Part shown: in pieces, positions 1 to 64,000 of the stretch
Position numbering within the stretch: the stretch's first letter is position 1
How the letters are laid out: the number at the start of each line of letters is the position of its first letter
Position numbers and translations under genes: made by a program
The notes under the pieces: generated by a model
Told to the model about the DNA's origin: nothing
Seen by the model: only the letters and a program-made list of their open reading frames with translations
Database searches by the model: none
IMG/VR virus record: IMGVR_UViG_3300009182_000002
Coordinates: 1 to 64,000 of that record
Reading direction: 5' to 3' (one strand)
Length of the DNA stretch: 64,000 bases
DNA from: a virus

Positions 1-141
1 GTGCCGCACCGTTAGGTGCCTAGCAATAGACGTGGGCCAGCCACTCCGGTACGCGGAGCGGCGGAGGCGGGAGGTCAGCCTGCGGGCGGTCTGCTCGCTG
101 GCCTGCACCAGTGCCTGCTCGTACTTCGTGGTATCGATCAC
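1..141 (-). CDS. phage structural-module protein, partial (runs off window start)
   Basis: GTG overlapping the upstream stop (GTGA) opens MIDTTKYEQALVQASEQTARRLTSRLRRSAYRSGWPTSIARHLTVRH, open to position 1; absent from the ORF track. Confidence 0.6.
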   Translation of the reverse strand, partial: MIDTTKYEQALVQASEQTARRLTSRLRRSAYRSGWPTSIARHLTVRH

Positions 142-320
142 TTGCCCTTAGCCTTGGATACGAGGGAACCCAAGGCGTAACCAGCCATCGAGGCGATGAT
201 CGGAACGAGGACATTACCCTTGTTGTCAGGTCGGTAGGAGTTGAAAATCTCTCCATAGAACAACCGACTGTCAGCAGAGGACTCAGTCTTCTCGTTGCGC
301 TCGTACCACGAACTACTCAT
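138..320 (-). CDS. small hypothetical protein with C-terminal hydrophobic helix
   Basis: 60 aa ORF with AAGGAG RBS, downstream of the promoter at 394-428. Confidence 0.6.
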   Translation of the reverse strand: MSSSWYERNEKTESSADSRLFYGEIFNSYRPDNKGNVLVPIIASMAGYALGSLVSKAKGK

Positions 321-393
321 AGCAAGGCTCCTTGCGGAGTGCAGGTCGGCCTTTCGGCCTAGGCAGGTTCCCCTTGGGAGGGGCGTCGATTCC

Positions 394-428
394 AGAGTAG
401 GAGCGGTATTGCGCTGCGTCCGTGTAAA
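394..428 (-). promoter_or_regulatory. putative late promoter (TTTACACGGAC-N18-TACTCT)
   Basis: one of 12 copies of a GAC-N18/19-NANNNT motif upstream of minus-strand genes. Confidence 0.55.
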
Positions 429-430
429 AA

Positions 431-1702
431 TCAGTACTTGATGATGTAGTTGACGACTACGTACGGCGGCAGGTTAGAGAAGGCAGAGCCTGATCCAGTC
501 GAGTCCGAAGTACTGGTTCCCGTGTAACTAATGGCGGGGATGGTGTGGGTGTGGCTGGACACCCCACCCGTGTTCATCTGGGCGTCGAACCTTCCGGTGC
601 TCGTGCTTCCCGCTTTCAGGTTGGCGATAGTCCCGGAAGTGGTCGCGTCCGCCAGAGAGAACGTCGGAGAGTGGTTGTGCGCTCCGTCTGAGCCGGTGAC
701 AGACCCAGACCCGTGAGTGTGGGTAAGAGAGACGCCGTGAGTGTGCGCTGGCAACTCGGTGGTTGTTAGGGTTGACGTGGCCGTACCGCCGCCGCTGTTT
801 CGGAGCGACGTAGCGCCAAAGTTGGTGTCTCCTGACTTGTACCCGAAAGGAACTCTGGTCCTCAGGTCAGGAACGTTGAACGTCGTGGATGCGTCACCGC
901 TGCCGTACTTCGTGCCCACAATGGCGTATAGCGCCGAGTAGGTCGTCCGGTTGATAGCAGACCCGTCGCACAGGAGCCATCCGTTAGGTGCTGTGTCCCC
1001 TCCGTAGGGGGAGATCATACCTACTGGCGTGGTGGCGTAGGTGACTGTGCCAGCATCAACGCGGGTGCTCAAAGTGGTTGTGCTGCTGGAGGTGACCGTG
1101 AGGTTACCGGTGACGCTCACGTCTGTTCCTACGTACAGCGACCCGGAAAGGCCTACGCCTCCGGTGACAACGAGAGAGCCCGACGTAGACGATGTAGACG
1201 CGGTGCCTGAAGTAAGGCTGGTGACCCCGGCAACGCTTAGCGCACCACCAAGGGCAACCGCCCCAGTGGACCGGGTGATTCGGACGACCGCACCCAAAGT
1301 GCTGCCCGAGATGATCCCCGTGCCGGTACGGGGCGAACCTGCGTCGTAGGCCCGGATCTCAAAGTCAGACCCGACCGCGCCGGACTCGGCTGTGGCGTTA
1401 GCCGTGAGCGTCCACCGGGCTGAGCCTGAGGTCGCAAGCGTGAAGTTGCGGTCGGTGCTGGCCCCTCCGTTGGCGGTGGCGGCAGATGCGGTGACGTTGG
1501 CCTCGATGGCGCTCAGCCGCGCACCCACGTTGGAGTAGGTGCTTCGGGGGTTCGTGCCTAGTTCCGTCTCGATCTTGTTGATCGCGTCGTTGACGTTGGC
1601 ATGCTGAGTGGCGTGCTTCAACCCAGTGGTGGCAGAGCCAAGAATGTCCGACCCAGTTGGGTTGCTGAACGAGTCAATGCCGGACGGGTAACTTGAGGCC
1701 AT
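431..1702 (-). CDS. tail fibre protein with phage tail-collar domain
   Basis: collar motif TPVGMISPYGGDTAPNGWLLCDGSAINRTTYSALYAIVGTKYG..TTFNVPDLR, HTH/HSH repeats, C-terminal NLPPYVVVNYIIKY. Confidence 0.9.
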   Translation of the reverse strand: MASSYPSGIDSFSNPTGSDILGSATTGLKHATQHANVNDAINKIETELGTNPRSTYSNVGARLSAIEANVTASAATANGGASTDRNFTLATSGSARWTLTANATAESGAVGSDFEIRAYDAGSPRTGTGIISGSTLGAVVRITRSTGAVALGGALSVAGVTSLTSGTASTSSTSGSLVVTGGVGLSGSLYVGTDVSVTGNLTVTSSSTTTLSTRVDAGTVTYATTPVGMISPYGGDTAPNGWLLCDGSAINRTTYSALYAIVGTKYGSGDASTTFNVPDLRTRVPFGYKSGDTNFGATSLRNSGGGTATSTLTTTELPAHTHGVSLTHTHGSGSVTGSDGAHNHSPTFSLADATTSGTIANLKAGSTSTGRFDAQMNTGGVSSHTHTIPAISYTGTSTSDSTGSGSAFSNLPPYVVVNYIIKY

Positions 1703-1880
1703 GTGGGCTTCTCCTAGAAATCAACGGCTAACAACGAGGTTACGGATCAGCGGCCCCGGTGTCTGGACAAGCCGAAGGCCCCGGCAGGGGGCGTTCCGCC
1801 GGGGCCTTCGTGGTGCCACTGAAACTGAAGGAAGCAGACTCAGCATACTTGATATGACACCTGTCAAGCAATTGGGTATG

Positions 1881-2573
1881 TCATTCAGCAAAGGCGTTGT
1901 ACTGGTCATCGTTGACGAGTTCATCCGGCATGACCTGATTGAGATCAATCGTTAGAACGGTGTACGAGGTCAGGACCTGACCTCGGAGGTACAGGCGGGT
2001 TGGGCTGAACACTGAGCCCCGATACAGAACCCGGTCCCGGATGTGAGCATCAGGATGCTTAACAAGCGTTGGCAACGCCCGGTTGACGTCGTCCATGCTC
2101 ACCGTAAGACGAAGCACATCGGTGTTGTAGAAGCCTCGCTCGTTCTGCACCGTCTGGCCTTGGAAGACCTGAGCCACGATCACCGGAAGTTGGAACGGTT
2201 TCTTCCAGCGCCTTCCGATGTTGGCGGAGCCGACGCTGTAGATGTCGTCCACCTCGGTGGTCTCGGCATCCCACAATGACCACTGGACCTGCATGCCGAC
2301 ACGGCGCTGAAGGTCGTCGCGCATTCCACGGAAGATTCCGTCCAACTCGAACTCGGTGGTGAACCGTCCCTGAGGCTGACCGACATGACCGTTGACGAAT
2401 ACCCGTGACGGGGTCACAACATTCGTTGCTAAGAATGGCTGAGCAGCAGTAACTGCCACGATGGAGTTACTCACCGTGACGGACGATGCGAAGGCCCGAG
2501 ACGCGGTGCTCGTCTTGCGAGCGGTCAACCCCGCTGTCACTGCATCGGTGATGCTTCTAGTCACTGCCGTCAT
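1881..2573 (-). CDS. putative neck/head-closure protein
   Basis: 230 aa ORF in the structural operon, leaderless start; N-terminus carries repeats like those of the 1638 aa protein. Confidence 0.55.
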   Translation of the reverse strand: MTAVTRSITDAVTAGLTARKTSTASRAFASSVTVSNSIVAVTAAQPFLATNVVTPSRVFVNGHVGQPQGRFTTEFELDGIFRGMRDDLQRRVGMQVQWSLWDAETTEVDDIYSVGSANIGRRWKKPFQLPVIVAQVFQGQTVQNERGFYNTDVLRLTVSMDDVNRALPTLVKHPDAHIRDRVLYRGSVFSPTRLYLRGQVLTSYTVLTIDLNQVMPDELVNDDQYNAFAE

Positions 2574-2603
2574 AGATTCAGTATCCCGGTATCACTAGAA
2601 GTT

Positions 2604-3446
2604 TCAGGCCCGAACCCACGCTGAGCCGTTCCAGATCTTCACCGTGTTCTTAGCGAAGGACGAGCCGTTGTACACCTTTCCGTATTGCGGCTGAGATCCT
2701 CCGGTATCGTTGGCTACATTTACGCTGCGCCAGTTAGTCCCGTCGTACATAACCCCGGCGTTCTGCATATCAATCAGCGCCGCCCTCTGGGCGATCTCAG
2801 TGGATGTCAACAAACGGTTGTATAGGGCCACATGCGAAACGTAGTCCCGGTAGGAAAGACCCCCGTACGATCCGTCATCGCCTACGGAAAAGGTGCTGGC
2901 GTCCATGTCTCCGCGACGGTAGACACCGCCAACGGCAACGAGCACACCGTCAACGTAGAGAGATGACGTTCCACCACTCGCCCTACTCGTCACGGCTACG
3001 TGGTGGTTTAGACCGTCAGTGACAATGAACGAGTCGATGGATTGGTAGGTGTTGTTGATGTCCCACGTTTGAAACCTGACTAGGCCGTTGACGTCACTTG
3101 CGGAGTGGGTGTTGGGCTCTATGCAGATGTTCCACGCCCAGAGGTACCCGCTTCCGCCAACGATTCCGTGAGCGTAAGGGCTTCCGAAGAAGTTGTACGC
3201 AGACTCATCGGTATTGATGACCATCTCCACCGACATCGCTGAGGTGTAGGGGATGGAGGAGTTGTACAGCGTTCCTCGCATTGAGGTCTGCCAGTGACCG
3301 CCAGCAACGTTGTGCCGGGGCAGCGTGATGCCTGCTCCCGGCGACAGCCCGGAAGTGAAGTAGTCGAAGTTGGCAGCGCTGTTACACAGCGCGTATTTGT
3401 GTGGGCTGGCAGAGGAGATAGCGTTTCCGAGGTGGTTGGCGCTCAT
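2604..3446 (-). CDS. LamG/concanavalin A-like domain virion protein
   Basis: true start MSANHLG at a TGATG overlap; LamG motifs HHVAVT..LYVDG and VALYNRLLTSTEI. Confidence 0.8.
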   Translation of the reverse strand: MSANHLGNAISSASPHKYALCNSAANFDYFTSGLSPGAGITLPRHNVAGGHWQTSMRGTLYNSSIPYTSAMSVEMVINTDESAYNFFGSPYAHGIVGGSGYLWAWNICIEPNTHSASDVNGLVRFQTWDINNTYQSIDSFIVTDGLNHHVAVTSRASGGTSSLYVDGVLVAVGGVYRRGDMDASTFSVGDDGSYGGLSYRDYVSHVALYNRLLTSTEIAQRAALIDMQNAGVMYDGTNWRSVNVANDTGGSQPQYGKVYNGSSFAKNTVKIWNGSAWVRA

Positions 3447-4597
3447 CAGGCTGCCTCGTAGGTGACCACGAAGTTGAAATGGTCGCCGTTGGCCCAAGTT
3501 CCGGGGGCGGTCGCGGTGATGCTGTTGAAGCCGATGTACCCCGGAGCCGCCGACAAATAATCGCCGCTCATCGCCCACGTCGTCGTGGACGGAAGCCACC
3601 CGGTTGCGAGGCGAGCCCCTCCTCCGGACAGCAGGAAAACGACGTGCGGGAAATAGTAGGAGCCTCCCGCCTTGGCGGTTACCGGGAGAGTCAGGGTTGG
3701 AGAACCAGACTGCGCTCCAGCGACGTTGAACTTGCACCGCCAGACGACTGTCTTCCCAATTTGGACGTAGTACGAGTCGAAGGTTCCGGCCCCCTGTGAC
3801 CATCCGGTCATCGTTGGAGTGAAAGACGTCCACGCATCCGAGGTGTCCAGCCAGATGTCGCCCGTGGTCGGGGACGAAGGTGCGGTGGAGGACACGGTCA
3901 CGCTGGGAACGTTGACGCCTCCTCGCGTCAGTGTCCCAGAGACGGCGAGATTCACGGCGGTAGCCGAACCAGTCAACGCGGGGCTTGCTAGAGGGGCTTT
4001 CAGCGCCAAGTCTGCAACCAGACTGGTGACGTCGCTCTCAGCGTGTGAGTGCGTGGATGCTGCACGGGTGGTGTCCGTCGGATGGACGTGGTCCTGACGG
4101 CTGGGGATTGCCGAGACTCCTGTCGCGGCGGTTCCGTTGATAAGCGGAGTGGACGTGGAAAGTAGCGACCCAGCCAGACCCGATGCCGAGACGGTGGATG
4201 TAGCAGTCAACGTTCCGGTGACGGATACGTTGCCGGTGAATGCAGCGCCAGACAGGCTCGCCTTGTTAGTTGACAAGGAGTTGACGCTGGAGGTTAGTGA
4301 CGTGACGTTCGATTGCAACGCGGCGATATCGCTTACCAACGAAGTGACATCAGATTCCGGGTGCGTGTGCGCTGAAGATGCCACGCTGGGCATGTAGACC
4401 GGGAACGAGATGTCGCCGCCCTCGAAAGTTGCCCATACTGGGCTTCCTACATTGGGCACTGTTCCTATTCCAACGGGGTACGCCCAACCGGTGGTTCCGT
4501 CCCCGAGAATCTGCGGGATCTTCAATCGCACTCGGGACAGGCCCTTGGGGTCGGCGTTGTCAACGACGACGGCTCGGTAGTTCGCTGAATAGTTCAT
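3446..4597 (-). CDS. gp5/Vgr OB-fold (baseplate spike-like) protein with fibre-like extension
   Basis: YRAVVVDNADPKGLSRVRLKIPQILG..WAYP..PNVGSPVWATFEGGDISFPVY, followed by HTH..SDVTSLV repeats. Confidence 0.8.
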   Translation of the reverse strand: MNYSANYRAVVVDNADPKGLSRVRLKIPQILGDGTTGWAYPVGIGTVPNVGSPVWATFEGGDISFPVYMPSVASSAHTHPESDVTSLVSDIAALQSNVTSLTSSVNSLSTNKASLSGAAFTGNVSVTGTLTATSTVSASGLAGSLLSTSTPLINGTAATGVSAIPSRQDHVHPTDTTRAASTHSHAESDVTSLVADLALKAPLASPALTGSATAVNLAVSGTLTRGGVNVPSVTVSSTAPSSPTTGDIWLDTSDAWTSFTPTMTGWSQGAGTFDSYYVQIGKTVVWRCKFNVAGAQSGSPTLTLPVTAKAGGSYYFPHVVFLLSGGGARLATGWLPSTTTWAMSGDYLSAAPGYIGFNSITATAPGTWANGDHFNFVVTYEAA

Positions 4598-4606
4598 CTC
4601 ATGCTC

Positions 4607-7600
4607 CTAGACCGGGATTCCCCAGCCGACGAAAGGTCGTCGGTAGACCCCCGCCACAACATCAGCGAGTTGCGTGACATCGGCACCTGTCCTCAAGTAC
4701 CTAGCAGATACAACAAGTGCCTCCGATACGGTCAGGCTATCCGCAGGGTTTCGTGGACGACTACCCAAACGTCCACCAATGTCGGACAGTGTGAGCGCAT
4801 CAGTGAGCCCGCGAGTTTTGGCAGACTTCGCTGAGGCTGAATCTGAAGACGTGGCGCTGTCGTTGACGAGCCTTATCATCGAGCGCGTACATGTGGCCGA
4901 ATCTGACGCTGTAACGGCGTCAATTGCTGCTCTCAAGAAACCACGGCTTCTAGCAACGGTGTCGCTAGAAGTAAGCGAGTCGCTGGCGGTACGTGCCCTC
5001 GTCATCGTGACTGTGATGACATCGCTCGTTGTGAAGATGTCAGCGGCGAAACTAGTGACGCCTCTGCTGCGCGAGATCGAGTCGGACGCGGTCTGAAGGT
5101 CCGTGGCGGTTCTTGAGAAGGAAGACTTTCGTGCAACTGACTCACTAGACGTTAGTGACTCGGCAACTGCGCGGCTTTGCGAGCGCGGTGACGTAAGTAC
5201 ATCTGAAGATGCAAGCACATCAGTAGCACTACGAACTCTAGTGTTCTGCTGAGTTAGAGCGTCAGATGCAGTTAGAGAGTCAGTCGCTGAGCGAGGCCGA
5301 CCGATGTTCGGGGTTCCGAGTGCATCGGATGCAGTGATCGAGTCTGAAACTGCGCGGCTGAGTGCTGATACAGCCGTGATCGGCAACGCCACAGTTGACT
5401 GACGTGTACCCGCTGCTGACTTGTTGATCGTAACTGTTTGGCCGGTAGCAGCCGTAAAAGTAGTCGCAGCCGTGGACGTGACCACCGAACAGTCTATGTC
5501 AAGAACAGTAGATCCGTCACCGATCACAACCGCACGGTAGACACGACCGCCGAGCGCATTGGCGCTACCGTCGGTCGCTCCAAAGTACGCGGTCCTCGTA
5601 TTCGTGATAAGTGGGAATGCGGCGAGGGTGTGCGTGGAGATGGTGGTCCACGTCGCACCATCTGGGCTCTTGTAGAAGGTGATGACACCAGACGCAGCAA
5701 TGCGCGTCACACGGAACCAGTACGGGGTTCCGCTGGGTACGTTGTGGGACGAACTCTGCTGTTCCACATAGGTCGTAGCGCCTGAGCCGAATACTGCATA
5801 GAGGGCGTTGTTAGTATTTCCCGTTGACAGAATCCAACCGCGTGCGCTTGCGTTCTGCTTGGCCGCGAGGCCAATGTATGTTCGTGTGCTCGTCTCAATA
5901 GACGCATAGACGCGAATATCAATATCGCCTGTGATATCGAGTGCTGACGAGTTCGGAACAGACAGTGAGTTGCCGTTTACCGGCGGGATATATACCGAAG
6001 CACGATTCTCGGAATCCAGACTTGCGGTAGCGTCCGTCGCAGGTCTACTCAGTGTTTGTGATCTAGAGAGACTGTCAGATGTAGTGAGCGAATCAGAAAC
6101 ATCACGGTTCTGGACGCGAGGACTGGTCAGGACATCAGATGATGCAAGTGTGTCCGATGCAGCCCTAGCCTTGGTGGTAACAGCGCTGCCAGAATCACTA
6201 GCACTAAAAACGTCGGTGATGTTGCGGCTAAGAGCGAGGTTGCTCTTTCCAACGCTCCCAGTGACAGCATCTGAAATAGTAAGAGAATCTGATGGGCTAC
6301 GAACTCGCCCAGCAACAACAGCACCTACTGTAGGAGCAATGAGTAAGGCAACGCTAAGCGCGTTTTGTCCACCGCTGGTTGTGAATGCGGTAGTTCCTGT
6401 CGAGCCAGTATTTACTATCTTGTAGCCAGTGCGTAGCCGAGTTCCATCGGAATATTGGTAGTTGATTGATGCGTCAGCGGGGCCAGCGGTAAGAGATCCG
6501 TACGAGGTAAAGGAACCGCTGGTCATCGCCGCAATTCCGATGAGCAGACATCCATCTTTTGGTACAGAGACGGAATTGATTGGCACAGAGGTGGCCGTGC
6601 CTCGTATCCAACTGACCGAGTTCAGGTCGTTGTCGTAGCCAGCATGTGAGATGGGGTTGATGCTACTAGCAGATCCTACAGGGACGATAGAACCGTAGTC
6701 GCCTCCTGAAATGACTACAGCCTGTAAGGCAAATTGGACATCGTCACTGGCTACGAAGTTATATGATGCACCAGAAGTCCATTGGACCGGATAGATACTT
6801 AGGGCAATGTCTCCGATGTAGGAAACGCCAGTGACGTAACTTGTTCCGGCGGAGGAAAAAAGATTGCTTGTTGACTGAATGTAATGATCAATAATTGCAT
6901 AGTAAGGATTCGGACCAACATTTGAGGTGCTGCTATCCCCTGTGATGTCGTGTGACTGAGCGCCGATAAACAGCACCGTGTCACCCGCAGCAGGAGCCGA
7001 ACCGACCCACGATGACGACGATGAAATCGTAACACCAGCAGAACCGTAACCAGTCCAAGAGAAAGTACCCTTGACTACTGGAAGTGTTGTAGTGCCAGTT
7101 CCGGGTGATGCTGCGGTTGTCGTCTCACTAAATGTGATGCTGTCCGAGATAGATTTTGGTCGTCCAACACTTCTAGAAATACTGTCTGCTGTTGTCAGTG
7201 CATCAGCGATGCTTCGTGCAGATGTCCTATTACGAGATATTGCGTCAGAAGTAGTAGTTGAATCTGCAAGTGCTCGTGACTTAGAAGATGATTGAATTAA
7301 CGCATCAGAGAGTGAGACTGAGTCGGTTACTGATCTGGAAAAACCGGGAACAGTTGCCGAATTGATCGTCGGCCAGTACTGCTGCTGGTTGGGCCTGTTC
7401 TGCGGACTCTCGAATCGCGTAGTAACGGTGCTATCAGTAAGTCCGCGTGTTTCAAACTCCGCAAACGACATATAGCAATAGATCGTTGCTCTTGCGTTGA
7501 GCGCTGCCACCATCGCCGCAGTTGCGTTGGCCGTGGTCTGGCTGTATGCCGTGATACCTGTGAAGGTGGCGGCGAGTGGGAGAGCGGCCATCTGCTCTGG

Positions 7601-9523
7601 GGTCTGCCAATCCGAAGTCTCAAGAGTTGGACCCCAAGAGCCGATTCTCAGATAGGTAGTTGGTAGATTGCTGTCCTGCGTAAACAAGGAGATTGTCGCA
7701 GAGGTGACGATCAGCCCATCCGGCAGCGTACTTGCATCAAACGCAAGTACCCCGATATTGACGTATCGGGCGGGGTCGTAATCAGCGGAAGGGGTATATG
7801 CTTTACCAACCTGAAACGGAACAGCGGTGTAAACCGAACTGGCAGGCGAGTATGTCCAATCGGTTGTTTCATTTGCCCCAGCAGTCATGCCTCCGACCAA
7901 AGTCGGGTAGAGAGCCAGCGGCGCGCGTACAACACTTCGAGTAATAGAATCACTAGAAGCAACGCTGTCCGAGATAAGTCTCGGTTGTCCAACACTTCGA
8001 GTAATAGAATCACTAGAAGCGGCGCTGTCAGAGATATTGCGGGATAAAGCAGACGTGAGGTAAGCCGCATGGGCAGCAATTCTTGTACTAGAAAGAGCAG
8101 TACTGTACCAAGCAACTTCATCAATTACGCCGTTAAAAAACTGATAAATACTTGCGTTAGAACCAACGCTAAAACCTTGAGTACCACCAAGTTGCATAGT
8201 GCCGGTGCGTGTCGCGCTTTGATCTAACACTCCGTTTATGTAAAGTCGCGTTGTTGTGCCGTCATGCGTTGCTGCCAGATGATATTTCTGTCCTACAACA
8301 AGGGTACTAACGCTTGTCGTTGTCCACAAAGCACCCGTGCTGTCCCAGAGGATGACTTCAAACTTGCCCGCGTTGATGCGGAACTGGAACACACGGTTTG
8401 GGTTGGACGTGGAATTGTCGCGGTCAAGGATCGAATAGACTCCGCTAACCGCGTTGGGTTTAACAATTGCCTCAAGCGTGATGAGGCTTGTTGCCATCCA
8501 TGATGCATAAGCAAGATCAACCCGCTGCGACGACGCAGTAGCAAACGTCATTGCCGTGTCGCTATCGTTAGACAACAATCCGGTGGTGCCGAGCGTTGGG
8601 CTGTTAACGGTTGTTCCGTTGCGACTGTTGCCAGAATAGTCGGTAACCGTCGTACCTGATGTTGTGTTCATTCGCCAATAAAGAATTGGCGAGGATGCAA
8701 GAACAGAATCAGCGTAATTAGTGGCAGGAGCGGGGTTTACATAAATCGTTTGGATTGCGTAGTAGCCTAGCGCCCCGCCGGTTGGACAACTAACTGTGAC
8801 TGATCGCGTCGAGGTGGCTGAAATGCCCGAGATGTGTTCAACCGATACCACGCCGCCAATGCACCCGTTACCACTGGCACTAGCACCACTTGCACGGTTG
8901 TAAACCGTCAGGCCGCTTGTCGCGTTAGTGAACGTGGCGTTGTTACCACCGCCGTTGTCTGTTGACGCCATAAACATGTTGATGGCGAGTCCTTCAACAA
9001 CCGAGGGACTGAATGTGACGGTCGTGTATGTCGCCGGATAACTGCCGGTGAATCCAGTAGTTTGTGAAACGTAGACGTTTCCCGTGGCTAGTTGAAACGG
9101 GTTAGTCGTGTCGGCACCAGAAATGATCATTGCGCCGATTGTTTGACCCAAATTGTACCCAGACTGAGCACCGGACACTGTGGTGTTAGTTTCTGCGCCC
9201 GTTGCGGCTTTCCAGAATAAAACCGCATTGGCTCCATTAGTTGAGCCAAAAGCATCCATCATTGGCACAAGTCCGGCGCTGGTAAAACCAGAGGGCGCAG
9301 TCAGGAATGTGCCATCACAAATCTGAAAAACCCAGATTAGAAGCAGATCACCGGCGGAGGGGGTCACACCATTCGTGAACCCAGACGACCACGGGATCGT
9401 ATAAGAGGCTTGCAGCGAAGAAGTTTGCTGCCACGAGCCTTTAAGGTTCGCGCCTTTTCTAGCAAGAGTCGCGACACTTCGTACAATCGCCGGATTTGGA
9501 TAACCGCGCCCTAGCCTGCTCAC
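4607..9523 (-). CDS. large fibre/adhesin-like virion protein with LamG domains and ~20 aa Ser/Thr/Asp repeats
   Basis: 1638 aa; LamG motifs (YWRMN, YHLAATHDG, FNGVIDEVAWY); three blocks of R-x-x-x-D-S-x-T-x-S-D repeats. Confidence 0.8.
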   Translation of the reverse strand: MSRLGRGYPNPAIVRSVATLARKGANLKGSWQQTSSLQASYTIPWSSGFTNGVTPSAGDLLLIWVFQICDGTFLTAPSGFTSAGLVPMMDAFGSTNGANAVLFWKAATGAETNTTVSGAQSGYNLGQTIGAMIISGADTTNPFQLATGNVYVSQTTGFTGSYPATYTTVTFSPSVVEGLAINMFMASTDNGGGNNATFTNATSGLTVYNRASGASASGNGCIGGVVSVEHISGISATSTRSVTVSCPTGGALGYYAIQTIYVNPAPATNYADSVLASSPILYWRMNTTSGTTVTDYSGNSRNGTTVNSPTLGTTGLLSNDSDTAMTFATASSQRVDLAYASWMATSLITLEAIVKPNAVSGVYSILDRDNSTSNPNRVFQFRINAGKFEVILWDSTGALWTTTSVSTLVVGQKYHLAATHDGTTTRLYINGVLDQSATRTGTMQLGGTQGFSVGSNASIYQFFNGVIDEVAWYSTALSSTRIAAHAAYLTSALSRNISDSAASSDSITRSVGQPRLISDSVASSDSITRSVVRAPLALYPTLVGGMTAGANETTDWTYSPASSVYTAVPFQVGKAYTPSADYDPARYVNIGVLAFDASTLPDGLIVTSATISLFTQDSNLPTTYLRIGSWGPTLETSDWQTPEQMAALPLAATFTGITAYSQTTANATAAMVAALNARATIYCYMSFAEFETRGLTDSTVTTRFESPQNRPNQQQYWPTINSATVPGFSRSVTDSVSLSDALIQSSSKSRALADSTTTSDAISRNRTSARSIADALTTADSISRSVGRPKSISDSITFSETTTAASPGTGTTTLPVVKGTFSWTGYGSAGVTISSSSSWVGSAPAAGDTVLFIGAQSHDITGDSSTSNVGPNPYYAIIDHYIQSTSNLFSSAGTSYVTGVSYIGDIALSIYPVQWTSGASYNFVASDDVQFALQAVVISGGDYGSIVPVGSASSINPISHAGYDNDLNSVSWIRGTATSVPINSVSVPKDGCLLIGIAAMTSGSFTSYGSLTAGPADASINYQYSDGTRLRTGYKIVNTGSTGTTAFTTSGGQNALSVALLIAPTVGAVVAGRVRSPSDSLTISDAVTGSVGKSNLALSRNITDVFSASDSGSAVTTKARAASDTLASSDVLTSPRVQNRDVSDSLTTSDSLSRSQTLSRPATDATASLDSENRASVYIPPVNGNSLSVPNSSALDITGDIDIRVYASIETSTRTYIGLAAKQNASARGWILSTGNTNNALYAVFGSGATTYVEQQSSSHNVPSGTPYWFRVTRIAASGVITFYKSPDGATWTTISTHTLAAFPLITNTRTAYFGATDGSANALGGRVYRAVVIGDGSTVLDIDCSVVTSTAATTFTAATGQTVTINKSAAGTRQSTVALPITAVSALSRAVSDSITASDALGTPNIGRPRSATDSLTASDALTQQNTRVRSATDVLASSDVLTSPRSQSRAVAESLTSSESVARKSSFSRTATDLQTASDSISRSRGVTSFAADIFTTSDVITVTMTRARTASDSLTSSDTVARSRGFLRAAIDAVTASDSATCTRSMIRLVNDSATSSDSASAKSAKTRGLTDALTLSDIGGRLGSRPRNPADSLTVSEALVVSARYLRTGADVTQLADVVAGVYRRPFVGWGIPV
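7930..8035. repeat. 60-bp tandem repeat within the large fibre gene
   Basis: caacacttcgagtaatagaatcactagaagc is identical at 7930-7960 and 7990-8020. Confidence 0.9.
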
Positions 9524-10344
9524 CAGCGACTCGCTTGAGTAACGCCACTAGCAGGAAGTGGCTGAGCGATAGGAGCGTACGGAGTACGGGCTGGACGGAC
9601 ATCTGCGGGCAAGGTTGCTATGACCCCGAAAGTCAACGCCAGCCCATTGCCGGGATTTGTCGCAGAGTATGCAACTGAGTAGTTCATAGAAACAACAGGA
9701 ATCTGTGTCGTAGTACCAAGCGTTGCTGATGTGGCGTACGCGACCATGTAACCCGCGTAATTGTACGAAAAATTATTGGCGTAGGACTGAGCAATAGTGA
9801 ACGGAGATGAAGCCGATATAGTTTCTGCGCGAGTGTTACCCGCTTGGTAGAAACACACTGCTACGGCCAGATCGTTCGTACTAGCCAGATAGCCCGAGGT
9901 TGGAACCGTAATGGATGCCTTATCTGCGTTCAGAGTGATGTTGTCTTTGCCAGCGAACCCATAGATCGGGTTGGTGGTTGCGGCTCCAGTAAACGCTAGC
10001 GTGGTCAGAATGACCCGCTCACCGCCGGAGTCGCTGGACCCCGGAGTGAAAGTAAAAACGGGAAGGTCTGTGGCTGTATTGTCGGATACTCGGTAAAACA
10101 CCTGTGTGGGGGCTGTCGCTGAGCCAAAGTCTGGGTCGGTGTAGTTAGCCCCATTCATAATGGGGCCAGCAGTCCATCCGGTAGGAGTGTTAAAGGTTCC
10201 GCTGTATACAGTTGCTGAGGACGGAGACATGGCTGTGACAACGGCTACAAGTAGATCACCTGACACAGACCCAGCGGGCCGTGTGACTGTAGCCCCTATG
10301 TTCGCAGGAGTGACAAGCGTCGATGATCGATACGCGACAGCCAC
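9520..10344 (-). CDS. virion structural protein (beta-rich, GDLL motif)
   Basis: 274 aa, T/S/A-rich; PAGSVSGDLLVAVV resembles the N-terminal domain of the 1638 aa protein. Confidence 0.65.
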   Translation of the reverse strand: MAVAYRSSTLVTPANIGATVTRPAGSVSGDLLVAVVTAMSPSSATVYSGTFNTPTGWTAGPIMNGANYTDPDFGSATAPTQVFYRVSDNTATDLPVFTFTPGSSDSGGERVILTTLAFTGAATTNPIYGFAGKDNITLNADKASITVPTSGYLASTNDLAVAVCFYQAGNTRAETISASSPFTIAQSYANNFSYNYAGYMVAYATSATLGTTTQIPVVSMNYSVAYSATNPGNGLALTFGVIATLPADVRPARTPYAPIAQPLPASGVTQASRW

Positions 10345-10370
10345 TTCCCCACCTCCTTACTAGGTAGGGA

Positions 10371-10838
10371 CTACGTCCGTCCGAAGATCATCGTGGCGCG
10401 ACAGTTCACGGCAGACGTAGGTGCCGTGCAGCGGATTACGAAGCCCTGAGACACAGCGGTGTCGTAGGTATCACCTAGGGGGATGTCGTAGATCGCGGTG
10501 CCGTTGTACGGGGACAGCAGGAACTGATCGATGATCGTCAGCACCGTGGGCTCAACCGTGTAGTTGTACGCGGTGGACATACCCGTAGTCGCGATAGTGC
10601 GCCCCGCGATCTGGTTGACGGTTCCGGCAGTCGTGGTTCCAGCCGTGGCGAACGTCGAGTAGCAGACATCAACTAGGACGGCCTTATCAGTGGACGTGAC
10701 GCCGTCGAAACCGATGCGGATCTTCTTCAGATCAACACCAAACTGCGCTCCGGACGTGACGCTGAGGACACTCTTCGCCGTGGCGGCTGTGAGAGCCACG
10801 GCTGCACCAGTGACCGCGCTATACAGGGTCTGAGCCAT
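10371..10838 (-). CDS. virion structural protein
   Basis: 155 aa Thr-rich ORF in the structural operon. Confidence 0.6.
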   Translation of the reverse strand: MAQTLYSAVTGAAVALTAATAKSVLSVTSGAQFGVDLKKIRIGFDGVTSTDKAVLVDVCYSTFATAGTTTAGTVNQIAGRTIATTGMSTAYNYTVEPTVLTIIDQFLLSPYNGTAIYDIPLGDTYDTAVSQGFVIRCTAPTSAVNCRATMIFGRT

Positions 10839-10844
10839 GACAGC

Positions 10845-11237
10845 CTACGAAAGGGTGACGGTCTGAGTGATCGTCAGGGTGTCGCCGACAGCCGAAAGGG
10901 TTGCAGTTGTTCCTAGCAACGTCTCGAAGACGAGCGAGCCCGAGGTCACGGCGTTGAAGATGCCGACCTTAGCAATAGTCACTGGCAGCGAATCGTTGGC
11001 GTTCGTGGTGAACGTGTTGCTAATGGTGTAGGTGCTCGTGCCGTTGGTGTGTGCGTACGTGCCTGCCACGCGGATGAGACCGCCAGAGGCAGTGACAATC
11101 TCACCCGTCAGCGTTGTGCTACTCGCAGAAGCGGCTGTTGAGTTTGCGGTAAGGCCGACCCACTTAGCAACTGCGGTGGCCGAGGCAGAGCCCGCTACCT
11201 GAGCAGCAACGTGATCTTTGCCAGCGTTGGTAATCAT
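10845..11237 (-). CDS. tail-fibre attachment-type protein
   Basis: MITNAGKD..LTGEI..KVGIFNAVTSGSLVFE..GDTLTIT pattern typical of phage fibre N-terminal modules. Confidence 0.65.
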   Translation of the reverse strand: MITNAGKDHVAAQVAGSASATAVAKWVGLTANSTAASASSTTLTGEIVTASGGLIRVAGTYAHTNGTSTYTISNTFTTNANDSLPVTIAKVGIFNAVTSGSLVFETLLGTTATLSAVGDTLTITQTVTLS

Positions 11238-11244
11238 TTCTCTC

Positions 11245-11508
11245 CTAGGCGTTCACGCCGGGTACGCTCTGTACCGGGCAGTCGTAGTGGGCGCACAGTT
11301 GCGCTTCGAGGTCGGGGTCCGAGCATGCGATCCACGACGGCGCGGCTGCGGACTGAGCGGTCCACACCCCCGAAGGATCAGTGACGGTGATGAACGCTTC
11401 GTCTACCGCGATCCCCTCAGGGAACTCGATGTCGGTGGTGTGCTCATCGGTAGAGTTGGGGTCAACGTCGTGTAGAGGCGCGACGTTGCCGAATCGTGCA
11501 GTGATCAT
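11245..11508 (-). CDS. hypothetical protein
   Basis: 87 aa ORF with TAGGAG RBS, tightly packed. Confidence 0.6.
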   Translation of the reverse strand: MITARFGNVAPLHDVDPNSTDEHTTDIEFPEGIAVDEAFITVTDPSGVWTAQSAAAPSWIACSDPDLEAQLCAHYDCPVQSVPGVNA

Positions 11509-11517
11509 GTTGTTCTC

Positions 11518-11955
11518 CTAGTAGAGGCGCTTGAGTCTTATTGTCGCGGTGAGGTCAGCGCCAGTCAGGCTCAAACCCGGCTGCACTACGTCAAGAGTTA
11601 GGTAGTCGCCTTTGATGAAGGTCGCGACGGAGATGTAGTTGTTGGCAAGGGCCGTGAACTCCCCCGCCGGGATTCGTGGCTGAATCGAGTAGATCGACGT
11701 CCCGTTCTTCTTCAGGTTCACAATCACGTCTCGGTCTGCCACGGTACCTACCGTGAGACGGACATTGGAGATGCTGTAGGGACCTTCCAGATAGAGGCGA
11801 CCAGTGCCTGTCAAAGTACGCAGATTTCCGTTCATGGTGAAGACGTATGCTTCAATTTGATCGACGGGGTAGCCGTCCACCACTGCGCTGGCGCTTGCAA
11901 GTGAGCCGACACTAATTGTGTCATTTCCGGTGACCGTAACTGTGAAATCACTCAT
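11518..11955 (-). CDS. beta-sandwich virion (decoration-like) protein
   Basis: 145 aa; visibly homologous to 27578-28027. Confidence 0.6.
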   Translation of the reverse strand: MSDFTVTVTGNDTISVGSLASASAVVDGYPVDQIEAYVFTMNGNLRTLTGTGRLYLEGPYSISNVRLTVGTVADRDVIVNLKKNGTSIYSIQPRIPAGEFTALANNYISVATFIKGDYLTLDVVQPGLSLTGADLTATIRLKRLY

Positions 11956-13121
11956 CAGATACCTCGACCCGTACCGTCATACGTTGTAAGCGCCGTGAAG
12001 CCTTCTTGCGCGTCTCCTCCAAGCAACGGCGGGTAGATGCCCGGAGTAGTTTGCGCGACGTAGTTGCCGTCACGAGTGACGTCACGCTGGGTGAAGACTT
12101 TGCCTTGCAGGAAGGTGCGAACGTCCTGCGCGTCGAGAGTGTTCTTGACTTGAAGGTCCCAGACCGCTAGCAGTGGGAGGAACCGGGTCTGGTCGGAAGT
12201 GAGAGACAGGGCGACTGTACCTAGAGTTGCGTTAACTACGTTTACGGCGATGACGGCAGCAATGACCGGGGATTCTGCAAACTGCCTAATTTGAGCGCTG
12301 ATTGTGTAGTTTGTGACGTCAAAGTCAAAGTCCACGGTGCTGGAGAACGAGTCTCCCTGACGAAGGACGAGGTCGTAGATAGCAGCCTTGGTAGGCAGGG
12401 CGTCTGCGCCGTAGGTGTTGGCAGGCAGGTAGACCCGCTGTGGCTTGCTGTAGTCATCGATCTCCTGCGCGATGTAGATCGGCACCAACTTGTTGGTAGT
12501 GCGGGAGACCCGGCGGAGGTTAAAGACCTCAATGCGGTTGAGACCAATGTTGAGCGCGGCGCACAGTTCCTTGTACTGCTGCTGGCGAGCGCCCATCATC
12601 TCCATCAACTGGCGGTAGCGCTCAGAGCGAGGGATGTTGACGCCGTCTGGGGCGGCGATGTCAATGTCGAACGAGGCATCCGTTGCTAAGGCCATCAAAG
12701 CCATGTAAGTGGCAAGGATGCTTACCGGGTACTCTTCGATGATTGCAAGGTTAGAAATCGTCATCGACCGCCCGAAGGCGTCGGTTCGATGGTAAAGGTG
12801 CTCCGCCACAGCGGCATCCACGAAGGACTTGAGGTCCGTGTACCCGAAGAAGCGGTAGCGGGTCCCAGCCACTCGTACGAGGGCATTTAGGGCTGGAGCA
12901 GAGGCAAAGGTGACTACGCCAGTACGTTCCGCGACAGTGACCTGTGCGGAGGTCTGAGCAGTCCCGTTGACGGAGACGACGAGGGTGCTGGTGTCCAGTG
13001 GGTACTGGTTCGTCTCAAACTTCGTGGTCACACCATCACCAATCACGGTGACGTCAAAGGCGGTCGCCTGATCACCCAATTCGAGACGGACTCGGTTCAT
13101 CAGGTCAGTTGTAGTCGCCAC
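11955..13121 (-). CDS. head-tail adaptor/neck protein with C-terminal BppU-like domain
   Basis: RVRLELGD, GDGVTTKF, IPRSERYRQL, YDLVLRQGDSF; leaderless GTG at 13121. Confidence 0.65.
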   Translation of the reverse strand: MATTTDLMNRVRLELGDQATAFDVTVIGDGVTTKFETNQYPLDTSTLVVSVNGTAQTSAQVTVAERTGVVTFASAPALNALVRVAGTRYRFFGYTDLKSFVDAAVAEHLYHRTDAFGRSMTISNLAIIEEYPVSILATYMALMALATDASFDIDIAAPDGVNIPRSERYRQLMEMMGARQQQYKELCAALNIGLNRIEVFNLRRVSRTTNKLVPIYIAQEIDDYSKPQRVYLPANTYGADALPTKAAIYDLVLRQGDSFSSTVDFDFDVTNYTISAQIRQFAESPVIAAVIAVNVVNATLGTVALSLTSDQTRFLPLLAVWDLQVKNTLDAQDVRTFLQGKVFTQRDVTRDGNYVAQTTPGIYPPLLGGDAQEGFTALTTYDGTGRGI

Positions 13122-13160
13122 GCTAACAATGTTCCCGTCTCGTTGGTAAAGCGTCACAGC

Positions 13161-13204
13161 AAAAGAGAGCCCGCGTCAGCGGGAGGGCGGGCGCTGACGC
13201 GGGC
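13161..13204 (-). terminator. intrinsic terminator after the capsid operon
   Basis: 13 bp stem gcccgcgtcagcg/cgctgacgcgggc followed by TCTCTTTT on the minus strand. Confidence 0.75.
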
Positions 13205-13226
13205 GGCTGGTGTAGACCGGCACTTG

Positions 13227-13592
13227 TTAGTGCCAGATCAAGCCCTTCTCCTCTAGGTGATCGGCCACAGCCTTCGGGACCTTGTACTTCTGGCCCATCT
13301 TGAAGGTGTAGAGCGTGCCGACCCCAAGGGTCATGTCGTCAATGTCCTCATTCACGCGGACGATGACGCTGTTCTCGGAGAGAGAGGCATCGACCTCTTC
13401 CACGGAGTCAACGACAACGGGTGCGTTCTGAGTGAGATCAGTGACCGAGGTAGCGTCAATCTCGGCCTGCACCGCTGCGGCGGTGCTGATTTCGTCGGCA
13501 CGGCGAGCGAGTTCCTCGGCGTGCTCCTTCTGCAACTTCTCGCGGTTGCGACCGGTGAGGTCTGCGGCGCGAGTCTTCGGTGCTGCTGCCAC
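13227..13592 (-). CDS. conserved phage protein downstream of the major capsid gene
   Basis: 121 aa; C-terminal FKMGQKYKVPKAVADHLEEKG; AAGGAG RBS. Confidence 0.75.
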   Translation of the reverse strand: MAAAPKTRAADLTGRNREKLQKEHAEELARRADEISTAAAVQAEIDATSVTDLTQNAPVVVDSVEEVDASLSENSVIVRVNEDIDDMTLGVGTLYTFKMGQKYKVPKAVADHLEEKGLIWH

Positions 13593-13707
13593 GGCATTTT
13601 CTCCTTGTTGTTAGTGGCTCGTTGTTTGTCCCTTGTGAGCCCTCCGGGGGCCGATCCTTTTGAGACCGACCCCCAGAGGAATCAGTTGCTTGAAACGTTA
13701 GATGTAA

Positions 13708-14739
13708 TCAGTTCGTTTCAGCAATTACGACAGATTGGTCGGTAATGAGGCCGAGACCCCAAATTGAATACCAAGCGAGAGCATGTTCGCGACCAAAATC
13801 GAGAATTCCGCCGTCACGCAACTCGACAGGAAGTGAGATAGCGTGTCCGAAAGCGTTGTCTCCGATGAAGATTGCCGAGTAACGGTCGTTAGAACCGTTT
13901 GGCGTGCTTCCCGTTCCGGCGGTGTCTCCGGTGTAGTTTGCACCGGCACCGTTAGTGACCTTCTTAACCTGCGTTGTCTCGATAAAGACCGTATCGTACA
14001 ATCTTCCGATTTCGCCGAGCATGAAATTACCGGGCGCAGCGTACTTTGTAACTTCGATGAATTCCGCGGTGTCACGAAGGCGACGCGACTGGTGAGGGTG
14101 AACGAAGCAGACGTAAGTCTCACCGAGACGGGGAACGTTCTTGGTTGCCAAAGTTTCGACGGCATCCTTAACGACAGCGGGCGAGAGATTGAACGCGCCG
14201 GTCATGTTGGCGCGCGAGGTGCCGACCGTACCGGTGTTGTAGAAACCGTTAGCGTTGGTGTAAACGCCGCCGCCGCTGTAACCGTAGATGGTCGAGGTTG
14301 CGGTGAGCAGGGTGTCGCGGGCCATACCGTCGAGGTACAGGGCCATGTTGCGGCCCAGCAGGCGCGAGGCCGAGGCCATCACGTCATCGAACGAGGCGTT
14401 CAGCAGCAACTCCGACACCGCGATGGCGTAGCCGTGCTCGGCCACCGTGATGGAGAACTGCGAGGCGGTCAGCGCGTTGGTGCTCAGGCGCACACCCTCA
14501 GTCAACTGCGAGGCAGCGCCAAGGTTGTTATACCGCATGAAATTGATCGTGAGACCGGGGGCGACACCCAACTCTGTCTTCTTAACAGCAAACTGCTCGA
14601 AACGAAGAATGGGCATTGACTGAAACAGGATCTCCTTTGACCAGATGGTCTGGATGGCCTGCGTGAGGTTGCTGTTAGCACCGCTGTAAGCAGTGGCGGA
14701 AGCGGAGAGTGCTCCGGTTCCGGTAATGGCGTTAGCCAT
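13708..14739 (-). CDS. major capsid protein (N4-gp56 family, HK97 fold)
   Basis: 343 aa; IWSKEIL, YVCFVHPHQ, GEIGRLYDTVFIET, DFGREHALAW. Confidence 0.92.
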   Translation of the reverse strand: MANAITGTGALSASATAYSGANSNLTQAIQTIWSKEILFQSMPILRFEQFAVKKTELGVAPGLTINFMRYNNLGAASQLTEGVRLSTNALTASQFSITVAEHGYAIAVSELLLNASFDDVMASASRLLGRNMALYLDGMARDTLLTATSTIYGYSGGGVYTNANGFYNTGTVGTSRANMTGAFNLSPAVVKDAVETLATKNVPRLGETYVCFVHPHQSRRLRDTAEFIEVTKYAAPGNFMLGEIGRLYDTVFIETTQVKKVTNGAGANYTGDTAGTGSTPNGSNDRYSAIFIGDNAFGHAISLPVELRDGGILDFGREHALAWYSIWGLGLITDQSVVIAETN

Positions 14740-14785
14740 GTCTTATCTCCTTGGGAGGACGTTGGGTTATGGGGTTGGTAAAGCC

Positions 14786-15550
14786 TCAGCCGAACAGACC
14801 CGTGTTTCGAGAGGCTGAGGCCTGCCCCAGCAACTTCGAGCGGTGCTTGGCGTAATCGCTGAACGACATCCCGGCAATCTGCTCCGGGGTAAACTGCTGG
14901 TTGTCCGAATTGGTGTCCAGAGGTCCGGCGGCGGGGGCGGTAACCCGCGAACCCGCCATATCGCGTCGTGCAGTTTGCATTGCAGACTGCGCTGACTCAA
15001 GGATGCGCGATGAGCGCTCCTTCAGTCCCGCGATACTCGACTCAATTTCATCTGGGCTGTTGCCCGAAATGAGATCGAGAAGTTCAGGGATGATGTTGTC
15101 CTGCTCTTCGGCAACTCGCTGCTGCCGGTAGGACATCACCTCTTGGAACTGGCGCTCGTGCTCAAGAAGGGCAAAGGCCTTCTCGCGCTCTGCGCGCTCC
15201 TGTTCCAACTGTTCGTGCCACTCTCGCTCCTTGTTCTCAAGGAGGGTGCGGACATCCATCTCCGCCTCAGCCTTGGCGCGGGCCTCTGCCTCTGCGTCGG
15301 CGCGGAGGCGCTCTTCCTCAAGTAGGCGCTCATCACGCTCGCGCTTCAAGAGGTTCAACTCCTCCTTCAGGCGCTCTACCTGCGGGTACAACTTGTCCTT
15401 CTCCTGAGCGCGGATGCGTGCGAGATCATCCTCGGTGTAGAACTTCTCGCTCACGCTCTCGTCCGGAACCTCGGGAGTAGGGATCTGGTCGGTGGTCGTC
15501 GTCGCTGCGGCAACCTCGGAGGCGAAAGCCTCAGTGTCAAAAGTGCTCAT
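14786..15550 (-). CDS. capsid scaffolding protein
   Basis: acidic coiled coil between portal and capsid genes; C-terminal MSFSDYAKHR. Confidence 0.85.
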   Translation of the reverse strand: MSTFDTEAFASEVAAATTTTDQIPTPEVPDESVSEKFYTEDDLARIRAQEKDKLYPQVERLKEELNLLKRERDERLLEEERLRADAEAEARAKAEAEMDVRTLLENKEREWHEQLEQERAEREKAFALLEHERQFQEVMSYRQQRVAEEQDNIIPELLDLISGNSPDEIESSIAGLKERSSRILESAQSAMQTARRDMAGSRVTAPAAGPLDTNSDNQQFTPEQIAGMSFSDYAKHRSKLLGQASASRNTGLFG

Positions 15551-15674
15551 TGCGTTCCTCTTGGGGTGTCAGTGGTCTTGTCCGAATGGCCGAAGCCGTG
15601 TCCCGTATGACCTGCCGTTTAGGTGGTAGTACAAGCAAATCCGTTGTTAGAGGCATTGTCTGGCTAAACAACTG

Positions 15675-17381
15675 CTAGTTGCGTGAGTCGGAAGAATCCG
15701 GGTTCTCCGGGTTCCGCCGCTGTGGCAACTTCGTTCCGTAGGCATCGGTAAGCAAGGTGCTCTGGAGGCCGAGAACTTCCTGCATGTTCATCTGCTGCGC
15801 CGGGGTCGGCTGCGTAGCAACGGGGTTGCCTTCAGCGTCCAACTCGGGGTTAGGAACAGCGGTGCCATCGGGTGAGACGAGCATGCCTGTGGCGTCGTTG
15901 ATCGCCTGAGTGATCTGCGCCTTCACCAAGTTCAGCGCACCGTCGGCCTTGGCGTCATCCATCAACTCGGAGCGGATCTCCGCGAGTTTCTCGTCGGGGA
16001 ACTCCTCGCCGAGAGTGCGTAGCGCACCTTCCTTGGACTCCAGACCGAGCGCCATCTTTGCCTGAATTTCGTTCAGGGCGATCAACTTGTCGAGCGGAAG
16101 CGGAGGTGGGAAGTGGCAGATGCTTCGGTAGGACACCGGGTCGGCAGGGTCCAACTGCGGAACCTGCTCGGGCTTGAGAGGAACGTTGTTGCTTGGGTCC
16201 CAACGAAGGGCGTCTGGCTCCTTGAAAGCCATCGTTAGCAACACGAGTTCGTTGATGCGCTCAAGACCCTCGGCGTACTGCACGATTTTCTGCTGGTAGC
16301 GGTTCATCAGCGGCTGGAACTGGATGCTCAAAGCAACGCCAGATGTATTGCTAATGGGCTGCAACTGCCCCAGCGCCGTCTCCGGCACACCGACCATCTC
16401 GTGCATCGAGCGCTTGATGACCTCTAGGTACTGGAGAGCACCCTGCAATCCGGAGCCGCCACCCTCAAGGTTGAAGACGGTGGCGTCTTTAGGCAGGCCA
16501 CCCCACACCTTCTTGGGGCCCTTCTCCAACTGCGATGCCTTGGCACCAGTGATGACGGTGACGGGAGCGGCGTGGTAATTGATGATGTCCGCGACGTCGG
16601 TGGCAACCTCGTTGTAGTTGCGGTTCAGAACGATGATGTCGTGACAATCCGCCAGACCCCATGGGGAACCCGACACACGCACGTTTGGGATGTGGATGAT
16701 GGGGACGACACCCAGCGGATTGGGGCGAGAATCAATCAACTCGTCGTTGATGTACTCCTCAATAGTGTCGTCAGTGAGAATCTCAGTGTAGGTGTAAACC
16801 TGACGTGTTCCCTCAAGTGAGGTGCCCCAAAAGCGGTACTTAAGTTTGAAACGAATGAGACGTTCTCTGTCATGTGGATGAAACTCAGGAAAACAGAATG
16901 AACTGTTAAGCGGCAAGATACGAACGCGGCCCGGGTGTACCCGACCAACGCTGTCCTCGTAGGCCTCCTCGTAAGCAACCTTGACAAAGCAGTCGCCAGA
17001 GACACCGCCTTGCTGGCCCATCTCCCACAAGACCTGAGCCTTGTCGTTGTCTACTTCCCACACTCGCTTGAGCACGTCGGGGACGATGGCTTCGGTCTGT
17101 TTTGGAGATTTAAACTGCACCCCACGACTGAAAGTGAAGTTAATGATGTAGTCGGTAAAGGCGCGGTAGTAGTTGTACACCATTTGAGACTCACCGGCTT
17201 CTCGCCGATAACTCCAATGATGACCAAGGTACATGGCCCAGTTCAATGAATATCTATTGAGACGCGGGCCGTGTACTTCAAATTCTTCATCGGCAAGTTC
17301 AACTAGACCGAGAGGGCTGATTGAAATCGTGAGGTCAGATGACGCTGCACGATAAGAGGGAGGTGCGAAGTCGATGGACAT
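15675..17381 (-). CDS. portal protein (SPP1 gp6-like)
   Basis: 568 aa; NPLGVVPIIHIPN, SNTSGVALSIQFQPL; position between terminase and scaffold. Confidence 0.9.
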   Translation of the reverse strand: MSIDFAPPSYRAASSDLTISISPLGLVELADEEFEVHGPRLNRYSLNWAMYLGHHWSYRREAGESQMVYNYYRAFTDYIINFTFSRGVQFKSPKQTEAIVPDVLKRVWEVDNDKAQVLWEMGQQGGVSGDCFVKVAYEEAYEDSVGRVHPGRVRILPLNSSFCFPEFHPHDRERLIRFKLKYRFWGTSLEGTRQVYTYTEILTDDTIEEYINDELIDSRPNPLGVVPIIHIPNVRVSGSPWGLADCHDIIVLNRNYNEVATDVADIINYHAAPVTVITGAKASQLEKGPKKVWGGLPKDATVFNLEGGGSGLQGALQYLEVIKRSMHEMVGVPETALGQLQPISNTSGVALSIQFQPLMNRYQQKIVQYAEGLERINELVLLTMAFKEPDALRWDPSNNVPLKPEQVPQLDPADPVSYRSICHFPPPLPLDKLIALNEIQAKMALGLESKEGALRTLGEEFPDEKLAEIRSELMDDAKADGALNLVKAQITQAINDATGMLVSPDGTAVPNPELDAEGNPVATQPTPAQQMNMQEVLGLQSTLLTDAYGTKLPQRRNPENPDSSDSRN

Positions 17382-17390
17382 CTACGCTCC

Positions 17391-17636
17391 CTACTTCCCC
17401 TTCTTCTTCTTGTCCTTCTCCTTGGACTTAGGGTCGTTATTGTCCTTGAAGCGGGGGTCAACCTTCTTCTGTGAATCCACGAAACGGCCACCGGCTTGCA
17501 CGTAATGGTCGTGGACCCACTTGGCTGCCGTGGGTGAAGGCCAAGTGTGGTAGCGCGCCTTGGCCTGCGCGACGTACATGTTCCAGAGCCTTTGGTTGGC
17601 CGGAATCTGCTGGCCTCTGTGCTCCTGCTGTGCCAT
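17391..17636 (-). CDS. small basic conserved phage protein
   Basis: LWNMYVAQAKARYHTWPSPTAAKWVHDHYVQAGGRF, Lys-rich tail. Confidence 0.7.
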   Translation of the reverse strand: MAQQEHRGQQIPANQRLWNMYVAQAKARYHTWPSPTAAKWVHDHYVQAGGRFVDSQKKVDPRFKDNNDPKSKEKDKKKKGK

Positions 17637-17657
17637 GGGTGCTCTCCTAGGTGTTCT

Positions 17658-17695
17658 TCCCCGGCCCAGCGCTGCTAGAGCGCTGGGGCCGGGGA
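17658..17695. terminator. strong intergenic hairpin
   Basis: tccccggcccagcgct/agcgctggggccgggga; no clear U-tract. Confidence 0.5.
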
Positions 17696-17709
17696 CGCAC
17701 AGACGAAGG

Positions 17710-18117
17710 TCAGTCAGTGACCAATGCGGGGTTCATGCGCTGCTGGCGACCGCCGCTACGGATGACCTCTTCGTAGGTCACCTCCGCGTAGTCAGCGAAC
17801 GAACCGTGGGCGAACTCGCCGAGGTACGCCGGGGCTTCAACCCACGCAGCAGAGCCGACGTGTGCCCGCTCCTGCATGGTCTCCTCGGGGTACTTCTCGA
17901 ACACGTTCATGTTGTGGTTCGGACGACCGGGCGGGGTCATCAGACCCTGCATGATGCCCTTCTGGAAGTCGTTGGGCACGTCCGTGTCAGTGGCGACGCC
18001 CTCCTCGAAACGAAGCGGGCCACGCTGACCGGGAACGGCAGCGGACATCTTGCGCTCGTAGTTGTTAGGGCTGCGCTCAGGGAACTGCGGAGCGGGGGCA
18101 ACCGTGGGAACGGCCAT
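17710..18117 (-). CDS. conserved phage head-module protein
   Basis: 135 aa; GPLRFEEGVATDTDVP; RBS and promoter at 18156-18190. Confidence 0.75.
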   Translation of the reverse strand: MAVPTVAPAPQFPERSPNNYERKMSAAVPGQRGPLRFEEGVATDTDVPNDFQKGIMQGLMTPPGRPNHNMNVFEKYPEETMQERAHVGSAAWVEAPAYLGEFAHGSFADYAEVTYEEVIRSGGRQQRMNPALVTD

Positions 18118-18203
18118 TTACTCTTCTCCTTCGGGATGAGGAATCCTCGTGATTAAGTCTGTTCCGAAGTTGGTAGCGCGTCAGCGTGAACTAACGTCTT
18201 TGT

Positions 18204-19796
18204 CTAGCGGCCAAAAAATGGGTTGCTAGAGACCTCTACCGTTGGCATGACGAGGTCTTGTGTGAGGGCGCATGCGATAGCAAGACTGTCCACGTAGTCG
18301 TCGTGAGCGTGAGCCTCGTCCGGGGCTGCGACCAGCATGTTCGGTCCCTTGAACACCTTCTCCGCATCGACCATCTGCTGGAAGAAGCGTTTCCATGTAC
18401 GCAGCCGCCGGGTCTTGGCATGGGCTGGCCAGCCAATCATCTTTCGCTGAATCAGGGCCTGAAGGTGCTTCCAACGCTTGGACTGGTCACTGGCGTTGCT
18501 AGAGATCGAGATCACCTCTGTCCTTGGCAAGAGGAGTTCGAGGCGCTGCGCGACCGCGTCTCCAACACCTTGCGCGTCAACGCCGACCGCTAGCACGTCG
18601 TAGTTGGAGAGGAAGTTGGTGATCTGGAAGTACTGCTCCTCCCAGTCATCCCCTTGGATTTCCATCCAGTTGAGGATTCGGTGGTCGTAGTAGCCGAACT
18701 CATCCGGCCTGTCCCAGTCCACCCACACCACGGTGACAACGGTGGAGTCCATCTTTCGGGCCGGGTCGATGCCGACGACAACCGGAGTGCGGTGCCAGAC
18801 CTTGACTATCTCCTGAGAGGTGTCACCTAGTTCCTCCATGATCGTCTGGGTGACGAACATGCCTCGCTCTAGCAACCACTTGCAGTTGTAAGACATCTGG
18901 AATTCGTCTGAGTCCTCCCCGATGCGGAGCATCTCCTTGCGGATGAACTTGTCATAGTTGCTGTTGGTCCTAGCAACATCTCGCCAATCCCACTGGTAGT
19001 GGTTCTGCCTCATGTTCCGGTTCGTCTGCCGACGCCGGTTCAGTTGGATGGATCGGTAGAAGTTGTTCTTCGAGGTAGTTGGGGTGCCGGTCTTAACAAT
19101 GGTGGCGTTGTAGTACGCACCCATGGGGCTGATGCTCTTAGCAACGACGAAGTCGTCCGCCTCCTGACACTCATCGATGACGATCAGGTGAAAGGACTTG
19201 GACTCGATCTTGGCTCGTGGGTTCGCGGTCATCATCAGGATCTGCGATCCTGACTTCTTCAACCTGATGCCCTTGGTGATTCCGGGTGTCCGGCCTGTTA
19301 TGTCATCGATTTCCGGATCTCCGAGAACCTCAAGGGCGCGCTCGGATGTGAGCCGGGAGACGGTACGGCCAAACAGGGTCTCAGCCTGCGACTCGACGGG
19401 GGCGAACATGCCTACCCAGAGCCCGTCCTTGAATTTGCCAAGCAAGTCGGGGTAGATGCGCGCTAGGCGCGGAAACAGAACCATCAACGTTGCAACGACG
19501 TTAGCAATGGTCTCTGACTTGCCAGACTGACGCGCGGCCAGTGCAGTGATCTCTTCACCATCATTGATGATGATTGATTCGATGATCCTGCGCGCCAGCG
19601 GCTTCTGGTAGGGGTGAAGGTCGTGGCCCACGAGGACGACCATGAACTGCATGGTCTTCTCTACCAACTGCTCCACGAACTCCTTGGAGAGTTGGTCGAG
19701 TTCCTCGTCAGGCTCGAATTCTTGATCGTTCCCCGGGTCCCCGTAGAGGTCGTCCGGAGTGATGTCGAGTTCTTCAAACTGCGGTTGAGTGCCCAT
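18204..19796 (-). CDS. terL: terminase large subunit
   Basis: Walker A AARQSGKSET, Walker B IVIDE, TGTP, nuclease GIDPA..D and HDDYVDS. Confidence 0.93.
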   Translation of the reverse strand: MGTQPQFEELDITPDDLYGDPGNDQEFEPDEELDQLSKEFVEQLVEKTMQFMVVLVGHDLHPYQKPLARRIIESIIINDGEEITALAARQSGKSETIANVVATLMVLFPRLARIYPDLLGKFKDGLWVGMFAPVESQAETLFGRTVSRLTSERALEVLGDPEIDDITGRTPGITKGIRLKKSGSQILMMTANPRAKIESKSFHLIVIDECQEADDFVVAKSISPMGAYYNATIVKTGTPTTSKNNFYRSIQLNRRRQTNRNMRQNHYQWDWRDVARTNSNYDKFIRKEMLRIGEDSDEFQMSYNCKWLLERGMFVTQTIMEELGDTSQEIVKVWHRTPVVVGIDPARKMDSTVVTVVWVDWDRPDEFGYYDHRILNWMEIQGDDWEEQYFQITNFLSNYDVLAVGVDAQGVGDAVAQRLELLLPRTEVISISSNASDQSKRWKHLQALIQRKMIGWPAHAKTRRLRTWKRFFQQMVDAEKVFKGPNMLVAAPDEAHAHDDYVDSLAIACALTQDLVMPTVEVSSNPFFGR

Positions 19797-20086
19797 GGTC
19801 TGACTAGCCTGTCAAGACCATGGGCACCCTGTCCGCATCAACTCCGCTTGATGGTGCGGTGGTCGGACTCTAACTGCGTGACTTGATTTCTCGGATGACC
19901 GCAAGAAGAGCCTCAGCGCTCGTCTCGGCCTCGTCAAGGTGCAAGGACTCACGGCTCTTCTGCCACTGGGACATCTCGCGTCCGAGTGCGAAGAGAGTCT
20001 GGTCTGCCCACAGCACGAGGTCCGGGGTCGAGATCTTGGCAACGCGGCGCTCTAGCCGGGTCTGCTCACGCTCTTCGCGCTGCCGC

Positions 20087-20362
20087 CTAAACAAGGTCGT
20101 CCTCAAAGCCAACGCCGTTGTCTTCGAGGATTCGCATACCAAGGGCGTGTTGGTAGACGGAACTCTCGTTCAGGCGGGTCTTCCAACGACCAACAACCAA
20201 CGCTCGGTTGGTAAAGGGCACCCGGAAGATGCGGCAACCTCCGGTGCGAAACGGCGGTTCCACTTCGGTGGTCGTGGACTTGTTAACAAGGGGTATGAGG
20301 AGACCGTCGGGGTACCGGATGGTGTGCCAGAAGACGGTCCCCACAGTGTGGGGTTCAGTCAT
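20087..20362 (-). CDS. hypothetical protein
   Basis: 91 aa; TAGGCT -10 six nt before the ATG. Confidence 0.65.
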   Translation of the reverse strand: MTEPHTVGTVFWHTIRYPDGLLIPLVNKSTTTEVEPPFRTGGCRIFRVPFTNRALVVGRWKTRLNESSVYQHALGMRILEDNGVGFEDDLV

Positions 20363-20384
20363 ACCAGCAGCCTACCGGCTGGTG

Positions 20385-21158
20385 TCACCCCTTGCCTTGT
20401 TTGCGGGTGTTGCCGCCGAGGTTGCCAGAGCGGTACTTGTACTGGCCGACACCGCTTCCACGCTTCGAGCCCAACTTCTGCTTGCCGGTGACACCCTTAC
20501 GCATGATCTGCCCTGTACGGCTGAGGCGGTAGAGGGTCTCACGGGCACCAGAAGGCAGGTGAGAGACGTCAGCGACGCCGCGCGGCTTCTGGTCAAGGTA
20601 GGTGTAGATGAAGCGGCCCTTGGACCGTGCGCGTTTGAAGTTCTGCCAAGTGCGGTTGTCCACCTCGTAGTAGTTGTAGAAGGTGCCGTCGCGGAACACT
20701 ACGGTCAGCGTTCCGCCGCCACGGTGCTTGTCGTACCCAGCGGCAACGGTTCGGGGACGGTTGACGTTCGTGGTTGACGTGGGAACCTCTGTCAACTGTG
20801 CGGGCTCGCCAGTGGACGAGTTAGGGCCGAGGCCCGGCAACGGAACGGCAGCGTTGTTGTTGAAATAGAACCCGGTGTCAGCGTCGTCGTAGAAGAAGTC
20901 TGACTCGTTCTCGTGAATCTGGATAGCCTCGTAATACTCCGAGGCGCTTGCCGCTACGGGGACCGCTTGGAAAGGGCTTGTCAACGGGTGCTCGATCATC
21001 AGGTCGGCACCCAAGTAGTCGGTTGGGTCGATTCCGTAGTTCACCTGCATCGACGCTGGGTCGTGCAGGAAGTCCTTGATGGTGTTCTGAAAAGGCTGAC
21101 TACGGTCCAGAGAGTCGAATAACTGCTTGGGGTCAGGCGGCGTCGGGGCCATCGTCAT
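20385..21158 (-). CDS. KTSC-domain protein
   Basis: AGYD..TLTVVFRDGTFYNYYEV..WQNFKRARSKGRFIYTYL is the KTSC signature. Confidence 0.85.
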   Translation of the reverse strand: MTMAPTPPDPKQLFDSLDRSQPFQNTIKDFLHDPASMQVNYGIDPTDYLGADLMIEHPLTSPFQAVPVAASASEYYEAIQIHENESDFFYDDADTGFYFNNNAAVPLPGLGPNSSTGEPAQLTEVPTSTTNVNRPRTVAAGYDKHRGGGTLTVVFRDGTFYNYYEVDNRTWQNFKRARSKGRFIYTYLDQKPRGVADVSHLPSGARETLYRLSRTGQIMRKGVTGKQKLGSKRGSGVGQYKYRSGNLGGNTRKQGKG

Positions 21159-21426
21159 CCTCCAGTTCTGAGCAGAAGTGGCTTTCTAGGTCGCTCTCCG
21201 CCACTGCATCCATGCAGAGTCGGCAGCGGTACCACTTGACCTGCTTGAAACCGTTCTGAGCCGTCCCTTCTTCAGGGATGACGTCACCGCCACCGTCAGG
21301 CTGAGATTCGTAGTCCGTGACGATGACGGTTGGCCTGAACAGGTCAGGCGGAAACGGCCCTCGCGGCTTCGTGACAGAGGCCGGTACTGAATGCCCCTGC
21401 TTGGTAGCCACCCTCACGATTCTCAC
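21133..21426 (-). CDS. hypothetical protein with C-terminal zinc finger
   Basis: CRLC..HFC. Confidence 0.65.
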   Translation of the reverse strand: MRIVRVATKQGHSVPASVTKPRGPFPPDLFRPTVIVTDYESQPDGGGDVIPEEGTAQNGFKQVKWYRCRLCMDAVAESDLESHFCSELEDDDGPDAA

Positions 21427-21665
21427 GACTTCTTGGCTCCCGAACGAGTACGACGCTTGGGAGCAGGAGCCTCCACAGCCGCCGCCTCTTCCCAGATCGG
21501 GCTAGTGCCGAGTTCCACAGGTGGGTACACCGGGCTCACCTGACTGCCGATGAAGGGGCGAAGGTGATCCGGAAGGCAGGTGGCACAGAACCCCTGACCC
21601 CCTGTGATGCCCGAAGCCGCGTAGAGCCACGCAGCAGGGGCACCACAGAGGTGGCAGAGGTTCAC
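21423..21665 (-). CDS. small zinc-finger protein
   Basis: CHLC..CATC, basic tail, 4 bp overlaps with neighbours. Confidence 0.65.
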   Translation of the reverse strand: MNLCHLCGAPAAWLYAASGITGGQGFCATCLPDHLRPFIGSQVSPVYPPVELGTSPIWEEAAAVEAPAPKRRTRSGAKKS

Positions 21666-21928
21666 GCGCCTGTGGAGCCGTCAACCGAAGGGTCGGTAGC
21701 GGCAGGGTCGGAAGCGGAAGAGCCCACGCCATACTGGGTCGTCCATGGAGTCACGTAGGCAACGACCAACGGCAACAGGATGGCGATGACACCTTCAAGT
21801 GCTGGGCCAAGGTTGAGGGTCGTGTAGTTCGCCTGAAGCCAGTTCAAACCGGCGAGCGACAGAATCGCGCCAGCGCTGAATAGCAGGTGACGAACAGGGG
21901 TGGGAAGGCGATCAAGCCAACCAGTCAT
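21662..21928 (-). CDS. putative holin
   Basis: two hydrophobic helices directly downstream of the endolysins. Confidence 0.75.
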   Translation of the reverse strand: MTGWLDRLPTPVRHLLFSAGAILSLAGLNWLQANYTTLNLGPALEGVIAILLPLVVAYVTPWTTQYGVGSSASDPAATDPSVDGSTGA

Positions 21929-21943
21929 TGTTTTGCCTTTCGA

Positions 21944-22792
21944 TTAGGGAGCGACAGTGAAGTGGTAGCGGCCACCGAGAGCGGTGAGCGAAACTTTGCC
22001 CGGCTTGCCGTCAGCATCGGCCCCGGTGTAGCCGAGGTTGCGCTGCCACGCGGCGTAGGCGGCAAGAGTGTTAGGGCCGAACTTTCCATCGACCGTGTCC
22101 TTGTAGTAGCCAAGAACTTTCAGTGCTTTCTGCACGATGCCGATTTCTGCGTTGCTCTTGCCCGGCTGCACGTTGGCGACGTGGACCGTGGTCGGCGTCG
22201 TCGGAGGAACCGGCTTGGGAGCAGGAACAGGAGCGGGCTTCGGCTTGATGATCTGCTTGATAAGCGTCGTTGTACCGTCTGACTTGATGCCAAGACGCTT
22301 AACAACGTTGTTAACGTCAGCAAGGGTGGTGTCGCGCTTAGCGCCGATTTCCCACGACTGATTCAATTCAGTGTGCATTTCGTCGCACTTACCCCATGCG
22401 TAACCATTACCGAGCACCCAATGTCCATCAGTAGTGACATAACGGCTGAGAATGCGCTTAAGAATTGTGCGCTCCTCGTCAGTCATATGACGCTGGTTAT
22501 CGGCGAGCAGCACCCTGTATGCAAGGTCTACCGCAGTCCCGGACGCATGATTGCTGTAAGCGTTCGCGTTTCGAGCCTGTCGCACTTCATGGCCGTCTAC
22601 TTCGTTAGCGTGGTTCGTCAACTTGAGACGAGCAGGCATCTCCTTGTTCCACGCCGCACAGAAGTGCAGAAAGAGTGGCAAACAAGCCTTGGCAAGGGTC
22701 ACGCGCCGGTCGGTGCCCGGGATAACTCCAGTCGCGATACGCGAGTCGCCATCATCGAGAACCGGCCAACCGTTCAAACTTACGTCTCCCAC
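21944..22792 (-). CDS. endolysin: M15-type peptidase plus peptidoglycan-binding domain
   Basis: SLNGWP, SNHASGTAVDL, DEMH; Pro-rich linker; DGKFGPNTLAAYAAWQ. Confidence 0.88.
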   Translation of the reverse strand: MGDVSLNGWPVLDDGDSRIATGVIPGTDRRVTLAKACLPLFLHFCAAWNKEMPARLKLTNHANEVDGHEVRQARNANAYSNHASGTAVDLAYRVLLADNQRHMTDEERTILKRILSRYVTTDGHWVLGNGYAWGKCDEMHTELNQSWEIGAKRDTTLADVNNVVKRLGIKSDGTTTLIKQIIKPKPAPVPAPKPVPPTTPTTVHVANVQPGKSNAEIGIVQKALKVLGYYKDTVDGKFGPNTLAAYAAWQRNLGYTGADADGKPGKVSLTALGGRYHFTVAP

Positions 22793-22855
22793 TGAGACTC
22801 CTTTCCTCTACATCAAGGGTGCTGGTGCAGAGGCTCAGCGTCAGCGTGAAGTAGG

Positions 22856-23620
22856 TCAGAGAACGGTGAAGCCGTACTTGGCACCTAGTGCAACGAGGCT
22901 TTTGCGGCCCGGAGCACCGTCTGCGGCGCTTCCGGTGTAGCCCAACTTGCGTTGCCACGCGGCGTACGCAGCCTGCGTTTTGGGGCCGAATGCACCATCA
23001 GCGGGACCGGGGTTGAGACCAGCCGCGATGAGCGCGTTCTGGACGATCTTGACCTCAGAGTTCTTTGCTCCGGGGTGGACGTCAACCAACTGAACAACCG
23101 GCTTCTTGGGCACAACCGGAGGCGGAGTCGGCTTGGGAACCGGCGCAGGCGCGGGAGTCTTCGAGTACTGCGGCCAGAGACCCCACCAGTGAACAAAACC
23201 TGCCTCACTGTCGGCGCTGTACTGAACAACCCAACTGCTGGGGTAACCGGACCAATCAAATTGATACCCGGTTGAAGTTGCTCGAAGACCCCAATCAAGG
23301 AAATACGTGCCGTGCTTCGACAGGTGGTTGTAGGTGTAGTCAAAGTTGTAGTCAGGATTGAGCATCAACGACATGTCTTTGTCGGCACCGTAAATTGACC
23401 TAATAGTTGATAGGTGACGATTGTTAATTTGCCAGACACCTGTGTCGAAATAGCGAGGACCTTCGTGAGCCCAGTCACCAAACGGAGCGCCAGACGGGTA
23501 CAAGTTGCTTGGGACGCCACCGCTTTCCCTCATGCCGAGGGACCAGAGGATGCGGAGGGCGGGCATCGGAACCTTCTTAGCAACGAGGAAATCGTGGAGC
23601 CATTGCGGTCCTGAACTCAT
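22856..23620 (-). CDS. endolysin: lysozyme/transglycosylase-like plus peptidoglycan-binding domain
   Basis: RESGG..DTGVWQIN; DGAFGPKTQAAYAAWQ. Confidence 0.8.
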   Translation of the reverse strand: MSSGPQWLHDFLVAKKVPMPALRILWSLGMRESGGVPSNLYPSGAPFGDWAHEGPRYFDTGVWQINNRHLSTIRSIYGADKDMSLMLNPDYNFDYTYNHLSKHGTYFLDWGLRATSTGYQFDWSGYPSSWVVQYSADSEAGFVHWWGLWPQYSKTPAPAPVPKPTPPPVVPKKPVVQLVDVHPGAKNSEVKIVQNALIAAGLNPGPADGAFGPKTQAAYAAWQRKLGYTGSAADGAPGRKSLVALGAKYGFTVL

Positions 23621-23955
23621 TTCAATCTCCTTGCAGATCTCTTCTCAGCAGCCTGATCTCGCATGCGCTGGAGGCTGTTGACGATGGGAGCAACCTCGCC
23701 GTCGTTGAACCCCGGTGCATCGGGGTGGTCGATGAGGTGGTTTACGCGCTGCGCCACGCGAGTGGGGCTCATGCCGTAACGGTTCAGGCCTTCCGCTTCA
23801 CGAGGACCGCTGTAACGAGATGGGTACTTCCTGCCCTGCATCTCGTAGGTCTCTCCTGACTGGTACTGCTTGTACCACCACTTGAGCAACTCAGCGTCAT
23901 CCGAATTGAACGCAGGACGTTCGTTGGCCCTGTCCTCAGGGGGATTACCGGCCAT
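23617..23955 (-). CDS. DUF3263-like protein with N-terminal MAGNPPEDR tag
   Basis: WW..GPRE..YGMSPTRVAQRVNHLIDHPDA..PIVNSLQRMR resembles DUF3263; start at a TGATG overlap. Confidence 0.7.
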   Translation of the reverse strand: MAGNPPEDRANERPAFNSDDAELLKWWYKQYQSGETYEMQGRKYPSRYSGPREAEGLNRYGMSPTRVAQRVNHLIDHPDAPGFNDGEVAPIVNSLQRMRDQAAEKRSARRLK

Positions 23956-24260
23956 CAGCAGTCCCAAGCACGCAGCGATTTGTTGATCCGCGAGTCAGGA
24001 TCGTTCGCGGTCTTGGAGGAGGTGTTGTGCTCCTTCATGCCCTCCATGCGGGCGCAGAAGGACTTGCGTCGGGCGGCGGACTTCTTGCTCTTGGACGCCT
24101 GCTCCTTCTTCACCGGGGGCTTGAGGTCGCTGCCGGGGTGCTGGCGCTCGTAAGACTCTCGGCCCTTCTCGTTCAGACCGCCCTCGGGGTCCTTGCCCTC
24201 AGAACGTGACCACGCGGCGGTGCGGTGCTTGCCACGGTCCTCGGGAGGGTTACCCGCCAC
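23955..24260 (-). CDS. DUF6321-like basic protein with N-terminal MAGNPPEDR tag
   Basis: AWSRSEGKDPEGGLNEKGR..RRKSFCARM..DPDSRINKSLRAWDC; GTG start at 24260. Confidence 0.75.
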   Translation of the reverse strand: MAGNPPEDRGKHRTAAWSRSEGKDPEGGLNEKGRESYERQHPGSDLKPPVKKEQASKSKKSAARRKSFCARMEGMKEHNTSSKTANDPDSRINKSLRAWDC

Positions 24261-24262
24261 GA

Positions 24263-24367
24263 CTACTTCTTCTTTGAAGCGCGAGCGGCCTTGCAGGTCG
24301 CACAAGTACACTTGCACCCCTTCTGCGGGGCACCCTTCTTGCACTTGCATCCACAGGAAGCACACAT
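24263..24367 (-). CDS. 34 aa Cys-rich metallothionein-like peptide
   Basis: MCASCGCKCKKGAPQKGCKCTCATCKAARASKKK, GAGGAG RBS; below the ORF-track length cutoff. Confidence 0.7.
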   Translation of the reverse strand: MCASCGCKCKKGAPQKGCKCTCATCKAARASKKK

Positions 24368-24368
24368 G

Positions 24369-24530
24369 TCATTTACTCCTCTTCTTCTTGGCGTTCATGT
24401 TGTCAACGAGGTTCGGGTAGGGACGACCGGCCTTCTTGGCGGCAGCCTTGGCCTTCGCCTTCTGCTCGGGGGTCAGGGGAGTGCTCTTCTTCTTAGGGTC
24501 GGGCGTATCCCACACCTTTTTAGCGGTCAT
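24369..24530 (-). CDS. small basic phage protein
   Basis: MTAKKVWDTPDPKKKSTPLTPEQKAKAKAAAKKAGRPYPNLVDNMNAKKKRSK; below cutoff; ATGA overlap. Confidence 0.75.
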   Translation of the reverse strand: MTAKKVWDTPDPKKKSTPLTPEQKAKAKAAAKKAGRPYPNLVDNMNAKKKRSK

Positions 24531-24727
24531 TTCTTCTTGCCCTTCGAGTGGTAGTTCTTGGTTGCCTTGACGCCCTGCTCGACGGTTTTGGACCCCGCCT
24601 TGTCAGTCAGGTTGATCACGTCCCACTTCCCGCCTTTCTTGCCTACGTGATCGACGTAGACGTCCCCATCTTTCTTGAAAACGCGGTGTTTCTCTCCGTC
24701 AACTGTGAACTGTCGCGAGCGATCCAT
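24527..24727 (-). CDS. small basic protein
   Basis: 66 aa, AAGGAG RBS, starts MDRSRQF. Confidence 0.7.
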   Translation of the reverse strand: MDRSRQFTVDGEKHRVFKKDGDVYVDHVGKKGGKWDVINLTDKAGSKTVEQGVKATKNYHSKGKKK

Positions 24728-24730
24728 AGG

Positions 24731-24889
24731 TCAGTGCTCCTTTGAGTCGCTAATTGCGTTCCGGTTCTGAGAGGAACGATCACGGTTCTTCTTGGTACGA
24801 CGGTCGTAGAAGATAGGCGCGTGCTGGTTAACCTTGGGACCAGTCCCTGTGCCCTTTACGAGATTGTCGTCAGGCTTTTTCTTGGCCAT
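24731..24889 (-). CDS. small basic protein
   Basis: MAKKKPDDNL..DRRTKKNRDRS; start at the internal ATG. Confidence 0.6.
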   Translation of the reverse strand: MAKKKPDDNLVKGTGTGPKVNQHAPIFYDRRTKKNRDRSSQNRNAISDSKEH

Positions 24890-24896
24890 GACTGAC

Positions 24897-25517
24897 TCAG
24901 GGGGTGGGGCTCGGCGGCGTTGGGGCCGAGGGCTTCTTCGCAGGAGTCTTCTTGGCAGGAGCAGCCTTGACAGGAGGCTGGAAGCGAAGGTTGACGCCAT
25001 CGGCGGTGTGCTCAAAGGACTCAACGCCAGCCTCACGCAGTCCCGGAGCAATCTTTGCCGCCGTACGCATCTGGCTCTTGTTTAGGTTTGAGTTGATCTT
25101 CGCCTGCTCGGTGGTGTGCAAATGCGCCTGATCAGCAGATGCAGTGGCGTGAAGGTGCGCCTGATCCGTCGCCGCCGTGTCGTGTGCGTGCATCTGGTCG
25201 AGGCGATCACTTGCGTGCTGGTTCATCTGGTCGGCCCGCGCGGTCTCTCGAACGTGGCCTGCCTGAGCCGCTTGCTCGCCCAACTGATGCTCCAACATCA
25301 TGTTGCCTCGGTACATCATGTTGTGCTGTCCGAGGTACTCAAGTTGCGCTCCGTACGCGCCCTTTTGGTACTCAAGGTAGCGACTCAGGGCGCGCTTGCT
25401 GGGGATGCGGCCAAAGCCGCCAGCGTTCCCGTTGTTGCCGTTGCCGCGATTACCTTCCAAACGGCCAATGAAATACGCGCCAAGAGCGTTGGCACCAGCC
25501 TGTTGTTTCTGCGTCAT
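24897..25517 (-). CDS. His-rich repeat protein
   Basis: leaderless ATG at 25517; 11 aa DQxHxH repeats; PAKK tail. Confidence 0.7.
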   Translation of the reverse strand: MTQKQQAGANALGAYFIGRLEGNRGNGNNGNAGGFGRIPSKRALSRYLEYQKGAYGAQLEYLGQHNMMYRGNMMLEHQLGEQAAQAGHVRETARADQMNQHASDRLDQMHAHDTAATDQAHLHATASADQAHLHTTEQAKINSNLNKSQMRTAAKIAPGLREAGVESFEHTADGVNLRFQPPVKAAPAKKTPAKKPSAPTPPSPTP

Positions 25518-25555
25518 ATCACAAGGGTGCAGCACTAGCCGCAGTTCGTCCGGGC

Positions 25556-25816
25556 TTACTTAGCCCGGTGCTCGTTCTCCTTGGCAACATTCTTTCCATG
25601 TTGCAAAGGCTGGAGATTTCGCATCGAGTCGTTGCTCTTGTTGTTGTCCTTGTGGTCCACATCAGTATCCCGCGACAACTTCCCGTGCTTGTCCTCGTAG
25701 TCCTTGCGCGCCTTGTTAACGGACGTGGTGGAACCATCGGCATGGCGGATCGCGTAGATAGGGCGACCACCGTTTTGCTTGCTGCCCTTGTACGGGCCGT
25801 ACACCTTGTCAGCCAT
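25556..25816 (-). CDS. HNH endonuclease-like protein
   Basis: DVDHKDNNKSNDSMRNLQPL..N. Confidence 0.75.
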   Translation of the reverse strand: MADKVYGPYKGSKQNGGRPIYAIRHADGSTTSVNKARKDYEDKHGKLSRDTDVDHKDNNKSNDSMRNLQPLQHGKNVAKENEHRAK

Positions 25817-26003
25817 CGCTGGGTACCTCCGGTAAGGCCCCTTGCTCAAGAAGAGGCTGCTCGTACGCGGTGTAGTGGTGGCGACAGAAAATAAGTTCCA
25901 AGTCGTTTGACATCCACACTCGCCGCTTTGCCGCTGCCCCGCATCGGTCGCACCTGTCGTGCGCTGTCAAGGGAGTGATCTTTCGACTCGTCGCGGTAGG
26001 CAT
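25809..26003 (-). CDS. actinobacterial small zinc-finger protein (DUF7455-like)
   Basis: LTAHDRCDRCGAAA..LIFCRHH. Confidence 0.75.
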   Translation of the reverse strand: MPTATSRKITPLTAHDRCDRCGAAAKRRVWMSNDLELIFCRHHYTAYEQPLLEQGALPEVPSDG

Positions 26004-26156
26004 AACAACATGCTGCCTTGCAGCAAGTGCAACTTCAGTGTGAAGCACTCTCGTGGGAGTGAATCTCCACCATGTCGTCGTACACCAGAACGTAAGGGTG
26101 AGGAGTGCTGTAACCATCGGACTTCAGAAGTTTCCAGAAGACGATTCTGGGACCGG

Positions 26157-26594
26157 TCACTTGACGCTCGCCCGCAACTGCCAGACCCACTTCTCGTGCT
26201 GGTCGATTCGTTCGGCGATGAAGTTGGCGATGCCCTGCTCGTCCGCTGCGTTGGCAACCTTGAACACGTTCTTGAGTCGAGTCACGAGGAACTCGTTAGC
26301 CGCTAGCAAGTCGTTGGCAAGAGACCGAGCGTCGTTAGCAACGCGGTTGGGCTCTGGCAGCGTCCTCAACTCGACCAAACGCTCAAGCCGGTACGGCGCG
26401 TAGTCACCCAACTTCCGGATGTTCTCGGCCAGCGGGTCGATGCTTTCGTAGATGTCGGTGTAGATCGTCTCGAACAGCGCGTGGTACTGCGCGAAGTCCG
26501 GACCCTCAACGTTCCAGTGGTACCCGTGAGCCCTGAGGTAGGCCGAAACGACGTCCGCGAATAGTGACTTCAACTCGCTCGTCAGGTCGCTCAC
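26157..26594 (-). CDS. dps: Dps / DNA-protecting ferritin-like protein
   Basis: HGYHWNVEGPDFAQYHALFE..DPLAENIR..HEKWVWQL. Confidence 0.92.
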   Translation of the reverse strand: MSDLTSELKSLFADVVSAYLRAHGYHWNVEGPDFAQYHALFETIYTDIYESIDPLAENIRKLGDYAPYRLERLVELRTLPEPNRVANDARSLANDLLAANEFLVTRLKNVFKVANAADEQGIANFIAERIDQHEKWVWQLRASVK

Positions 26595-27217
26595 TTCTGC
26601 GCCTTCCTAGACGCCATCTCCTCCATCGCGGAGGGAACGTCGATCTCATCAATGTTCTTGGCGTCGAACACCGCCCGCTCTCCGCGCTTGTCAGCGGCCA
26701 CAACAGCGTCATCTCGATTGCCGTAGACACTGGAGAAGTCGAGAACCGCCTGAGGCTGACCGGCGTTCTCGCCTTCCTTAGGCGTCTCGTTCCATCCCCC
26801 AGCAAATCCTCCGGGCCATGGCCGACCGGTCGTGGTACGTCCGGCACGGCGCTCGATATTGCGCCCCTCTGAACTGAGGATGTGGGCCAATGCGTGGTTG
26901 GTATTGAACTGGGCTTGGTTGTTATTCGGGTTGATTGGAATAACCGTCTCCGGAACTCGCTTCCCAGTGTGAGGGTCAGCAGCGCCTCCAACGCCGTACC
27001 AAGTCTCGTTTCCGACTTCCTCAGGATTGTTGCCCGGCTCAGGCCTCATCGTGATGCCGCCCTGACGGACACCCTCCTCAAAGGTCTTTGCGTGATTGAC
27101 GTAACTGTCCATCACCGCTGGGTCGTACGACTTCTGCAACGGAGAGTCGATGTGAGTGTGCATCAGCGCATGGAGCAGTGTGCCTGCAAGAGGATGATGG
27201 TGTGTGGTATCGGCCAT
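26591..27217 (-). CDS. hypothetical protein
   Basis: start MADTT; GGW..VLDFS..ERAVFD. Confidence 0.65.
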   Translation of the reverse strand: MADTTHHHPLAGTLLHALMHTHIDSPLQKSYDPAVMDSYVNHAKTFEEGVRQGGITMRPEPGNNPEEVGNETWYGVGGAADPHTGKRVPETVIPINPNNNQAQFNTNHALAHILSSEGRNIERRAGRTTTGRPWPGGFAGGWNETPKEGENAGQPQAVLDFSSVYGNRDDAVVAADKRGERAVFDAKNIDEIDVPSAMEEMASRKAQK

Positions 27218-27267
27218 GCGTCTATCGTCGCGTCTTGACACCCACACAGTGTGCTAAAGTGCCAGCC

Positions 27268-27519
27268 ATGGAGACCATTACCTTCGTAGCACACCCGCAC
27301 CCCAAGACCGACAAGACCGTGTGGTTCGGCGTCTGCCGCACCTGCGGAACGATGGACCCCGTCGATGGGACGCTGCTTGGCGCTGGGGACGACAGCAACA
27401 ACCCTCTGAAGAACCACTGGGCCGAGACCCACATCTGCAAGAAGACCCCGGACTACTTCGCGCTCAGCGAGTACGGCGACATCAACGAGTACTACGGGCT
27501 TGACCTAGAGTCCCTGTAG
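27268..27519 (+). CDS. isolated plus-strand hypothetical (CxxC) protein
   Basis: leaderless ATG 7 nt after TGCTAAAGT; high GC3; own terminator. Confidence 0.7.
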   Translation: METITFVAHPHPKTDKTVWFGVCRTCGTMDPVDGTLLGAGDDSNNPLKNHWAETHICKKTPDYFALSEYGDINEYYGLDLESL

Positions 27520-27530
27520 TACCTGACAAC

Positions 27531-27567
27531 GACAAAGCCCCCGGCAATGCCGGGGGCTTCGTCTTTT
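27531..27567. terminator. bidirectional terminator
   Basis: gacaaagcccccggc-aat-gccgggggcttcgtc followed by TTTT, between converging genes. Confidence 0.8.
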
Positions 27568-27577
27568 GGACCGAGTA

Positions 27578-28027
27578 TCAGACAGGGCGAACGAGGATGG
27601 TGGCCGAGAGGGCCGAGCCAGCCACGGTGCTACCGATCTGATCCACCTTGAGACCGATGGTCTGACCGGTGGTGAAGGTGCCGAGCACGTTGGCGTTGGG
27701 GAACGAGTTGGCAGCGTAGTAGTTGATACCCGAGGTCTGGTTCGACGGGGTCGAGGTGCTGGTGGCCGAGTTGGTGATCTTCAGAGTGCTCACGGTGCCA
27801 GCGGTGGCACCAGCGGTGAGGGTCAACTTGTTAGCAGTGGCGCTGATCTGCGAGGTACCTGCAACCTGCGTGTTGATGAGCAGGTCTGCACCAGTGTTGC
27901 CGGTACCGAGGGAGGCCGACACGGCCACGATCTCACCTGCGAAGGGCAGCGGAGTGCTGGTGAACGCAGACGAGGTAGTAAGAGCGCCCGAGATGGTCAC
28001 GGGGATGGCGACGACATTGCCGTACAT
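27578..28027 (-). CDS. beta-sandwich virion (decoration-like) protein
   Basis: start MYGNVV; similar to 11518-11955; own promoter at 28070-28097. Confidence 0.65.
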   Translation of the reverse strand: MYGNVVAIPVTISGALTTSSAFTSTPLPFAGEIVAVSASLGTGNTGADLLINTQVAGTSQISATANKLTLTAGATAGTVSTLKITNSATSTSTPSNQTSGINYYAANSFPNANVLGTFTTGQTIGLKVDQIGSTVAGSALSATILVRPV

Positions 28028-28095
28028 AAAACCTTCTTCCGGAAGTTTGACGGGATCTCCGTCAACCCAAGGATGGCTGTAAAGCAACCTTTTCG

Positions 28096-28287
28096 TCAGG
28101 GCGTAATGGGAGGAGAGATCTCTGTACCCAAGACGTCGGGATGAGTCTGGACGACCTTCGCCCACATGACTGCTTCGTAGGCGGTCTCGAATCCGAGGCC
28201 AACGTTGATGTCGATGTCTTGTGCAGTTATGAACTCAGGCACATCTGCGCCGGATCGAAGCACCGGTTTCACGTAATAGACGGTCAT
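28096..28287 (-). CDS. hypothetical protein
   Basis: 63 aa, GAAAGGA RBS. Confidence 0.55.
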   Translation of the reverse strand: MTVYYVKPVLRSGADVPEFITAQDIDINVGLGFETAYEAVMWAKVVQTHPDVLGTEISPPITP

Positions 28288-28306
28288 AAGAATTCCTTTC
28301 GTAAGG

Positions 28307-28378
28307 CTGACCCGGGTGGACTCGAACCACCAACCGGGCGATTAACAGTCGCCTGCGCTGCCATTGCGCCACGGGTCA
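28307..28378 (-). tRNA. tRNA-Asn(GTT)
   Basis: TGACCCG..GGCGA-CTGTTAA-TCGCC..GGTGG-TTCGAGT-CCACC-CGGGTCA-G; CCA not encoded. Confidence 0.92.
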
Positions 28379-28422
28379 TAGTGCCACGTTTCCGCTCGCG
28401 CCGTGGCTTTTGGTAAGCGGCG

Positions 28423-28504
28423 TGCCCCGAGTGGGACTTGAACCCACACTCCCTAAGGAACCGAATTTTGAGTCCGGCGCGTCTGCCAATTCCGCCAAGG
28501 GGGC
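28423..28504 (-). tRNA. tRNA-Leu(CAA), long variable arm, imperfect acceptor stem
   Basis: GCCCCCT-TGGCGGAATTGGCAGACGC..CCGGA-CTCAAAA-TTCGG..GTGGG-TTCAAGT-CCCAC-TCGGGGC-A. Confidence 0.85.
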
Positions 28505-28707
28505 TGAGACGTCGAGTGTACTAGAGAGTGTCAGTCATTGCTAGGAAGGTGTCGATGATCGAGACCTCGACCCCGTGGGCCTTGGCAAGGCTCATCGCCA
28601 GCCGCAACTGGCCCAACTCGTCCATGTTCATGGCAAGAAAGCACTCGTACTGGAGCCATCCGTAGGACTCCGAGACCTCAAGTTCCATCAGCCACCCCAC
28701 AGGACAA

Positions 28708-29223
28708 TCATTCGGTCCTCTCAGGGTGTGTGGTTCTTCTGGGAACCCATACTCCGGGGCTGAGGATGACACCGTAGTCGGCTGGGTCTCCGTGGTGGTT
28801 CTCCGTGACGTGCAGAAAATCCACGCCCTTCTGTCGTAGTGCGATGTTCCCTAGAGCCGCGTCGTGCAGGTAGGTCGAGACGCGAGGGTTCGCTTCTCGA
28901 AACTGTCTCCCGAGACGCTCTAGATGCCTGTGCGTGACGCTCATCGGAAAAGTCGGGCCTACATGACCGCTCTGGACTGCTGGATCGTCGTGAGTGCCGT
29001 CGGTGATGTCGAGAGCGTGGTCAATGGCGCTCTCGTGATCGCCGAAGACGTAGAACCCCGGTCCCTGCGTCTGAGGGTTGTCTGTGAAGGTAGCCCGCGC
29101 TCCCTTGGATCTGATACTCCTATCCCCTCTGACTGTGGTCCCGTGATGCCACTCGCGGTCGTTGACCTCATCAAATAGGCGGCTGCTGTAGTGAGCATCC
29201 TCAAACTCTTCGTTGCGGCTCAT
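28708..29223 (-). CDS. ADP-ribosyltransferase-fold protein
   Basis: WHHGT..GPGFYVFGDHESAIDHA matches the H-G-T / G-x-G-x-Y ART pattern. Confidence 0.65.
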   Translation of the reverse strand: MSRNEEFEDAHYSSRLFDEVNDREWHHGTTVRGDRSIRSKGARATFTDNPQTQGPGFYVFGDHESAIDHALDITDGTHDDPAVQSGHVGPTFPMSVTHRHLERLGRQFREANPRVSTYLHDAALGNIALRQKGVDFLHVTENHHGDPADYGVILSPGVWVPRRTTHPERTE

Positions 29224-29561
29224 CGGGGGGTCTCCATCGCTGGTATGTGCCGTAGCCCAAGTTGCAAGGCGGCGATAGCCCGGTGGTGGCCCTCGCGCAC
29301 TGCGTTTCCCCGGACGAGAATTGGCGTCAGCACACCGTTCTGGGAGATGTCGCCCTTGAGAGCCTCGATGTAGTTGTCAGGACCGCCATGGGCATGGTCG
29401 TTGCTATGGACCTTGTCAGGATCTCCGCCGCTTGCTTCCCAGTTGGCGCGCATGGCGTCGAGAGCCTCATCCATGTGAACGCCGCCGTACTCATCCGAAA
29501 CCATGTCCCGTAGGTGGCTAACAGGGAGATCAAACTGGACGCCGAGTGCTCGGTGGCTCAT
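29220..29561 (-). CDS. ParB/sulfiredoxin-domain protein
   Basis: LKGDISQNGVLTPILV..EGHHRAIAALQLGLRHIPA. Confidence 0.8.
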   Translation of the reverse strand: MSHRALGVQFDLPVSHLRDMVSDEYGGVHMDEALDAMRANWEASGGDPDKVHSNDHAHGGPDNYIEALKGDISQNGVLTPILVRGNAVREGHHRAIAALQLGLRHIPAMETPR

Positions 29562-29770
29562 GTCTTACGCCCCGGCTGAAGAACATGCGCGACCCACCAA
29601 ACGCACCCAGCAACGAGTGCGGCTCGGGTTACGTGGTTGCGGTCGAACAACAGCCGTGCGTGAGCAGACAACGTGGCCTTCTCGTCGCCCGAACGCAGGC
29701 TTGCCATCTCCAAAGCCAACGCGGCAGCCGATACAGCACACCAGCCTGCGGTGTAGTGGTTGGTGCTCAC
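29558..29770 (-). CDS. small membrane protein
   Basis: two hydrophobic segments; overlaps both neighbours by 4 bp. Confidence 0.55.
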   Translation of the reverse strand: MSTNHYTAGWCAVSAAALALEMASLRSGDEKATLSAHARLLFDRNHVTRAALVAGCVWWVAHVLQPGRKT

Positions 29771-30564
29771 TGCCCCTCCCGGGCCTTCTTCGACTCGGCC
29801 AGCCGCTGCCGCAGGAACTGACTGCCAATCATCGGATCAACCTCGGTGACCGGATGGGGACCCGTGGTAGCACCGCGCATACGCGCATCCGTGTAACGCT
29901 CAGAGGTCGTGCGGATGTGATGGCGCTCCAAGGCGACGACCTCGCTGGGGAAGTCGCGGTCGGACTCACGGTCAAGGCTGTTGGAAGGCTTCGACTCCGG
30001 ATTCTCTGGATTCGGGTCGATCACTCCGTGCTTGACAAGGCGCTGCACGATCCGCGAGGAGTCCTTGCTAAGGGATGCGTCGGGCATCGGCATGACCCCG
30101 TAGCGCCGCATCGACTCATGGCCCGCGAGGCCCAAAACTGATGGGACAAGGTGTGACTCTCCGACGGTTGACGCCAGTACACCAAGGGTTGGGGCCTTCG
30201 CTGGCTCCTCTGGGGCCACATCGAACAAGGTGGTCTGGTACGCCCGACGACCGCCAGTGTGGTTGTTCTCCCACTCGGATTGGGTGAGCATCTCTGGACG
30301 GCTCAAGGAAATGCCACTGCCTGCCTTCGTGCCTTTCACACCGGGGGCAAAGATCCTCTCGTCGGTGCCCTGATTGCGGGTGTTGACTACTGCCCTTTCT
30401 GGGAGGGCAGCACGACCGCCCTTGAGGGTTGCAACGGCACCTAGGGGTTGGGTGGAGTTGTGGTGGATGGCACTGAGGGTGAGTCCTTCGAGTTCCTCAC
30501 CGTTGACATCCCTATGGTGACTCTCCCGCATTCTGTACTTGTAGGGGTTCTCAGTTGTTTCCAT
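29767..30564 (-). CDS. hypothetical protein, paralogue A
   Basis: start METTENP; strong similarity to 30551-31351. Confidence 0.75.
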   Translation of the reverse strand: METTENPYKYRMRESHHRDVNGEELEGLTLSAIHHNSTQPLGAVATLKGGRAALPERAVVNTRNQGTDERIFAPGVKGTKAGSGISLSRPEMLTQSEWENNHTGGRRAYQTTLFDVAPEEPAKAPTLGVLASTVGESHLVPSVLGLAGHESMRRYGVMPMPDASLSKDSSRIVQRLVKHGVIDPNPENPESKPSNSLDRESDRDFPSEVVALERHHIRTTSERYTDARMRGATTGPHPVTEVDPMIGSQFLRQRLAESKKAREGQ

Positions 30565-31351
30565 CAGCGGCCTTCTGAGGCTGCTTCTTCGCCGCGACGA
30601 GACGCTCACGCAAGAACTGACTTCCAACCATCGGGTCAAGTTCTTTCAGGGTCGAGGAGTGTTGACCGTTTTCTGTGTATGTGACGTTCTTCTTCTCCTG
30701 CGATACCGCGATATCTGACCACAACGATTCCCCTGTAATCCCTCTACCGACGCTGTTGTTAGGGAGGGACTCGGGATTGTTGGGGTTTGGCGAGAGCGCG
30801 CCGTGCTTGACAAGGCGTTGAACGATCTTGGCTGAGTCCCCGCTCAACGAATCATCGGGAATTGGTAGGTGCCCGTACCTGCTCAAGGACTCAAGACCGG
30901 CGTGACCCAAGACTGATGGGACTAGATGCGACGTTCCTTTGGTGGATGCGAGTATCTTTAGGACTGGTGCTTTGCTCTCTTGAGGAGGGGCGTAGTCGAA
31001 GAGCGTCCCTTGTGACATAGGAAGTCCATCATTGTGTCTACGTTCAAAATCGCCTTGTTTCTTGTTGGCCTTCTTGAAGTCTTCGTAGGAAGAGTCGTCA
31101 CCCAAGACCTTCTTCTTGGTGTCTTCATCAATCCAGATCTGCTCCGGAGTGCCGAAACCGTCCCAGTGATTACGCTCGGCCCTACCGTTGTGGGCCTCTC
31201 TTCCACCCTCCAGATGCGCCACCACACCAGTAGGTTCGTCTGGATCGCGGTGGAGAGCGCTGACGGTCAAGGTCTCGTCACCACCTGTGCTTGTCCCGTA
31301 ACTTCTCCCGTAACGAGCCTTCCAGCGGTAGTTGTTGTCAACTGTTTCCAT
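30551..31351 (-). CDS. hypothetical protein, paralogue B
   Basis: shares SHLVPSVLG..DxSLS.DS..IVQRLVKHG..PNP.NPES with paralogue A. Confidence 0.75.
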   Translation of the reverse strand: METVDNNYRWKARYGRSYGTSTGGDETLTVSALHRDPDEPTGVVAHLEGGREAHNGRAERNHWDGFGTPEQIWIDEDTKKKVLGDDSSYEDFKKANKKQGDFERRHNDGLPMSQGTLFDYAPPQESKAPVLKILASTKGTSHLVPSVLGHAGLESLSRYGHLPIPDDSLSGDSAKIVQRLVKHGALSPNPNNPESLPNNSVGRGITGESLWSDIAVSQEKKNVTYTENGQHSSTLKELDPMVGSQFLRERLVAAKKQPQKAADGNN

Positions 31352-32168
31352 CGGTGATCTCCTTTTGCCCCTCTACCGCGTCGAACTGGGTGCTGAGATT
31401 GCGTCTGCGTGCGTAGGACCGGGAGAACCGACCAAGATTCCCCTCCGACTTCTGGTTCTCCTCGCTCGTGGTATCCCAGAACGACTTCCCGGCAGGCTCG
31501 GATCGACGGTCGTCGCGGTGGTGGATGTCTGCGTAGTCCTCAGCAGAGGCCTCTTTGGACGCCAGAGTGTCGGCATCCCACTGGGAACTGGTGCCAACCT
31601 GCTCCGCAGCCTCCGAAGGACCGGTTCCGGAGTCCCAGAGGCTCTGCCTCTTGTCGAGGACGGGGAGGTTCTCTGCGTGGTGCCCTAGGGCATGGATCAG
31701 TGCCCGGGAGCGCTCATTGCGGCTGGTGCCACTGCGGACAGTCACATGCAGCCGTGAGACCGGCAATTGCTCCTCAGAACCGTCCTTGAGCCGGTAACTG
31801 GCTGACTCCGTGTACTTTGCTGAAGGGTGAGGCTGTTCAGCCTCCATTCCCGGCTTGAACCAGCCGCTGACACCGGATTCGTTCACAGCGTCACTGGTGT
31901 TCCCTGCACGCACGATGTCGAGGTTTCGCAGGTCAGAGGCAGGGACAGTGGACCTAGCCACGTCCTCTTTCATCTGAGCGACCTCTTCAGGGTCACCGGA
32001 GAGCCTCTTGGTGCCCTCGATGGCCTCGCTAACCTCCCGCATCCGCTCAGGGTTGTATCCCCTCGGATACCTCTCGGAGTCCTGCATCCAGAAAGCAGGA
32101 CGTGCGAGCATCCCCTGATCCTCACCCGGGGCGAAGTAAGGCTCAGCAGCGTTCTTCTTCCGAGGCAA
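31338..32168 (-). CDS. zincin-like protein with degenerate HExxH
   Basis: ALIHALGHH..KEASAEDYA; TAGGAG RBS. Confidence 0.55.
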   Translation of the reverse strand: MPRKKNAAEPYFAPGEDQGMLARPAFWMQDSERYPRGYNPERMREVSEAIEGTKRLSGDPEEVAQMKEDVARSTVPASDLRNLDIVRAGNTSDAVNESGVSGWFKPGMEAEQPHPSAKYTESASYRLKDGSEEQLPVSRLHVTVRSGTSRNERSRALIHALGHHAENLPVLDKRQSLWDSGTGPSEAAEQVGTSSQWDADTLASKEASAEDYADIHHRDDRRSEPAGKSFWDTTSEENQKSEGNLGRFSRSYARRRNLSTQFDAVEGQKEITDGNS

Positions 32169-32949
32169 GACAGGGCTCCTAGATAACGGAAGCCCTCCGC
32201 CACTCCAGTATCCAAGGGGACTGACACCCTAGAAAGCGTCAAATGTACAAGTTTTCCTTTTCCCCCTTAGCAACGTTGTAAAAGGGGATGTGACAAGATT
32301 TAGGAACTTTAGTTTTGGGTTCCATAGCAACGGGAGGGCCCAGATGCTCCAAGCAACGCTTGCTAGGGCCTTAGCAATTATTTTAAAGATCGCTCGTCTC
32401 AACGAAGATTCTTGATCGAGAGCGAGTACAGCCCTCCCGCTCCCAAGTTCGGCACGCCATTTGGGCAACTGCCTGAGATTTCAAGGGCCACCTATGCCTG
32501 AGCACTGGCCCCGCGCTGGTGGCGCAAGCGCTTAAGGGTGGGCGGGTCGCTCTGGCTGGCAAGCCGTTAGCCACGCTAAGCAACGGAGCCCTGCCCGGAG
32601 GGCTTCGAGTCGCTCGAGCCCGCTCCGGGCCACTGCCTCGCGACGGGGTGGCGGCGTGGCGGTGCGGGCAGGCTTCGGGATGGTGGTCCGGTGCTGTGAG
32701 TAACCAGCAGCGCGCTGGTGGTGCTGGAGCGCTCACTGGCACCGGGCGAGGGGTCCGGCTTGCCAAGGTCTCAGAATGGCGCTGTGGGCTTGCTAGGGCC
32801 ATCCCAGCGTTGAGCCGGTCCGGTCTCAGCCCTTTCACAGCAGCGTGTTCCAGCGTTGGAAACTTCTTTGGTAACGGTTTGGTAACGAGGGCTGTTTACG
32901 GGAATGAACGCCTTGGCAACCGCGTTGTTGATCAAGCAACACGATCGAC

Positions 32950-33395
32950 ACGGCACCGCGCAGCGCAGGCCCCCGGCTCTCGGGGCGAGCCCCTCGCGAT
33001 GGCCACCACAGCGGGTGAGCGAGCGACCCTCGTACCTCCCAGCGCCACGACCACGGGCTGGGGAAGGGCGACGGTTAAGCAGCCGGACCCGTCCAAGGAG
33101 ACAACTCTGTCGTGCTTCGGTGCGGCAGACGGTCAACAGGGGCACGCCCCGGTCTCCAGATGAATCCGTTGACGTGTCCGGACCATCTGCCGGTCTACCC
33201 GTGAGTGACCGCGCCAAGAACAACCACGGGCCTACTGCATTGCCCATGAAGTGACCTGTGAAGCCCTTGTGGCTTCGCCGGGATTCCCGCCGTGTGCGGG
33301 GAGTGCCTGACACCCCAACGGAATGGCGGGGTGACCATGGGAGGCCAACAACTGTGGTGGGAGCGGGGTGGCCACGCCGCCCCGTTCCCCCACCA
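32950..33395 (+). ncRNA. candidate large structured ncRNA
   Basis: nested helices, a cUUCGg tetraloop, G-U pairs favouring the plus strand, no credible ORF. Confidence 0.55.
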
Positions 33396-33396
33396 A

Positions 33397-33469
33397 GAGC
33401 CGCTGATGAACTGGTCATCGACGGTCGGCAGGCCACCGACCTGACGGGGTTCGACTCCCCGGTGGCTCA
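33397..33469 (+). ncRNA. tRNA-like cloverleaf (non-canonical anticodon loop)
   Basis: acceptor GAGCCGC/GTGGCTC+A; D arm GATGA/TCATC; stem GGTCGG/CCGACC with loop CAGGCCA; T arm CGGGG-TTCGACT-CCCCG. Confidence 0.75.
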
Positions 33470-33504
33470 CGCTCCATACCCACAACCAACCACTAGGAGA
33501 GCCC

Positions 33505-33747
33505 ATGTCCATTCCCACAACCAACCACGACGACCTGACCACGATGCTGGACGGGTCAGTGCAGGTCACCCTCACCCGCGCGGCAGTCGTTGACCTGCTG
33601 AGCGCGCTGGGACGTTCACTCACTGAGAACACCGGCGAGGTTCACATCGTCCTTGACGTGTGCGAACACCGCGCGTGGTTCGACGTGCGCGGTACGTCTG
33701 GCCGCATCGGCGGGGCAGTCACGCACTGCTACTGCGTCATCAACTAG
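33505..33747 (+). CDS. early hypothetical protein
   Basis: 80 aa, CTAGGAG RBS. Confidence 0.7.
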   Translation: MSIPTTNHDDLTTMLDGSVQVTLTRAAVVDLLSALGRSLTENTGEVHIVLDVCEHRAWFDVRGTSGRIGGAVTHCYCVIN

Positions 33748-33806
33748 GCGAAACAGGGCCATCGCGGCCCTGTCCACGGGGTTGGCATCCCCGTGCTGAC
33801 GAGCCT
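33746..33806 (+). ncRNA. hammerhead ribozyme, type II
   Basis: AGGC-GAAA-CAGGGCC(atcgc)GGCCCTG-TC-CACGGGG(ttggcat)CCCCGTG-CTGACGA-GCCT: complete core and three stems. Confidence 0.92.
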
Positions 33807-33831
33807 GCCACCAACCTAGGAGAGTGAAGCC

Positions 33832-35280
33832 TTGACAACTGGACTGCCCACATTCGCCGCGCTGATTCGCAGCGCGCCGGGTCCTGACAACCGCTGGTGC
33901 GAGGTCCTCATCGTGAGGTCCTTCGACACCTTCTCACCGCTGCACGTTCCCGGCGTTGGACCAGCGCCGCTGTTCTACATCCGGAACACCGGGGGCGGTC
34001 GGGGACCGTCCAACGCATGGGTCGCCGTCACCGACGTTCCTGCTCAGGAGCGCGCTGCATGGTGCGGCAATGACCCTCTCGTCGTGCCGCTCACCACGCA
34101 CGACGTGACCGCAGTTGCTAGCGCTCGCAACTTGCCGCCCAAGTCGCTGCTCACGCGGCTCCAGTCGCGCATCGACCGCGTGCCGCTCAATCAAGCCGTT
34201 GGGCTAACCATTGGCAACGTCGTTGACGCTCTGGTGCAGGCCACCGACGTGTTCGCCACGGTCGTGCCTGCTGCTCCCAAGGTCGCCCCGGCTCAGGTCG
34301 TGGTGGCCGCGCCGGTCATTCCTCAGGTGTCGGCCATCCCGGCTCCCGTGCTGACAGTGCCGGTTGCCAGCACGGCACCGGTTGCCAGCGCTGGTCCCGT
34401 GGTCGTGCTTGACGACGACCAGCCCGACTCCGACGACGGCTCCGTCACGGTCGTCGTGCAGGACGGCGCGTGCCGCAAGGCCATCGTCCTGCCGCCGTCG
34501 TTCGCTGACTCGTACATCCACCGTGCGGTGTTCGGAGTCGATGACTTCACGGTGCTGGATGAGGCACGGGCCAAGGGCGACAGCGTCGGGCTGTACGGCC
34601 CCACGGGCTCTGCCAAGACCACCGTTGCCAAGGCTTACGCGGCAGCGCGCGGTCTCCCGTATGTGCAGGTCTCAGGCACCGCGACGATGGAAGAGTCGCG
34701 GATGTTCGGTCGCTGGATCGACCTTGGCCAGTGGCAGGACGGCGTCGTCAGCGAGGTGGTCCGCTACGGCGGTCTACTCATCCTTGACGAGATCAACATG
34801 CTCCCGCCGAACATCAGCGCGAGCCTGTTCCCGCTGCTTCGCGAGCGGGTCCTCACCCTGCACGACAAGGACGGCGAGACCATCACCGCCCACCCGTCGC
34901 TGATCGTCATCGCGACGTGGAACCCGAACTACTCCGGTACGCGCGAACTGAACGCCGCGCTCGCCAACCGGTTCGGGGTGCAGGTTGAGTGGGGCTACGA
35001 CGACCGTGTTGAGAAGGCGCTTGGCATCTGCAACAGCCTTCGCGCTGCTGCTGGTCGCCTTCGTGCCAGCGAGGTCAAGGGCGAGGTCAGCGCCCCCTGC
35101 CCGACCAACGCGCTGGTTGACTTCCAGCACTACGCCGGTCGGCTGGGGCTGGACTTCGCGGTTGGCAACTTCGTCGCCCGGTACCACGACGATGTTGAGC
35201 GCAAGGCCGTGCAGGCCGTGTTCGACACCTTCCGTTCCAGCATCGAAAACGAGTTGGGGCTGGCTCAGGCAACCGTCTGA
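33832..35280 (+). CDS. MoxR/CbbQ/CobS-like AAA+ ATPase
   Basis: GPTGSAKT, LLILDEIN, ATWNPNYSGTRELNAALANRF. Confidence 0.88.
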   Translation: MTTGLPTFAALIRSAPGPDNRWCEVLIVRSFDTFSPLHVPGVGPAPLFYIRNTGGGRGPSNAWVAVTDVPAQERAAWCGNDPLVVPLTTHDVTAVASARNLPPKSLLTRLQSRIDRVPLNQAVGLTIGNVVDALVQATDVFATVVPAAPKVAPAQVVVAAPVIPQVSAIPAPVLTVPVASTAPVASAGPVVVLDDDQPDSDDGSVTVVVQDGACRKAIVLPPSFADSYIHRAVFGVDDFTVLDEARAKGDSVGLYGPTGSAKTTVAKAYAAARGLPYVQVSGTATMEESRMFGRWIDLGQWQDGVVSEVVRYGGLLILDEINMLPPNISASLFPLLRERVLTLHDKDGETITAHPSLIVIATWNPNYSGTRELNAALANRFGVQVEWGYDDRVEKALGICNSLRAAAGRLRASEVKGEVSAPCPTNALVDFQHYAGRLGLDFAVGNFVARYHDDVERKAVQAVFDTFRSSIENELGLAQATV

Positions 35281-35344
35281 GCCAGCACCAGCACCACCTA
35301 GCAAGCCCTACCAACCACTACCAACCTCTAGGAGAGCGATCACC

Positions 35345-36271
35345 TTGGCAATCACTTCACCCCTCACCGCCGACCGCTTGCTTGGCCCCGGCGCTGAACG
35401 TGGCGAGCGGCTCGCACGCCTCGCCGCCATCTTCACCAAGTCCAACAGCATCCTGTCCGGTCAGTCGGTCAAGGTGCGTATTGAGACCAACGACTGGGCT
35501 TGCCCACCGGCCCCGGCATGGTCCGATGGCCAGAACATCTGGTTCAAGGGCAGCGACATTCGTGACGCTGACTTCGACTCCATCGTCAACCTGTACGGTC
35601 TCAACTACCACGAACTGGGCCACATCCTGTGGACACCCCGTCAGTCGCACCCGCTGGCGACTTGGGCTTGGCGCAACCGTCACTGGTCCACGATGAACCT
35701 CTTGGAAGACCAGCGCATCGAAACGGCGATGACCCGCCGCTGGCCTTCGACGGCACCGTGGCTCACCGCGTGCGTCCTGCGCTGGGTGCTGGCCGACCCC
35801 AAGACCCTCAGCACGTCCTACCTGCTGCTGCGTGGTCGTCGCTTCCTCCCGGCTGACGTGCGCGGACTGTCACGTCAGGCCTTCGAGCGTCAGGACCTGC
35901 TCCCTGAGGTTGACCGCATCGTTGACGCCTACCGGGAACTGCGCTTCCCAGAGAAGCCCAACCTGCGCCGCGTATCGGAGCGCAACCTGTACGACCGTGC
36001 TCAGGCGCTGATCACCGACTACAGCGCGCTGATTGCCAGCCTTAACAACCAGCCCACGTCGTCGCCTAACCACGGCAACGACGAGACATCACCGGTAACC
36101 AACGGCTACCCAGCGCCTCACGATCCCAATGAGGCCAACACCGACGACCAGTACGACGACGAGCCCCAGCCCGGTCAGGGTAGCGACGGGGACCAGAACG
36201 ACCAGCACGACGACACCAACGACAGCGGCGCGGGCACCCCGTGCTGCTCCTGCGACGGAGGCAGCCACTGA
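35345..36271 (+). CDS. CobT/vWA-partner N-terminal metallopeptidase-like protein
   Basis: AWSDG, NYHELGHIL, NLLEDQRIE; TTG start after CTAGGAG. Confidence 0.8.
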   Translation: MAITSPLTADRLLGPGAERGERLARLAAIFTKSNSILSGQSVKVRIETNDWACPPAPAWSDGQNIWFKGSDIRDADFDSIVNLYGLNYHELGHILWTPRQSHPLATWAWRNRHWSTMNLLEDQRIETAMTRRWPSTAPWLTACVLRWVLADPKTLSTSYLLLRGRRFLPADVRGLSRQAFERQDLLPEVDRIVDAYRELRFPEKPNLRRVSERNLYDRAQALITDYSALIASLNNQPTSSPNHGNDETSPVTNGYPAPHDPNEANTDDQYDDEPQPGQGSDGDQNDQHDDTNDSGAGTPCCSCDGGSH

Positions 36272-37464
36272 TGAACGACGACACCATGCCCAACACAAGC
36301 GCCTGCTCCTGCGGTTGCCACGGTCCTGCCGCTGGCAACGAGCCTGCCAACGACCAGCCGGGTGGCTCTGGCAACGAGCCGGGTCAGCCCCAGCCCGGCA
36401 ACGAGCCGGGTCGGCCCGGCAACGGCGACCAGCCCGGCGACCAGCCCGGCGAGGGCGAGGGTCAGGGCGAGGGCGACCAGCCCGGTGAGTCCGACGGCGG
36501 CGGCGCGAACGGCGGCGCTGGCTCCGACGGCGAGACCGGGCTGGACGGCGGCGAGGCCAACGGTGCTGGCACCGGGGTTACCAACGCCCCCGACATTGCC
36601 AAGGCCTTGCAAGACGCTGCTAGCAAGGCTCTCGACAACATCACCAACGACGTCGATATCGCTGGCGAGGCCAGCAGCGCTGTCAACGCTGTTGTCAAGG
36701 GCGGCGGTCACGTCCAGATCCTGCGCGACTCCCGCTTCGACACCTTCGCCCCCAGCGACGAGGCTCGCCTCGCTGAGCGCCGCGCGGTGCGGGAGTTCAA
36801 CACCCTCCGCGCAGACGCTGAGGAGGGCTGGGACCGCGCCCGTCCGCAGGGTCGGCTGAACGTCGGTCGCTACATCTCTAGCAACGGGGACCTTGACGTG
36901 GCCTTCGACCAGTGGCGTGACCGCAAGGGTGACGCCTCCGACCTTGAGGTTGTGCTACTGCTGGACGACTCAATGTCCATGGCTTCCTACCGCGTGGTCA
37001 GCGCGGAGGCCATGTGGGTACTCAAGCGTGGCCTTGACGCCATCGGTGCCAACACCACGGTGGTCATGTTCCACTCCGAGTCCCGCGTCCTGTACAAGCC
37101 GACCGACAAGGCTGAGGCGGGTCGCCTCCGCTGCTCAACTGAGAGCGGCGGCACTGACCCCAGCGAGGGCATCGCTCAGGCGGCGCGCATCTTCGCCGGG
37201 AGCCGCAAGGGTCAGAAGGTGCTGATCACCATCACCGATGGCGACTACTGGGGTGAGTCTGTCCCTGCCAACTGCGACTACAACATTGACGACATTGTCA
37301 AGGCCATGACCAACAGCGGCGTCGTCACTGCTCAGGTCCTGTTCAACCACGCGAGCGAGCAGACTCACGGGCACGCGATCAGCACTCAGGTCTCGCAGGT
37401 TGAGGAGATCGCGTCCTTTGCCAAGGAACTTGTCAAGGCTGCTATCAAGTCTCGCCAGCGCTAG
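36271..37464 (+). CDS. von Willebrand factor A domain protein
   Basis: GRLNVGR, LLLDDSMSM (MIDAS), GGTDP, ITITDGD; GGAGG RBS and TGATG coupling. Confidence 0.88.
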   Translation: MNDDTMPNTSACSCGCHGPAAGNEPANDQPGGSGNEPGQPQPGNEPGRPGNGDQPGDQPGEGEGQGEGDQPGESDGGGANGGAGSDGETGLDGGEANGAGTGVTNAPDIAKALQDAASKALDNITNDVDIAGEASSAVNAVVKGGGHVQILRDSRFDTFAPSDEARLAERRAVREFNTLRADAEEGWDRARPQGRLNVGRYISSNGDLDVAFDQWRDRKGDASDLEVVLLLDDSMSMASYRVVSAEAMWVLKRGLDAIGANTTVVMFHSESRVLYKPTDKAEAGRLRCSTESGGTDPSEGIAQAARIFAGSRKGQKVLITITDGDYWGESVPANCDYNIDDIVKAMTNSGVVTAQVLFNHASEQTHGHAISTQVSQVEEIASFAKELVKAAIKSRQR

Positions 37465-37473
37465 CAACGGGCT

Positions 37474-37506
37474 AACCCAGCAGGCCCCAAAGGGGCCTGC
37501 TGGGTT
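37474..37506 (+). terminator. 15 bp hairpin after the vWA gene
   Basis: aacccagcaggcccc-aaa-ggggcctgctgggtt. Confidence 0.7.
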
Positions 37507-37534
37507 GCTTCCCAACACAAGCAATTACCAACCC

Positions 37535-37578
37535 CAGCGCGACTAGCAGCCACCCCGGTGCAAGGCCGGGGCGCGCAC
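37535..37578 (+). repeat. 44 bp tRNA-minihelix-like element, copy 1
   Basis: identical to 38595-38638. Confidence 0.85.
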
Positions 37579-37610
37579 TGGTGCGACGAGCGCACCTAGC
37601 AACGAGAGGA

Positions 37611-37808
37611 ATGCCAATGCCCGAGATCAACGCCACCTACACCGTCGATGTTGACGGCACCCTTCACATCACACACCGCGAGTGCGGCGTCGTTCAAGAA
37701 GTCAAGCCGGTGCGCGAGTTCGCTGACGGCACCTGCTCGTTCGGTTCCGATGCCGACGTGTGCCTCGCCTGCGAGAACGAGGGTCGCCCGGCGACCCTCA
37801 ACTACTAG
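37611..37808 (+). CDS. small zinc-binding protein
   Basis: HREC..CLAC; GAGAGGA RBS. Confidence 0.55.
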   Translation: MPMPEINATYTVDVDGTLHITHRECGVVQEVKPVREFADGTCSFGSDADVCLACENEGRPATLNY

Positions 37809-37953
37809 GGGGCTGGCTCATGCTGCACAGCGCACGATCCCGAGCCCACCACGGCCATCGCGGTTGCTACTGCTGCGACTGGCCCGTAAGCAACCGCACA
37901 CTTCGCCAGCGCGAGAGGCGCGCTTGGCAACGACAGATTGAGAGGGAGTACGC

Positions 37954-38199
37954 ATGACCCACATCCCGGCGCAGGACGCCAACAACGCAACCGTCATCCG
38001 GTTGCTTGAGGAGATCGCCTCGCTTCAAGCAACCATCGACTCGCTCATCCCACGCGAGGACCCCGAGGTTCGGGCCGAGCGTTACCGCACCACGGCGAGC
38101 GACCGCTTCCAGTACAGCGACGGCGCTGACGCTGTCGGCTTCCATCTTGAGCGCATGTCCGCGCCCGACTACGACCCCTACTACGACGAGAGGTACTGA
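37954..38199 (+). CDS. hypothetical protein
   Basis: GGGAG RBS, ATGA overlap. Confidence 0.65.
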   Translation: MTHIPAQDANNATVIRLLEEIASLQATIDSLIPREDPEVRAERYRTTASDRFQYSDGADAVGFHLERMSAPDYDPYYDERY

Positions 38200-38201
38200 C
38201 C

Positions 38202-38513
38202 ATGACCACGATCACCATCACCATCCCGACCGACCTCGCAGACGCCATCGCAGATGCGCTGACCAAGTGCGTGCTGCGGGCCAGCGCTGACGCTGAACGG
38301 ACTGTCGCAGGGCCAGCGTACGAGCGAGCAGAAGAGGCAACCCGGTACTTCGGGGACGCGCTCGTCGCCTTCAACTACGCCCGCGACATTGACCCTCTAG
38401 CGCGAGAGTGCGGGGCATGCGGTGCGGAGTCAGGCGAGGACTGCCGGTGGCACTGCACCGCGCGGCCCGACGATGACAACGTGCCCAACACAAGCAATCT
38501 CATCGACGCTTAG
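38202..38513 (+). CDS. hypothetical protein with C-terminal zinc finger
   Basis: CGACGAESGEDCRWHC. Confidence 0.65.
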   Translation: MTTITITIPTDLADAIADALTKCVLRASADAERTVAGPAYERAEEATRYFGDALVAFNYARDIDPLARECGACGAESGEDCRWHCTARPDDDNVPNTSNLIDA

Positions 38514-38594
38514 GGCTTGGCTTACCCACTGCGGTTGTCCAAGAATGTTGTCGGAGGCAGGAATACCAAGATCAACTAAGGGTGTTGCCACACT

Positions 38595-38638
38595 CAGCGC
38601 GACTAGCAGCCACCCCGGTGCAAGGCCGGGGCGCGCAC
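38595..38638 (+). repeat. 44 bp tRNA-minihelix-like element, copy 2
   Basis: identical to 37535-37578. Confidence 0.85.
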
Positions 38639-38683
38639 GCTCACGACGAACCGTTCGTCGTATGTAGCCAAAGGAGGGCCAAC

Positions 38684-38968
38684 ATGGCCGAGTACATCTT
38701 CATTGAGGAAGAACCGCAGGTTAGTTCAGGACCACGCCTCAACCACCAGCAGGTCACGCTCGCGCGTCGTGTGCGTGACGCAGGCGGCTGGGTTGCCGTC
38801 ATTCGCTTCGACAAGAAGTCGGCGGCGAACGTCGCGGCCTCCCGCATCCGTCGCGGCAACGCGGCGTCGTGGGCGTACGTCGGCACCTTCGACACCAAGG
38901 TCGGCCAGCGCCCCGGCGAGTCCGAGTGGACCGTCTACGCGCTCTACACCGGAGAGGCAAGCAACTGA
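38684..38968 (+). CDS. hypothetical protein, paralogue of 40284-40616
   Basis: AAAGGAGG RBS; GWVAV..A.RI..G..A.W..VGTFD..V..VYA. Confidence 0.75.
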   Translation: MAEYIFIEEEPQVSSGPRLNHQQVTLARRVRDAGGWVAVIRFDKKSAANVAASRIRRGNAASWAYVGTFDTKVGQRPGESEWTVYALYTGEASN

Positions 38969-39489
38969 TGACTACCACCAACCAACCCACCGTTGACGAG
39001 CAGCGCGCACAGGTCTTGGCTGACAACCCCGGCCTTGACAAGGCGTTGACAACCAACCACCACATCGTTGAGGACATCTCCGCCCGCTTCGCTGCGACCG
39101 GTCGCCTTTCCGAGAAGCAGATCGCGCTCGTCTTCAAACTCGCCAAGCAAGACGCTGCCGCTAAGCAGCGTGAGGCTGAGCGCGAGGTAGCAGACATGCT
39201 GGTCCGCGAGTCTGGCATCACCATCACCCCCGGCAAGCAGGTCATCTTCGGAAGCGTCGTGTCTCTCAACCTGAAGGACAGCGGCTTCGGCCCGACGTGG
39301 AAGATGATCGTTGAGCACCCCAGCGGTCTGAAGTACTGGGGCACCGTCCCTAGCAACCTCGTCGGTGCTCTTGCCAAGGGTGATCAAGTTGAGTTCACCG
39401 CAACCGTGTCGGTCTCCGACAACGATCCAAAACCCATCTTCGGGTTCTACAAGCGCCCGACCAACGCCGCACTTATCAAGTCGGCCTGA
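38968..39489 (+). CDS. hypothetical protein, C-terminal OB-fold-like
   Basis: GRLSEKQIA, KYWGTVP, FGFYKRPT. Confidence 0.7.
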   Translation: MTTTNQPTVDEQRAQVLADNPGLDKALTTNHHIVEDISARFAATGRLSEKQIALVFKLAKQDAAAKQREAEREVADMLVRESGITITPGKQVIFGSVVSLNLKDSGFGPTWKMIVEHPSGLKYWGTVPSNLVGALAKGDQVEFTATVSVSDNDPKPIFGFYKRPTNAALIKSA

Positions 39490-39505
39490 CAAGGAGGAAC
39501 ACAGA

Positions 39506-39859
39506 ATGATTGACAAGAAGCAGGTAGTGATTCCAATTACCGTTGATGCCGCCGAGTTCTGGTCGGCCATCTTCGGAGCCGAGCCGTTCATCTGGCCATG
39601 GTGGGTCAAGGTGGACTACGCCGAGGGCTGCGACTGGGAGACCCCCGGCGAGGTCACCATCACCGTCGCTGACCCCGACGACGCTGAGGACAGCACGACC
39701 AAGACCCTCACGCTTGAGGATCTTGTCGCCGCGTACCTCATCGCGCTGGAGCAGTATCCGCGTTCTGTTGGCGTCGGCTGGGAGACCCCCGACTTCGACT
39801 CTGAGAGCAGCGACCTCATCCTCCAGATCGCAGTGCAGGGTGAGGTGGTGTTCGGATGA
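39506..39859 (+). CDS. acidic hypothetical protein
   Basis: AAGGAGG RBS; C-terminal D..D.ILQIAVQGEVVFG. Confidence 0.7.
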   Translation: MIDKKQVVIPITVDAAEFWSAIFGAEPFIWPWWVKVDYAEGCDWETPGEVTITVADPDDAEDSTTKTLTLEDLVAAYLIALEQYPRSVGVGWETPDFDSESSDLILQIAVQGEVVFG

Positions 39860-40283
39860 GCATCTGCCAATGGTTCGCCTTGTGCGACCGAGAGGCCACG
39901 CAGTCTGTCCCTCACCCCGTGCTGGGTGATGTCCCGACGTGCGACCGCTGCGCGTCGTTCGCCAATGGGGGTGCCTGACATGGAGCAGGTCATCAACATC
40001 GACTTCACAGACCTTGACGACGCTTACCACAAGATCGTCAAGTTGCTAGTAGACAACGGAATGGTTGACCGGGAGGCGCGCGTTTCGGCGCGCTTCCTGC
40101 TCGCCGGAGTGGAGGACAAGTGAGACTCACAACCCGAGGCTGGGTCTGCCTGTGGACGTTGGTATGCGTGCTTGCTATCGCTGTCAACGCTGCTTTCGCA
40201 GACAAGCAGGTCGAGTGCCGCGTCGAGAACCTCTCGACATGCCACATAACAACAACCGCTAACAACATCGGAGGCAACTAACA

Positions 40284-40616
40284 ATGACTGTCAAGCACAT
40301 CTTTGAAGTCGGCGACCCGACGTCCAACACAAGCGCATCAATCTTCGCTCTCAACCAAGAGACCATCCAAACAGCAGAGCGAGTGGCCGCAGCCGATGGC
40401 TGGGTGGCTGTGCTGGAGTACCCCGAGCCTGAGCGCAGTACGGCAGCAACCACAGCGCACCGGATCAAGCACGGCAAGAGCGCCGCGTGGAACAGCGTGG
40501 GCACCTTTGACGCCACAGTGCGGAAGACCAACTGGGGAACCGTGAAGGTCTACGCACGCTGCATCACTCGCTGGAGTGATCGTGATGACCCTTCAATCGC
40601 ACCATGGGATAGGTGA
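40284..40616 (+). CDS. hypothetical protein, paralogue of 38684-38968
   Basis: GGAGG RBS; shared motifs. Confidence 0.75.
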   Translation: MTVKHIFEVGDPTSNTSASIFALNQETIQTAERVAAADGWVAVLEYPEPERSTAATTAHRIKHGKSAAWNSVGTFDATVRKTNWGTVKVYARCITRWSDRDDPSIAPWDR

Positions 40617-40623
40617 TGTACCG

Positions 40624-41043
40624 ATGCAGACATTCCTGCCGTACGCAGACTTCGTTGACAGCGCCAAGGTGCTAGACAGACAACGCCTTGGCAAGCAACG
40701 AGTTGAGGCCTACCAGATTCTTCGCACGCTTCGGGGTGAGTCCAACGGCTGGTCTCATCACCCGGCAACCCGCATGTGGAAGGAACACACTCAAGCGCTC
40801 GCCGCGTATGGGTTCGTAGTGTGCAGCGAGTGGATAGCCCGTGGTTATAAAGACAACCTGCGTCTCTACTTCGCGCAGCGTCTGGCGCAGCCCAAGGCTC
40901 TTGTCATGCCTGAGTGGTTAGGTGATGAGGCTTTCCACCTGTCACACCAGAGCAACCTCGTTCGTAAAGACCCGCAGCACTACGGCGCGTTCTTCCCTGA
41001 CGTACCGTCTGACCTTCCCTATGTCTGGCCCATCTGGGCCTGA
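40624..41043 (+). CDS. pyrimidine-dimer DNA glycosylase / MSMEG_6728 family
   Basis: MQTFLPY.DF..SAKVLDRQRLGKQRVE..HPATRMW..SHQSNL.RKDP.HY..LPYVWP. Confidence 0.88.
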   Translation: MQTFLPYADFVDSAKVLDRQRLGKQRVEAYQILRTLRGESNGWSHHPATRMWKEHTQALAAYGFVVCSEWIARGYKDNLRLYFAQRLAQPKALVMPEWLGDEAFHLSHQSNLVRKDPQHYGAFFPDVPSDLPYVWPIWA

Positions 41044-41138
41044 CGCGCACCACCAGCCGTGAAGTAGGGGCAACAAGGCCCTGACGCCACACCGCTCGCA
41101 GGAGAGGGCACGGCAACGATCCCTTAGGAGGGGACAGC

Positions 41139-41579
41139 ATGGAGACAACCATCTACAACGGCCCTGCCCGATTCATTGGATACCGTGGTCGCGAGTGCAA
41201 GACCGACCGCATCCGCGAGGTCGTGATCCAACTGTCTGACGGCACGCTCCACACCGAGTACTTCTGTGAGCAGTGCGACTATCGCGCGGCTAAGTCCGCG
41301 TCGGTGCGCGGTCACTTGTCGCTGCACCCACTGCCGGGTAAGCCCCGCAGTGGCCGTCCTGTCGGGTCGCGCAAGCGCTCGCGCCACAGCGACGAGGTCA
41401 ACGAGGCGATTGAGCGCGAGATCGCTCGTCGTGTTGAGCGAGAGTTGCAGCGCGGTGCAAGCAAGCGCTCGCTGGAGCGAGAGGTTGCTAGGCAGAGGTT
41501 GGCGGAGGTTCGCCGCGAGAACCGCGAACTTCGCAAGCGCCTCAAGAACATCCGGGCAGCCATCGTTGGCAACGTTTAG
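41139..41579 (+). CDS. C2H2 zinc-finger/coiled-coil protein
   Basis: YFCEQCDY..GHLSLH followed by a coiled coil. Confidence 0.7.
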   Translation: METTIYNGPARFIGYRGRECKTDRIREVVIQLSDGTLHTEYFCEQCDYRAAKSASVRGHLSLHPLPGKPRSGRPVGSRKRSRHSDEVNEAIEREIARRVERELQRGASKRSLEREVARQRLAEVRRENRELRKRLKNIRAAIVGNV

Positions 41580-41861
41580 CAATTCCTAACAACAGGCGTG
41601 GCCCCGGCCTGACACCTACGGGGCACTTCCGAATGTCAGACCCATCTGCAACACTTCGTTCACACCTAACACCTTGGAGGGGAATCCGGTGGATCACACC
41701 ATCAACGTCGGAAAGACCAGCAAGTGGGAGACAACGCACGCCTACCGCATGCGTTGCTCATGCGGAGCAGCGTCCTACGTCCACACGCGCAAAGACGCTA
41801 ACAAAAGCGCGCGCGAACATCTCGCTCATGTTGAGAAGCGCGCTGCTGCCGAGGTGAAGCC

Positions 41862-42035
41862 ATGAAGGTTTGCCCAGAGTGCAGCGGGCGCGGCTATCAC
41901 TACATGCCGGGCCCAACTCCTGACGACATTGACGCCGAGGGTTGCCAAGACTGTCGTGGCACCGGCATCCAGTTTCTAACCACTAACCGTATTGCACCGC
42001 CCGTTGATTACGACCCCGATGAAAAGGAGGACTAG
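41862..42035 (+). CDS. DnaJ-type CxxCxGxG zinc-finger peptide
   Basis: MKVCPECSGRG..CQDCRGTG; below the ORF-track cutoff. Confidence 0.6.
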   Translation: MKVCPECSGRGYHYMPGPTPDDIDAEGCQDCRGTGIQFLTTNRIAPPVDYDPDEKED

Positions 42036-42039
42036 CACC

Positions 42040-42378
42040 ATGCACGATGAAGACACCGAGTTTGAACCGACTGCTTACGAGATTGTGCATTGCATGCACG
42101 AGGACAACGAGCCAGTTGTTCACCTGACGCTGTCTTACGCCGAGGTCAGTCTCATTGCCATGGCGTTGACAGAGTTCGTTCCCGGCGAGATTGAGCGCGC
42201 CCGCCTTCAATTCCTCAAGAGCGACGACCCATCGCTCAAGGCTTCGCTCTGCCGCATCGCGGGGTACGGAGAAGCCGCCCTCATTCAATGGCAGGAGATG
42301 GAGGAGGTCATGGCTGAGCCGATGGCCGAGTACATCGACTGGCATGAGTGGACGCATGAGATGGAGGCCGAGGCGTGA
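42040..42378 (+). CDS. acidic hypothetical protein
   Basis: AAGGAGG RBS. Confidence 0.65.
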   Translation: MHDEDTEFEPTAYEIVHCMHEDNEPVVHLTLSYAEVSLIAMALTEFVPGEIERARLQFLKSDDPSLKASLCRIAGYGEAALIQWQEMEEVMAEPMAEYIDWHEWTHEMEAEA

Positions 42379-42617
42379 ACGCCCCGTCCTTCGACGGCTC
42401 CCAGCCGTGCGCGCAGTCGGGTGGGGACTCATGGTTCCCCGATGACAACTCGTCTTTCACGACAGAGAACAGGATCGCCGCTGCTCTCTGCCAGACATGT
42501 CAGTTCAGAGTTCCTTGCTTGGAGTACGCCGTTGCTAACAACGTCGATGGCATCTGGGGAGGCACCACCCGCAATGACCGAAACGCTATTAAGCGGCAAA
42601 GGCGAGGTTCCGCATGA
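42375..42617 (+). CDS. whiB: WhiB-family transcription factor
   Basis: C..WFP..CQTC..CLEYA..GIWGGTT..R. Confidence 0.9.
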   Translation: MNAPSFDGSQPCAQSGGDSWFPDDNSSFTTENRIAAALCQTCQFRVPCLEYAVANNVDGIWGGTTRNDRNAIKRQRRGSA

Positions 42618-42913
42618 CCGCCGCCCGCGCAAGGTTGCAGGACTACCTGAAGCCCGGTCGTTCCGCGTGGAGCGATGACTACCACAACTCGCCTCACGCG
42701 AACACAGATGAAGGGTGTGTGGTGTGTGGCAAGCGCACGACTCCTGAGAAGCGGATTGTGGTCTGCCTGACAGGTGGTGGCGACGTGCTGGTGCGTCCAG
42801 AGGATGAGGAGCGTGAGGAGCGTGAGGACGCCGATGGTGGCTTCATGGGCCGCTGGTCGGTTGGGCCTGAATGTGGCCGAGCCATCCCGCAGGAATACAG
42901 GGTGTCAGCATGA
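42614..42913 (+). CDS. hypothetical zinc-binding protein
   Basis: CVVCGK..VGPECGR. Confidence 0.65.
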   Translation: MTAARARLQDYLKPGRSAWSDDYHNSPHANTDEGCVVCGKRTTPEKRIVVCLTGGGDVLVRPEDEEREEREDADGGFMGRWSVGPECGRAIPQEYRVSA

Positions 42914-43089
42914 CCGATCCCTATCCGCCACCGCCTCGCAAGAGAGGTGACCCGGTCACCCGTCTTGGTTGGTGCGTTGATAACCACCACGACGAATGCC
43001 CGGTGAAGGCGGGTAGGGATCAAGAGTGGGTGTGCGAGTGTCCTTGCCATCCCGTTGCCAAGAAGAAGAAGACCCGGAAGACCGGCTAG
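42910..43089 (+). CDS. small Cys/His-rich protein
   Basis: GWC..HHDECP..CECPCH. Confidence 0.6.
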   Translation: MTDPYPPPPRKRGDPVTRLGWCVDNHHDECPVKAGRDQEWVCECPCHPVAKKKKTRKTG

Positions 43090-43105
43090 ACTTCGTAGCC
43101 ACACT

Positions 43106-43200
43106 GTGAAAGAGCGACTGGGGCACGCCAGTATCACGACAACAGAGCAGTACCTCCACCGGATGCGGATGGAGGATGACAACATCAGCAGTGTCATCGG
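43106..43200 (+). pseudogene. tyrosine recombinase C-terminal remnant
   Basis: VKERLGHASITTTEQYLH, with the rest of the catalytic domain missing. Confidence 0.75.
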
Positions 43201-43227
43201 GACCTGCTGTCAGACAAGGAGTAACGA

Positions 43228-43461
43228 ATGGCCACCAAGCCCGTCTGCCCACGCTGTGGGCACTTCATTCCCAACGACGAACAGCCGGGGGCCTACCCCG
43301 GCGCTCTGAGCCGAGCGGACAACGAGACTGAGGTCTGCTCCGACTGCGGCACCCATGAGGCGCTGGAGCAGTTCTTCAACGCCAACGGGGATCACCGCCC
43401 CACTCCTGTCAGCCAGTGGCCTGTCACGGAGTACCGTCCCCTGTTTACTGCTCTTCACTAG
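43228..43461 (+). CDS. zinc-finger hypothetical protein
   Basis: CPRCG..GALSR.DN.TEVCSDCG..EA. Confidence 0.75.
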   Translation: MATKPVCPRCGHFIPNDEQPGAYPGALSRADNETEVCSDCGTHEALEQFFNANGDHRPTPVSQWPVTEYRPLFTALH

Positions 43462-43565
43462 ACCAGAACGACCGTAAGCCGTGAGTGCGTGGGAAACCGA
43501 CTCTCAACCCTAACCACGGCAGCGTGAGGCGAGGCACCCCCTTTCTACCTCGTTGATCACGCAGA

Positions 43566-43600
43566 GAAGCCCCCGGCCTGAACACTAGGCCGGGGGCTTC
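43566..43600. terminator. hairpin between converging transcription units
   Basis: gaagcccccggcctg-aacac-taggccgggggcttc. Confidence 0.75.
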
Positions 43601-43658
43601 CCTCATCGACTGTACTGCTGGAGCCTCAGTGCTACATCGTCCACCGTCATGTAGGGCG

Positions 43659-45677
43659 TCAATTCAACGGCACCTCACAAGCATCGGTCGTGCAGTAGGC
43701 CTCTCCAACTGCGTCTAGGGCGTTGCCCTTGTAGACGCTGTTTAGATTGATCTTCTTCAACTTCCGCTTCCAAGCGTCGTACTCGTCTTTGCTGATCTGG
43801 GTGTAGGGCTGCTGCGGATAGACCTTGTTACCCATTGGCAAGAACGAGACGGTCTTAAGCCGACCCTCGTACATGTGGAGCACAGTGCCGACATGCTTTG
43901 CCTCTGTCTCAGAGTCGAACGACAGGGTGACGCTGACGCTGTTGTCAGACCAGTATTGCTGGGCCAACGCGGCGAGGTTCGCTTTCTCAAACAGCGACAC
44001 GTCCTTCTCCGCGCGCACGGGAACGCTCTTCACTGGGAAGTAGACCACCGACGTGTTGGAGTCAGTCACAGCGTCTTCCACCGCGTAACCGGCGTCGATG
44101 AACTTGGCGACCATGGGGTCGCTTTTGGCAAACCGGATGGCCCGCAGAACATGCTCGCCACCGGGGGGCCAGTGGACGCCCGGTGTCTCACCCGCGAGGA
44201 TGCTCACCGTTCCCGAGGGTTTGACTGTCGTGGTCTTGATCGACTCACGGACGCAGAGCCACTCCGAGTAGATGGAGTCCCAGCGCTGGACCTCGCCGTA
44301 GCCGGTGTCGAGCCACTCCCTAAGCAACGGGAGTGAGCGGGAGTCCGCGAAGCCTGCGAGTCCCGAGACGCTCGTGCCGATGCGGCGGTTGCGCTGCATG
44401 ATCGCGTTGGTAGTGGGCCAGTGCGTTGGAATGAGAGTCACGGTCTTGGCGTAGAGGTAAGCAAACTTGAGAGTCCTCAAGAAATCCTTGAGGTCGTCAT
44501 GCCTATTGATATACGTCTCTACCAACGTGCAGCACTCGTATGACTCCAACGACTGCTCAGCGCAAGGGTTGTAACCGGCTACGCGATAGTCCTTGTTGTT
44601 AACGGGATCGTTCAAGCGACCGTACTTGCGAGATACATCCAGCCAGATGAAACCCGGCTCACCATTCAAAGCAATGTTCTCAACGAACGGCGAGTAGTCC
44701 ATACCAACGGTTGCTTCCAATGAGTTGTTAGACATCCAACCCCATCCCGGATTGTCTGGGGAGTAGGAGTTTCGTTCGGGGAAGGTTTCCGGATTCTTTA
44801 AATTCACGAAGTCGTTGTCAACGGGCTTGCCAAGAGCGAGTTCGGCAGAGCGACGCACGTTGCCGGAGACCACGCAGACGCCGATCAGGTTGGCGATGTC
44901 AACGATGGTCTTGCTATCAAGAGTCTTGCCAACCATCGGATCGAGAACCGCGCGCAACTTGGTGTGCAGTCGGATCAACGGCTCGGGACCTGCCGCCGTA
45001 CCTCCGAAGGTCTTGATCGGTTCACCCGCAGGACGAATCAATCCGTAGTCGAAGACGTACGTTGGCTGGTTGTTCTTGAGGTATGAGTCCAGCAGCATGC
45101 CGACGCTCTCCACCCAGCCCTCACGGGTGTCGGGGATGACGAAGTCCACCTTGTTGTCAGTGGGGTGGCTGACCTCAATGGCACGGCTCACACCATTTGT
45201 GTCGAAGCCGACCCCGATCCCCAGCATGCTCGCCTCCATGAGGAACAGGAACGGGGCGCTTGGGTTGTTCTTGGTCATGTCAGCGGTAGAGACGAAAGCG
45301 CAGTTCTGGAGCGCGGCGCTGTTGCGTCCCTCCATCACCAACGGAGTGCCCATCATCCACAGACCACGACCGGGAGGCGTCCACTTCAGATTGAAGAGGC
45401 GGTCGAATGCTTCCTGAGCACTGGCCTGCGCTTGGTGCCCGTTCCATGGGAGACGGTTCTCCTTGCAGTGGTCTTTCTGGATGCTGTACATGCCGTTGAT
45501 AACACGTTCGCACACATCGACCCACGTCTCCTTGGAGCCGTCCTCCTTCAGGCGCGAGTACGTTCGCATGAAGGTGATCTCACCAACGCTGTTGCCAGCC
45601 ACGTCGGTGTACCCCCACGGCACAGGCTGGGTTCGGTAGTACGAGACGAAGTCATCCGTCAGTCGAAACGAAAACAA
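43659..45677 (-). CDS. nrdJ: class II (B12-dependent, RTPR-type) ribonucleotide reductase
   Basis: PPGRGLW, LQNCAF, GNVRRSA, NPCAEQ, TTVKPSGT, C-terminal CTTDAC. Confidence 0.93.
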   Translation of the reverse strand: MFSFRLTDDFVSYYRTQPVPWGYTDVAGNSVGEITFMRTYSRLKEDGSKETWVDVCERVINGMYSIQKDHCKENRLPWNGHQAQASAQEAFDRLFNLKWTPPGRGLWMMGTPLVMEGRNSAALQNCAFVSTADMTKNNPSAPFLFLMEASMLGIGVGFDTNGVSRAIEVSHPTDNKVDFVIPDTREGWVESVGMLLDSYLKNNQPTYVFDYGLIRPAGEPIKTFGGTAAGPEPLIRLHTKLRAVLDPMVGKTLDSKTIVDIANLIGVCVVSGNVRRSAELALGKPVDNDFVNLKNPETFPERNSYSPDNPGWGWMSNNSLEATVGMDYSPFVENIALNGEPGFIWLDVSRKYGRLNDPVNNKDYRVAGYNPCAEQSLESYECCTLVETYINRHDDLKDFLRTLKFAYLYAKTVTLIPTHWPTTNAIMQRNRRIGTSVSGLAGFADSRSLPLLREWLDTGYGEVQRWDSIYSEWLCVRESIKTTTVKPSGTVSILAGETPGVHWPPGGEHVLRAIRFAKSDPMVAKFIDAGYAVEDAVTDSNTSVVYFPVKSVPVRAEKDVSLFEKANLAALAQQYWSDNSVSVTLSFDSETEAKHVGTVLHMYEGRLKTVSFLPMGNKVYPQQPYTQISKDEYDAWKRKLKKINLNSVYKGNALDAVGEAYCTTDACEVPLN

Positions 45678-45848
45678 AGGTAGTCCTCCTCATTGACATC
45701 AGTGGGTAGGTCGAAGGTACCAGTTGGTAAGCCGCGCGGACAACCGCCTGACTCAAGTTCAAGTACCGTTTTAATCGAGATCACCAAGTACGCAGGGCCC
45801 AAATCGAAGGAGATCCTGTTCCACGCCCTTGGCAAGCCTTGTTAGCAA

Positions 45849-47411
45849 CTAACTGCCGATAGATCCATCGATGATTCGGTTGGTCTGCTCGGCGTCCAAA
45901 CCACCGTTGGGAAGATCCCGAAGCGAGGCGGCTCGGTCTCCAAACAACGCACTCAACACCCCACCTGCGGTCTGCCTCTCGACCGTCATACGAACGAACT
46001 CGTTGTTGCTTTCGAGGTCTTTGAGGATCTTTACCAACTTGAAAAGCCGGTCTATTTCTAGACCGGTGTTCGGATCTGGGTATCCGCCGTTCAATTCCTC
46101 GCTGAACCGGGCGAAAGCAACCCTTTGCCCTTGCATTTCAACGATTGCATTGAGGAGAGACCGCAACTGCTCCTTGGTCTTGACCTCCACCGGGAGACCG
46201 AACGCGCACATCGATTCAGGCTTGTAGGCAGGGCAGTTGCTAGCCACGAAACAGGTGTCGCACTGGCGCAGCGACTGCGAGTTCGACTGCATGACCGGCA
46301 CATCGCGGAGGACTTGATTGCCGTTCTCATCGGTGTCAACAATCGTCTTGTACTGAACCCCCAGCACCGGCAAAGTAGCGGTCTCCTCGGGAGTTCGGGG
46401 CTCCGGAAGTTTCCGCATCGAAGCATCCCTGTTGGCAACTACGGGAGGGGGGTTTTCCTGACTTTGGCTTGGTACCCCATTTCCGCTCTTAGCAACTAAG
46501 AAGTCATTGCTAGAGGCGTTGCTAACGAGGTCCGGGTCTGACTTATAAAACAATTGCTCATCAGATTCGGGGACAGACTCCGATCCGAAGTTCTTCTTTC
46601 GCGGGTCTTCCATCTGCATCTCCATCTGTTGGTATGACCAGATCGCCAGTTTGGTGACCTCGTTGGGGTCGTCGTTCACGACCTTTCCGAAGTCAATCCC
46701 GGCCTTCTCGCAGACCGACCGATACCTCATTCGCGCTTGGTCCTTCATCCGCTGTGGGTAGCGAACGAGGCGAGTGCCGTCCCAGACGATGGTCTCGCCA
46801 CGACGCATCGGAGAGAGCCATGACAGCGTGCTGACGGTCTCCCACCGGATGGCTCTCAAGTTGTCTGGCTTGGCGATGGAAAGCCCGTGAAAAGACGTCT
46901 TGTGCTGTATCGCGAGGGCGTTGGTCCTGCTTGCAAGCGTGCTGTCAGACTCCACAGTCTCGTACGGGATGGCGATGTGTGAATACCGATCCGCGAGCGC
47001 GAAGAGAGCCGGGTAGCCCAGCGAGGATTCCCAAATGGGCCAGAACAATTCCTCACCCAACTCGGCCCAGAACAACTCGCGCTGCTCCTTGAGCCACGCA
47101 ACTCCAAGCGGCGGGCAGACCAGTTCGGTCGCTCCGGAGATGCGATCCCCGTTCTGAACTACGAAGTCCTGATACTCGGCGGCGTAGTCTTCCAACTCAG
47201 CAACAGACAAGCCAGCCTTGGCAACCTGCTGCGAACCGGCATCGAGGTAGACGCGCACGTCGTCGGGGAACCGTCCGGCAAACAAGTAAGGCTTGTTCTT
47301 GGGCAGTCCGCGCTTCCACAGTCGAAAGAACGACACTCCGACATCTTTTACGCCCATGTCGGTTAGCAAGATGCGATTGCTCGGGACCTCGGCACCGTCA
47401 AAGACCAGCAT
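45849..47411 (-). CDS. TGT/DpdA-like TIM-barrel fused to a Cys-cluster helical domain
   Basis: VYLDAGS, FHGL, STLSWLSPMRRGET; C-terminal CDTC..C..CAF. Confidence 0.5.
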   Translation of the reverse strand: MLVFDGAEVPSNRILLTDMGVKDVGVSFFRLWKRGLPKNKPYLFAGRFPDDVRVYLDAGSQQVAKAGLSVAELEDYAAEYQDFVVQNGDRISGATELVCPPLGVAWLKEQRELFWAELGEELFWPIWESSLGYPALFALADRYSHIAIPYETVESDSTLASRTNALAIQHKTSFHGLSIAKPDNLRAIRWETVSTLSWLSPMRRGETIVWDGTRLVRYPQRMKDQARMRYRSVCEKAGIDFGKVVNDDPNEVTKLAIWSYQQMEMQMEDPRKKNFGSESVPESDEQLFYKSDPDLVSNASSNDFLVAKSGNGVPSQSQENPPPVVANRDASMRKLPEPRTPEETATLPVLGVQYKTIVDTDENGNQVLRDVPVMQSNSQSLRQCDTCFVASNCPAYKPESMCAFGLPVEVKTKEQLRSLLNAIVEMQGQRVAFARFSEELNGGYPDPNTGLEIDRLFKLVKILKDLESNNEFVRMTVERQTAGGVLSALFGDRAASLRDLPNGGLDAEQTNRIIDGSIGS

Positions 47412-47880
47412 CTACGTCCTCCTGCGTGGTTACTTCCAAAGCAACTTTCTGCCTGCGGTCAATCTCGGCTTGGATGTCGTCCCAAGAACGGCGACCCTTG
47501 TTGCTATCGCGTCTCGATACTGGCGCGGCGAACTGCGGGTGCGCGAACAGCAGCGAGCAGATCCCCTCGGAGACAGCCCAAGCAACGTTGCTTGGATCGC
47601 CATCAACAAAGAAATCGATGCGACCTCGGGATCGTTCAAGCGCGACTTGCCGACGGCGAAGTTCGTTCGAGGTCTCGTCCTCGGCAACTTCCTTGCCAAG
47701 GAGATTGTCATAGATGATGTTGTTGGTACGGAGCCAGTGCTCCGCCTCGGCGATGCTCTTGTTGGCAAGAAGCACGACCGGCCCGATCCGCTTGAGTCCC
47801 TCCAAGAGGGTCTTGCCCTCTCGGATTGGATTTCCGGTCGCTGCCCGAAGTACTCCGTCTATTGCTACGAGTGTGGTCAC
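47398..47880 (-). CDS. HAD-superfamily (PNKP-phosphatase-like) protein
   Basis: VAIDGVL (first Asp absent), FFVDGDP. Confidence 0.65.
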   Translation of the reverse strand: MTTLVAIDGVLRAATGNPIREGKTLLEGLKRIGPVVLLANKSIAEAEHWLRTNNIIYDNLLGKEVAEDETSNELRRRQVALERSRGRIDFFVDGDPSNVAWAVSEGICSLLFAHPQFAAPVSRRDSNKGRRSWDDIQAEIDRRQKVALEVTTQEDVDAGL

Positions 47881-47882
47881 GT

Positions 47883-48818
47883 TTACTGCCTGTAGATCGC
47901 TGCCCTGCGGGTGAGGACATCTGCGGATGGGAGGTCTACGCCGTAGGTCTCTGCCTCGTGTGACTCACGAGCGGACTCGGCGTACTGCTTGATTTGCTTG
48001 AGAGCGCCAACTGCGCCGGACTGCTTTCCTGCTTGCCAACGGTAGTTGTTGAAGTCGGAGTAGCCGCTACCAGTCATGGAAAACGCGATCTTCCTACCGT
48101 GATGAATCTCGTCGTAGAGAGACTCTGCCGCTGAGATGGCGTGCTGGAGTCGAGACTCCGCGTTCACCCGGTACGCAGGGTTGCTAGTTGCTCGTACATC
48201 CGTGAGCGCCTGCGAGTACCGCTTTACCAACTCCGTGGTCGTGTCGTAGTCACGCTGTGACTTCTGCTCCCATGCACGGCTGAACGGGGCGTGGGCAGAT
48301 TGGTCGGGCTCTACGGTCCACTCATCGGCGGTCAGGTTGTACGCGGCGTACGGGTTGATGGCCCGAATGTCGGTAGCGCCGGGGTTTACGTAGAAGGTGA
48401 CCTCGTACCCGTTCCAGTCAGCGGTGTTGGGCATCAAGTTCTCGTTGAAGTCCTCGTTCATCAACTGAGAGATGTCAGTGTCCGAGAACCCCATGAACTC
48501 CATGTTGCACTGACGGAAGATCGGGTAGTCGATGCCAACAAGCACGTCGAGATCCCCGGGAACCCTCGTTGCTGACCATTGGTAAGAGACCCCGGAGCCT
48601 GCGATCCAAGCAACGGTCCACCTCTCCGGGGCAACGTAACTGTGGGCAAGGCTGTTGATAAGCATGTGCAGAAGAGTGTTGCGGACCCATGGGCGAAGAT
48701 GGCTACCCACGAAAAGCCGGGGGTCCAGTTCGCCAGAGGGGTCCGAGAAATACGAGGTTGACGACGGACTAACACTGACCGGCCTACTGGCCTTGGAAAG
48801 TTCATCCGCGTAACTCAT
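47883..48818 (-). CDS. Pol-beta-superfamily nucleotidyltransferase
   Basis: AGSGVSYQW..GDLDVLV..YEVTFYV..YAAYNL. Confidence 0.7.
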   Translation of the reverse strand: MSYADELSKASRPVSVSPSSTSYFSDPSGELDPRLFVGSHLRPWVRNTLLHMLINSLAHSYVAPERWTVAWIAGSGVSYQWSATRVPGDLDVLVGIDYPIFRQCNMEFMGFSDTDISQLMNEDFNENLMPNTADWNGYEVTFYVNPGATDIRAINPYAAYNLTADEWTVEPDQSAHAPFSRAWEQKSQRDYDTTTELVKRYSQALTDVRATSNPAYRVNAESRLQHAISAAESLYDEIHHGRKIAFSMTGSGYSDFNNYRWQAGKQSGAVGALKQIKQYAESARESHEAETYGVDLPSADVLTRRAAIYRQ

Positions 48819-48859
48819 ACCCCCATTCTTTCTGCTGAATGGGTGTACGTCTTGCCCTA

Positions 48860-49093
48860 CTACTCGTCCTCGTCAACCATTCGGGACTTCTTGATAACCC
48901 GACGACGAGGAGAACTCACGCTGGTTGTCTTGGTTGTCTCGTTCTCGGTGATTGGAGCCGGGGGCGATACGAATCCGCATGCCGAGTGAGCGTTTGAGAA
49001 CCGGTGGACCAGCATCCAGACGCCTGAGTTGTTGTCATCGGAGTCCATCATCATCTGGCTCTCGCACATCCCGCAGTGAAGATCTACGTACAT
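48860..49093 (-). CDS. small zinc-binding protein
   Basis: CGMC..HSACG. Confidence 0.6.
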   Translation of the reverse strand: MYVDLHCGMCESQMMMDSDDNNSGVWMLVHRFSNAHSACGFVSPPAPITENETTKTTSVSSPRRRVIKKSRMVDEDE

Positions 49094-49096
49094 CTG

Positions 49097-49360
49097 CTAC
49101 TCCTCGTCCTTCTTGGTCGAGCGGCGCTTGGCAACAGCCTTGGCAACCTTTTCAGCAGGCTTCTCCTCCTGCTGATCTCGCAAATAAGCGCTGGCGTACT
49201 GAGCCGATGCCTGTGCGGCTAGGTCTGCCGATAGGTCAAGCAACGAGCGGCGAACATCGCGCAGAGTGGGCTGCCGCTCGATATCGAGGACGTCGTTGGG
49301 GATATCCATGATCAAAGACGGCGATCCCTCGCTGTCCACAACGACTACGAAAGCGGTCAT
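49097..49360 (-). CDS. hypothetical protein
   Basis: MTAFVVVVD..; start uncertain. Confidence 0.55.
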   Translation of the reverse strand: MTAFVVVVDSEGSPSLIMDIPNDVLDIERQPTLRDVRRSLLDLSADLAAQASAQYASAYLRDQQEEKPAEKVAKAVAKRRSTKKDEE

Positions 49361-49371
49361 GGGTCGGTCGC

Positions 49372-49908
49372 TCACTTGTACAGTCCCTTCTCCTCGCGAG
49401 TCTTGCGCTCGTTGAACACCCGAACAGGGCAGAAGTCGCACAAGTAGACTCGGGTGGCGTTCGACTGGGTCGGGCTATCCAGCCCCGCGTCCTTACGCTC
49501 AACCGCAGTCTGGGGCAGTAGGCGCTTCTTCTCTGCACGGAAGTCTGGGCATTGGCCTTTGGGCCGGTTGTACGCAGCCCAGCAGGCCATCGCGTCCTCA
49601 GCGAACTGCATTTTGGTCTCGTAGAAAGCAGTACCAAACACATCAAGTCCAGAAGACCCCTGATGGATCTGTTCGATGATTGCTTCGCGCATTGTTTTCG
49701 ATTGCCAGTGGATAGCGCCCACGTTGATAAGGAGCCCAACGTGCTCTGAGCCGTGGCGCTCAATTGTCATCTGGAGTAGGACATCTCCCTCGGGTGGACC
49801 CGAATAGGGAGGCAACTCATCAATGGTCTTGCAAGTACGGCAAACCATGAGCCGCACGTACGGCTCTTGCTCCGTGGACTCAGCGAAATTGCCAAGATCA
49901 ATGGTCAT
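49372..49908 (-). CDS. Cys-rich conserved phage protein
   Basis: CRTC..YLCDFCPV; own promoter at 49937-49963. Confidence 0.7.
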   Translation of the reverse strand: MTIDLGNFAESTEQEPYVRLMVCRTCKTIDELPPYSGPPEGDVLLQMTIERHGSEHVGLLINVGAIHWQSKTMREAIIEQIHQGSSGLDVFGTAFYETKMQFAEDAMACWAAYNRPKGQCPDFRAEKKRLLPQTAVERKDAGLDSPTQSNATRVYLCDFCPVRVFNERKTREEKGLYK

Positions 49909-49971
49909 CGTCAGTGCTCCTAGTGGTGTCAGTACGACGCTAACAAGGAGCCGCTGGCCTGTCTCGGTGTA

Positions 49972-50340
49972 CTAACCGCCGGGACGGTAAGAGTTGAACA
50001 TCCCGGTTTGGTTAGGCGATCCGCTACCCATGGCGAAGTTTGAAGATCGGCTTTCGTTGCCTCCGGGCTGCTGCGGAGTCTTCTTCATCATGTCCTTGCC
50101 AGCGTTGCCAAGGCCTTGCTCTCCTGCGCCAGACTCTCCGGCGGAGGCAGCCCTCGAAGCCGCGCTCGTGGCAGCGTTCTTAGCAGCGAACGACTCGGCC
50201 AAACCACCCGCTCCAGCCTCTACTGCCCCAGCAGCACCAGCGGCTTCGGCTGCGCCAGCCGCACCAGCCACTGCACCCGCGCCTTCAACAGCAGCGCCCG
50301 CAGCAAGAACCTCGGGGATTAATGCAAGTGGAGCCATCAC
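49972..50340 (-). CDS. Ala/Gly-rich protein (ejection/pilot-like composition)
   Basis: LAAGAAVEGAGAVAGAAGAAEAAG. Confidence 0.6.
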   Translation of the reverse strand: MMAPLALIPEVLAAGAAVEGAGAVAGAAGAAEAAGAAGAVEAGAGGLAESFAAKNAATSAASRAASAGESGAGEQGLGNAGKDMMKKTPQQPGGNESRSSNFAMGSGSPNQTGMFNSYRPGG

Positions 50341-50693
50341 TGTTCTCCGGGATCGTTAGCGGCACTGGGGCGTCGGGTATAGCCGGGAAGATGAGCAAAT
50401 TGATTCTTGCCAAAGTTGTCAGCGCCAGCACTCTCCCAGCGCCCAGACTTCTCCAAAGCGCCCGCTAGGAAATCGTGAGCGGCATGCGTCCGCAACGTCT
50501 TTCCGTTGATGTCGGCATCTCGGCCTGCCATGGATGCCACGGAGAGCATGTGCCCTTCTCCACGGAACTCAGGCTTCACGAAAACCGTGTGCATGTACCC
50601 CGTGGGGTCAACTCGGACAGAACCAAAGTCGTTGAAGTACATGGCACCGCCGTCGAACTGACGGCTGTGCGTGCGGTGGATGCGCTCGGCCAT
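50337..50693 (-). CDS. GNAT acetyltransferase-like protein
   Basis: HTVFVKPEFRGEGH (acetyl-CoA motif A). Confidence 0.6.
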   Translation of the reverse strand: MAERIHRTHSRQFDGGAMYFNDFGSVRVDPTGYMHTVFVKPEFRGEGHMLSVASMAGRDADINGKTLRTHAAHDFLAGALEKSGRWESAGADNFGKNQFAHLPGYTRRPSAANDPGEQ

Positions 50694-50695
50694 GA

Positions 50696-50908
50696 CTACC
50701 GACCGGGGTTGACCCGCTGAGTTGCCGGGTACTCGCTGTTGACGTAACCCCAGTTGTAGTCAGGGTGCAACGAGGCGCGGTTGGCGTAGACCTCGGAGTC
50801 GCCGCTGGCAGGCTGGACCTCAGTGTCCGGCCTGCGCTTGCGGTACTTACCGTCCGTGGAACCCTCATTGAGGGACTCGTTCTGGCTGCGGCTGATGTTA
50901 ACGGTCAC
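50696..50908 (-). CDS. small hypothetical protein
   Basis: EGSTDGKYRKRRPDTEV. Confidence 0.65.
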   Translation of the reverse strand: MTVNISRSQNESLNEGSTDGKYRKRRPDTEVQPASGDSEVYANRASLHPDYNWGYVNSEYPATQRVNPGR

Positions 50909-51255
50909 TGCTTCTTCCTCTCCTGCTGCTTGACGTATTCGCGGGTACGGATCTGGTCCATGTCGCTCGACATCAAAGGGGTGTACTTGGTGCCCGGAAG
51001 ACGACCCTCCTCATGCGGCATGGTGAACTCCATGCGATGCGGTAGGTACCCGTCACCGGCTGAAGAAAGCCCCGCAGCCAACTCATGGGCTGGGTCATGC
51101 TCCCCGTGCCAGTTTCCAGCCATGGAACCCGCGAATACGACCTTCTGGTGGCCTGTATCGGGATGCCGATAGGTCACGGCGGCTCCGGTGTAGGCGTCCC
51201 CGGGCATGATGGAGCCTCGGTTAGCGGATCGATCCTCAGGCGGGTTACCAGCCAT
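50905..51255 (-). CDS. hypothetical protein with N-terminal MAGNPPEDR tag
   Basis: TAATG coupling; shared N-terminus. Confidence 0.7.
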   Translation of the reverse strand: MAGNPPEDRSANRGSIMPGDAYTGAAVTYRHPDTGHQKVVFAGSMAGNWHGEHDPAHELAAGLSSAGDGYLPHRMEFTMPHEEGRLPGTKYTPLMSSDMDQIRTREYVKQQERKKQ

Positions 51256-51515
51256 TATGAGTTGTCCTCTTTCGGTTTAGTCGGTTCTACAAAACGAACA
51301 GTGACCGCGCCACCATCTGGCGGCGTAGCCTTCAAGCGCGGCTGACGACGACCGCCCTTCTTGACGTTGGGGCCACGGTTCGCGGTGCGCTTCTGCATCC
51401 CCTTGGCGTTAGTACCAGAGATGTCGCCCTTGTTTCCGTCCTTCTGAGCGGCTTCCTTGCCGCCGGGATGAGCGCCGCCACGGCCACCCTTGTTCCCGTT
51501 AGGTGTTAGGTCCAT
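51255..51515 (-). CDS. basic disordered protein
   Basis: 86 aa, G/K-rich. Confidence 0.55.
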   Translation of the reverse strand: MDLTPNGNKGGRGGAHPGGKEAAQKDGNKGDISGTNAKGMQKRTANRGPNVKKGGRRQPRLKATPPDGGAVTVRFVEPTKPKEDNS

Positions 51516-51518
51516 GGC

Positions 51519-51743
51519 CTACCTTCCGCTCATACGCGACTTGATGTGCTTGTGGTGCTTCTTCTTCCGACAGTTATGGCAATGCCGGTCGTTCGAGTAG
51601 ATGGCTGCAACAGGGCTAAGCAACGTCCCGCACCCACCCGCGCAAGGCTCTGACCCGTTGTAAACCGTTGTTATGCTGTCTTGGGGCTGATTGGCACTAT
51701 CACCAGCAGTGCCGGTGTCACTACCTGCGTCACTACCTTCCAT
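51519..51743 (-). CDS. zinc-finger protein
   Basis: CAGGCG..CHNC. Confidence 0.6.
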   Translation of the reverse strand: MEGSDAGSDTGTAGDSANQPQDSITTVYNGSEPCAGGCGTLLSPVAAIYSNDRHCHNCRKKKHHKHIKSRMSGR

Positions 51744-52081
51744 CACCAAGTCCCCGTTCCTTGCGAATTTCGTGAGGTACCGGAGTAGCCGCCGGGTCCA
51801 CCCGAGTAGTTCTGAGACGGGAAAGACACTGCGTCTATATCTGTAATGATGTCTGTAATGCTTAATTCTCGGGTCCTATACCCGAACCGAGGAGGGAACG
51901 GATTGACCTGCGGGAGAGGCGGTCGAACCATCTCTTGCAACTCAGCACCCGGAACTAGGGCGGCCTCTAAAGCCAGCGTTGTTAGGCGCTCTTCGTTGCT
52001 AGCAAACGGGCGGTTCTGAGACCACGGCGGCAACTGATTCCACGGCTTGGTGTGGTCGTACCTACCATCGGGCTGGCTCAT
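51743..52081 (-). CDS. hypothetical protein
   Basis: DGRYDHTKPW..PPLPQVNPFPPRFGY. Confidence 0.65.
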   Translation of the reverse strand: MSQPDGRYDHTKPWNQLPPWSQNRPFASNEERLTTLALEAALVPGAELQEMVRPPLPQVNPFPPRFGYRTRELSITDIITDIDAVSFPSQNYSGGPGGYSGTSRNSQGTGTW

Positions 52082-53370
52082 TTGCCTTTACCGCCCTTGG
52101 CTTTCTTTGGAGTGAAAAGCGCCAATTGACCCGTAACCTCAGAAGGCTTCTCCTCTGGTGGCTGCGTCGGTCGCACATAGGCGTCATGCTCGTTAGTCTC
52201 ACCCGCGTGCAAACGCTGTTGGCCCCACTGAGCGGCCTGAGTCCAGTGAACGTTCTTGAGTCCGTGCTCCTGCATAACGTTCCGACCAACATGGTCAAAG
52301 AAGGAGTGAACACCCGAAATGCTCATCATCTTGTCCTTGTCTTCCTTGGACAGATGAGGAGCAAATCCCATGGCCGTATGAGTGTCTACAACCATGTGAC
52401 CGTTGCTTGCGTTGGGGTCTAGCCACGCATGCAGATATGGACCAGTCTTGGGGCCGAACGGGTCCTTGCCCTTACGAGTGCGGACTTCGCTTAGGTCTGA
52501 TCCGTTCATCAACTGGCGTGAGACATGGACTGTCTCCTTCATCTTTTCAACGCTTCTAGCGCTGGGATGAAAAGATCCCAAGTCGTCTTCAGTGATGGCA
52601 TCAATGTCTCGGTCGCTCTTTGCGTAGTTCAACGCCCACTGAGCGGCTTCGTCGTTGTGATGCACCGTTCGGTTCTTGTTTCGCTCTTCAAAAGGCAACT
52701 GAGGACTGAGCATTGCGTGCGCTGCGGCGGCAACATGGAAGCCAACCCCAAACCGGCTCGCAGTGTCCATCACCTGCTGTCGCGGCTTCGGGCTGCCGTC
52801 CCTGTGGTACCCAGTATCAAAGTAGAAGGGGGCGGCGTAAGGCTGGTTGGTTCCAGTCTTCTCCGACATGTCCTTGCCCTTGGCAACAGCCTGAACCACC
52901 TGTGAAGAGAACGATTTGTGCGCCGAGTCGGAAGACACTCCGTACTTCTTCAATGCGCCTAGAACCCGCTGCTGTTGCTGCGGCGAGAAGTCTTCCCACT
53001 TCGCTCCGGGGCTACCAAGAGACTCGGCTGCTCCTCTGGTTTCGGCGATACGTCGGCGCGACTCGTGCTCGATAGAAGAGCCAAACGCATCCTTACCCTC
53101 AGGAGTTGCTAGGAACGACATCTGATCACCATCGTGCTCAGACCGCATCGTCTTACCCGACAGGTAATCCTCGAAGTGAGTGGCAGCCTGATTCTCGGCA
53201 GCCCTAGCAACGCTCATATCAACGTCTGGGGTTTCAAAGCGACCAGTGTCGGCACCCTTGCCAGTTTCAAAGGCGTTTCTACGTCGAGTACCTGCTGAAG
53301 CCTGTTGAGGTGAGACGCCGGACTTGCGCTTTGTCGTATCGGAAGCCTGACGCTTGGTGTATCTGGGCAT
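52078..53370 (-). CDS. HhH-GPD DNA-glycosylase-related protein (DUF7178-like)
   Basis: AAAHAMLSPQ, GPKT, VVDTH, QAAQW motifs. Confidence 0.5.
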   Translation of the reverse strand: MPRYTKRQASDTTKRKSGVSPQQASAGTRRRNAFETGKGADTGRFETPDVDMSVARAAENQAATHFEDYLSGKTMRSEHDGDQMSFLATPEGKDAFGSSIEHESRRRIAETRGAAESLGSPGAKWEDFSPQQQQRVLGALKKYGVSSDSAHKSFSSQVVQAVAKGKDMSEKTGTNQPYAAPFYFDTGYHRDGSPKPRQQVMDTASRFGVGFHVAAAAHAMLSPQLPFEERNKNRTVHHNDEAAQWALNYAKSDRDIDAITEDDLGSFHPSARSVEKMKETVHVSRQLMNGSDLSEVRTRKGKDPFGPKTGPYLHAWLDPNASNGHMVVDTHTAMGFAPHLSKEDKDKMMSISGVHSFFDHVGRNVMQEHGLKNVHWTQAAQWGQQRLHAGETNEHDAYVRPTQPPEEKPSEVTGQLALFTPKKAKGGKGK

Positions 53371-53376
53371 GGGCTG

Positions 53377-53892
53377 TTAACTCCAAGCGGGACGAAGGTG
53401 AGAGAATTGGGCAGACCGCTTGGGGTCGATTGCTATGGGGCTGTTGCTACGAAGATCGGCTTTGCCGTCGTTGACCAGATGAGGTGCCGGTGCAAGTTCC
53501 ATCAGAGGTGCGGTCTTAACACCCTTGGATTGGTTGATAAGCCCGCGCTGCGGGCTGAACATCGGACTCCAGAAATAATCCGACTTGTCGATGCGCTCGC
53601 CTTTGTGGACTCCCCGGTCATAACCGCGCTGGTTCTGGCGGTTCTTGAGAGAATCAAGGACGGTGTCGGAAACCGCGTAGGGCTTGCCCTTGTCGTCTCT
53701 GCGGCTACGTATGGGGCCTAGATAGCCATCGGGGTACTCAGCCTCAGGGGTACGGCCCATGGCCATACGAGAGGCATCCAGCACAGAACGAGGCACTGGG
53801 GCCATACCGGCGGAACCGCCACCACCAACAGCGGTATCAGTGCCGTACATGCCTCCAGCGCCCAGAGACATCATGTTCTGGGTGTTGGCCAC
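53377..53892 (-). CDS. conserved phage protein
   Basis: PEAEYPDGYLG..RGVHKGERID..YFW. Confidence 0.7.
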   Translation of the reverse strand: MANTQNMMSLGAGGMYGTDTAVGGGGSAGMAPVPRSVLDASRMAMGRTPEAEYPDGYLGPIRSRRDDKGKPYAVSDTVLDSLKNRQNQRGYDRGVHKGERIDKSDYFWSPMFSPQRGLINQSKGVKTAPLMELAPAPHLVNDGKADLRSNSPIAIDPKRSAQFSHLRPAWS

Positions 53893-53939
53893 TTACCAAT
53901 TGTCGGGGCCTCTAGGCACCCTGTACTGCTGTAGTGGTG

Positions 53940-54215
53940 CTAGTCGATGTCCGTGATGCAGGTATGCCAACCGTTGATCTCGCGGGTATGGCGCGGATAA
54001 TCCGGATTGCGCTGCCACTCGTCCTTGTTGTCCCAGAACCCGATTCGCACCGGTACTCCACAGCCCTTGGGGCAGTACTCCGTCTCTGCCGACCACATCT
54101 CCTCAAGAGGGTCTGACTCGGAGTCGGGACAGGGCCACGGCTTCTGGCACTTGAGGCACCACCACATGTTGTTGGGCAGTTCCAAGACCGCGCTCGGTCG
54201 GTGTCCGTTGTTCAC
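53940..54215 (-). CDS. Cys-rich hypothetical protein
   Basis: CLKCQKPWPC..CPKGCG. Confidence 0.55.
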   Translation of the reverse strand: MNNGHRPSAVLELPNNMWWCLKCQKPWPCPDSESDPLEEMWSAETEYCPKGCGVPVRIGFWDNKDEWQRNPDYPRHTREINGWHTCITDID

Positions 54216-54433
54216 GTCGTCTCTTTACGCCAGTACGTCTTCTCAAGCCACTGAACGTAGTCGTCCTCGTCACCCAAGGTGACGGACATAGCAGCAACCA
54301 AGCGCGGGTTGCTAAGAGTCGCCTCTCGACGTCGCTCAAGGAACTCGCTCAAAATCAGGAACACGAGCAGAGCAACCGTCGTGCCGACGCACAGTGCCCC
54401 GACGATTGCCAAAGCCCAAAAGAGGATGTTCAT
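54212..54433 (-). CDS. membrane protein
   Basis: start MNILFWALAIV; N-terminal TM helix. Confidence 0.6.
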   Translation of the reverse strand: MNILFWALAIVGALCVGTTVALLVFLILSEFLERRREATLSNPRLVAAMSVTLGDEDDYVQWLEKTYWRKETT

Positions 54434-54510
54434 CCTGAAAGCACCACCGATACGACGAAGAGGAAGAAGATGACCACGAAGACCCAGAGAAACCGTTCGA
54501 TGGTGGTCAA
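54430..54510 (-). CDS. 26 aa single-TM peptide
   Basis: MTTIERFLWVFVVIFFLFVVSVVLSG; overlaps both neighbours by 4 bp; GGGAG RBS. Confidence 0.5.
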   Translation of the reverse strand: MTTIERFLWVFVVIFFLFVVSVVLSG

Positions 54511-55688
54511 AGTTGTACTCCCGTGAACTCATGGCCGTCGAAGACAGTCCAGCCGTCCATGATGTGAACCGGGATGATGTGGAACCTGCCATCGGGGTGG
54601 TACCAGACCACGCCCATGCCCTGCTGCCAGTTCTCCCAATGGATCGCTGGACGGCCATCAAGGTGCGTGGCGCTGTGGAAAGACGGCACGGCTCCGTCCA
54701 CACGGCTAAGGCAGCCGGGGCTGAAGCCGACAGAGCGGACGGGTCCGCTGCGGTCGTGGATGGTTCGGTACTGCATCTCAATCCTGTGAATATGGCCGAA
54801 GATCGTGGAGATGTTCGGGCTGTCTTTGACGGTGAGATTCGCCGTAGAGCCGCCGCTGGTGATCTTGTGACCGTGGATCGCTCTGAGGCGGTCGTTAATC
54901 CAATACTCACCGGCTGGCCAAGCGTCGATGTACTCAATGTCTAGTTCGTCAAGCCTTAACAGGTAAGGAACCGAGAGCACGGGCCAAGATTCCGGAGTGT
55001 CTGCTCGCTTGAGACCGAAAGAGGCCATGGCGTTTCGCTTGCTGTAGTCGCCCATCCTCTTGTCGTGGTTGCCCTCGACCAGAACATGCTTGGCATCAGG
55101 TGCCAGCGCCCGGGTCTCGGCTAGCAACTGATAGCCATATTCCAAGGACATCTGCGTGGTCCTTGCAAAGGAAGGTTCCTGAGCCCATCGAGACTGCTCC
55201 GGCAGATCGAGGTAGTCGCCGAGCCAGATGACCTGATCGATTCCGTGCTTGCGCTGGAGGTAGTTAACAACGGCCAAAGCACAAGCAATGGCCTCGTTGT
55301 CATGGAACGGGTCAGTAGTTCCATCGTCGTAGTGATAGAAGCCAATCTGGGTGTCGGGAAGAATTACCGCCAGTTCCCACCCGTCCAACTTCTTGGGCTT
55401 CGAGGGGTTCGACTTGATTGTGACAGGAGCAGGCTGCTGGATCACGGGCCACTCAGGGCCGGATTCCCACCTCGGGGAGATGACGATGCGAGCGGCCTCC
55501 AAGTCAATGACCTGAGGGTCTCCGTTGTCGTCTTTCATCATGCCTTGGTACTGGGACAGCGTGATCCTGCTGACGCTGCCAAGGTCTCCGTGCTCTAGCC
55601 CGTTCTGCTCCATGACCTCAGCCACCTTCTTGATGATGGCTTGGCTGGGCTGAGACTTGGCTTCTTCGATTCGTTTTTTTAAGGACAT
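54507..55688 (-). CDS. calcineurin-like metallophosphoesterase
   Basis: PDTQ, GDYLD, EGNHD, HGH, GHIH. Confidence 0.85.
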   Translation of the reverse strand: MSLKKRIEEAKSQPSQAIIKKVAEVMEQNGLEHGDLGSVSRITLSQYQGMMKDDNGDPQVIDLEAARIVISPRWESGPEWPVIQQPAPVTIKSNPSKPKKLDGWELAVILPDTQIGFYHYDDGTTDPFHDNEAIACALAVVNYLQRKHGIDQVIWLGDYLDLPEQSRWAQEPSFARTTQMSLEYGYQLLAETRALAPDAKHVLVEGNHDKRMGDYSKRNAMASFGLKRADTPESWPVLSVPYLLRLDELDIEYIDAWPAGEYWINDRLRAIHGHKITSGGSTANLTVKDSPNISTIFGHIHRIEMQYRTIHDRSGPVRSVGFSPGCLSRVDGAVPSFHSATHLDGRPAIHWENWQQGMGVVWYHPDGRFHIIPVHIMDGWTVFDGHEFTGVQL

Positions 55689-55912
55689 GAACAGCCTCCT
55701 CCGCGATGACGAGTGATCTGCGTAGGACTCAGCAGAACGTCGTACTCGTCCTTCACGGCAACGCGGATGGAAGGAGCCGAGAGATCTAGATCAGCGAGAA
55801 TGTCCGCGAACTCCTTGCGCTCCTCAGGAGAGAGGAGGTCTCTAATGAACAGTCCGACCGAGCACTTCTTGCGGTCGTTGACGTCATGCGCCTTGCTTAC
55901 AACGTTTGCCAT
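55679..55912 (-). CDS. small zinc-binding HTH-like protein
   Basis: CSV..ITRHRGGGCSC. Confidence 0.6.
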   Translation of the reverse strand: MANVVSKAHDVNDRKKCSVGLFIRDLLSPEERKEFADILADLDLSAPSIRVAVKDEYDVLLSPTQITRHRGGGCSCP

Positions 55913-56031
55913 CTTCCCCACGGGCAGCACTCCGGAAGATTCACTTGATCAGGGACTTTCCCCACAATCAGGCTACCGGGTGTAAGCACGCCGTGTCTAC
56001 TCTTGACACACCTAGAGATGCCAGTTCGTTT

Positions 56032-56295
56032 CTACTCAAAATTGAGATACGAGCCAGCAGTGTTCTTGGAATAGGGGGCAGGGGCCTTGCCGCCGGGGAC
56101 ACGCCACGCGGTGGTACGACCGTACGTCGTAGAGTTCTTGGACTGAAAGCCGACTACGCCGGGAGTATCGAAGTCCGCGTGCTCGTGCGGCTTCATCGCA
56201 TGGGCTTCCGGAACGTTGCCAACGCCGTAGGTGCTTGGTTGACCGTTGTTAGGCCCGCCAAACTGAACCGACGACAGGCTCTGCACCGCTGCCAT
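56032..56295 (-). CDS. hypothetical protein
   Basis: starts MAAVQSLSSVQF. Confidence 0.55.
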   Translation of the reverse strand: MAAVQSLSSVQFGGPNNGQPSTYGVGNVPEAHAMKPHEHADFDTPGVVGFQSKNSTTYGRTTAWRVPGGKAPAPYSKNTAGSYLNFE

Positions 56296-56300
56296 GTCGA

Positions 56301-56747
56301 TCAGCCCATCGAAGACTGCGAGCCATCCCAGAAATTGGGGGACGACTTGCCTGCAACCGAACGGATGATTCGTCCGTTGGCCTGAGTGGCACCGGCCTCG
56401 GGGGAGGTCTGGGCGATGTAGTTCACGACTACACCGTAGTGAGCGCCGTTTCGGTCATAGGAAGCATACTGGTGCGTTCCCGGCTGGCCCGGCATCAAAT
56501 TCGGGTTATTGTCCTTTGACTGATGCTTAGGCATGAACGTCGTGTTCTTCGACGGCGCGCTCGAAGCGTCGTTGAACGTGTAGCCGTCGTTGCCCATGGG
56601 CTGTCGCGGGTTTCCGACCTTGGCCATACCGGCCAGAGCCTCAGCGGGGTCAGGAATGTTGCTCTTAGCCACGACACCTCCAAGGTGCGAGGACGGAGAA
56701 CCCGTGCGACGACGCTGGCTTGCTCCCTGCATGCGCCAATCAGACAC
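56301..56747 (-). CDS. hypothetical protein
   Basis: first gene after the promoter at 56792-56826; ATQANGRII. Confidence 0.6.
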   Translation of the reverse strand: MSDWRMQGASQRRRTGSPSSHLGGVVAKSNIPDPAEALAGMAKVGNPRQPMGNDGYTFNDASSAPSKNTTFMPKHQSKDNNPNLMPGQPGTHQYASYDRNGAHYGVVVNYIAQTSPEAGATQANGRIIRSVAGKSSPNFWDGSQSSMG

Positions 56748-56805
56748 GAGAACCTCTCAAAAGGGTTGAAATTGCGGGACCACTGAGTACAACGGTACGG
56801 TCTTG

Positions 56806-57087
56806 TTAAAGAACCGTCACCGTAAAAACAATGGCGCTGATGCTTCCATCACGGCTCTCAATGGTGGCAAACCCGGGTTTGAAGATCAGGTCCAATCCGC
56901 GAGGAGCGGTGTACCCGCGAGCGATGGCCATGGCCTTGACGGCCTGATTGACTGCGCCAGCCCCAACGGCCCGAAGGGTTACCTTTCGGGTGTCGTAGAT
57001 GGCGTGGGCGATTGCGCTGGCAACCGATTGAGGGTTGCTACTGGCGCTGACCCGGAGGAAGTTTTCCTCCTCGTGAGGCTTATCCAC
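56806..57087 (-). CDS. spoVS: SpoVS family protein
   Basis: LRVSASSNPQSVASAIA..AVGAGAVNQAVKAMAIARGY..PGF. Confidence 0.9.
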   Translation of the reverse strand: MDKPHEEENFLRVSASSNPQSVASAIAHAIYDTRKVTLRAVGAGAVNQAVKAMAIARGYTAPRGLDLIFKPGFATIESRDGSISAIVFTVTVL

Positions 57088-57193
57088 TTGGTGATCCTTG
57101 GCAAGATGTGATGCTCCGTTTGCCCTCGCCAAGGTCAACGGTAGATGTGACACCCCCGGGTGTACTGCTAAATCGACTCGTAGTAGTTCTGCA

Positions 57194-57517
57194 TTAGGGC
57201 TGGCCACGGTACTTCAAGATTTGCTTTCGGCTCATTGCGCTAATCGTCGCCGAGACCGTGTCCACCGCCATGCTCACAGAGACACCGATGTCTTCAGGAT
57301 GTCCCGGGTTCTTATCCCAATGAGAAGTCCATGGAAGTGACATGACTACTTCTGTAACTAGGTCCATGAACTGACCCGTGGTCAAGTACCACTCAGGGAC
57401 CCGAGGAGGCGTGTAGTTCGCGCGAAGTTGATCAATTATTTCTTGGGTCAACGGTGAACCCGTTTCCTCCGTCTCGGTACTTGTCGTCTTGAAGTTTTCT
57501 GATGACTTCTTGCTCAT
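57194..57517 (-). CDS. hypothetical protein
   Basis: 107 aa; start uncertain. Confidence 0.5.
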   Translation of the reverse strand: MSKKSSENFKTTSTETEETGSPLTQEIIDQLRANYTPPRVPEWYLTTGQFMDLVTEVVMSLPWTSHWDKNPGHPEDIGVSVSMAVDTVSATISAMSRKQILKYRGQP

Positions 57518-58049
57518 ACGCTGTGTCTCCTAATCCGGCGGCAATACGGGCTAGCCCGTAACTGTCTGCCGCGTTGTCGTCTGTGAATTCGACCCCCCAC
57601 TTCTTGTAGGTGTGGAGGAGGATCATGTTCTTCTGAATTCCGGTGCCCTTGCCCGTCACGTATTTCTTGAGCGAGGCCGGGGCGACTTGCAGTGGGTACT
57701 GTCCTGCGCTGTCTAGCAACTCGCACAAGCAAGCAAGCCGAACGACGCCCCACAACTCCCCGGAGATCAGCGCGCTGTGGCTCATACGCACTGGGGACTC
57801 TGCGGCTACGTCGAACACGACGTTGCCTTCACGTTGTAGGTCGCTGAACTCGTTCATGGTCCATACCCAGATGTTGCACAGACGGTCGATACCGCTACCC
57901 GGCGCGCGATACACGCGGGTACGGTGCTGGAGACCGTCGATGCTGAGCACGGTCATGGCGAATCCAGTGTATGACTGGTCGATTCCGATGGCTACGATTC
58001 CCGGGCTGTCGAGAGCCCCCCACTCTCGTACCTCAGACCGCACAGCCAT
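57432..58049 (-). CDS. RuvC-like resolvase/nuclease
   Basis: IGIDQSYTG, AAE, PASLKKYVTGKG..K, DNAADSY. Confidence 0.8.
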   Translation of the reverse strand: MAVRSEVREWGALDSPGIVAIGIDQSYTGFAMTVLSIDGLQHRTRVYRAPGSGIDRLCNIWVWTMNEFSDLQREGNVVFDVAAESPVRMSHSALISGELWGVVRLACLCELLDSAGQYPLQVAPASLKKYVTGKGTGIQKNMILLHTYKKWGVEFTDDNAADSYGLARIAAGLGDTAYEQEVIRKLQDDKYRDGGNGFTVDPRNN

Positions 58050-58171
58050 CGCAGAGATACTCACTGCCTCGCCACAGGACCCCTGCCTTCAGGGTCTTGC
58101 AAGAAGAGCACAGTCGGTACTCCTCTTCCTCTGTCTCACCGTTGTCGTAAACATCGAACTTGTCTGTCATC

Positions 58172-58627
58172 TCAGTTCTCCTTCCGAGTGCGCTTGGCAC
58201 GTTCTGCCTTGATCATCGGGATGGTCAACCAATAACCAATCCCGTCTAGCGGATTGTCTTCGGTAGGTCGGTTGAGTTCGCGGGCGATCTTCACGCAGAC
58301 CATGGCCATGGCAACCTGCTCTGGGGTCACCGGAACTCCAAAGATGACGCTCCACATCGTGGCCTGCTTGGTGAAGTCGTCCAGTGGGTGACCGTAGTCG
58401 GTGTTTCTGTCGCCTGCGACTAGGTCAGCGGCCTTGTTAGCCACGATGTGCGCGATTTCTTTGGTGTCATCGGGGTAGATAATCCCACCGGTAGGAGTCA
58501 CATCGAACAAAGTTCCCTGCACCCACTTCGGTTTCTCTTCGGCACGCTTCTTCTCGTATGCGTGCGGAGGGTCGTTGTAGTTGGTCCCTGTGAACGAGTA
58601 ATTCTGCTGGGGGTTCAGGGGCTCCAT
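58172..58627 (-). CDS. DUF6378 / dATP-dGTP diphosphohydrolase-like protein
   Basis: [36 protein letters not shown]. Confidence 0.8.
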
Positions 58628-59112
58628 CGGCTGCTCCTCCTAGTGATGGGTGTCGATCCGGACGTGCGTCGAGTGAGTTCTCGGGAGATCAGCGCGGCGT
58701 CGCGCTCAACGTTCGTAGCAATGGCCTCTACCAAAGTCCGGTAGGCGTGCTTCTCATCAAGTTCTTCCCGCGCTTTCTCAACTACGGGATCGGAAGCAAC
58801 CTTCGCCTTGGTGATAGCAACCCGGTCGTCTCGCCCTCCCGACCAGTTGACCGCGACGGCCTTGGCCTCTGCCATGTCGAGAGTGCGCTGGGCCGACCTC
58901 TCGTCCACCCGCGCGAAAGCAACCTGCACAGCGGTGTAGTCGTTCCACGACGTGTACGCGACGAAGAGGTTCATCAAGTCGTCATCACCCACGTCGGTGA
59001 TATCCGGGGGGAGAGTCGGGATGTCCTCATTCGGCTTGTTCGGGAGAGCGATGCCCTGAGTCGTCGTTCTGGCGACAGCGTCTCGGCTGGTCTGCCCCAT
59101 GAAGTAGTTCAC
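58615..59112 (-). CDS. helical hypothetical protein (possibly a recombination mediator)
   Basis: [15 protein letters not shown]; in the recombination cluster. Confidence 0.6.
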
Positions 59113-59333
59113 AGCGGATCACTTCCAATGTGGGCACGATCCCCGTCGATAGATACGACTCCACGTCCTGCCACCACGATGTGTGGCTGAGCGCTTCTTT
59201 CACGGGTATACGTGGGTACATCAATGGACAGACTTCGCACGTAGTGGCATTTGCCTTCGTAGTGAAGCGTCAGAACCGGGTGCCCGATGCGCTTGCTCTC
59301 AGGCTTGTTGTAATGAAACCAAAACGACTTCAC
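59109..59333 (-). CDS. hypothetical protein
   Basis: FWFHYNKP..QPHIVVAG. Confidence 0.65.
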   Translation of the reverse strand: MKSFWFHYNKPESKRIGHPVLTLHYEGKCHYVRSLSIDVPTYTRERSAQPHIVVAGRGVVSIDGDRAHIGSDPL

Positions 59334-60166
59334 GACTCCTCCTCAAACGCGAGGCACTTCTTGCAACCACCCTTGTCGGGGCTGACGTTGCACTCCGGAG
59401 CGTCTGTCATCGCGAGGATGCGAGCGCACGTCTGGAGGATGTCTTCCAAGTAGTCCGGCGAATACTTGACACTGAACTCCTTCGCGTCTTGGTTTGCCTT
59501 CCACTCGTAGAGGAAGACGCACTCGTTAGGAGCCGGTCGGGAAAGCAGACCGTCAGCATCCATAACGTGCAGGAGGTGGAGGTACATCTGACCTTGAAGG
59601 AAGTGGGTCCTGAACGGATTGCGGATCTGGTCCCACGCTTTGTCAGCGTCGTTGTTCGTCTTGGCAAGGAGATGCGGAGCCTCGTGGCGCAACGTCCCCG
59701 AACCGACGCTCTTGATCTCGATGATGAAATCGTCACCAATTCCGACAACCCATCCATCGCAATGGCCACGAATGCGGAGGCTGTTGTCCCGCAGCGGTAC
59801 CTCTAGATACTTGCCCCCGAGGGATAACCCCCAGTAGTCGGTCTTCTCTTCGCCCTTCCACAGCCCATACAAGACGCCCATCTCCTCAAGACGGGACTGC
59901 CACTTGGCGTGGATGTAGTGGCCCTCATCGAAGATGTTGTTGGTGCGGAGGTTGTGGCGCTCAGGGAGAGGCTTCTCCCCCGCCACGACCGCGAGCCACG
60001 ATGCGCGGTGGCACCAGTCGTCGCGCACCATCTCGCTGGGGTGGAAGACGTCCGTGCGTCTGGACGTGTCCGGTGGCCGCGTCAACATGTGCTTCTCGAT
60101 TGGACCTAGGAGACGGGTCTCCCGCTTGCTCGCCTCAAGGTAGGCCTTGAGTGCAGATTTTGCCAT
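59330..60166 (-). CDS. Cas4-like PD-(D/E)XK exonuclease
   Basis: HPSE..WC, FDEGH.IH, GHCDG, EIKS, Q..Y, C..CKKC. Confidence 0.85.
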   Translation of the reverse strand: MAKSALKAYLEASKRETRLLGPIEKHMLTRPPDTSRRTDVFHPSEMVRDDWCHRASWLAVVAGEKPLPERHNLRTNNIFDEGHYIHAKWQSRLEEMGVLYGLWKGEEKTDYWGLSLGGKYLEVPLRDNSLRIRGHCDGWVVGIGDDFIIEIKSVGSGTLRHEAPHLLAKTNNDADKAWDQIRNPFRTHFLQGQMYLHLLHVMDADGLLSRPAPNECVFLYEWKANQDAKEFSVKYSPDYLEDILQTCARILAMTDAPECNVSPDKGGCKKCLAFEEES

Positions 60167-60196
60167 GTGCCCTCCACATGCTCTCAGGGTGCCAGT

Positions 60197-60403
60197 CTAG
60201 CCGTCATAGTCCGGATGATCAACAGGACACGGGACTGTGACGGGAGACCCGCACGAATAACACTCTCCATTCAACGCCCACCACGAGACGTCGTATTCCT
60301 CAAATGCGACCGCTATGAGGAAGACGTTGTAGCCGCAGTTGAGGCACTCATGGGTGGGGATGCCAGTGGCGTCGATCCCGAGTCCTGCTTCTAGAGGTTC
60401 CAC
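60197..60403 (-). CDS. zinc-ribbon protein
   Basis: GIPTHECLNCG..ECYSCG..PCPVD. Confidence 0.7.
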   Translation of the reverse strand: MEPLEAGLGIDATGIPTHECLNCGYNVFLIAVAFEEYDVSWWALNGECYSCGSPVTVPCPVDHPDYDG

Positions 60404-60702
60404 ACGTACTCCTCAAGATCAGAGTCATCATCGAGGCGTTGCCAACGGCGAACCAAGGCATTCCGCTCACGATGAGACATTCCGCCTCGGATACCGTGCA
60501 ACTCGTCGGTCTCAATGGCGTCTAGCAAGCACTCGCGCCTAACAACGCACTCGTCCTCACCATCCCGACCCCAGCAGACCGCTTTCGCTGAATCAGCAAT
60601 CGGTTTGTACAAAGACTTGTCACGAGGTGGAAAGAAGATCTCGGTGTCCATGCCACGACACTTCGCCTCGTAACGCCATGAATAATCAGGTTTCTGGCTC
60701 AC
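60391..60702 (-). CDS. whiB: WhiB-family transcription factor
   Basis: WRYEAKC..FFP..AKAVC..C.VRRECL..GIRGGMSHRER. Confidence 0.9.
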   Translation of the reverse strand: MSQKPDYSWRYEAKCRGMDTEIFFPPRDKSLYKPIADSAKAVCWGRDGEDECVVRRECLLDAIETDELHGIRGGMSHRERNALVRRWQRLDDDSDLEEYVWNL

Positions 60703-61021
60703 TGTTCTCCTGCACCAATCGGCGGCGCAGGTCTAAGAAGTCCTCCTCGTCAAGCACAACATAGTTATGCCCGTTGAGATGGATACCGAGAACAGGAATA
60801 CGACCATCGAGGAGAGCCTCGGTCATAATCTTCTCCAGTACCTGAGCCGAAAGGGAAAATGACTTCTTGCCCGTCCACTTATGCTCAATGAGCAAGTCCG
60901 TGGTACGGACATCTCCCTTACGGCTCCAGAAGGCACCGGAGGCGGCGGTTCTTGAACCACCTAGGACCTTCGCGAGTCTCTTTTCATGTCGCCCAGACTC
61001 ACGCTGGCCTTCACTCTTCAT
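60686..61021 (-). CDS. Holliday junction resolvase-like PD-(D/E)XK nuclease
   Basis: HEKRLA..ASGA..KGDV..IEHK. Confidence 0.75.
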   Translation of the reverse strand: MKSEGQRESGRHEKRLAKVLGGSRTAASGAFWSRKGDVRTTDLLIEHKWTGKKSFSLSAQVLEKIMTEALLDGRIPVLGIHLNGHNYVVLDEEDFLDLRRRLVQENSEPET

Positions 61022-62063
61022 TGCTGTCGGGTGAAACCAGAGCGACCTTGTGCTTCAGAGTGCCAAGGACGCCGGACTCCAGATCTTCGCGAAGATCGAG
61101 TTCTTCTCGAATAGAGTTTAGCAGATTCTCTGCACCTTGCCACTTACGGTCCCCGTAAAAGAACCAGCCACCACGACGTTCAACAATTCCGTTAAGAATG
61201 CTGATAGCAACAATCTCTTTGCCGAAATCGTAATCTCCGGGAGGAACCGCTCCGCCGTTCTCGAAGTAGAAATCGAAGTAGGCGGTCTGCTGTGGAGGAG
61301 CGGTCTTGTTCTTGATGGTGCGTACCCGGATCGTCTGCCCGATTCGTTGCTTGTTGCCAGACGAGCCGATCTCAATCCACTCGTCTCGCTTGACCTCACA
61401 GCGAACTGCCATTGCGTAGTCCTTGCCAAGACCACCGGGGGTGGTGCGAGGGTCTCCGTGCATAACGCCAATCTTCATGCGGAACTGGTTGATGACAATT
61501 CCGGTGACGCCGCGCTCTTCTTCAGTAAGAGAACGCTTGGTCGCCTTGCCGACTTTCCTGAAGAACTTGTTAGTGAGAAGGGCTCCACGACCAACTGTCG
61601 ATTCCTCCATCAATTTTTGGTCCTCTGTGCTTGGGACAAGGGCCGGTAGGGAATCAAGGATGACGAGGTCCACGGCCTTGCTCTCACAGAACTGGATGAC
61701 GGCTTCGTAGGCGTCCTCCATAATGTTGGTCTCCACGACCAACACGCGAGACGTGTCTACCCCACACAGTTCGGCGTACTGAGGGCTCCATGGCTCGGCA
61801 GCAACCCAGACAGTAATGAACTCTGGATTGGCCTGCTGGTTGGCCGCAATGGTCTTCAGCGCAATAGCGGTCTTTCCATGCGAAGCCTCACCAACGACCT
61901 CGGTCCACTGGCCGACAGGCCAACCTCCTCCAAGGACGACGTCCAACGACAGCGACCCGGTGGTAATGCGCTTCGGTAGCAACACATCACTACCAAGCAC
62001 CACAGTCCCGTCACCCATCTTCTTGTTAAGAAGAGCGGCAACCTTCATCACGTCCGTGTTCAT
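61011..62063 (-). CDS. recA: RecA recombinase
   Basis: TGSLSLDVVLGGGWP, GEASHGKT, ILDSL, INQFRMKIGVMHGDP.TTPGG, KNKTAPP. Confidence 0.93.
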   Translation of the reverse strand: MNTDVMKVAALLNKKMGDGTVVLGSDVLLPKRITTGSLSLDVVLGGGWPVGQWTEVVGEASHGKTAIALKTIAANQQANPEFITVWVAAEPWSPQYAELCGVDTSRVLVVETNIMEDAYEAVIQFCESKAVDLVILDSLPALVPSTEDQKLMEESTVGRGALLTNKFFRKVGKATKRSLTEEERGVTGIVINQFRMKIGVMHGDPRTTPGGLGKDYAMAVRCEVKRDEWIEIGSSGNKQRIGQTIRVRTIKNKTAPPQQTAYFDFYFENGGAVPPGDYDFGKEIVAISILNGIVERRGGWFFYGDRKWQGAENLLNSIREELDLREDLESGVLGTLKHKVALVSPDSNEE

Positions 62064-62455
62064 TCGATTCTCCCGACGATGTTGCTTGGGTTGTAGCCTG
62101 CTCCCTGAATCTGCTTAGCGGGAGTGACTGCACCACCTGAGTTGCTAGATGGCATGGTTGGACCGGAACCGGACTGCATGACTGGATACCCGCAGTCATA
62201 GCATCGCTGGTATGAGGACCCGGGGGCTGAGAAGTAGTTGCCGCTCATGCACTCGGGGCACTGCGACGTCTGGCGTACGCTCTGTGCCTTCGTTGTAGTG
62301 AGAGTGTCCTGCTCAGCGTCGTACTCAACAGGCATGCCGTGCGCCTGCTGGGGCGTTACCTGTAACGGCTGACGAGGAGGACTGGACACCGGAGGTGTCG
62401 AGGGGCGAGGGCCGGGGTTGCCCAACTTATTGGCCCACCAGTTGCTGTTGCTCAT
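62060..62455 (-). CDS. Pro-rich zinc-ribbon protein
   Basis: CPECMSGNY..CYDCGYP. Confidence 0.7.
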   Translation of the reverse strand: MSNSNWWANKLGNPGPRPSTPPVSSPPRQPLQVTPQQAHGMPVEYDAEQDTLTTTKAQSVRQTSQCPECMSGNYFSAPGSSYQRCYDCGYPVMQSGSGPTMPSSNSGGAVTPAKQIQGAGYNPSNIVGRIE

Positions 62456-62868
62456 TAGTCACCTGCCATGTGGATGATGTCTAGATCAAGAAGGTTGCTA
62501 AGGACCGCGAGAGCAGCGCTGAAGGCGACCGCTGAATACGCATCTTGCATTGCACTCATCACGCTTTCGGGGTATTCGGTTTCGGAGTAGGCATTCTGGA
62601 ACTCGACCGATGCCCTAGCAATAACCTGACTCTGAACCGAAACGATGGGCACGAAGATGGAGACTCGGTCCAAGCGAGCGATGCTTGCCTCCCGCTCCAT
62701 CTGGGCGACTTCGTCGCTGATAGGCGGGAATTCCAGCAACTCCGCGACTTCCTCGGGGTCTCCGATCATGGAGTCGTAGAGGGTCTTCCTCGCCAAGGTC
62801 CCGATGGGAACCTCAAAGACAACGAGGCTCGGGTCCTCGTCCTGTCTCTTCTTCCACGGCCATTTCAT
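62455..62868 (-). CDS. hypothetical protein
   Basis: starts MKWPW at an ATGA overlap with the polymerase stop. Confidence 0.65.
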   Translation of the reverse strand: MKWPWKKRQDEDPSLVVFEVPIGTLARKTLYDSMIGDPEEVAELLEFPPISDEVAQMEREASIARLDRVSIFVPIVSVQSQVIARASVEFQNAYSETEYPESVMSAMQDAYSAVAFSAALAVLSNLLDLDIIHMAGD

Positions 62869-64000
62869 TTGGCCTCTCCCCACTTGTTCACGACCTTCAC
62901 GTCGGCAAGCAGGGGGACGTCTAGCAGATTGATCCCCTCCATAGCCTCTCGGATGATCTCGGCGGTTTCTTGCGCGATGCTGGTTGGAGTAACCGTCACC
63001 AACTCGTCGTGGACGGTGAGGATCAGGCTGCTGTCGTCTGAGATCATCCTGTGGGCGCGAACCATTGCGACCTTGATGATGTCTGCGGCAGAACCTTGGA
63101 TCTTCGTGTTAAACGCCTGCCTCTCAGCCTGCGCTCGGAAACCGACCTCCTCGCTCCGCAGATTCGGAAGGTACCTGCGACGACCGAACATGGTCGTGAC
63201 ATACGGAACCGGACTTCGACGGCGGGACTCGTTGACAACCTCCGCCTTGTACTTCGCCACTGATCGAAACTTCGCGCTGAAGTCTCCAAGCAACTTCTTG
63301 GCCTCAGCGGCAGAGCAACCAATCTGGCTAGCGATCTTCTCCGGACCAACCCCGTAGGCCATGGACAGGACGAGCACCTTTCCGGCTTTGCGGTCCACAC
63401 CCATGACGTCGCCCACCGTCGTGTAGATGTCGTCGCCGTCAAGGTAGTTGCGGACCATCGTCTTGTCGCCCGACAGGCTGGCAATCACTCGCGGCTCGAT
63501 CTGGCTGTAGTCGGCCACGACGAGTTGGTAGCCCTCTGGTGCTGCGAACAGATTTCGGATGGCGCGACCACGGTCGGTGCTGGGTGACGGAACGTTCTGC
63601 ATGTTGGGTCGCCGAGATGAGAACCTTCCGGTCTCTGCACCGCACTGGTCAAAATCGGTGTGGATCTTGCCGTCGGTGAGCAAGGCCTCCTTGGCAACGA
63701 CCTTCGACTTGCCGTTGACCGTCCTAGTAACGTTCCCGCCTTGGTAAGGAATCACGTAGGTCGAGAGCAACTTGTTGAGATCCGCATACTCCAAGAGACC
63801 ATCGACCACGGCGTGCCTGCCGCGCAGTGCCTCCAGCGCGTCAGCAGCCACAGAAGGCTGGCCTCCCGGCGTCGTCTTACGCGCCTTCAGACCCAGCCCA
63901 CCATCTTTCTTGGAGGAGAACAGCAGGGCCTGCTTCTCACCGTTGGAGTTGATGTTGAAAGCGCGCCCTGCGGCCTTGTAGATCTTGGCCTTGGTGCTCT
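62865..64000 (-). CDS. polA: family A DNA polymerase, C-terminal part (5' end outside window)
   Basis: TGRFSS..PNMQN, ADYSQIEPR, RKAGK..YG, IQGSAADI, VHDE; frame open to 64000. Confidence 0.93.
   Translation of the reverse strand, partial: STKAKIYKAAGRAFNINSNGEKQALLFSSKKDGGLGLKARKTTPGGQPSVAADALEALRGRHAVVDGLLEYADLNKLLSTYVIPYQGGNVTRTVNGKSKVVAKEALLTDGKIHTDFDQCGAETGRFSSRRPNMQNVPSPSTDRGRAIRNLFAAPEGYQLVVADYSQIEPRVIASLSGDKTMVRNYLDGDDIYTTVGDVMGVDRKAGKVLVLSMAYGVGPEKIASQIGCSAAEAKKLLGDFSAKFRSVAKYKAEVVNESRRRSPVPYVTTMFGRRRYLPNLRSEEVGFRAQAERQAFNTKIQGSAADIIKVAMVRAHRMISDDSSLILTVHDELVTVTPTSIAQETAEIIREAMEGINLLDVPLLADVKVVNKWGEAK

Follow-up and report, generated by a model that had tools for sequence, protein, structure and literature searches.

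The locus raises a simple question: why should three small proteins of one phage, with bodies unrelated to one another, begin with the same nine residues? The window analysed here is a stretch of 64,000 nucleotides (positions 1 to 64,000 of the IMG/VR record IMGVR_UViG_3300009182_000002) from an uncultured actinobacterial phage with a complete genome of 97,729 bp. We found that three small minus-strand genes have in common the peptide AGNPPEDR, placed directly after an M/V start. When the window and the whole genome are scanned in all six frames, GNPPEDR turns up exactly three times, each time immediately 3′ of a start codon: at 23929..23955 (ATG GCC GGT AAT CCC CCT GAG GAC AGG, MAGNPPEDR), at 24234..24260 (GTG GCG GGT AAC CCT CCC GAG GAC CGT, (M)AGNPPEDR) and at 51229..51255 (ATG GCT GGT AAC CCG CCT GAG GAT CGA, MAGNPPEDR), all on the minus strand. 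A plus-strand reading of the same coordinates was discarded, as its translation is nonsense. The initial annotation had described this identical tag on three unrelated proteins and quoted its codons correctly; both points are borne out, with the correction that the gene at 24260->23955 starts with GTG and not ATG. The shared Arg13 that it added is present in all three window copies, whereas some relatives have Arg12 and Gln13 (in a protein called X, from the near-identical phage L019) or Arg15 (in the relative L017) instead. Among the matches listed, there is no other N-terminal peptide common to unrelated ORFs of the phage genome. The chance probability of an identical 8-mer after Met is ~4e-11 per protein pair, and the tag occurs three times in this genome and five times in relatives, so that chance is excluded.

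The first tagged gene (23955->23617, minus strand, 112 aa, beginning MAGNPPEDRANER) has a DUF3263-like body matching PF11662 at residues 47-107 (E=2e-7, 31.2 bits against a gathering cut-off of 22.3). It also matches phrog_5316 and, weakly, a Fis-family regulator (E=0.013); the body is probably a small helix-turn-helix of Fis-like type. The start ATG of this gene and the stop codon of the second gene overlap (TGATG). The second gene (24260->23955, minus strand, 101 aa, beginning (M)AGNPPEDRGKHR) starts with GTG, 2 bases past the point where a Cys-rich ORF ends in TAG, and its body belongs to DUF6321 (PF19846, E=3.9e-25, 88.7 bits against a gathering cut-off of 28.5, residues 22-99), with the tag falling outside the domain. 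In the literature, we found no mention of DUF6321 and only an uninformative one of DUF3263. The third gene (51255->50905, minus strand, 116 aa, beginning MAGNPPEDRSANR), whose ATG overlaps the upstream stop (TAATG), has no match in Pfam or PHROG, and we named this orphan family P3. In pairwise BLASTP comparisons of the three proteins, the alignment is limited to the first 13-21 residues. The predicted models of the DUF6321 and P3 proteins also differ in fold, the former being helical and the latter a confidently folded beta-rich domain with a C-terminal helix, for which a PDB comparison gave no fold match and the ESM Atlas nothing useful. In both AlphaFold models, the tag has a pLDDT below 50 and lies outside the fold, the predicted disorder covering residues 1-12 of the DUF6321 protein and residues 1-10 of P3.

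The true starts lie at the tag rather than downstream of it, the latter being a possibility that the initial annotation had named. The P3 orthologues of L017 and L019 lack any Met beyond the first. The starts are also coupled to upstream stops; translational coupling to the upstream gene is found for six of the eight tag copies. Against this stands the P3 start at Met17 in two database gene calls. Across the eight independent DNA copies (from the window and its metagenome relatives), every codon varies synonymously and not one amino-acid change is found. All four Ala, all four Pro and five Arg codons are used, as are both codons each of Gly, Asn, Glu and Asp, and the mean is 5.0 differences in 24 nt. 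These copies imply at least 16 synonymous and no non-synonymous changes; taking ~26% of random changes as synonymous, we calculate a probability of ~4e-10 that every one of these steps would be of this kind. In the P3 orthologues, the identity of the body falls to 44-47% and that of the tag stays at 100%. Selection on the peptide and not on the DNA, as originally proposed from three copies, is thus confirmed with eight. An element acting at the DNA or RNA level, such as CCNCC and GAGGA words that pair with or mimic a Shine-Dalgarno sequence, was considered and rejected, since the synonymous variants destroy these words (GAA GAT in L017 and in the X gene of L019).

We then investigated where the tag occurs outside this genome. 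It is missing from 118 of the 120 closest DUF6321 homologues, which begin instead with MA(T/A)KKK.. or MAK(S/T)A. In cyanophages, DUF6321 is a C-terminal domain within longer tagless proteins, some of which are annotated as ‘structural protein’. Proteins with DUF6321 and without the tag are common, and the tag is not native to this domain; judged from the sequences, it is a lineage-specific graft. If DUF6321 proteins are virion proteins, they have no general need for this tag. The near-identical phage L019 carries a fourth tagged body, the 75-aa protein X, beside a swapped P3 allele. Its flanks are 98% and 94% identical to those of the window, and from the start codon on, which is the breakpoint of the cassette, its gene order is tag-X followed by the tagged P3 allele. 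Over the 60 nt upstream, L019 and the window agree at 100% of positions; the mismatches start within the tag, indicating that the tag is part of the incoming cassette and too diverged to have served as the recombination target. We therefore rejected a role as a recombination linker, given the synonymous differences between the L019 and window tags next to identical upstream DNA. In another relative, L001, the tagged DUF6321 gene is at a different position and the tagged DUF3263 gene is absent. The portability that the initial annotation had proposed is accordingly well supported, by four unrelated bodies, by the graft onto DUF6321 and by movement with swapped gene cassettes.

Drifted forms of the tag were also found. 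P0139 and P0143, both of the P3 family, begin with MAGSPPENRAN and MTVPPNRAGD, respectively, the latter start being also that of P0138, and P0144, a DUF6321 protein, begins with MAGPVPENRAGD. The variants MAGSPPENRA and MAGPVPENRAG thus sit on distant P3 and DUF6321 proteins, and in PVPENR and VPQDR one Pro is replaced and the [DN]-R-A part is kept. Exact and relaxed pattern searches of viral contigs gave L001 as the sole true relative, a scan of the same contigs for MAGPVPENR matched only unrelated contigs of 71% GC, and searching for related loci with the P3 and DUF3263 proteins as queries had no result there. In cultured phages, we found neither a P3 homologue nor a nucleotide match to the region. 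No host protein with this N-terminus was found in the representative genomes of 185,579 species, and what the exact-tag scan of the GTDB species genomes did match was by chance, either out of frame or internal; host mimicry and a prophage origin were rejected for this reason. The databases searched contain only ~12 tagged sequences, so that statistics on the distribution are thin.

A tag that is real, translated, selected as a peptide, placed outside the folded bodies, specific to one lineage and mobile with cassettes calls for an explanation of its invariance. It is likely that MAGNPPEDR is a portable short linear motif with a single common reader. The fuller explanation that we favour, with a little less assurance, is that this disordered N-terminal motif acts as a portable address or docking label, kept invariant through one common partner. 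On this proposal, at least four unrelated accessory proteins, all small (75-116 aa), would have acquired the tag within one narrow lineage of uncultured actinobacterial myophages, probably from freshwater, and the partner would recognise all eight residues at the free N-terminus. The reader that we rank first is the head-assembly machinery, which may be the scaffold-like protein (14786-15550), the portal or the inner capsid surface; a Pfam search of ~20 further ORFs for a candidate reader gave mostly no match, and none of the ~35 ORFs scanned was identified as a radical-SAM enzyme. The tagged proteins would then be loaded into proheads and delivered together with the DNA, and no protease would remove the tag. 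Such head loading, resembling that of the T4 capsid-targeting sequence (CTS) or P1 DarB without the proteolytic step, is the top-ranked destination, suggested by analogy and only tentatively. The location of the P3 gene counts against it, as this gene lies outside the late module, in a neighbourhood of replication and nucleotide-metabolism genes that includes a class II ribonucleotide reductase (43659-45677) and RecA (61011-62063).

In T4, the CTS is a leader of 10 residues on diverse internal proteins, and the leader by itself suffices for packaging (PMC9026906, PMC3012670). The leader is bound to the scaffolding core and is removed by the prohead protease gp21, which cleaves at an L/I-x-E motif at the leader end (PMC9026906). 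Like the leaders of IPI, IPII, IPIII and Alt, the tag is a stretch of about ten residues at the extreme N-terminus of otherwise unrelated small proteins. The genes are likewise spread over more than one locus, with some next to each other and one at a distance, and among related phages the leader persists on bodies of low conservation. On the other hand, AGNPPEDR has no sequence similarity to the T4 leader and contains no Leu or Ile, hence no L/I-x-E motif. Peptidase_S77, Peptidase_S78, ClpP and S49 have no match at E<=1 in the complete phage genome, which thus encodes no recognisable prohead protease, and the gene between the portal and capsid genes has no protease match either. This makes the T4 mechanism as such unlikely. 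Unlike that of T4, the head module has the same three parts as that of Streptomyces phage BRock: a portal (15675-17381), a scaffold-like protein and a major capsid protein (13708-14739). The hosts differ too, with an actinobacterium here and an enterobacterium for T4. The analogy drawn in the initial annotation therefore holds for the logic (one short conserved leader, diverse bodies and fast-changing loci) and fails for membership in the T4 system, as there is neither an L/I-x-E motif nor a protease match.

In phage P1, an N-terminal signal of at most 30 residues takes DarB into the capsid, to be delivered along with the DNA, and does the same for a heterologous reporter (PMC9024508). Here, too, an N-terminal segment is the candidate signal. 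The DarB signal differs in sequence and in length (more than 9 and at most 30 residues, against nine for the tag), is described for one protein rather than as an identical peptide on several, and belongs to a protein whose packaging depends on other Dar proteins. Another useful comparison is with encapsulins. Their cargo-loading peptides are short disordered terminal peptides on unrelated enzymes, which dock to the inner face of an HK97-fold shell and are usually C-terminal and hydrophobic or Gly-rich. The tag has in common with them that it is short, disordered, terminal and attached to unrelated proteins, but its consensus is different, and this phage has no encapsulin. One conceivable, if speculative, picture is that MAGNPPEDR and the slowly drifting x-P-(E)-[DN]-R-A variants constitute a protease-free minimal cargo address, which would bring small effectors into an HK97-fold head for injection with the genome and would be an independently evolved actinophage counterpart of the T-even internal-protein system, co-evolving with its receptor. 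The fast-changing effector set would in that case consist of the DUF6321 module, which is widely conserved, together with a Fis-like DNA-binding protein and two orphan folds.

Alternatively, the tag might be a docking or processing handle for a reader outside the virion, an explanation that we regard as rather doubtful, even though everything that points to one partner reading the peptide fits it equally well. The reader might be a host hub protein that anchors several phage effectors, or the tag might be a degron giving a common timed turnover of accessory proteins. To our knowledge, no known degron or hub-binding motif matches the tag, and the lack of host proteins with this N-terminus in the genomes searched also speaks against a reader of this kind. 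A third form would make the tag a handle for an early operon of the phage itself, located on the plus strand at 33832-37464 and assigned by Pfam and a HELGH motif, in which AAA_5/MoxR (E=6e-22) and VWA (E=1e-6) genes stand on either side of a HExxH metallopeptidase-like ORF. Metal-ion-dependent adhesion sites (MIDAS) of vWA domains bind acidic residues in ligand peptides, so that the Glu-Asp pair could be a ligand of this one, and removal of the tag might fall to the peptidase. The position of the P3 gene outside the late region agrees with a non-virion reader, while the HExxH ORF itself has no Pfam match.

The two other explanations dispense with a reader. Asn-Pro-Pro-Glu at codons 4-7 might stall the ribosome near the start, making output dependent on EF-P or the cell state and placing selection on the nascent peptide. 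Ribosomes are known to stall in an EF-P-dependent manner at Pro-Pro when Glu or Asp comes next, and start-proximal stalls affect yield most. Such a stall would explain why the peptide is selected while synonymous sites vary freely, as well as the strict placement directly after the start codon, and the upstream coupling of most copies also fits. We nevertheless consider it improbable, because the invariance extends beyond Pro-Pro-x to all eight residues and the variants that lose one Pro retain [DN]-R-A. Moreover, Pro-Pro dipeptides are not avoided in the phage proteins (66 observed against 58.6 expected), and PPE, PPD, PPG and PPP are present in many other genes of the phage, so that Pro-Pro alone is nothing special here. 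Least credible of all is that the shared start has no function and hitch-hikes, either as a gene-start module copied with cassettes or as a boundary that promotes exchange. The rapidly rearranging loci of the tagged genes and the breakpoint of L019 at the start codon are in its favour. A copied module would be expected to be conserved as DNA, however, and here the third positions are near saturation and the peptide is invariant; the tag also survives 55% divergence of the P3 body, and in L019 the mismatches lie within the tag and not upstream of it. The synonymous/non-synonymous pattern has already largely refuted this explanation.

Returning to the portable address, peptides that are short, can be moved between proteins and direct any of them to a single destination are rare and of practical use, and the T4 CTS is already a tool for packing foreign proteins into capsids. 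If head loading is true, a protease-free nine-residue tag would be a comparable tool for work in hosts that are relatives of Streptomyces or Mycobacterium. Automatic gene callers can trim such tags, as in the two database P3 entries that start at Met17. The tag would also mark orphan phage genes as members of one functional set, probably serving in host take-over or anti-defence and changing hands rapidly among near-identical phages. Even with a reader other than the capsid, four unrelated orphan proteins would share one partner, and their function would thereby become experimentally approachable.

We found the tag, MAGNPPEDR, at the start of three minus-strand ORFs, whose translations begin MAGNPPEDRANER (gene 1, 23955→23617), (V→M)AGNPPEDRGKHR (gene 2, 24260→23955) and MAGNPPEDRSANR (gene 3, 51255→50905, 27 kb from genes 1 and 2). 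The coordinates given in the initial annotation are right, although translating them on the plus strand yields nonsense; the codons that it quoted for the three tag copies agree with the DNA of the window. Genes 1 and 2 match DUF3263 and DUF6321, respectively, both matches beginning well after the tag, and gene 3, of the orphan P3 family, has no match in Pfam or PHROGs. The bodies are unrelated, as had been claimed: BLASTP among the three proteins aligns residues 1-13 to 1-21 only. Six-frame scans of the window and the whole genome find the heptapeptide GNPPEDR at three sites and nowhere else, each immediately 3' of a start codon, and no other N-terminal peptide common to unrelated ORFs of the genome was found among the matches listed.

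The start codons abut the upstream stop codons (TGATG in gene 1, TAG-TC-GTG in gene 2 and TAATG in gene 3), and the gene 2 orthologue in the related contig L001 has an ATG start directly after a different upstream gene. Public gene calls are inconsistent, with P3 begun at Met17 in two database entries and gene 2 extended upstream in one. We rejected both alternatives. The P3 orthologues in the relatives L017 and L019 lack any internal Met, leaving the tag as their only possible start, so the true starts do not lie downstream of it. The extension frame of gene 2 is not conserved in the relative L013, while an overlapping Cys-rich ORF is. This metallothionein-like ORF (24263-24367, minus strand; 34 aa, 9 Cys, starting MCASCGCKCKKG...) lies directly upstream of gene 2, and in L013 it continues, in a different frame, into the codons of the tag. 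Judged from the sequences, the tag is translated.

Scanning viral contigs, metagenomes and species genomes with degenerate patterns revealed five further true copies (one in L001/L011, one each in L013 and L017, and two in L019), making eight with those of the window. The remaining matches, including all of those in species genomes, are due to chance, being out-of-frame or internal. Each of codons 2-9 varies synonymously across the eight copies, and no amino acid is replaced, which bears out the earlier proposal that selection acts on the peptide. All four Ala, four Pro and five Arg codons (including AGG) and both Asn, Glu and Asp codons are used, and two Gly codons are seen. The copies differ pairwise by a mean of 5.0 of 24 nt and require at least 16 synonymous steps; by our arithmetic, the chance that all would be synonymous is ~1e-10, assuming that ~1/4 of random changes in the tag codons are synonymous. 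In the P3 family, the tag is still identical where body identity falls to 44-47%.

Variant tags were also found. P3 relatives begin with MAGSPPENRAN (P0139), MTVPPNRA(S/G)D (P0138 and P0143) or MSDVPQDRAGS (P0140), and a DUF6321 protein sharing a 90% cluster with the tagged P0012 begins with MAGPVPENRAGD. Glu-Asn-Arg-Ala and Arg-Ala-Gly-Asp features are seen on P3 and DUF6321 bodies alike, hinting that the tag may drift in step on different proteins.

We then investigated the distribution of the tag on these bodies. The 120 nearest DUF6321 proteins share 71-89% identity across the domain, and many are encoded on contigs of 90-107 kb. The tag is present on two of them, P0012 and the protein of the window itself; the rest begin with MA(T/A)KKK… or MAK(S/T)A. 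T4-like cyanophages have DUF6321 at the C-terminal end of longer untagged proteins, whose genes adjoin terminase genes, and in PHROG profiles the domain likewise lies at the C-terminus of varied proteins. Some of the cyanophage proteins are annotated as 'structural protein'. The domain is 60-69% identical between gene 2 and marine T4-like cyanophages (L020-L022 and L040) and has further matches among Pelagibacter phage records; such strong conservation between phages whose hosts belong to different phyla suggests a universal ligand. The tag itself is a portable, lineage-specific graft.

L019 and the window are 98% identical upstream of gene 3 and 94% downstream, but the segment from the gene 3 start codon to near the gene end is replaced by two tagged genes, a 75-aa ORF whose codon-position G+C is coding-like (a fourth tagged body) and a P3 allele of 47% amino-acid identity. 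The upstream 60 nt match the window exactly and the first mismatches fall in codon 2, so the incoming cassette brought its own, synonymously different tag. In L001 (77-82% nucleotide identity), the tagged DUF6321 gene lies upstream of three small genes, not downstream as in the window, and there is no tagged DUF3263 gene. The small genes upstream of the lysis cassette (24288-24900, minus strand) differ in content and order among the window, L001 and L013; those of 53 and 66 aa are missing in L013 and follow DUF6321 in L001. This region is a hyperplastic accessory region, and the tagged genes are cassettes in fast-changing loci.

AlphaFold2 models built with alignments predict a β-rich P3 body with a C-terminal helix (pLDDT 86; residues 1-10 averaging 48) and a helical DUF6321 protein (pLDDT 71; residues 1-12 mostly below 50). 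Given these low values at the N-termini of differing models, the tag is predicted to be a flexible extension on structurally different bodies. The P3 fold has no convincing match in the PDB or Atlas, and the DUF3263 body weakly resembles a Fis-family regulator. A profile search found 13 P3 relatives; the family (the window protein and P0132-P0142) has an orphan fold with invariant Y, G-x-W and P-A. Some relatives are untagged and extended at the N-terminus by a zinc-ribbon-like segment, and one carries two domain copies.

The virus record is complete (97,729 bp, 58.5% G+C) with direct terminal repeats, in agreement with which the first ~110 bases (window 1-110) recur at the genome end (97622-97729), with identical ORF starts at 16 and 97622. 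Each of the octamers GTTGCTAG/CTAGCAAC and CTTGGCAA/TTGCCAAG is found 15-21 times in the whole genome, against ~1.3 expected from base composition. The large terminase shares 52-54% identity with its counterparts in Streptomyces phage BRock and related phages. DUF3263 is an actinobacterial family, and 60391-60702 looks WhiB-like by eye; an actinobacterium is thus the most likely host. Genes 1 and 2 lie immediately upstream of lysis genes, two putative lysin genes in tandem (21944-23620, minus strand) followed by small putative membrane proteins. Lysin 1 (22856-23620) matches PG_binding_1 and, weakly, SLT; in the L001 homologue of lysin 2 (21944-22792), a segment at the C-terminus resembles a peptidoglycan-binding domain. 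Gene 3 is surrounded by replication and nucleotide-metabolism genes (class II ribonucleotide reductase, RecA).

Eight invariant residues, strictly N-terminal, disordered and transferred between unrelated bodies, make it probable that the tag is a short linear motif read by one partner. The synonymous-only pattern and the L019 breakpoint contradict a gene start that was copied and has no function. An EF-P-dependent stall at the Pro-Pro of the tag is unlikely: the proteome shows no depletion of Pro-Pro (66 observed against 58.6 expected), the 8-mer is fixed in full, and variant tags lose a Pro.

As for the partner of such a motif, the initial annotation had invoked the T4 capsid-targeting sequence, a 10-residue leader that is the sole conserved part of diverse, poorly conserved internal proteins (PMC3012670, PMC9026906); P1 DarB also has an N-terminal packaging signal (PMC9024508). 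The analogy holds for a conserved leader on diverse bodies and for cassette turnover, which resembles that at T-even internal-protein loci. It fails for the mechanism proper: unlike the T4 leader, the tag has no L/I-x-E motif, and no S77, S78, ClpP or S49 protease is detectable in the complete genome. The head genes comprise a portal, a 254-aa scaffold-like gene and the major capsid protein; BRock has the same order of portal, unnamed gene and capsid, without an annotated protease. Because the T4 mechanism does not fit, the reading that we tentatively rank first is that tagged proteins might be loaded into the head independently of a protease. About as likely, and equally doubtful, is a reader outside the virion, for which the candidates are a hub protein of the host, a degron and a three-gene early-strand operon of the phage itself (33832-37464, plus strand). 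This operon encodes a MoxR-type AAA_5 ATPase, an ORF with a HELGH zinc-peptidase motif but no Pfam match, and a vWA-domain protein, and is a possible candidate to read or process the tag.

No paper on DUF6321 was found, and the peptide did not turn up in the cultured-phage records consulted, which were not scanned for the tag itself. The tagged lineage is rare, with about a dozen tagged sequences, all metagenomic and without a cultured member. As an observation, the tag is solid, and it probably belongs with the portable terminal address peptides already known from phage proteins.

Follow-up and report, generated by a model that had tools for sequence, protein, structure and literature searches.

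The 447 nt at positions 32950-33396 of the DNA analysed here are best read as a processed, structured leader, the downstream part of the long untranslated leader of a rightward MoxR/vWA operon, and we hold this reading with moderate confidence. Transcription of the stretch as a phage operon leader is probable, and the data support the reality of local RNA elements in its 3' two-thirds. They do not support a single closed ornate domain of ~360 nt, the architecture put forward in the original prediction of a non-coding RNA at this site.

Genomic setting of the candidate leader

The window is the 64,000-nt stretch of DNA that was analysed. It begins at position 1 of an IMG/VR virus record of 97,729 bp that has direct terminal repeats. 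The record carries phage genes for portal, terminase and major head proteins, for ribonucleotide reductase and for a queuine-tRNA-ribosyltransferase-like protein. This last gene (45849-47411) adjoins the ribonucleotide reductase gene, is kept in all 4 of the related phage genomes compared, and may encode a DpdA-type 7-deazaguanine DNA modification enzyme. The candidate leader lies at a strand switch, where a leftward gene block ends at 32168 and a rightward block of ~9 kb begins at 33505, starting with an 80-aa gene followed by genes for a MoxR-type AAA+ ATPase, a peptidase-like protein and a vWA protein. The GC content is 64-68% over the initial 6 kb of the rightward block (33001-39000), compared to ~58% in the rest of the phage. 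Two intergenic copies of a 65-nt direct repeat (37525-37589 and 38585-38649; 86% identical, with an identical core) lie 1060 nt apart within the same block. The features of the locus are as follows.

32169-33504, no strand assigned: divergence region, 1.3 kb of non-coding DNA (flat codon-position GC; ORFs without Pfam, PHROG or database relatives)
32950-33396, plus strand: candidate RNA, for which the best reading is the 3' portion of a leader transcript (from fold z, Rfam and a TANNNT scan)
33354-33393, plus strand: 18-bp hairpin (stem of 4 + 14 bp with one bulge and two G-U pairs; loop of 3 nt) lacking a U tract (z -6.24 on the plus strand, -3.68 on the minus strand)
33397-33469, plus strand: tRNA-like element (Ala-GGC according to ARAGORN; cloverleaf kept in the relative L044)
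33505-33747, plus strand: conserved 80-aa gene, with the tRNA-like element before it and the hammerhead after it (coding periodicity; relatives)
33746-33813, plus strand: type II hammerhead ribozyme (Rfam score 42.1 bits; gathering score 37)
33832-35280, plus strand: MoxR-type AAA+ ATPase, the first large gene of the rightward block (Pfam AAA_5, 6e-22)

A conserved hairpin, tRNA-like element and hammerhead at the 3' end

One close relative of the locus was found, on two contigs: L012, a metagenome contig, and L044, which is binned with an Actinomycetota MAG. L044 begins at window position 33353 and L012 at 33365, so that both assemblies break at the start of the 18-bp hairpin or within it, and the two contigs cover only this terminal hairpin and what lies downstream. 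The comparative evidence thus spans 33353 onward, both contigs starting downstream of 32950-33352. Two independent breaks at a GC hairpin suggest either a drop in coverage there or strain-level variability just upstream. These two short contigs come from Delaware estuary samples and encode the closest relative of the MoxR protein, with 62% identity.

The 18-bp hairpin is predicted to form with a probability above 0.96 (partition function), and 0.4% of 1000 dinucleotide shuffles contain a hairpin matching its uninterrupted 14-bp core. Its region is identical to L044 at 45 of 46 positions, the sole change being in the loop, while the 80-aa protein has only 29% identity with its L044 counterpart; we counted this difference as a sign of selection on the hairpin, in support of the leader reading. 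An intrinsic terminator was considered for the hairpin and rejected, since there is no U run and the stem is followed by CAAG and then by the tRNA-like element; a scan of 32000-34000 gave no terminator-like site. The hairpin remains near-invariant beside stems that have diverged and been compensated, showing that its sequence is constrained beyond pairing alone. Such constancy next to freely changing stems suggests sequence-specific recognition and points to a sequence-specific partner, and the hairpin may be the binding site of a sequence-specific factor.

That the stretch abuts a tRNA-like element had been part of the original prediction, and the cloverleaf is upheld by the alignment with L044. 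All 23 of its pairs are kept there (100% paired), with 8 double compensatory changes, which lie in the acceptor and D stems; in the anticodon and T arms the two sequences do not differ. Because the acceptor and D stems covary, the element must be transcribed. ARAGORN calls the window copy and does not call that of L044. The anticodon loop reads CAGGCCA, with no U33 and with C37, and the element is probably not a decoding tRNA. It has no match to the Rfam tRNA model (RF00005, for which 29 bits or more are needed), and its best Rfam score is 20.1 bits for tRNA-Sec, against a requirement of 47. Close to its apex, the preceding hairpin contains GGUGGCC, to which the loop segment GGCCACC is complementary.

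Downstream, the 80-aa gene has relatives with 84% and 65% identity (P0021 and P0022) on ENA contigs of ~600 bp, and belongs to no Pfam or PHROG family. The hammerhead that follows it is also found in L012 (452-519), where it scores 41.9 bits, again above the gathering score, and the alignment with the relative shows four compensatory double changes in its two hairpin-capped stems. Scores above gathering in both phages, together with covarying stems, show that the hammerhead is conserved and functional and that its motif is not due to chance. More generally, the interleaving of invariant blocks with diverged, compensated stems indicates selection on RNA and not recent transfer. By this comparative evidence, we take the RNA elements flanking the stretch (hairpin, tRNA-like element and hammerhead) to be real.

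Searches for further copies were made at several levels. With blastn, nothing was found among the INPHARED phages. In the viral contigs, exact and degenerate DNA patterns gave either nothing or, in one scan, three chance matches within coding regions; L023-L025, which matched 'GGCAGGCCACC...GGGGTTCGA', were rejected for their location in coding regions. In the genome collection, L044 was the only real match to the DNA patterns, the other 27 being GC-rich chance matches. Locus searches anchored on proteins (MoxR, a MoxR alignment, the 276-aa protein of the left neighbour and an alignment of the 80-aa protein) returned only L012 and L044 as close loci, and with these patterns and anchors no further copy of the element was found in the viral, metagenome and genome collections. 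The MAG containing L044 has no other piece of it, and among 401 genomes of the MAG's class, a relative of the 80-aa gene occurs only on the L044 contig of that MAG, the DNA matches being at chance level. A covariance model of the hairpin and the tRNA-like element (R1) found no second copy in the phage itself; its other match there (23.9 bits, E 0.006) is the hairpin on the opposite strand.

We also compared related phages, whose capsid protein is ~80% identical and whose GC content is only 44-46%. They retain the order MoxR, peptidase, vWA and RNR, and show no nucleotide similarity to the stretch. Neither a hammerhead nor a tRNA-like element was found upstream of their MoxR genes, and the R1 model matched nothing in them. 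As far as these sequences indicate, the module is specific to the high-GC lineage. Since the related phages keep the MoxR block without the element, the latter is not essential to this type of operon.

A proposed processed leader as the best explanation

On the plus strand, the nearest upstream TANNNT hexamers are at 32310 and 32379, and there are none between 32385 and 33520. A start of the sigma-A type would therefore lie upstream of the whole stretch, and plus-strand transcription would then run through 32950-33396. The resulting leader would carry local hairpins, i.e., the cUUCGg hairpin, the one at 33258 and, above all, the invariant 18-bp hairpin (33354-33393). Host RNase P would be expected to cut at the 5' end of the tRNA-like element, between 33396 and 33397, and cleavage would free a leader whose 3' end, made up of the hairpin and CAA, is expected to withstand 3' exonucleases. 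The hammerhead would then part the 80-aa gene from the MoxR mRNA. We infer that such a leader would act in cis, as a processing and stability module with a putative stabilising role. If this is correct, host processing by RNase P at a tRNA mimic and self-cleavage by a hammerhead would split one and the same transcript, a combination that is, to our knowledge, undocumented for phages.

Several points were counted against the leader. A scan of the 32000-34000 region detected no sigma-70-like promoter near the stretch or the hairpin, and a phage-specific promoter just 5' of the hairpin is possible. The 5' half (32950-33100) is without structural signal: the fold of 32851-33150 on the plus strand is average (z +0.2), and 32976-33100 has a z of +0.09. 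Finally, the element is missing from related phages that keep the MoxR block.

Possible DNA-level control at the strand switch

The strongest competing explanation, to our minds a rather unlikely one, is that the stretch is mainly a DNA-level control region with operators, promoters and perhaps a replication origin, so that only the last ~45 nt and the tRNA-like element would have a role as RNA. All other pairings are then taken as ordinary for sequence of 65% GC, and the background-level stability of the fold (see below) fits this account. Its location also does, since the peak of the cumulative GC skew coincides with the strand-switch point. Related phages have gene-free gaps of 0.35-1.5 kb at the equivalent strand switch, with sequence that is unrelated to the stretch and that has just short patches in common from one gap to another. 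In addition, there are repeated words: the genome has two exact copies of the 13-mer GCTTGCTAGGGCC and no others (32358 and 32788, at a distance of 430 nt), and the 10-mer TTTGGTAACG forms a tandem pair at 32867/32878. Both repeats are candidate operator or promoter words; however, they lie 5' of 32950 and thus outside the stretch. The asymmetry of folding between plus and minus strands and the G-U pairs likewise argue for RNA over DNA palindromes, and the negative promoter scan around the hairpin also counts against control at the DNA level.

Local hairpins and the case for a large structured RNA

The original prediction was of a discrete RNA with an ornate fold. In its present form, this explanation is that of a novel, trans-acting, large structured RNA of ~450 nt or more, with a 3' end formed by RNase P in a manner resembling MALAT1/mascRNA, and we consider it unlikely. 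In its favour, 1.3 kb of non-coding DNA is unusual for a compact phage genome, no known family matches, and the invariant terminal hairpin is followed directly by the validated tRNA-like element. The 447 nt also fold better than shuffles, with a bias for the plus strand (z = -3.0, as opposed to -1.2 for the minus strand). However, when folding energy was regressed on composition over 436 same-size windows of the phage genome, the z for the plus strand was -1.55 and 7% of the windows folded better, so that by this measure the overall stability is within the genome's own background. Among windows of 300 nt, 33151-33450 on the plus strand ranks 24th of 1300. The 5' third without signal and the failure to detect the element in related phages count against a large RNA as well.

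We next consider the individual pairings. Every motif quoted in the prediction is found where it had been placed, including CCACCACAG at 33003-33011, CTGTGGTGG at 33352-33360, CATGGGAGGCC at 33336-33346 and copies of GTGACC at 33205, 33251 and 33331. The structures predicted upstream of the terminal hairpin are the following.

33098-33157, plus strand: possible three-way junction in which GAGAC/GUCUC encloses two hairpins, cUUCGg and GGGG/CCCC (the MFE structure when these 60 nt are folded alone)
33106-33129, plus strand: 10-bp hairpin with a cUUCGg tetraloop and three G-U pairs (pairing probability 0.88, partition function)
33157-33189, plus strand: CAGAUG/CAUCUG hairpin with an inner UCCG/CGGA stem (probability about 0.88)
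33192-33346, plus strand: predicted multi-branch domain closed by GGUCU.CCCGUG / CAUGGGAGGCC (closing helix probability 0.99)
33258-33278, plus strand: 8-bp hairpin with a 5-nt loop (probability 0.96; z -4.35, with boundaries chosen after folding)

The 10-bp cUUCGg hairpin, which had been noticed for its three G-U pairs, is both present and above chance: a UUCG-capped stem of at least 8 bp occurs in 0 of 1000 dinucleotide shuffles. Together with the 18-bp hairpin, it exceeds chance, and it is among the observations that favour a large RNA. The 8-bp hairpin at 33258-33278 was likewise counted as above chance by its z. The surrounding junction (33098-33157) has a z of -1.78 on the plus and +0.55 on the minus strand, and in the full-length fold it gives way to pairing with 32981-32994. 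The CAGATG/CATCTG pairing (33157-33189) is present and predicted to form, as proposed, but its stability is not significant (z -1.6). Several sub-elements (33098-33157, 33198-33341 and the 18-bp hairpin) fold better on the plus than on the minus strand, in agreement with the proposed plus-strand RNA; for 33198-33341, the values are z -2.76 and -1.31, respectively. These sub-element z values are generous because the boundaries were picked after folding, and compared to the genome background the domain at 33192-33346 reaches a z of only about -1.6 by a crude, length-scaled estimate.

The long-range features fared less well. The ~360-nt domain was to be closed by a 9-bp helix between 33003-33011 and 33352-33360, which has a pairing probability of 0 since its 3' strand belongs to the 18-bp hairpin; moreover, a perfect inverted repeat of at least 9 nt is present in 53% of dinucleotide shuffles. 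The second long-range pairing, between 33229-33248 and 33336-33346, is replaced in the folding model by pairing of 33192-33203 with 33336-33346 (p 0.99). Likewise, the three copies of GTGACC are at chance level, since 87% of shuffles have an equal or greater number of hexamers that occur three times or more. Chance-level closing helix and hexamers both weigh against a large RNA.

No family assignment is possible for the stretch. At gathering thresholds, Rfam matches in the window are confined to two tRNAs at 28.3-28.5 kb and the type II hammerhead at 33746-33813, and Rfam 15 has no match at gathering score inside 32950-33396. A permissive scan of 32200-33600 (E up to 10) gave only noise, namely miRNA models on the GC hairpin with 15-20 bits where 66-88 are required. 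Riboswitches, ribozymes, introns, RNase P RNA, tmRNA and 6S RNA were rejected for 32950-33396 given the lack of an Rfam match. GOLLD and ROOL were rejected as well, neither having a covariance-model match in the window or at E up to 10 on 32200-33600; the earlier judgement that the stretch is neither of the two is therefore borne out by this cmscan-type check, in which no family matched. A new class of large structured phage RNA, with a 3' end made by RNase P at a dedicated, non-decoding tRNA mimic and a cap formed by the invariant hairpin, as a counterpart of MALAT1/mascRNA in a bacterial virus, seems quite unlikely to us. The length of such an RNA would be 450 nt, or as much as ~1 kb with a transcription start near 32390. 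It would be notable, but the claim rests on pairings that are explained by chance.

Coding potential

A decayed or unrecognised protein-coding gene is a very improbable explanation of the stretch, even though long ORFs cross it (32519-33163 and 32904-33254 on the plus strand, 32771-33436 on the minus strand) and the minus-strand ORF was called by one gene caller on another assembly (P0019). Across 32169-33504, GC content stays flat from one codon position to the next, and it is only from 33505 on that a coding-type pattern appears, with approximately 0.77 GC at position 3 and 0.45 at position 2. None of the long ORFs across 32950-33395 has a Pfam or PHROG family, the 116-aa ORF at 32904-33254 being examined by PHROGs and periodicity. 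Among 5.8 billion proteins, the sole match of the 221-aa minus-strand ORF is its copy in that other assembly, and the 214-aa plus-strand ORF (32519-33163) has 0 matches among 1.84 billion representatives. Furthermore, one frame stays open across the hairpin and the tRNA-like element, and because of indels it is read in different frames in L044. The stretch 32950-33395 is non-coding DNA, as had been proposed: it has no GC3 periodicity, the ORFs that cross it are without relatives, and no Rfam family matches it.

Comparison with known systems

The processed leader that we favour can be set beside several known systems. In eukaryotes, the 3' ends of MALAT1 and MEN-beta are formed at the tRNA-like element mascRNA, and a triple helix protects them. 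The phage locus is similar in that a tRNA-like fold, a possible substrate of RNase P, comes directly after an upstream RNA, and cutting there would leave a structured, protected 3' end. It differs from MALAT1 in that the sequence is unrelated, the predicted protection is a plain 18-bp hairpin and no triple helix, and cleavage is putative; the Rfam mascRNA-menRNA model gives 17.6 bits, compared to a gathering score of 42.5. In the early mRNA of phage T7, RNase III hairpin sites separate the units of a polycistronic RNA. Here too, a long hairpin stands between transcript units and would leave a stable 3' stem. Unlike the T7 sites, it has 18 bp, a 3-nt loop, no internal loop and a near-invariant sequence, and its cleavage is putative.

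GOLLD and ROOL are large, ornate RNAs of phages and prophages that have been visualised by cryo-EM (PMC12286853). The locus shares with them a large non-coding phage stretch beside a tRNA-type element, whereas the stretch is shorter, lacks a covariance-model match and has a multi-helix architecture that is predicted only. A further comparison is with the hammerheads of phages, for which Perreault et al. (2011; PMC3088659) proposed a role in dividing long transcripts into mRNAs of gene length. As in that case, a type II hammerhead lies at a gene boundary of a phage operon; in contrast to it, the flanked gene is bounded upstream by a tRNA-like element in place of a second hammerhead, and a long leader precedes it.

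What the first reader, a model, noticed from the sequence alone, without database searches (positions are those of the whole stretch)
32950..38661. Proposed RNA-programmed segmentation system for the early transcript
Within 5.7 kb on one strand lie a large structured RNA, a tRNA mimic, a hammerhead, a strong hairpin and two identical minihelix elements, each at a gene boundary ahead of an RBS. Inference: the phage cuts one early transcript into separately stabilised RNAs using self-cleavage plus host tRNA-processing nucleases, releasing the large RNA and the MoxR/vWA message. This is the best candidate for an undescribed system in the window.
Basis: inference. Interest (0 to 1): 0.85.

Follow-up and report, generated by a model that had tools for sequence, protein, structure and literature searches.

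The report
tRNA-like and ribozyme operon punctuation
One operon of this 98-kb phage of Actinobacteria carries a working-looking hammerhead ribozyme, a cloverleaf tRNA mimic and two copies of a 42-nt "mini-tRNA" that proves to be a widespread, apparently undescribed RNA motif sitting between genes of such phages, so RNA cutting at gene boundaries is likely but no RNA ends have been seen.

Summary
Four of the five elements are real. The type II hammerhead (33746-33813) and the tRNA-like cloverleaf (33397-33469) recur, with compensatory changes, at the same places in the only close relative (L017/L157). The 15-bp hairpin (37474-37506) and the two identical elements (37537-37578, 38597-38638) are as described.

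The "large RNA" (32950-33396) is only a candidate. It is non-coding and folds better on the + strand (z -3.3 against -1.3), and its last 45 nt are nearly invariant. No covariation test was possible.

The main new result is that the "minihelix" belongs to a family of at least 40 distinct sequences. It occurs in IMG/VR contigs and in cultured phages (Predator, Musetta, xhp1). All 11 helix pairs covary, and two bulge-loop contacts resemble a tRNA elbow. Copies lie on the coding strand between co-directional genes, up to 7 per genome, usually followed by a hairpin and a ribosome-binding site. No Rfam family matches.

In two distant relatives this motif sits directly upstream of MoxR, where this phage has the hammerhead. 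Others have a promoter-like sequence there.

So "processing punctuation" is plausible (about 0.5) but unproven. The elements are not a conserved suite, and the general idea has precedents.

The parts
32169..33504 (.). 1336-nt gap without genes between the leftward block (ends 32168) and the rightward island. It has an AT-rich part (32200-32450, 46% GC) and two GC-rich blocks (32450-32800 and 32950-33470).
   Evidence: No sigma-70 consensus promoter was found.
32950..33396 (+). Candidate large structured leader RNA. It ends in an 18-bp hairpin (about 33353-33393) that is conserved in L157.
   Evidence: z -3.3 on + and -1.3 on -. The 5' 300 nt alone give z -0.65. 44 of 45 nt are identical to L157. 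No Rfam match at E<=5.
33397..33469 (+). tRNA-like cloverleaf. It has a 7-bp acceptor stem, a 5-bp D stem, a 6-bp 'anticodon' stem with loop CAGGCCA (no U33, C at position 37), a T arm with loop UUCGACU, discriminator A, and no encoded CCA.
   Evidence: All 31 pairs hold in both sequences. 8 pairs changed on both sides, all in the acceptor and D stems; the anticodon and T arms are invariant.
33505..33747 (+). 80-aa ORF of no known family. Its TAG stop codon overlaps hammerhead stem II.
   Evidence: A diverged counterpart is present in L017.
33746..33813 (+). Type II hammerhead ribozyme. Stem II is AGGC/GCCU, stem III is 8 bp and stem I is 7 bp, with a pseudoknot UGGC(33789-33792)/GCCA. Predicted cleavage is after C33774.
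   Evidence: L017 carries a homologue at 41.9 bits. 23 of 23 pairs are kept and 4 changed on both sides.
33832..35280 (+). MoxR-type AAA+ ATPase (AAA_5), TTG start, SD AGGAGAG.
35345..37464 (+). HExxH peptidase-like gene (35345-36271) and vWA gene (36271-37464). They form a single fused gene in relatives.
37474..37506 (+). Perfect 15-bp GC-rich hairpin with loop AAA and no U tract. It is probably a 3' stabiliser or a U-tract-less terminator.
   Evidence: (I12). It does not meet the terminator scan's T-run rule.
37537..37578 (+). Mini tRNA-like motif, copy 1. Layout: 5-bp outer stem, 11-nt 5' bulge ACUAGCAGCCA, 6-bp stem, 7-nt T-loop-like loop UGCAAGG, then AC.
   Evidence: R3 score 61.1 bits.
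37580..37596 (+). 6-bp hairpin directly after copy 1, followed by SD GAGAGGAA and ATG 37617 (63-aa ORF).
38597..38638 (+). Mini tRNA-like motif, copy 2, identical to copy 1.
   Evidence: R3 score 62.9 bits.
38643..38661 (+). 8-bp hairpin directly after copy 2, followed by SD AAAGGAGGG and ATG 38684 (94-aa ORF).

Best explanation
The rightward operon is transcribed through a long leader and carries three kinds of cis-acting RNA that most likely create new RNA ends at gene boundaries. (a) The hammerhead cuts itself after C33774. This would leave the ORF80 RNA ending in stem III with a cyclic phosphate, and the MoxR-peptidase-vWA RNA starting with a 5'-OH and the stem I hairpin. The ribozyme's structure and conservation are shown; cleavage in vivo is inferred. 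(b) The cloverleaf mimic is recognised as a pre-tRNA by the host's RNase P at its 5' side and by a 3' tRNA-maturation nuclease. This would detach the leader RNA from the ORF80 message (inferred). (c) The two 42-nt mini-tRNA motifs present an acceptor/T-arm stack with a tRNA-elbow-like bulge-loop contact. They would be cut by the same tRNA-processing enzymes. The downstream message would then begin at a protective hairpin, and the upstream one would end in a structured 3' end. The fold, its conservation and its genomic context are shown; cleavage is inferred. The 15-bp hairpin after the vWA gene would act as a 3' stabiliser or terminator. These are separate modules that phages mix and exchange, not one co-inherited system.
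For: HAMMERHEAD. It scores above Rfam's gathering score in this phage and in L017, at the same site, with 4 compensatory pairs and an intact pseudoknot. CLOVERLEAF MIMIC. 31 of 31 pairs are kept with 8 double changes, while the ORF between the two elements has diverged far more. MINI-tRNA FAMILY. A pattern that did not specify the outer 5' strand found 66 hits, and 60 of them form all 11 pairs. In 36 distinct sequences 432 of 432 cells pair, with 74 double changes against 15.7 in shuffles. Bulge nt 9 pairs with loop nt 7 as A-U 28, G-C 10 and C-G 2. Bulge nt 4 tracks loop nt 2 as A with G 27 and G with U 13. G-U pairs occur on the sense strand only, which points to RNA rather than DNA. CONTEXT. 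47 of 53 copies have a same-strand ORF ending within 150 nt upstream, 26 of them at 6-16 nt. 38 of 53 have an SD and start codon 31-55 nt downstream. 42 of 53 have a hairpin starting within 6 nt after the motif, against 10.2 expected. The downstream genes fall into 27 unrelated clusters. Copies are clustered on one strand, 5 in Predator, each in an annotated intergenic gap, and 7 in G005. SLOT EXCHANGE. Hammerhead, minihelix or a promoter-like sequence sits upstream of MoxR in different relatives. CCA. The phage's own true tRNAs also lack encoded CCA, and tRNA-Leu has the trailer A|CGC like the mimic. ESTABLISHED KNOWLEDGE (not tested here). Bacterial RNase P cleaves acceptor/T-arm minihelices and non-tRNA substrates such as the P1/P7 C4 RNA precursor. 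5' hairpins and 5'-OH ends slow RNase E/J attack.
Against: The mini-tRNA has only 5+6 bp instead of 7+5. Most members have G where tRNAs have U55. No CCA is encoded. No enzyme was tested. The fixed 31-55 nt distance to the start codon could equally indicate a role in translation. The cloverleaf's invariant anticodon arm suggests a sequence-specific partner that processing alone does not explain. The elements do not co-occur outside this lineage. No promoter was located, so one continuous transcript is assumed rather than shown. The alignment used for the pair counts left out 4 of the 40 distinct sequences because they had one or more mispairs, and the GG/CC pairs closing the inner stem were fixed by the search pattern.
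Confidence: 0.5

Rival explanations
1. The mini-tRNA motif, and perhaps the cloverleaf, is not a cleavage signal. It would be a tRNA-elbow mimic that binds a host or phage factor in cis. Candidate partners are the ribosome (L1 stalk or E site) to boost initiation of the gene 31-55 nt downstream, or SmpB, EF-Tu, a T-arm modification enzyme, or a tRNA-targeting defence nuclease as a decoy.
For: The motif keeps a tight distance to the start codon in 38 of 53 cases. The bulge and loop sequences are highly conserved beyond what a helix needs. The cloverleaf's anticodon arm is invariant while its other stems drift. The downstream genes are diverse, so it acts as a general expression element.
Against: The same slot upstream of MoxR is filled by a hammerhead, whose only known activity is cleavage, or by a promoter-like sequence. 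That argues for 'make a new 5' end'. A hairpin right after the motif fits a protected new 5' end better than ribosome loading.
Confidence: 0.25
2. The elements are unrelated neighbours with no joint programme. The hammerhead would be a mobile or selfish insertion with little consequence. The hairpin would be a plain terminator. New promoters just downstream would restart transcription, so the operon is not one transcript. The 1.3-kb gap would be a divergent promoter or origin region, not an RNA.
For: The elements do not co-occur in other phages. Relatives have a 0.66-1.16 kb gap at the same divergent junction with no sequence similarity to this one. The 5' 300 nt of the 'large RNA' fold no better than shuffles. 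Type II hammerheads of the same design are very common in viral contigs.
Against: The hammerhead and the mimic are kept with compensatory changes at identical positions in a relative whose MoxR is only 62% identical. No sigma-70-like promoter is found anywhere in 31.8-44 kb. The 34 nt between the mimic and the ORF80 start leave no room for a promoter, so the mimic must be co-transcribed with ORF80. The 45 nt before the mimic are nearly invariant.
Confidence: 0.2
3. The 44-nt repeats act at the DNA level, as a binding site for a phage regulator or as an unusual promoter.
For: The two copies in this genome are identical. The bulge holds the palindromic CTAG, which is CCGG in L009.
Against: The stems covary while their sequence drifts. 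G-U wobble pairs occur on the sense strand only (6 cells). Bulge-loop covariation has no meaning in duplex DNA. All copies lie on the coding strand. No -35/-10 spacing fits.
Confidence: 0.05

Closest known systems
Type II hammerhead ribozymes of phages and prophages (Rfam RF02276; Perreault et al. 2011, PMC3088659)
   Same: It has the same core, the same open stem II and the same loop I / 3'-tail pseudoknot. Its position just upstream of a start codon in an early phage operon is also shared. That paper already proposed that such ribozymes cut long phage transcripts into gene-length mRNAs, and it noted a halovirus HF1/HF2 hammerhead 13 nt before a helicase gene with a mapped 5' end nearby.
   Different: Nothing differs in the ribozyme itself. 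The new points are that its slot is filled by a tRNA-like motif or a promoter-like sequence in relatives, and that it is paired with a cloverleaf mimic 276 nt upstream.
tRNA punctuation of polycistronic transcripts (animal mitochondria) and the MALAT1-mascRNA / MEN-beta arrangement
   Same: A tRNA or tRNA-like fold between functional RNAs is used as a cutting signal for RNase P and RNase Z. In MALAT1, a large RNA is released by cleavage at a tRNA-like element at its 3' end. Here the candidate leader RNA is followed directly by the cloverleaf mimic.
   Different: Those systems are eukaryotic or organellar. Here the setting is a phage of Actinobacteria. Most of the punctuating elements are 42-nt armless mini-tRNAs. 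Cleavage has not been shown.
Non-tRNA and minimal substrates of bacterial RNase P (acceptor/T-arm minihelices; P1/P7 C4 antisense RNA precursor; polycistronic mRNA cleavage in E. coli)
   Same: They share a coaxial acceptor-like plus T-arm-like stack with a T-loop. The phage transcript would be the substrate.
   Different: The stack is 11 bp rather than 12. A conserved 11-nt bulge makes an elbow-like contact with the loop. There is no 3' CCA. It is a family with many copies per genome. This comparison rests on my own knowledge and was not tested.
RNase III processing of the phage T7 early transcript
   Same: One early polycistronic RNA is cut at intergenic hairpins into separately stable mRNAs that keep protective stem-loops at their ends.
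   Different: The signals in T7 are irregular double-stranded hairpins for RNase III, not ribozymes or tRNA mimics.
tRNA-like domain of tmRNA
   Same: Both have an acceptor stem and a T arm, with a single-stranded D-loop analogue that contacts the T-loop, and no anticodon arm.
   Different: No mRNA-like part is present, there is no CCA, and the motif is 42 nt long. Rfam's tmRNA models do not match.

Membership tests
Hammerhead ribozyme, type II (RF02276) | Score at or above the curated gathering score | tested here: met
   42.1 bits against 37 in the window, and 41.9 bits in L017.
Hammerhead ribozyme, type II (RF02276) | Conserved core CUGANGA ... GAAA ... NUH, with three helices and stem II open | tested here: met
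   CUGACGA 33796-33802, GAAA 33750-33753, GUC 33772-33774. All 23 pairs form in both sequences.
Hammerhead ribozyme, type II (RF02276) | Loop I / 3'-tail pseudoknot typical of type II | tested here: met
   4 pairs, UGGC with GCCA, are invariant in both sequences. This feature is described in PMC3088659.
Hammerhead ribozyme, type II (RF02276) | Self-cleavage activity | not testable with these tools
   Needs in vitro transcription of 33700-33850 or RNA-end mapping.
Transfer RNA (RF00005) | Score at or above the gathering score (29 bits) | tested here: not met
   No tRNA hit at 33397-33469 even at E<=5. Only tRNA-Sec at 20.1 bits, E 2.8. The phage's true tRNAs score 64 and 45 bits.
Transfer RNA (RF00005) | Canonical anticodon loop (U33, purine 37) and standard arm sizes | tested here: not met
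   The loop is CAGGCCA, with A at position 33 and C at 37. The anticodon stem is 6 bp, the D stem 5 bp and the variable region 2-3 nt.
Transfer RNA (RF00005) | Acceptor stem of 7 bp stacked on a 5-bp T stem with a T-loop UUCRANU, and GG in the D loop | tested here: met
   These are the features recognised by tRNA-processing enzymes, hence 'tRNA-like'.
Mini tRNA-like intergenic motif of actinophages (defined here; models R1 and R3) | 5-bp outer stem, 11-nt 5' bulge ACNRGCAGRCN, 6-bp stem, loop UKCRAGY, then AC | tested here: met
   Both window copies score 61-63 bits with R3. The family shows 100% pairing and 74 double changes.
Mini tRNA-like intergenic motif of actinophages (defined here; models R1 and R3) | Bulge nt 9 pairs with loop nt 7; bulge nt 4 co-varies with loop nt 2 | tested here: met
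   The window has C with G, and A with G. The family gives 40 of 40 and 40 of 40.
Mini tRNA-like intergenic motif of actinophages (defined here; models R1 and R3) | Sense-strand intergenic position, followed by a hairpin, an SD and a start codon | tested here: met
Any family of Rfam 15 (for the minihelix, the mimic and the large RNA) | A match at a permissive E-value | tested here: not met
   Nothing at E<=5 across 32000-39200 apart from the hammerhead and chance-level hits. Nothing at gathering score in 18 minihelix loci.
Intrinsic (Rho-independent) terminator | GC-rich hairpin followed by a U tract | tested here: not met
   The hairpin 37474-37506 is followed by GCUUCCCAAC. The scan does not list it. 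U-tract-less terminators are reported in Actinobacteria (own knowledge), so the function remains open.

The most novel reading that the evidence does not exclude
Phages of Actinobacteria use a dedicated 42-nt armless mini-tRNA as a portable punctuation mark. It has an acceptor/T-arm stack and a D-loop mimic that forms a tRNA elbow. The host's tRNA-maturation enzymes would cut at it, turning polycistronic transcripts into individually stabilised mRNAs. That would be a bacterial-virus counterpart of mitochondrial tRNA punctuation. The element would be interchangeable in evolution with self-cleaving ribozymes and with promoters. In this phage the same logic would also release a roughly 450-nt structured leader RNA through a full cloverleaf mimic.
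Probability: 0.4. Interest if true: 0.85.

Novelty: new variant of a known kind. Interest (0 to 1): 0.72.

Why it matters
How phages set the stability and ratios of the many small early mRNAs made from long transcripts is known in detail for only a few model phages, such as T7 (RNase III) and T4.

This work yields a compact RNA motif backed by covariation. It is present in cultured, easily handled phages: Mycobacterium phage Predator on M. smegmatis, Microbacterium phage Musetta and Actinomyces phage xhp1. It is not in Rfam, and I found no paper that describes it. It has tRNA-elbow-like tertiary contacts.

A natural swap gives a sharp, directly testable hypothesis about its function, because a hammerhead, the minihelix or a promoter-like sequence occupies the same slot in different relatives.

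If the hypothesis is confirmed, three things follow. There would be a new class of natural substrates for RNase P or RNase Z. The roughly 90-115-nt intergenic spacers in many actinophage genomes would be explained. And a small insulator part would be available for operon design in Actinobacteria.

Tried and rejected
- DNA similarity searches of 32.4-39 kb against the phage collection found nothing, in both near and distant modes.
- A single-protein search of viral contigs found no relative.
The 3 contigs holding the identical MoxR, and the contigs of P0002-P0005, could therefore not be fetched that way.

NEGATIVE RESULTS FOR THE ELEMENTS.
- The exact 19-mer of the mimic's anticodon arm is not in viral contigs. 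In genome contigs the 21-mer hit only L157 as a true mimic; the other 8 hits are chance matches in chromosomes.
- Model R2 (mimic plus preceding hairpin) finds nothing in G001-G003 or in 20 other loci.
- RF02276 is absent from G001-G003.
- Bendigovirus and Cantare relatives have no hammerhead and no tRNA-like element.
- The 518-nt gap before MoxR in L008 is not significantly structured, z -1.05. There is therefore no conserved 'large RNA' in that relative.
- Only 4 of 60 hammerhead-bearing viral loci hold any tRNA, and none lies next to the ribozyme. There is no general hammerhead-tRNA link.

READINGS CONSIDERED AND DROPPED.
- The minihelix as an attP or tRNA 3' fragment: the 5' strand covaries with the 3' strand.
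- The minihelix as a sigma-70 promoter: no spacing fits.
- The minihelix as twister-sister, pistol or hatchet: no Rfam match.
- CTAGCA as a specific signal of this region: the heptamer is enriched genome-wide.

OTHER.
- One script was killed by the time or memory limit.
- Literature searches for the motif's sequence and for tRNA-like intergenic elements of actinophages found nothing relevant.

Full report
SETTING. The window is the first 64 kb of a complete 97,729-bp virus record with direct terminal repeats and 58.5% GC. A codon-usage gene call puts nearly all genes on the minus strand. The exception is one plus-strand island, 33505-43461. It is preceded by a 1336-nt stretch (32169-33504) with no credible gene and no Pfam or PHROG match for its chance ORFs. 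The island begins with an 80-aa ORF, a MoxR-type AAA+ ATPase (AAA_5, E 6e-22), an HExxH peptidase-like protein and a vWA protein. The nearest cultured relatives are Brevibacterium phage Cantare and the Gordonia Bendigovirus phages, with about 40% identity in MoxR. They share the layout: leftward replication genes, a 0.66-1.16 kb gap, then a rightward block with the ATPase and a fused peptidase-vWA gene.

THE OBSERVATION. Rfam finds a type II hammerhead at 33746-33813, at 42.1 bits against a gathering score of 37. ARAGORN calls 33397-33470 a tRNA-Ala(ggc), but Rfam's tRNA model does not. The 15-bp perfect hairpin and the exact 44-nt repeat are as described. Every element is intergenic, on the coding strand, and ahead of a Shine-Dalgarno sequence and a start codon. 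The rest of the genome holds no other hammerhead or tRNA-like element. There are two true tRNAs at 28.3-28.5 kb on the other strand.

THE CLOSE RELATIVE. A profile of MoxR homologues pulled out a 2.6-kb metagenome contig, L017. A pattern scan found its twin L157, from a MAG labelled Actinomycetota. Its MoxR is 62% identical.
- It has the same order: hairpin, cloverleaf mimic, small ORF, hammerhead, MoxR.
- The hammerhead keeps 23 of 23 pairs, with 4 changed on both sides. The pseudoknot is invariant.
- The mimic keeps 31 of 31 pairs, with 8 changed on both sides, all in the acceptor and D stems. The 'anticodon' arm and the T arm are identical.
- The ORF between the two RNA elements is much less conserved than they are.
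- The 45 nt before the mimic differ at one loop base.
Both RNA elements are therefore under selection for structure. The mimic is not a decoding tRNA: it has A33 and C37, a 6-bp anticodon stem, a 5-bp D stem and a 2-3 nt variable region. It does keep the acceptor/T-arm stack, the T-loop and the GG of the D loop. Neither the mimic nor the phage's true tRNAs encode CCA, and tRNA-Leu has the same A|CGC trailer.

THE LARGE RNA. For 32995-33396 the fold z-score is -3.28 on the + strand and -1.32 on the - strand. The signal lies mostly in 33251-33500; 32950-33250 alone gives z -0.65. No Rfam family matches. No relative carries a comparable sequence, and the relative contigs are cut just inside its 3' hairpin. 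It remains a candidate.

THE MINIHELIX IS A FAMILY. While inspecting the spacer in front of MoxR in more distant relatives, I found the same element in L008 (G001) and L009 (G002), directly upstream of MoxR. That is exactly where this phage has the hammerhead. Both stems covary. Each of those 104-kb genomes has one copy.

A relaxed pattern that fixed only part of the bulge, the loop and the last four bases found 55 viral loci. In 60 of 66 hits all 6 inner and 5 outer pairs form, although the outer 5' strand was not in the pattern. By chance that would be expected in under 1% of hits.

In 36 distinct sequences 432 of 432 cells pair, with 74 double changes against 15.7 in shuffles. Two caveats apply: 4 distinct sequences with a mispair were left out, and the two closing GG/CC pairs were fixed by the pattern.

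Two further correlations hold in all 40 distinct sequences.
- Bulge nt 9 with loop nt 7: A-U 28, G-C 10, C-G 2.
- Bulge nt 4 with loop nt 2: A with G 27, G with U 13.
The loop is UKCRAGY, the T-loop consensus apart from K at position 2. The invariant bulge G5 faces the invariant loop C3. The pattern copies the G18-psi55 / G19-C56 elbow of tRNA. The motif is thus a 42-nt armless mini-tRNA: a 5-bp acceptor-like stem, a D-loop mimic and a 6-bp T arm. This reading is an inference from covariation. No 3D model was made.

CONTEXT OF THE FAMILY.
- 47 of 53 copies have a same-strand ORF ending within 150 nt upstream. 26 of these end 6-16 nt upstream and 19 end 66-93 nt upstream.
- 38 copies have an SD and a start codon 31-55 nt downstream.
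- 42 of 53 have a hairpin starting within 6 nt of the motif's end, against 10.2 expected.
- The downstream genes fall into 27 unrelated clusters, three of them MoxR.
- The motif occurs in cultured phages of Actinobacteria: Actinomyces xhp1, Microbacterium Musetta and Welcome, Mycobacterium Predator, and weaker matches in Bifidobacterium phages.
- Copies are clustered on one strand. Predator has 5, each within an annotated intergenic gap between co-directional genes. G005 has 7 in 4.8 kb and G004 has 3.
- 3 of 151 sampled Actinomycetes genomes hold one copy, next to integrase, primase or PHROG genes.
- No Rfam family matches, and I found no paper on the motif.

WHAT IT MEANS FOR THE PROPOSAL. 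The slot just upstream of the MoxR ribosome-binding site is filled in three ways.
- A hammerhead, in this phage and in L017.
- The minihelix plus a hairpin, in G001, G002 and L177.
- A TTGACN-17/18-TAnnGT promoter-like sequence, in Cantare, L019 and L021 (read directly).
A diverged minihelix also lies between the MoxR and vWA genes in L010. A ribozyme and a promoter share one outcome, a new 5' end for the downstream message. The hammerhead product would start with the stem I hairpin, just as the RNA downstream of a minihelix would start with a hairpin.

Against a unified 'system': the cloverleaf mimic is confined to this lineage. 100 hammerhead loci (0.92 Mb) hold no minihelix. 18 minihelix loci hold no hammerhead. 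Type II hammerheads of the same design are abundant in viral contigs, often 2-3 per contig. Their role in cutting long phage transcripts was already proposed in PMC3088659. No RNA data could be obtained.

VERDICT. It describes a set of exchangeable modules rather than one system. The valuable outcome is the mini-tRNA motif family, which looks new and can be tested in cultured phages.

Noticed in passing
window 36291, 37513, 38486, 40325 (+ strand): The 10-mer CAACACAAGC occurs four times. All copies are on the + strand and inside the + island, in both coding and non-coding places. There are none elsewhere in the 97.7-kb genome.
   Followed up: partly
whole genome, e.g. window 35298, 36878, 37461, 37596: The heptamer CTAGCAA has 58 copies over both strands, about five times expectation, even though CTAG is usually avoided. 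Its function is unknown.
   Followed up: partly
window 33471-33504, 33814-33831, 35281-35344: Three leaders share an unstructured C/A-rich tract (ACCAACC...) ending in CTAGGAGAG before the start codon. This may be a translation enhancer.
   Followed up: no
window 35345-36271 and 36271-37464: The HExxH peptidase-like part and the vWA part form one 580-690-aa gene in relatives (Cantare gp56, GMA6 orf62, L007, L008). Here they are two ORFs overlapping at TGATG. The vWA ORF also has a long Gly/Asp/Pro/Gln-rich low-complexity N-terminus.
   Followed up: partly
L010 8965-9011: A diverged mini-tRNA lies between the MoxR and vWA genes of another relative. Its loop is UUCGAUU and its bulge AAUGGUUGUA. 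R3 gives 16.9 bits, E 0.23. The family may be broader than model R3 captures.
   Followed up: no
L215 1417-1500 (Actinomyces phage xhp1), and L168, L171, L183, L188, L195: A conserved, structured stretch of about 85 nt lies between the stop codon and the minihelix in the xhp1-like group. It could be a larger composite RNA.
   Followed up: no
window 28305-28378 and 28422-28504 (minus strand): The phage's two true tRNAs, Asn(GUU) and Leu(CAA), lack encoded CCA. They sit at the end of the leftward block.
   Followed up: partly
window 32866-32890 and 32450-32800: A direct repeat TTGGTAACG x2 lies just before the candidate large RNA. A separate 350-nt block of 70-75% GC lies within the gap. Neither is explained.
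   Followed up: no
L020 9912-9948 (minus strand): A relative's contig carries an abiF RNA (RF03085) at 43.9 bits, above the gathering score.
   Followed up: no

Follow-up and report, generated by a model that had tools for sequence, protein, structure and literature searches.

The tRNA-like structure (TLS) at positions 33397-33469, on the + strand, is a real RNA of tRNA shape that selection has maintained. Its predicted anatomy gives good support to the view that it does not decode, and we tentatively propose that it would serve as a processing signal inside a longer transcript. The window analysed here comprises the opening 64 kb of a 97,729-bp IMG/VR virus record, which is complete, has direct terminal repeats and shows a G+C content of 58%.

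Position of the element in the phage genome

In this genome, a leftward block of structural and replication genes reaches approximately position 32168 and a rightward block opens at 33505. The gap of about 1.3 kb between the two blocks (32168-33505) holds no ORF of coding-like composition, and the TLS forms the right end of this divergence gap, on the + strand. Its 3´ end lies 25 nt from a Shine-Dalgarno sequence, and the start codon of the first rightward gene follows 35 nt downstream of it. The rightward block begins, in this order, with an 80-aa ORF (ORF80), a type II hammerhead, a MoxR/CobS-type AAA+ ATPase and its vWA partner. Features of the locus are given below together with their evidence, where L042 denotes a near relative and R1 a covariance model built from the TLS sequences of the window and of L042.

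32950-33396, + strand: structured non-coding leader 5´ of the TLS (fold z, no coding-like ORF)
33360-33388, + strand: 13-bp hairpin, 8 nt 5´ of the TLS (fold, alignment)
33397-33469, + strand: TLS, 73 nt (ARAGORN, MFE fold, covariation against L042, 95 bits with model R1)
33470, + strand: C74, the sole encoded base of the CCA end (sequence)
33471-33504, + strand: C/A-rich unstructured leader with Shine-Dalgarno AGGAG at 33495-33499 (sequence, alignment)
33505-33747, + strand: ORF80, 80 aa, first rightward ORF (GC3 0.81; conserved in L042 at 145-453)
33746-33813, + strand: type II hammerhead ribozyme over the ORF80 stop codon (RF02276, 42.1 bits; gathering score 37)

On ATPase similarity, the phage comes closest among cultured phages to Brevibacterium phage Cantare and the Gordonia Bendigovirus phages, which show about 40% identity along half of the protein. 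Only two lines point to the host, these protein relatives and the binning of one metagenomic sequence (L090, see below), and both suggest Actinomycetota. Genes for Ro/TROVE, SmpB, the CCA-adding enzyme and RtcB were searched for in the phage genome and none is encoded there; any partner of the TLS would therefore be a host factor.

Structure of the tRNA-like element

The 73-nt cloverleaf combines a 7-bp acceptor stem with a canonical T arm and is built from the following parts.

33397-33403 and 33462-33468, + strand: acceptor stem, 7 bp with one G.U pair
33404, + strand: U8
33405-33409 and 33415-33419, + strand: D stem, 5 bp, closing the 5-nt loop ACUGG
33420-33422, + strand: linker GAC
33423-33441, + strand: anticodon-like arm, 6-bp stem and 7-nt loop CAGGCCA at 33429-33435 (A33, C37)
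33442-33444, + strand: linker UGA
33445-33461, + strand: T arm, 5 bp, loop TTCGACT
33469, + strand: discriminator A, followed by CGC and not by CCA

The initial annotation had placed here a cloverleaf of 73 nt whose acceptor stem has 7 bp and whose T loop is canonical, and the letters, ARAGORN and the MFE fold all agree with it. Both the MFE and the centroid fold are this cloverleaf (-36.2 kcal/mol, z -2.9), and adding 146 nt of context to the folded sequence does not disrupt it. ARAGORN, suggested earlier as a check, does call the element (33397-33470, as tRNA-Ala(ggc), beside two ordinary tRNAs at 28.3-28.5 kb) but leaves the L042 copy uncalled. In 60 dinucleotide shuffles of the 97.7-kb genome, it produced no call anywhere.

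Membership features of tRNAs displayed by the TLS are the 7-bp acceptor, the 5-bp T stem, a T loop conforming to UUCRANY and GG in the D loop. Within the Rfam tRNA clan, its best match is to tRNA-Sec (20.1 bits, E 1.6), and the RF00005 gathering score of 29 is not reached; the L042 TLS obtains 18.5 bits. The anticodon-like hairpin reads GGUCGG-CAGGCCA-CCGACC, and this 19-nt arm occurs once in the window. Its loop had been said to lack U33 and purine 37, which is correct (A33 and C37, the same in L042). The D arm is indeed atypical, as was also claimed, with a 1-nt linker, a 5-bp stem and a 5-nt loop, though four of its five pairs covary. The missing CCA, in turn, had been counted among the oddities of the element. 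It is truly not encoded, but this is no anomaly: the 3´ side of the TLS (A73, C74, no CCA) equals that of the two genuine tRNAs of the phage (Asn and Leu, at 28305-28378 and 28422-28504, minus strand). Because these real tRNAs also encode only N73-C74, lack of an encoded CCA is uninformative on decoding.

Compensatory changes in a near relative

The exact TLS is known from just two independent sequences, those of the window and of L042/L090. L042, the single near relative found, is a 2.6-kb metagenome contig whose ATPase is 62-65% identical to that of the window; L090 is the NCBI copy of L042, identical in the relevant part and binned with an Actinomycetota MAG. The layout of L042 is the same, running from a hairpin through the TLS (33-108), a C/A-rich leader with Shine-Dalgarno sequence, a small ORF and a hammerhead to the ATPase.

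All 23 cloverleaf pairs are kept between the window and L042, and eight of them have changed on both sides, namely four of the seven in the acceptor and four of the five in the D stem. When 3´ partners were slid by one to three columns as a control, pairing fell to 34-51% and double changes to zero. The G.U pair of the window (6:67) and the U.G pair of L042 (3:70) would be mismatches if read on the other strand; the structure therefore belongs to the + strand RNA.

Conservation is distributed very unevenly over the element. Acceptor and D stems differ at 17 of 24 positions, while the anticodon-like arm with its linkers (GAC, the 6-bp stem with CAGGCCA, and UG) is identical at 24 of 24 and the T arm at 16 of 17. 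Outside the cloverleaf, the 48 nt directly 5´ of the TLS are identical at 47 positions in L090, and the ACGCTC that follows the acceptor is unchanged in L042. Since the protein divergence implies that neutral sites should be saturated, we read the acceptor and D stems as having drifted to saturation under constraint on structure only, and the other blocks as probably constrained in sequence.

Further copies were sought in several ways. An exact-pattern scan of IMG/VR with T arm plus acceptor gave no match, and one with loop plus T arm gave 16 matches, all of them unrelated elements and none a homologue. Among IMG/VR contigs we also noted a conserved element some 100 nt in length, in which CAGGCCAAAGGGGAAC precedes a T-arm-like GGGTTCGAGTCCC; it is present in 12 of 16 contigs (L043-L058), receives no ARAGORN call and is unrelated to the window TLS. 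A scan of 185,579 species genomes for the 19-nt arm returned 48 matches, with L090 as the sole homologue and the other 47 being coincidences in coding sequence. We abandoned mimicry of a host tRNA or tmRNA as an explanation of the arm, as no tRNA or tmRNA in these 185,579 genomes carries it. An ATPase-based search of viral contigs revealed no further near locus. An alignment-based ATPase scan yielded 37 loci of at most 44% identity, and none of the 37 has an ARAGORN tRNA at the equivalent place.

The element does not decode

The TLS had been judged unlikely to decode, and the present analysis strengthens this view. U33 and purine 37 are near-universal in tRNA anticodon loops, and the TLS has A33 and C37. 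Junctions between acceptor and D stem, D stem and lower stem, and lower stem and T stem measure 2, 1 and 4-5 nt in tRNAs; in the TLS they measure 1, 3 and 3 nt, and in L042 1, 3 and 2 nt. The lower stem has 6 bp. G3:U70, the identity pair of AlaRS, is what allows a tRNA to accept alanine; position 3:70 is G-C in the window and U.G in L042, G3:U70 thus being absent from both. The failure at the Rfam tRNA model and the armless elements found at the same place in other phages (see below) point in the same direction.

The label given by ARAGORN would imply a working, if odd, tRNA-Ala(GGC). In its favour, besides the call itself, one may list the canonical T loop, the GG of the D loop, A73 and the frequency of GCC, which accounts for 49 of 142 Ala codons in neighbouring genes, more than any other. 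Such a molecule would, however, have to function with A33 and C37 in its loop, with 1/3/3-nt junctions and without the AlaRS pair (G3-C70, or U3.G70 in L042), its Rfam tRNA model score lies below 20.1 against a gathering score of 29, and its L042 counterpart is not called at all. A functional tRNA-Ala is, in our opinion, very improbable.

tRNA-like elements at the same place in more distant phages

Model R1 matched an element in L020/L022 (2730-2811), an IMG/VR phage whose ATPase is 37% identical to that of the window. As in the window, the element belongs to the non-coding stretch ahead of the first rightward gene and comes after a hairpin. R1 scores 25.3 bits on L022, as against at most 24.2 for true tRNAs.

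A strict minihelix scan (7/7 acceptor, 5/5 T stem, TTCRANN loop) of 390 kb of related loci gave 19 matches, where shuffles predict 0.9. These include 11 ordinary tRNAs and seven minihelices without ARAGORN call on the gene strand. Six of the uncalled minihelices (L009, L020, L022, L026, L027 and L033) lie in the non-coding gap that follows the strand switch, ahead of the MoxR-type ATPase operon, and the remaining one, in L038, lies downstream of that operon. A relaxed version of the scan (6/7 acceptor, TKCRA loops) gave mostly noise and was discarded. Uncalled minihelices of 57-107 nt from the strict scan, apart from the L020/L022 element, are these.

L009, 3941-4047, gene strand
L026, 3945-4003, gene strand
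L027, 3586-3644, gene strand
L033, 3041-3098, gene strand
L038, 9964-10027, gene strand

None of these five has an ARAGORN or Rfam call. Elements of L026/L027, L033 and L038 measure 57-63 nt and consist of an acceptor, one GG-looped hairpin and a T arm, with no anticodon arm; the lower part of the L009 element is branched. Hairpins of 12-16 bp follow 3-5 nt downstream of the elements in L022, L026 and L027, and C/A-rich leaders resembling that of the window also stand after the TLS in L026/L027 and L033. Gathering-level Rfam scans of 29 related loci detected no further tmRNA-like elements or hammerheads.

All syntenic elements thus have in common the top half of a tRNA (acceptor, T arm and elbow), while their lower halves differ completely. 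A tRNA-shaped element is kept at one position across related phages, and its lower half is a tmRNA-like helix, a cloverleaf arm or nothing at all. RNase P, RNase Z, the CCA-adding enzyme and T-loop modifying enzymes recognise a tRNA by this top half. This pattern of conservation suggests selection on recognition by the host tRNA machinery rather than on decoding.

Relation to tag-less tmRNAs

The L020/L022 element aligns end to end with the Rfam tmRNA model RF00023, with the whole middle deleted (64.7 bits, E 1e-22; gathering score 47 bits). From its sequence it is a predicted tag-less tmRNA, consisting of the tRNA-like domain (TLD) only, with G3:U70 and A73. Exactly one TLD-only ('CDS-less') tmRNA has been described from a phage in the literature, that of Mycobacterium phage DS6A (tmRNA Website tmID 11587; Hudson, Lau & Williams 2014, PMC4131195; PMC11915505), which we located at JN698994.1 28478-28557 (L107). 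This published element scores below the Rfam tmRNA gathering score. Two more TLD-only tmRNAs, both unannotated, were detected in tRNA arrays of Streptomyces phages, one in Shaeky (L110 2475-2556, MT701595.1; 59.3 bits with RF00023) and one in Alone3 (L108 2492-2568, OR725492.1; 48.8 bits with R2, a covariance model of the TLD-only tmRNA class). Shaeky, Alone3, L020/L022 and DS6A elements share A73-C74, G3:U70 and a conserved cap, AAAGCCG-N4-CGGAC, on a lower helix of 5-7 bp.

Resemblance of the window TLS to this class is weak, R1 and R2 giving reciprocal best scores by small margins. On R2, the window TLS reaches 28.8 bits, about 35 true tRNAs searched reach at most 23.9, and the L042 copy 22.7. 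The T stem CGGGG/CCCCG and A73-C74 are common to the window, L042, Shaeky and L022, the T stem being different in DS6A. AUCGAC precedes the lower helix in both the window and L022, where L042 has UGGAC; the GGAC that stands before the T stem in TLD-only tmRNAs is reduced to UGA in the window and to UG in L042.

RF00023 has no match at E<=10 in the phage genome. Of the combination of G3:U70 with A73, only A73 is present. The D region of tmRNA is single-stranded, SmpB filling the space of the D and anticodon stems (PMC3968760), and the TLS has a D stem there. Because it fails on the RF00023 score, on G3:U70 and on the single-stranded D region, and has a shortened 3´ linker, we do not class the window TLS as a tmRNA; common descent with TLD-only tmRNAs is possible.

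Surroundings of the element

The 447 nt 5´ of the TLS (32950-33396) have a fold z of -3.0 on the + strand and of -1.2 on the - strand, so that they outdo shuffled sequences significantly on the + strand only, a prediction compatible with the large structured RNA noticed in the initial annotation. TAGCAAC and TAGCAGC words recur in 32200-32945 and just 5´ of ribosome-binding sites on the + strand (e.g. 37463, 37589); they could be a phage promoter or regulator motif. ORF80 and the small ORFs flanking it have no Pfam or PHROG match.

The hammerhead has a counterpart in L042 (452-519, 41.9 bits) with compensatory changes in two stems, and it sits 18 nt before the ATPase ORF. When the region was compared with 50,697 phage records by megablast and blastn, the sole match was a 44-nt piece of the hammerhead in Streptomyces phage Andris (OP751147.1 43626-43669), where it is unannotated. 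We also observed a repeated 44-nt element (GACTAGCAGCCACC, CCCCGG-TGCAAGG-CCGGGG, CGCGC), identical at 37536-37579 and 38596-38639 on the + strand. Its two copies are 1060 bp apart, each ahead of a gene. A related copy with the loop TGCGAGG is found in L020/L022 at about 4838-4870, just 5´ of the ATPase gene, in the place taken by the hammerhead in the window.

Discussion

Proposed role as a processing signal

In line with the RNase P/Z signal suggested in the initial annotation, we propose that the TLS may be handled as a pre-tRNA by host maturation enzymes and would thereby punctuate the primary transcript, a reading to which we give somewhat less than an even chance. RNase P would cut between A33396 and G33397, and RNase Z or exonucleases, and then the CCA-adding enzyme, would act after A33469/C33470. 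The upstream structured RNA would gain a hairpin-protected 3´ end, and the ORF80 message would gain a defined 5´ end at the TLS, its 3´ end being set by the hammerhead at 33746-33813. A stable tRNA-shaped RNA of 73-76 nt would be released. With the predicted hammerhead cut 277 nt further on, RNase P and the ribozyme together could free an RNA of about 380 nt comprising the TLS, the leader and ORF80. This reading fits the anatomy and the comparative data; from the structure, its compensatory conservation, the non-decoding anatomy and the position, which are observed or computed, we infer + strand transcription, the cleavage step by RNase P/Z and the effects on RNA stability.

Several findings speak for processing. 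The acceptor, T and elbow half is what stays across lineages. The flanks resemble engineered RNA ends: a hairpin stands 3-8 nt away from the predicted cuts, on the upstream side for the window and L042 and on the downstream side for L022, L026 and L027, and C/A-rich leaders with a Shine-Dalgarno sequence come next. The + strand folding of the 447 nt before the TLS fits as well, as does a 3´ side (A73, C74, no CCA) equal to that of the genuine tRNAs of the phage. The elements (L038 apart) occupy the non-coding stretch ahead of the first rightward genes, and a second, self-cleaving element, the hammerhead, belongs to the same predicted transcript and is conserved with the TLS in L042. Against it, the Gordonia Bendigovirus phages and Cantare, the closest cultured relatives, show no such element: in Gordonia phages Gray and GMA6, with divergent gaps of about 1 kb, and in Cantare, with one of about 0.7 kb, there is no tRNA, Rfam or R1/R2 match. 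The L033 element is only about 170 nt from the last leftward gene, so for the family in general the role cannot be to separate a large RNA from an mRNA.

A plain RNase P/Z signal, moreover, has no need of the invariant lower arm. Because this arm with its linkers is identical over 24 nt while acceptor and D stems are saturated, a sequence-specific partner is probably involved as well. The arm thus keeps alive two rival explanations, a decoy and a cis operator.

Alternative explanations

After excision, the tRNA-shaped RNA might act in trans, as an early-expressed sponge for a host factor that binds tRNA or tmRNA (e.g. SmpB) or for a tRNA-directed defence enzyme; by analogy with what has been proposed for TLD-only tmRNAs, it might in particular titrate SmpB and so inhibit trans-translation. 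Genes at the head of an early operon typically serve host takeover, and the TLS would be the first item of such an operon. The syntenic element of L020/L022 is a predicted tag-less tmRNA, of a class also present in Shaeky and DS6A, and Hudson et al. 2014 report strong inhibition of tmRNA in E. coli by a molecule made of the TLD alone, whether or not it can be charged, perhaps because SmpB is titrated (PMC4131195; repeated in PMC11915505). The R2 score of the window exceeds those of all true tRNAs searched, the T stem and A73-C74 are shared with Shaeky and L022, AUCGAC (in the window copy) is shared with L022, and the invariant anticodon-like arm points to a partner that recognises sequence. 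On the other hand, the R2 score of the L042 copy falls within the range of true tRNAs, RF00023 finds nothing, G3:U70 is lacking, GGAC has shrunk to UGA/UG, and a covarying 5-bp D stem occupies the region that is single-stranded in tmRNA (PMC3968760). The 19-nt arm has no tRNA or tmRNA match among the 185,579 species genomes, which also argues against mimicry of an anticodon-nuclease substrate, a decoy role raised in the initial annotation. We regard a decoy as unlikely, though its share of the probability is appreciable. A composite reading, in which a fast-evolving non-decoding tRNA mimic heads the rightward operon, cuts the transcript together with the hammerhead and, once excised, titrates a host factor (SmpB or a tRNA-directed defence protein) through the invariant arm, seems to us unlikely as a whole.

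The same arm would also suit a cis operator, an invariant hairpin on a tRNA-like scaffold to which a host or phage factor would bind and control translation or stability of ORF80, much as in the tRNA-mimicking thrS operator. Its complete identity (24 of 24 nt with linkers), set against ATPases that are 62-65% identical and stems changed at 17 of 24 positions, agrees with this, as does a TLS end just 25 nt before the Shine-Dalgarno sequence. That distance is, however, rather far for steric repression; the arm is found once in the window and is absent from syntenic elements of other lineages, and no protein offers itself as a binding partner, ORF80 and its neighbours being without family. We consider this reading distinctly improbable. 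Lowest of all we place a chance cloverleaf or a feature acting at the DNA level (an origin element, for example, or what is left at attP of a host tRNA or tmRNA gene), which is scarcely credible. A divergence region could hold an origin, and the attP sites of phages frequently contain the 3´ portion of a tRNA or tmRNA gene. But ARAGORN made no call in the 60 shuffles, the compensatory changes of the cloverleaf include strand-specific G.U pairs, its 5´ half is present although attP does not need it, and no host gene contains the arm. The attP reading was rejected, as this complete, terminally redundant genome has no integrase or serine recombinase above threshold. An example of such a piece is found in Mycobacterium phage KiSi (L109 2501-2546), where a sequence like the 3´ end of tmRNA lies directly 5´ of a tyrosine integrase; presumably it is the attP for integration into host ssrA.

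Significance and comparison with known systems

Non-decoding tRNA look-alikes in phages have barely been described, the TLD-only tmRNA of DS6A being the published example. Standard annotation misses such elements: ARAGORN labels the window TLS as tRNA-Ala and overlooks its L042 homologue, and Rfam misses both. Should the punctuation reading be right, a 'tRNA punctuation' system would exist in a dsDNA phage; should the decoy be right, the element would stand for manipulation of ribosome rescue or of tRNA-targeting defences.

With canonical phage tRNAs (RF00005) the TLS shares the cloverleaf, the UUCGA of the T loop, the GG of the D loop and A73-C74 without CCA. It differs from them in A33/C37, in its junctions, in the 6-bp lower stem, in the absence of an identity pair and in its sub-threshold score.

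DS6A-type elements and the TLS are alike as phage RNAs in size (about 75-80 nt), in the 7-bp acceptor, in the canonical T arm, in A73-C74 without CCA and in a short capped lower helix that replaces the decoding arm; the window copy also has UCGAC after its GG-containing D region. In L020/L022, a TLD-only copy even occupies the same genomic position as the window TLS. In contrast to them, the window TLS lacks G3:U70, has a true 5-bp D stem, carries the loop CAGGCCA in place of the AAAGCCG-N4-CGGAC cap and UGA/UG in place of GGAC, and has no RF00023 match. DS6A-type elements sit among tRNA genes or between ORFs and not behind a large structured leader.

The bacterial Y RNA YrlA has a tRNA-like module (Chen et al. 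2014, PMC4201824). Like the TLS, it does not code for protein, imitates the elbow of a tRNA, has representatives in phages and is associated with a protein that contains vWA (Ro60/Rsr). YrlA, however, has its RNA ends in the Ro-binding stem and its acceptor-like stem is closed, whereas the TLS has an open acceptor and a capped lower arm. The genome has no TROVE/Rsr gene, Rfam gives no match, and the neighbouring vWA protein is a partner of the MoxR/CobS-type ATPase. A Y-RNA/Ro60 reading was rejected, the genome containing no TROVE gene.

tRNA-like processing signals include mascRNA, located at the 3´ end of MALAT1, and vtRNAs, which occur in murid herpesvirus 68. Plant mitochondrial t-elements are of the same kind (Forner et al. 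2007, PMC1920247); no phage example was found in the literature searched. The Rfam mascRNA model gives a weak, sub-threshold match to the L042 copy (18.4 bits, E 2.2). These systems are organellar or eukaryotic and their cleavage is demonstrated, whereas cleavage of the TLS is predicted and it has no sequence homology to them. What they share is the anatomy, a non-decoding cloverleaf or minihelix within a longer transcript at the boundary between functional RNAs; in the TLS, an acceptor-T minihelix with elbow stands at such a boundary inside a longer predicted transcript. RNase P and RNase Z need only the acceptor/T half, and it is this half that is conserved here. If cleavage proves true, the TLS would be the counterpart, in a bacterial virus, of the mitochondrial t-element and mascRNA strategy, combined with a ribozyme.
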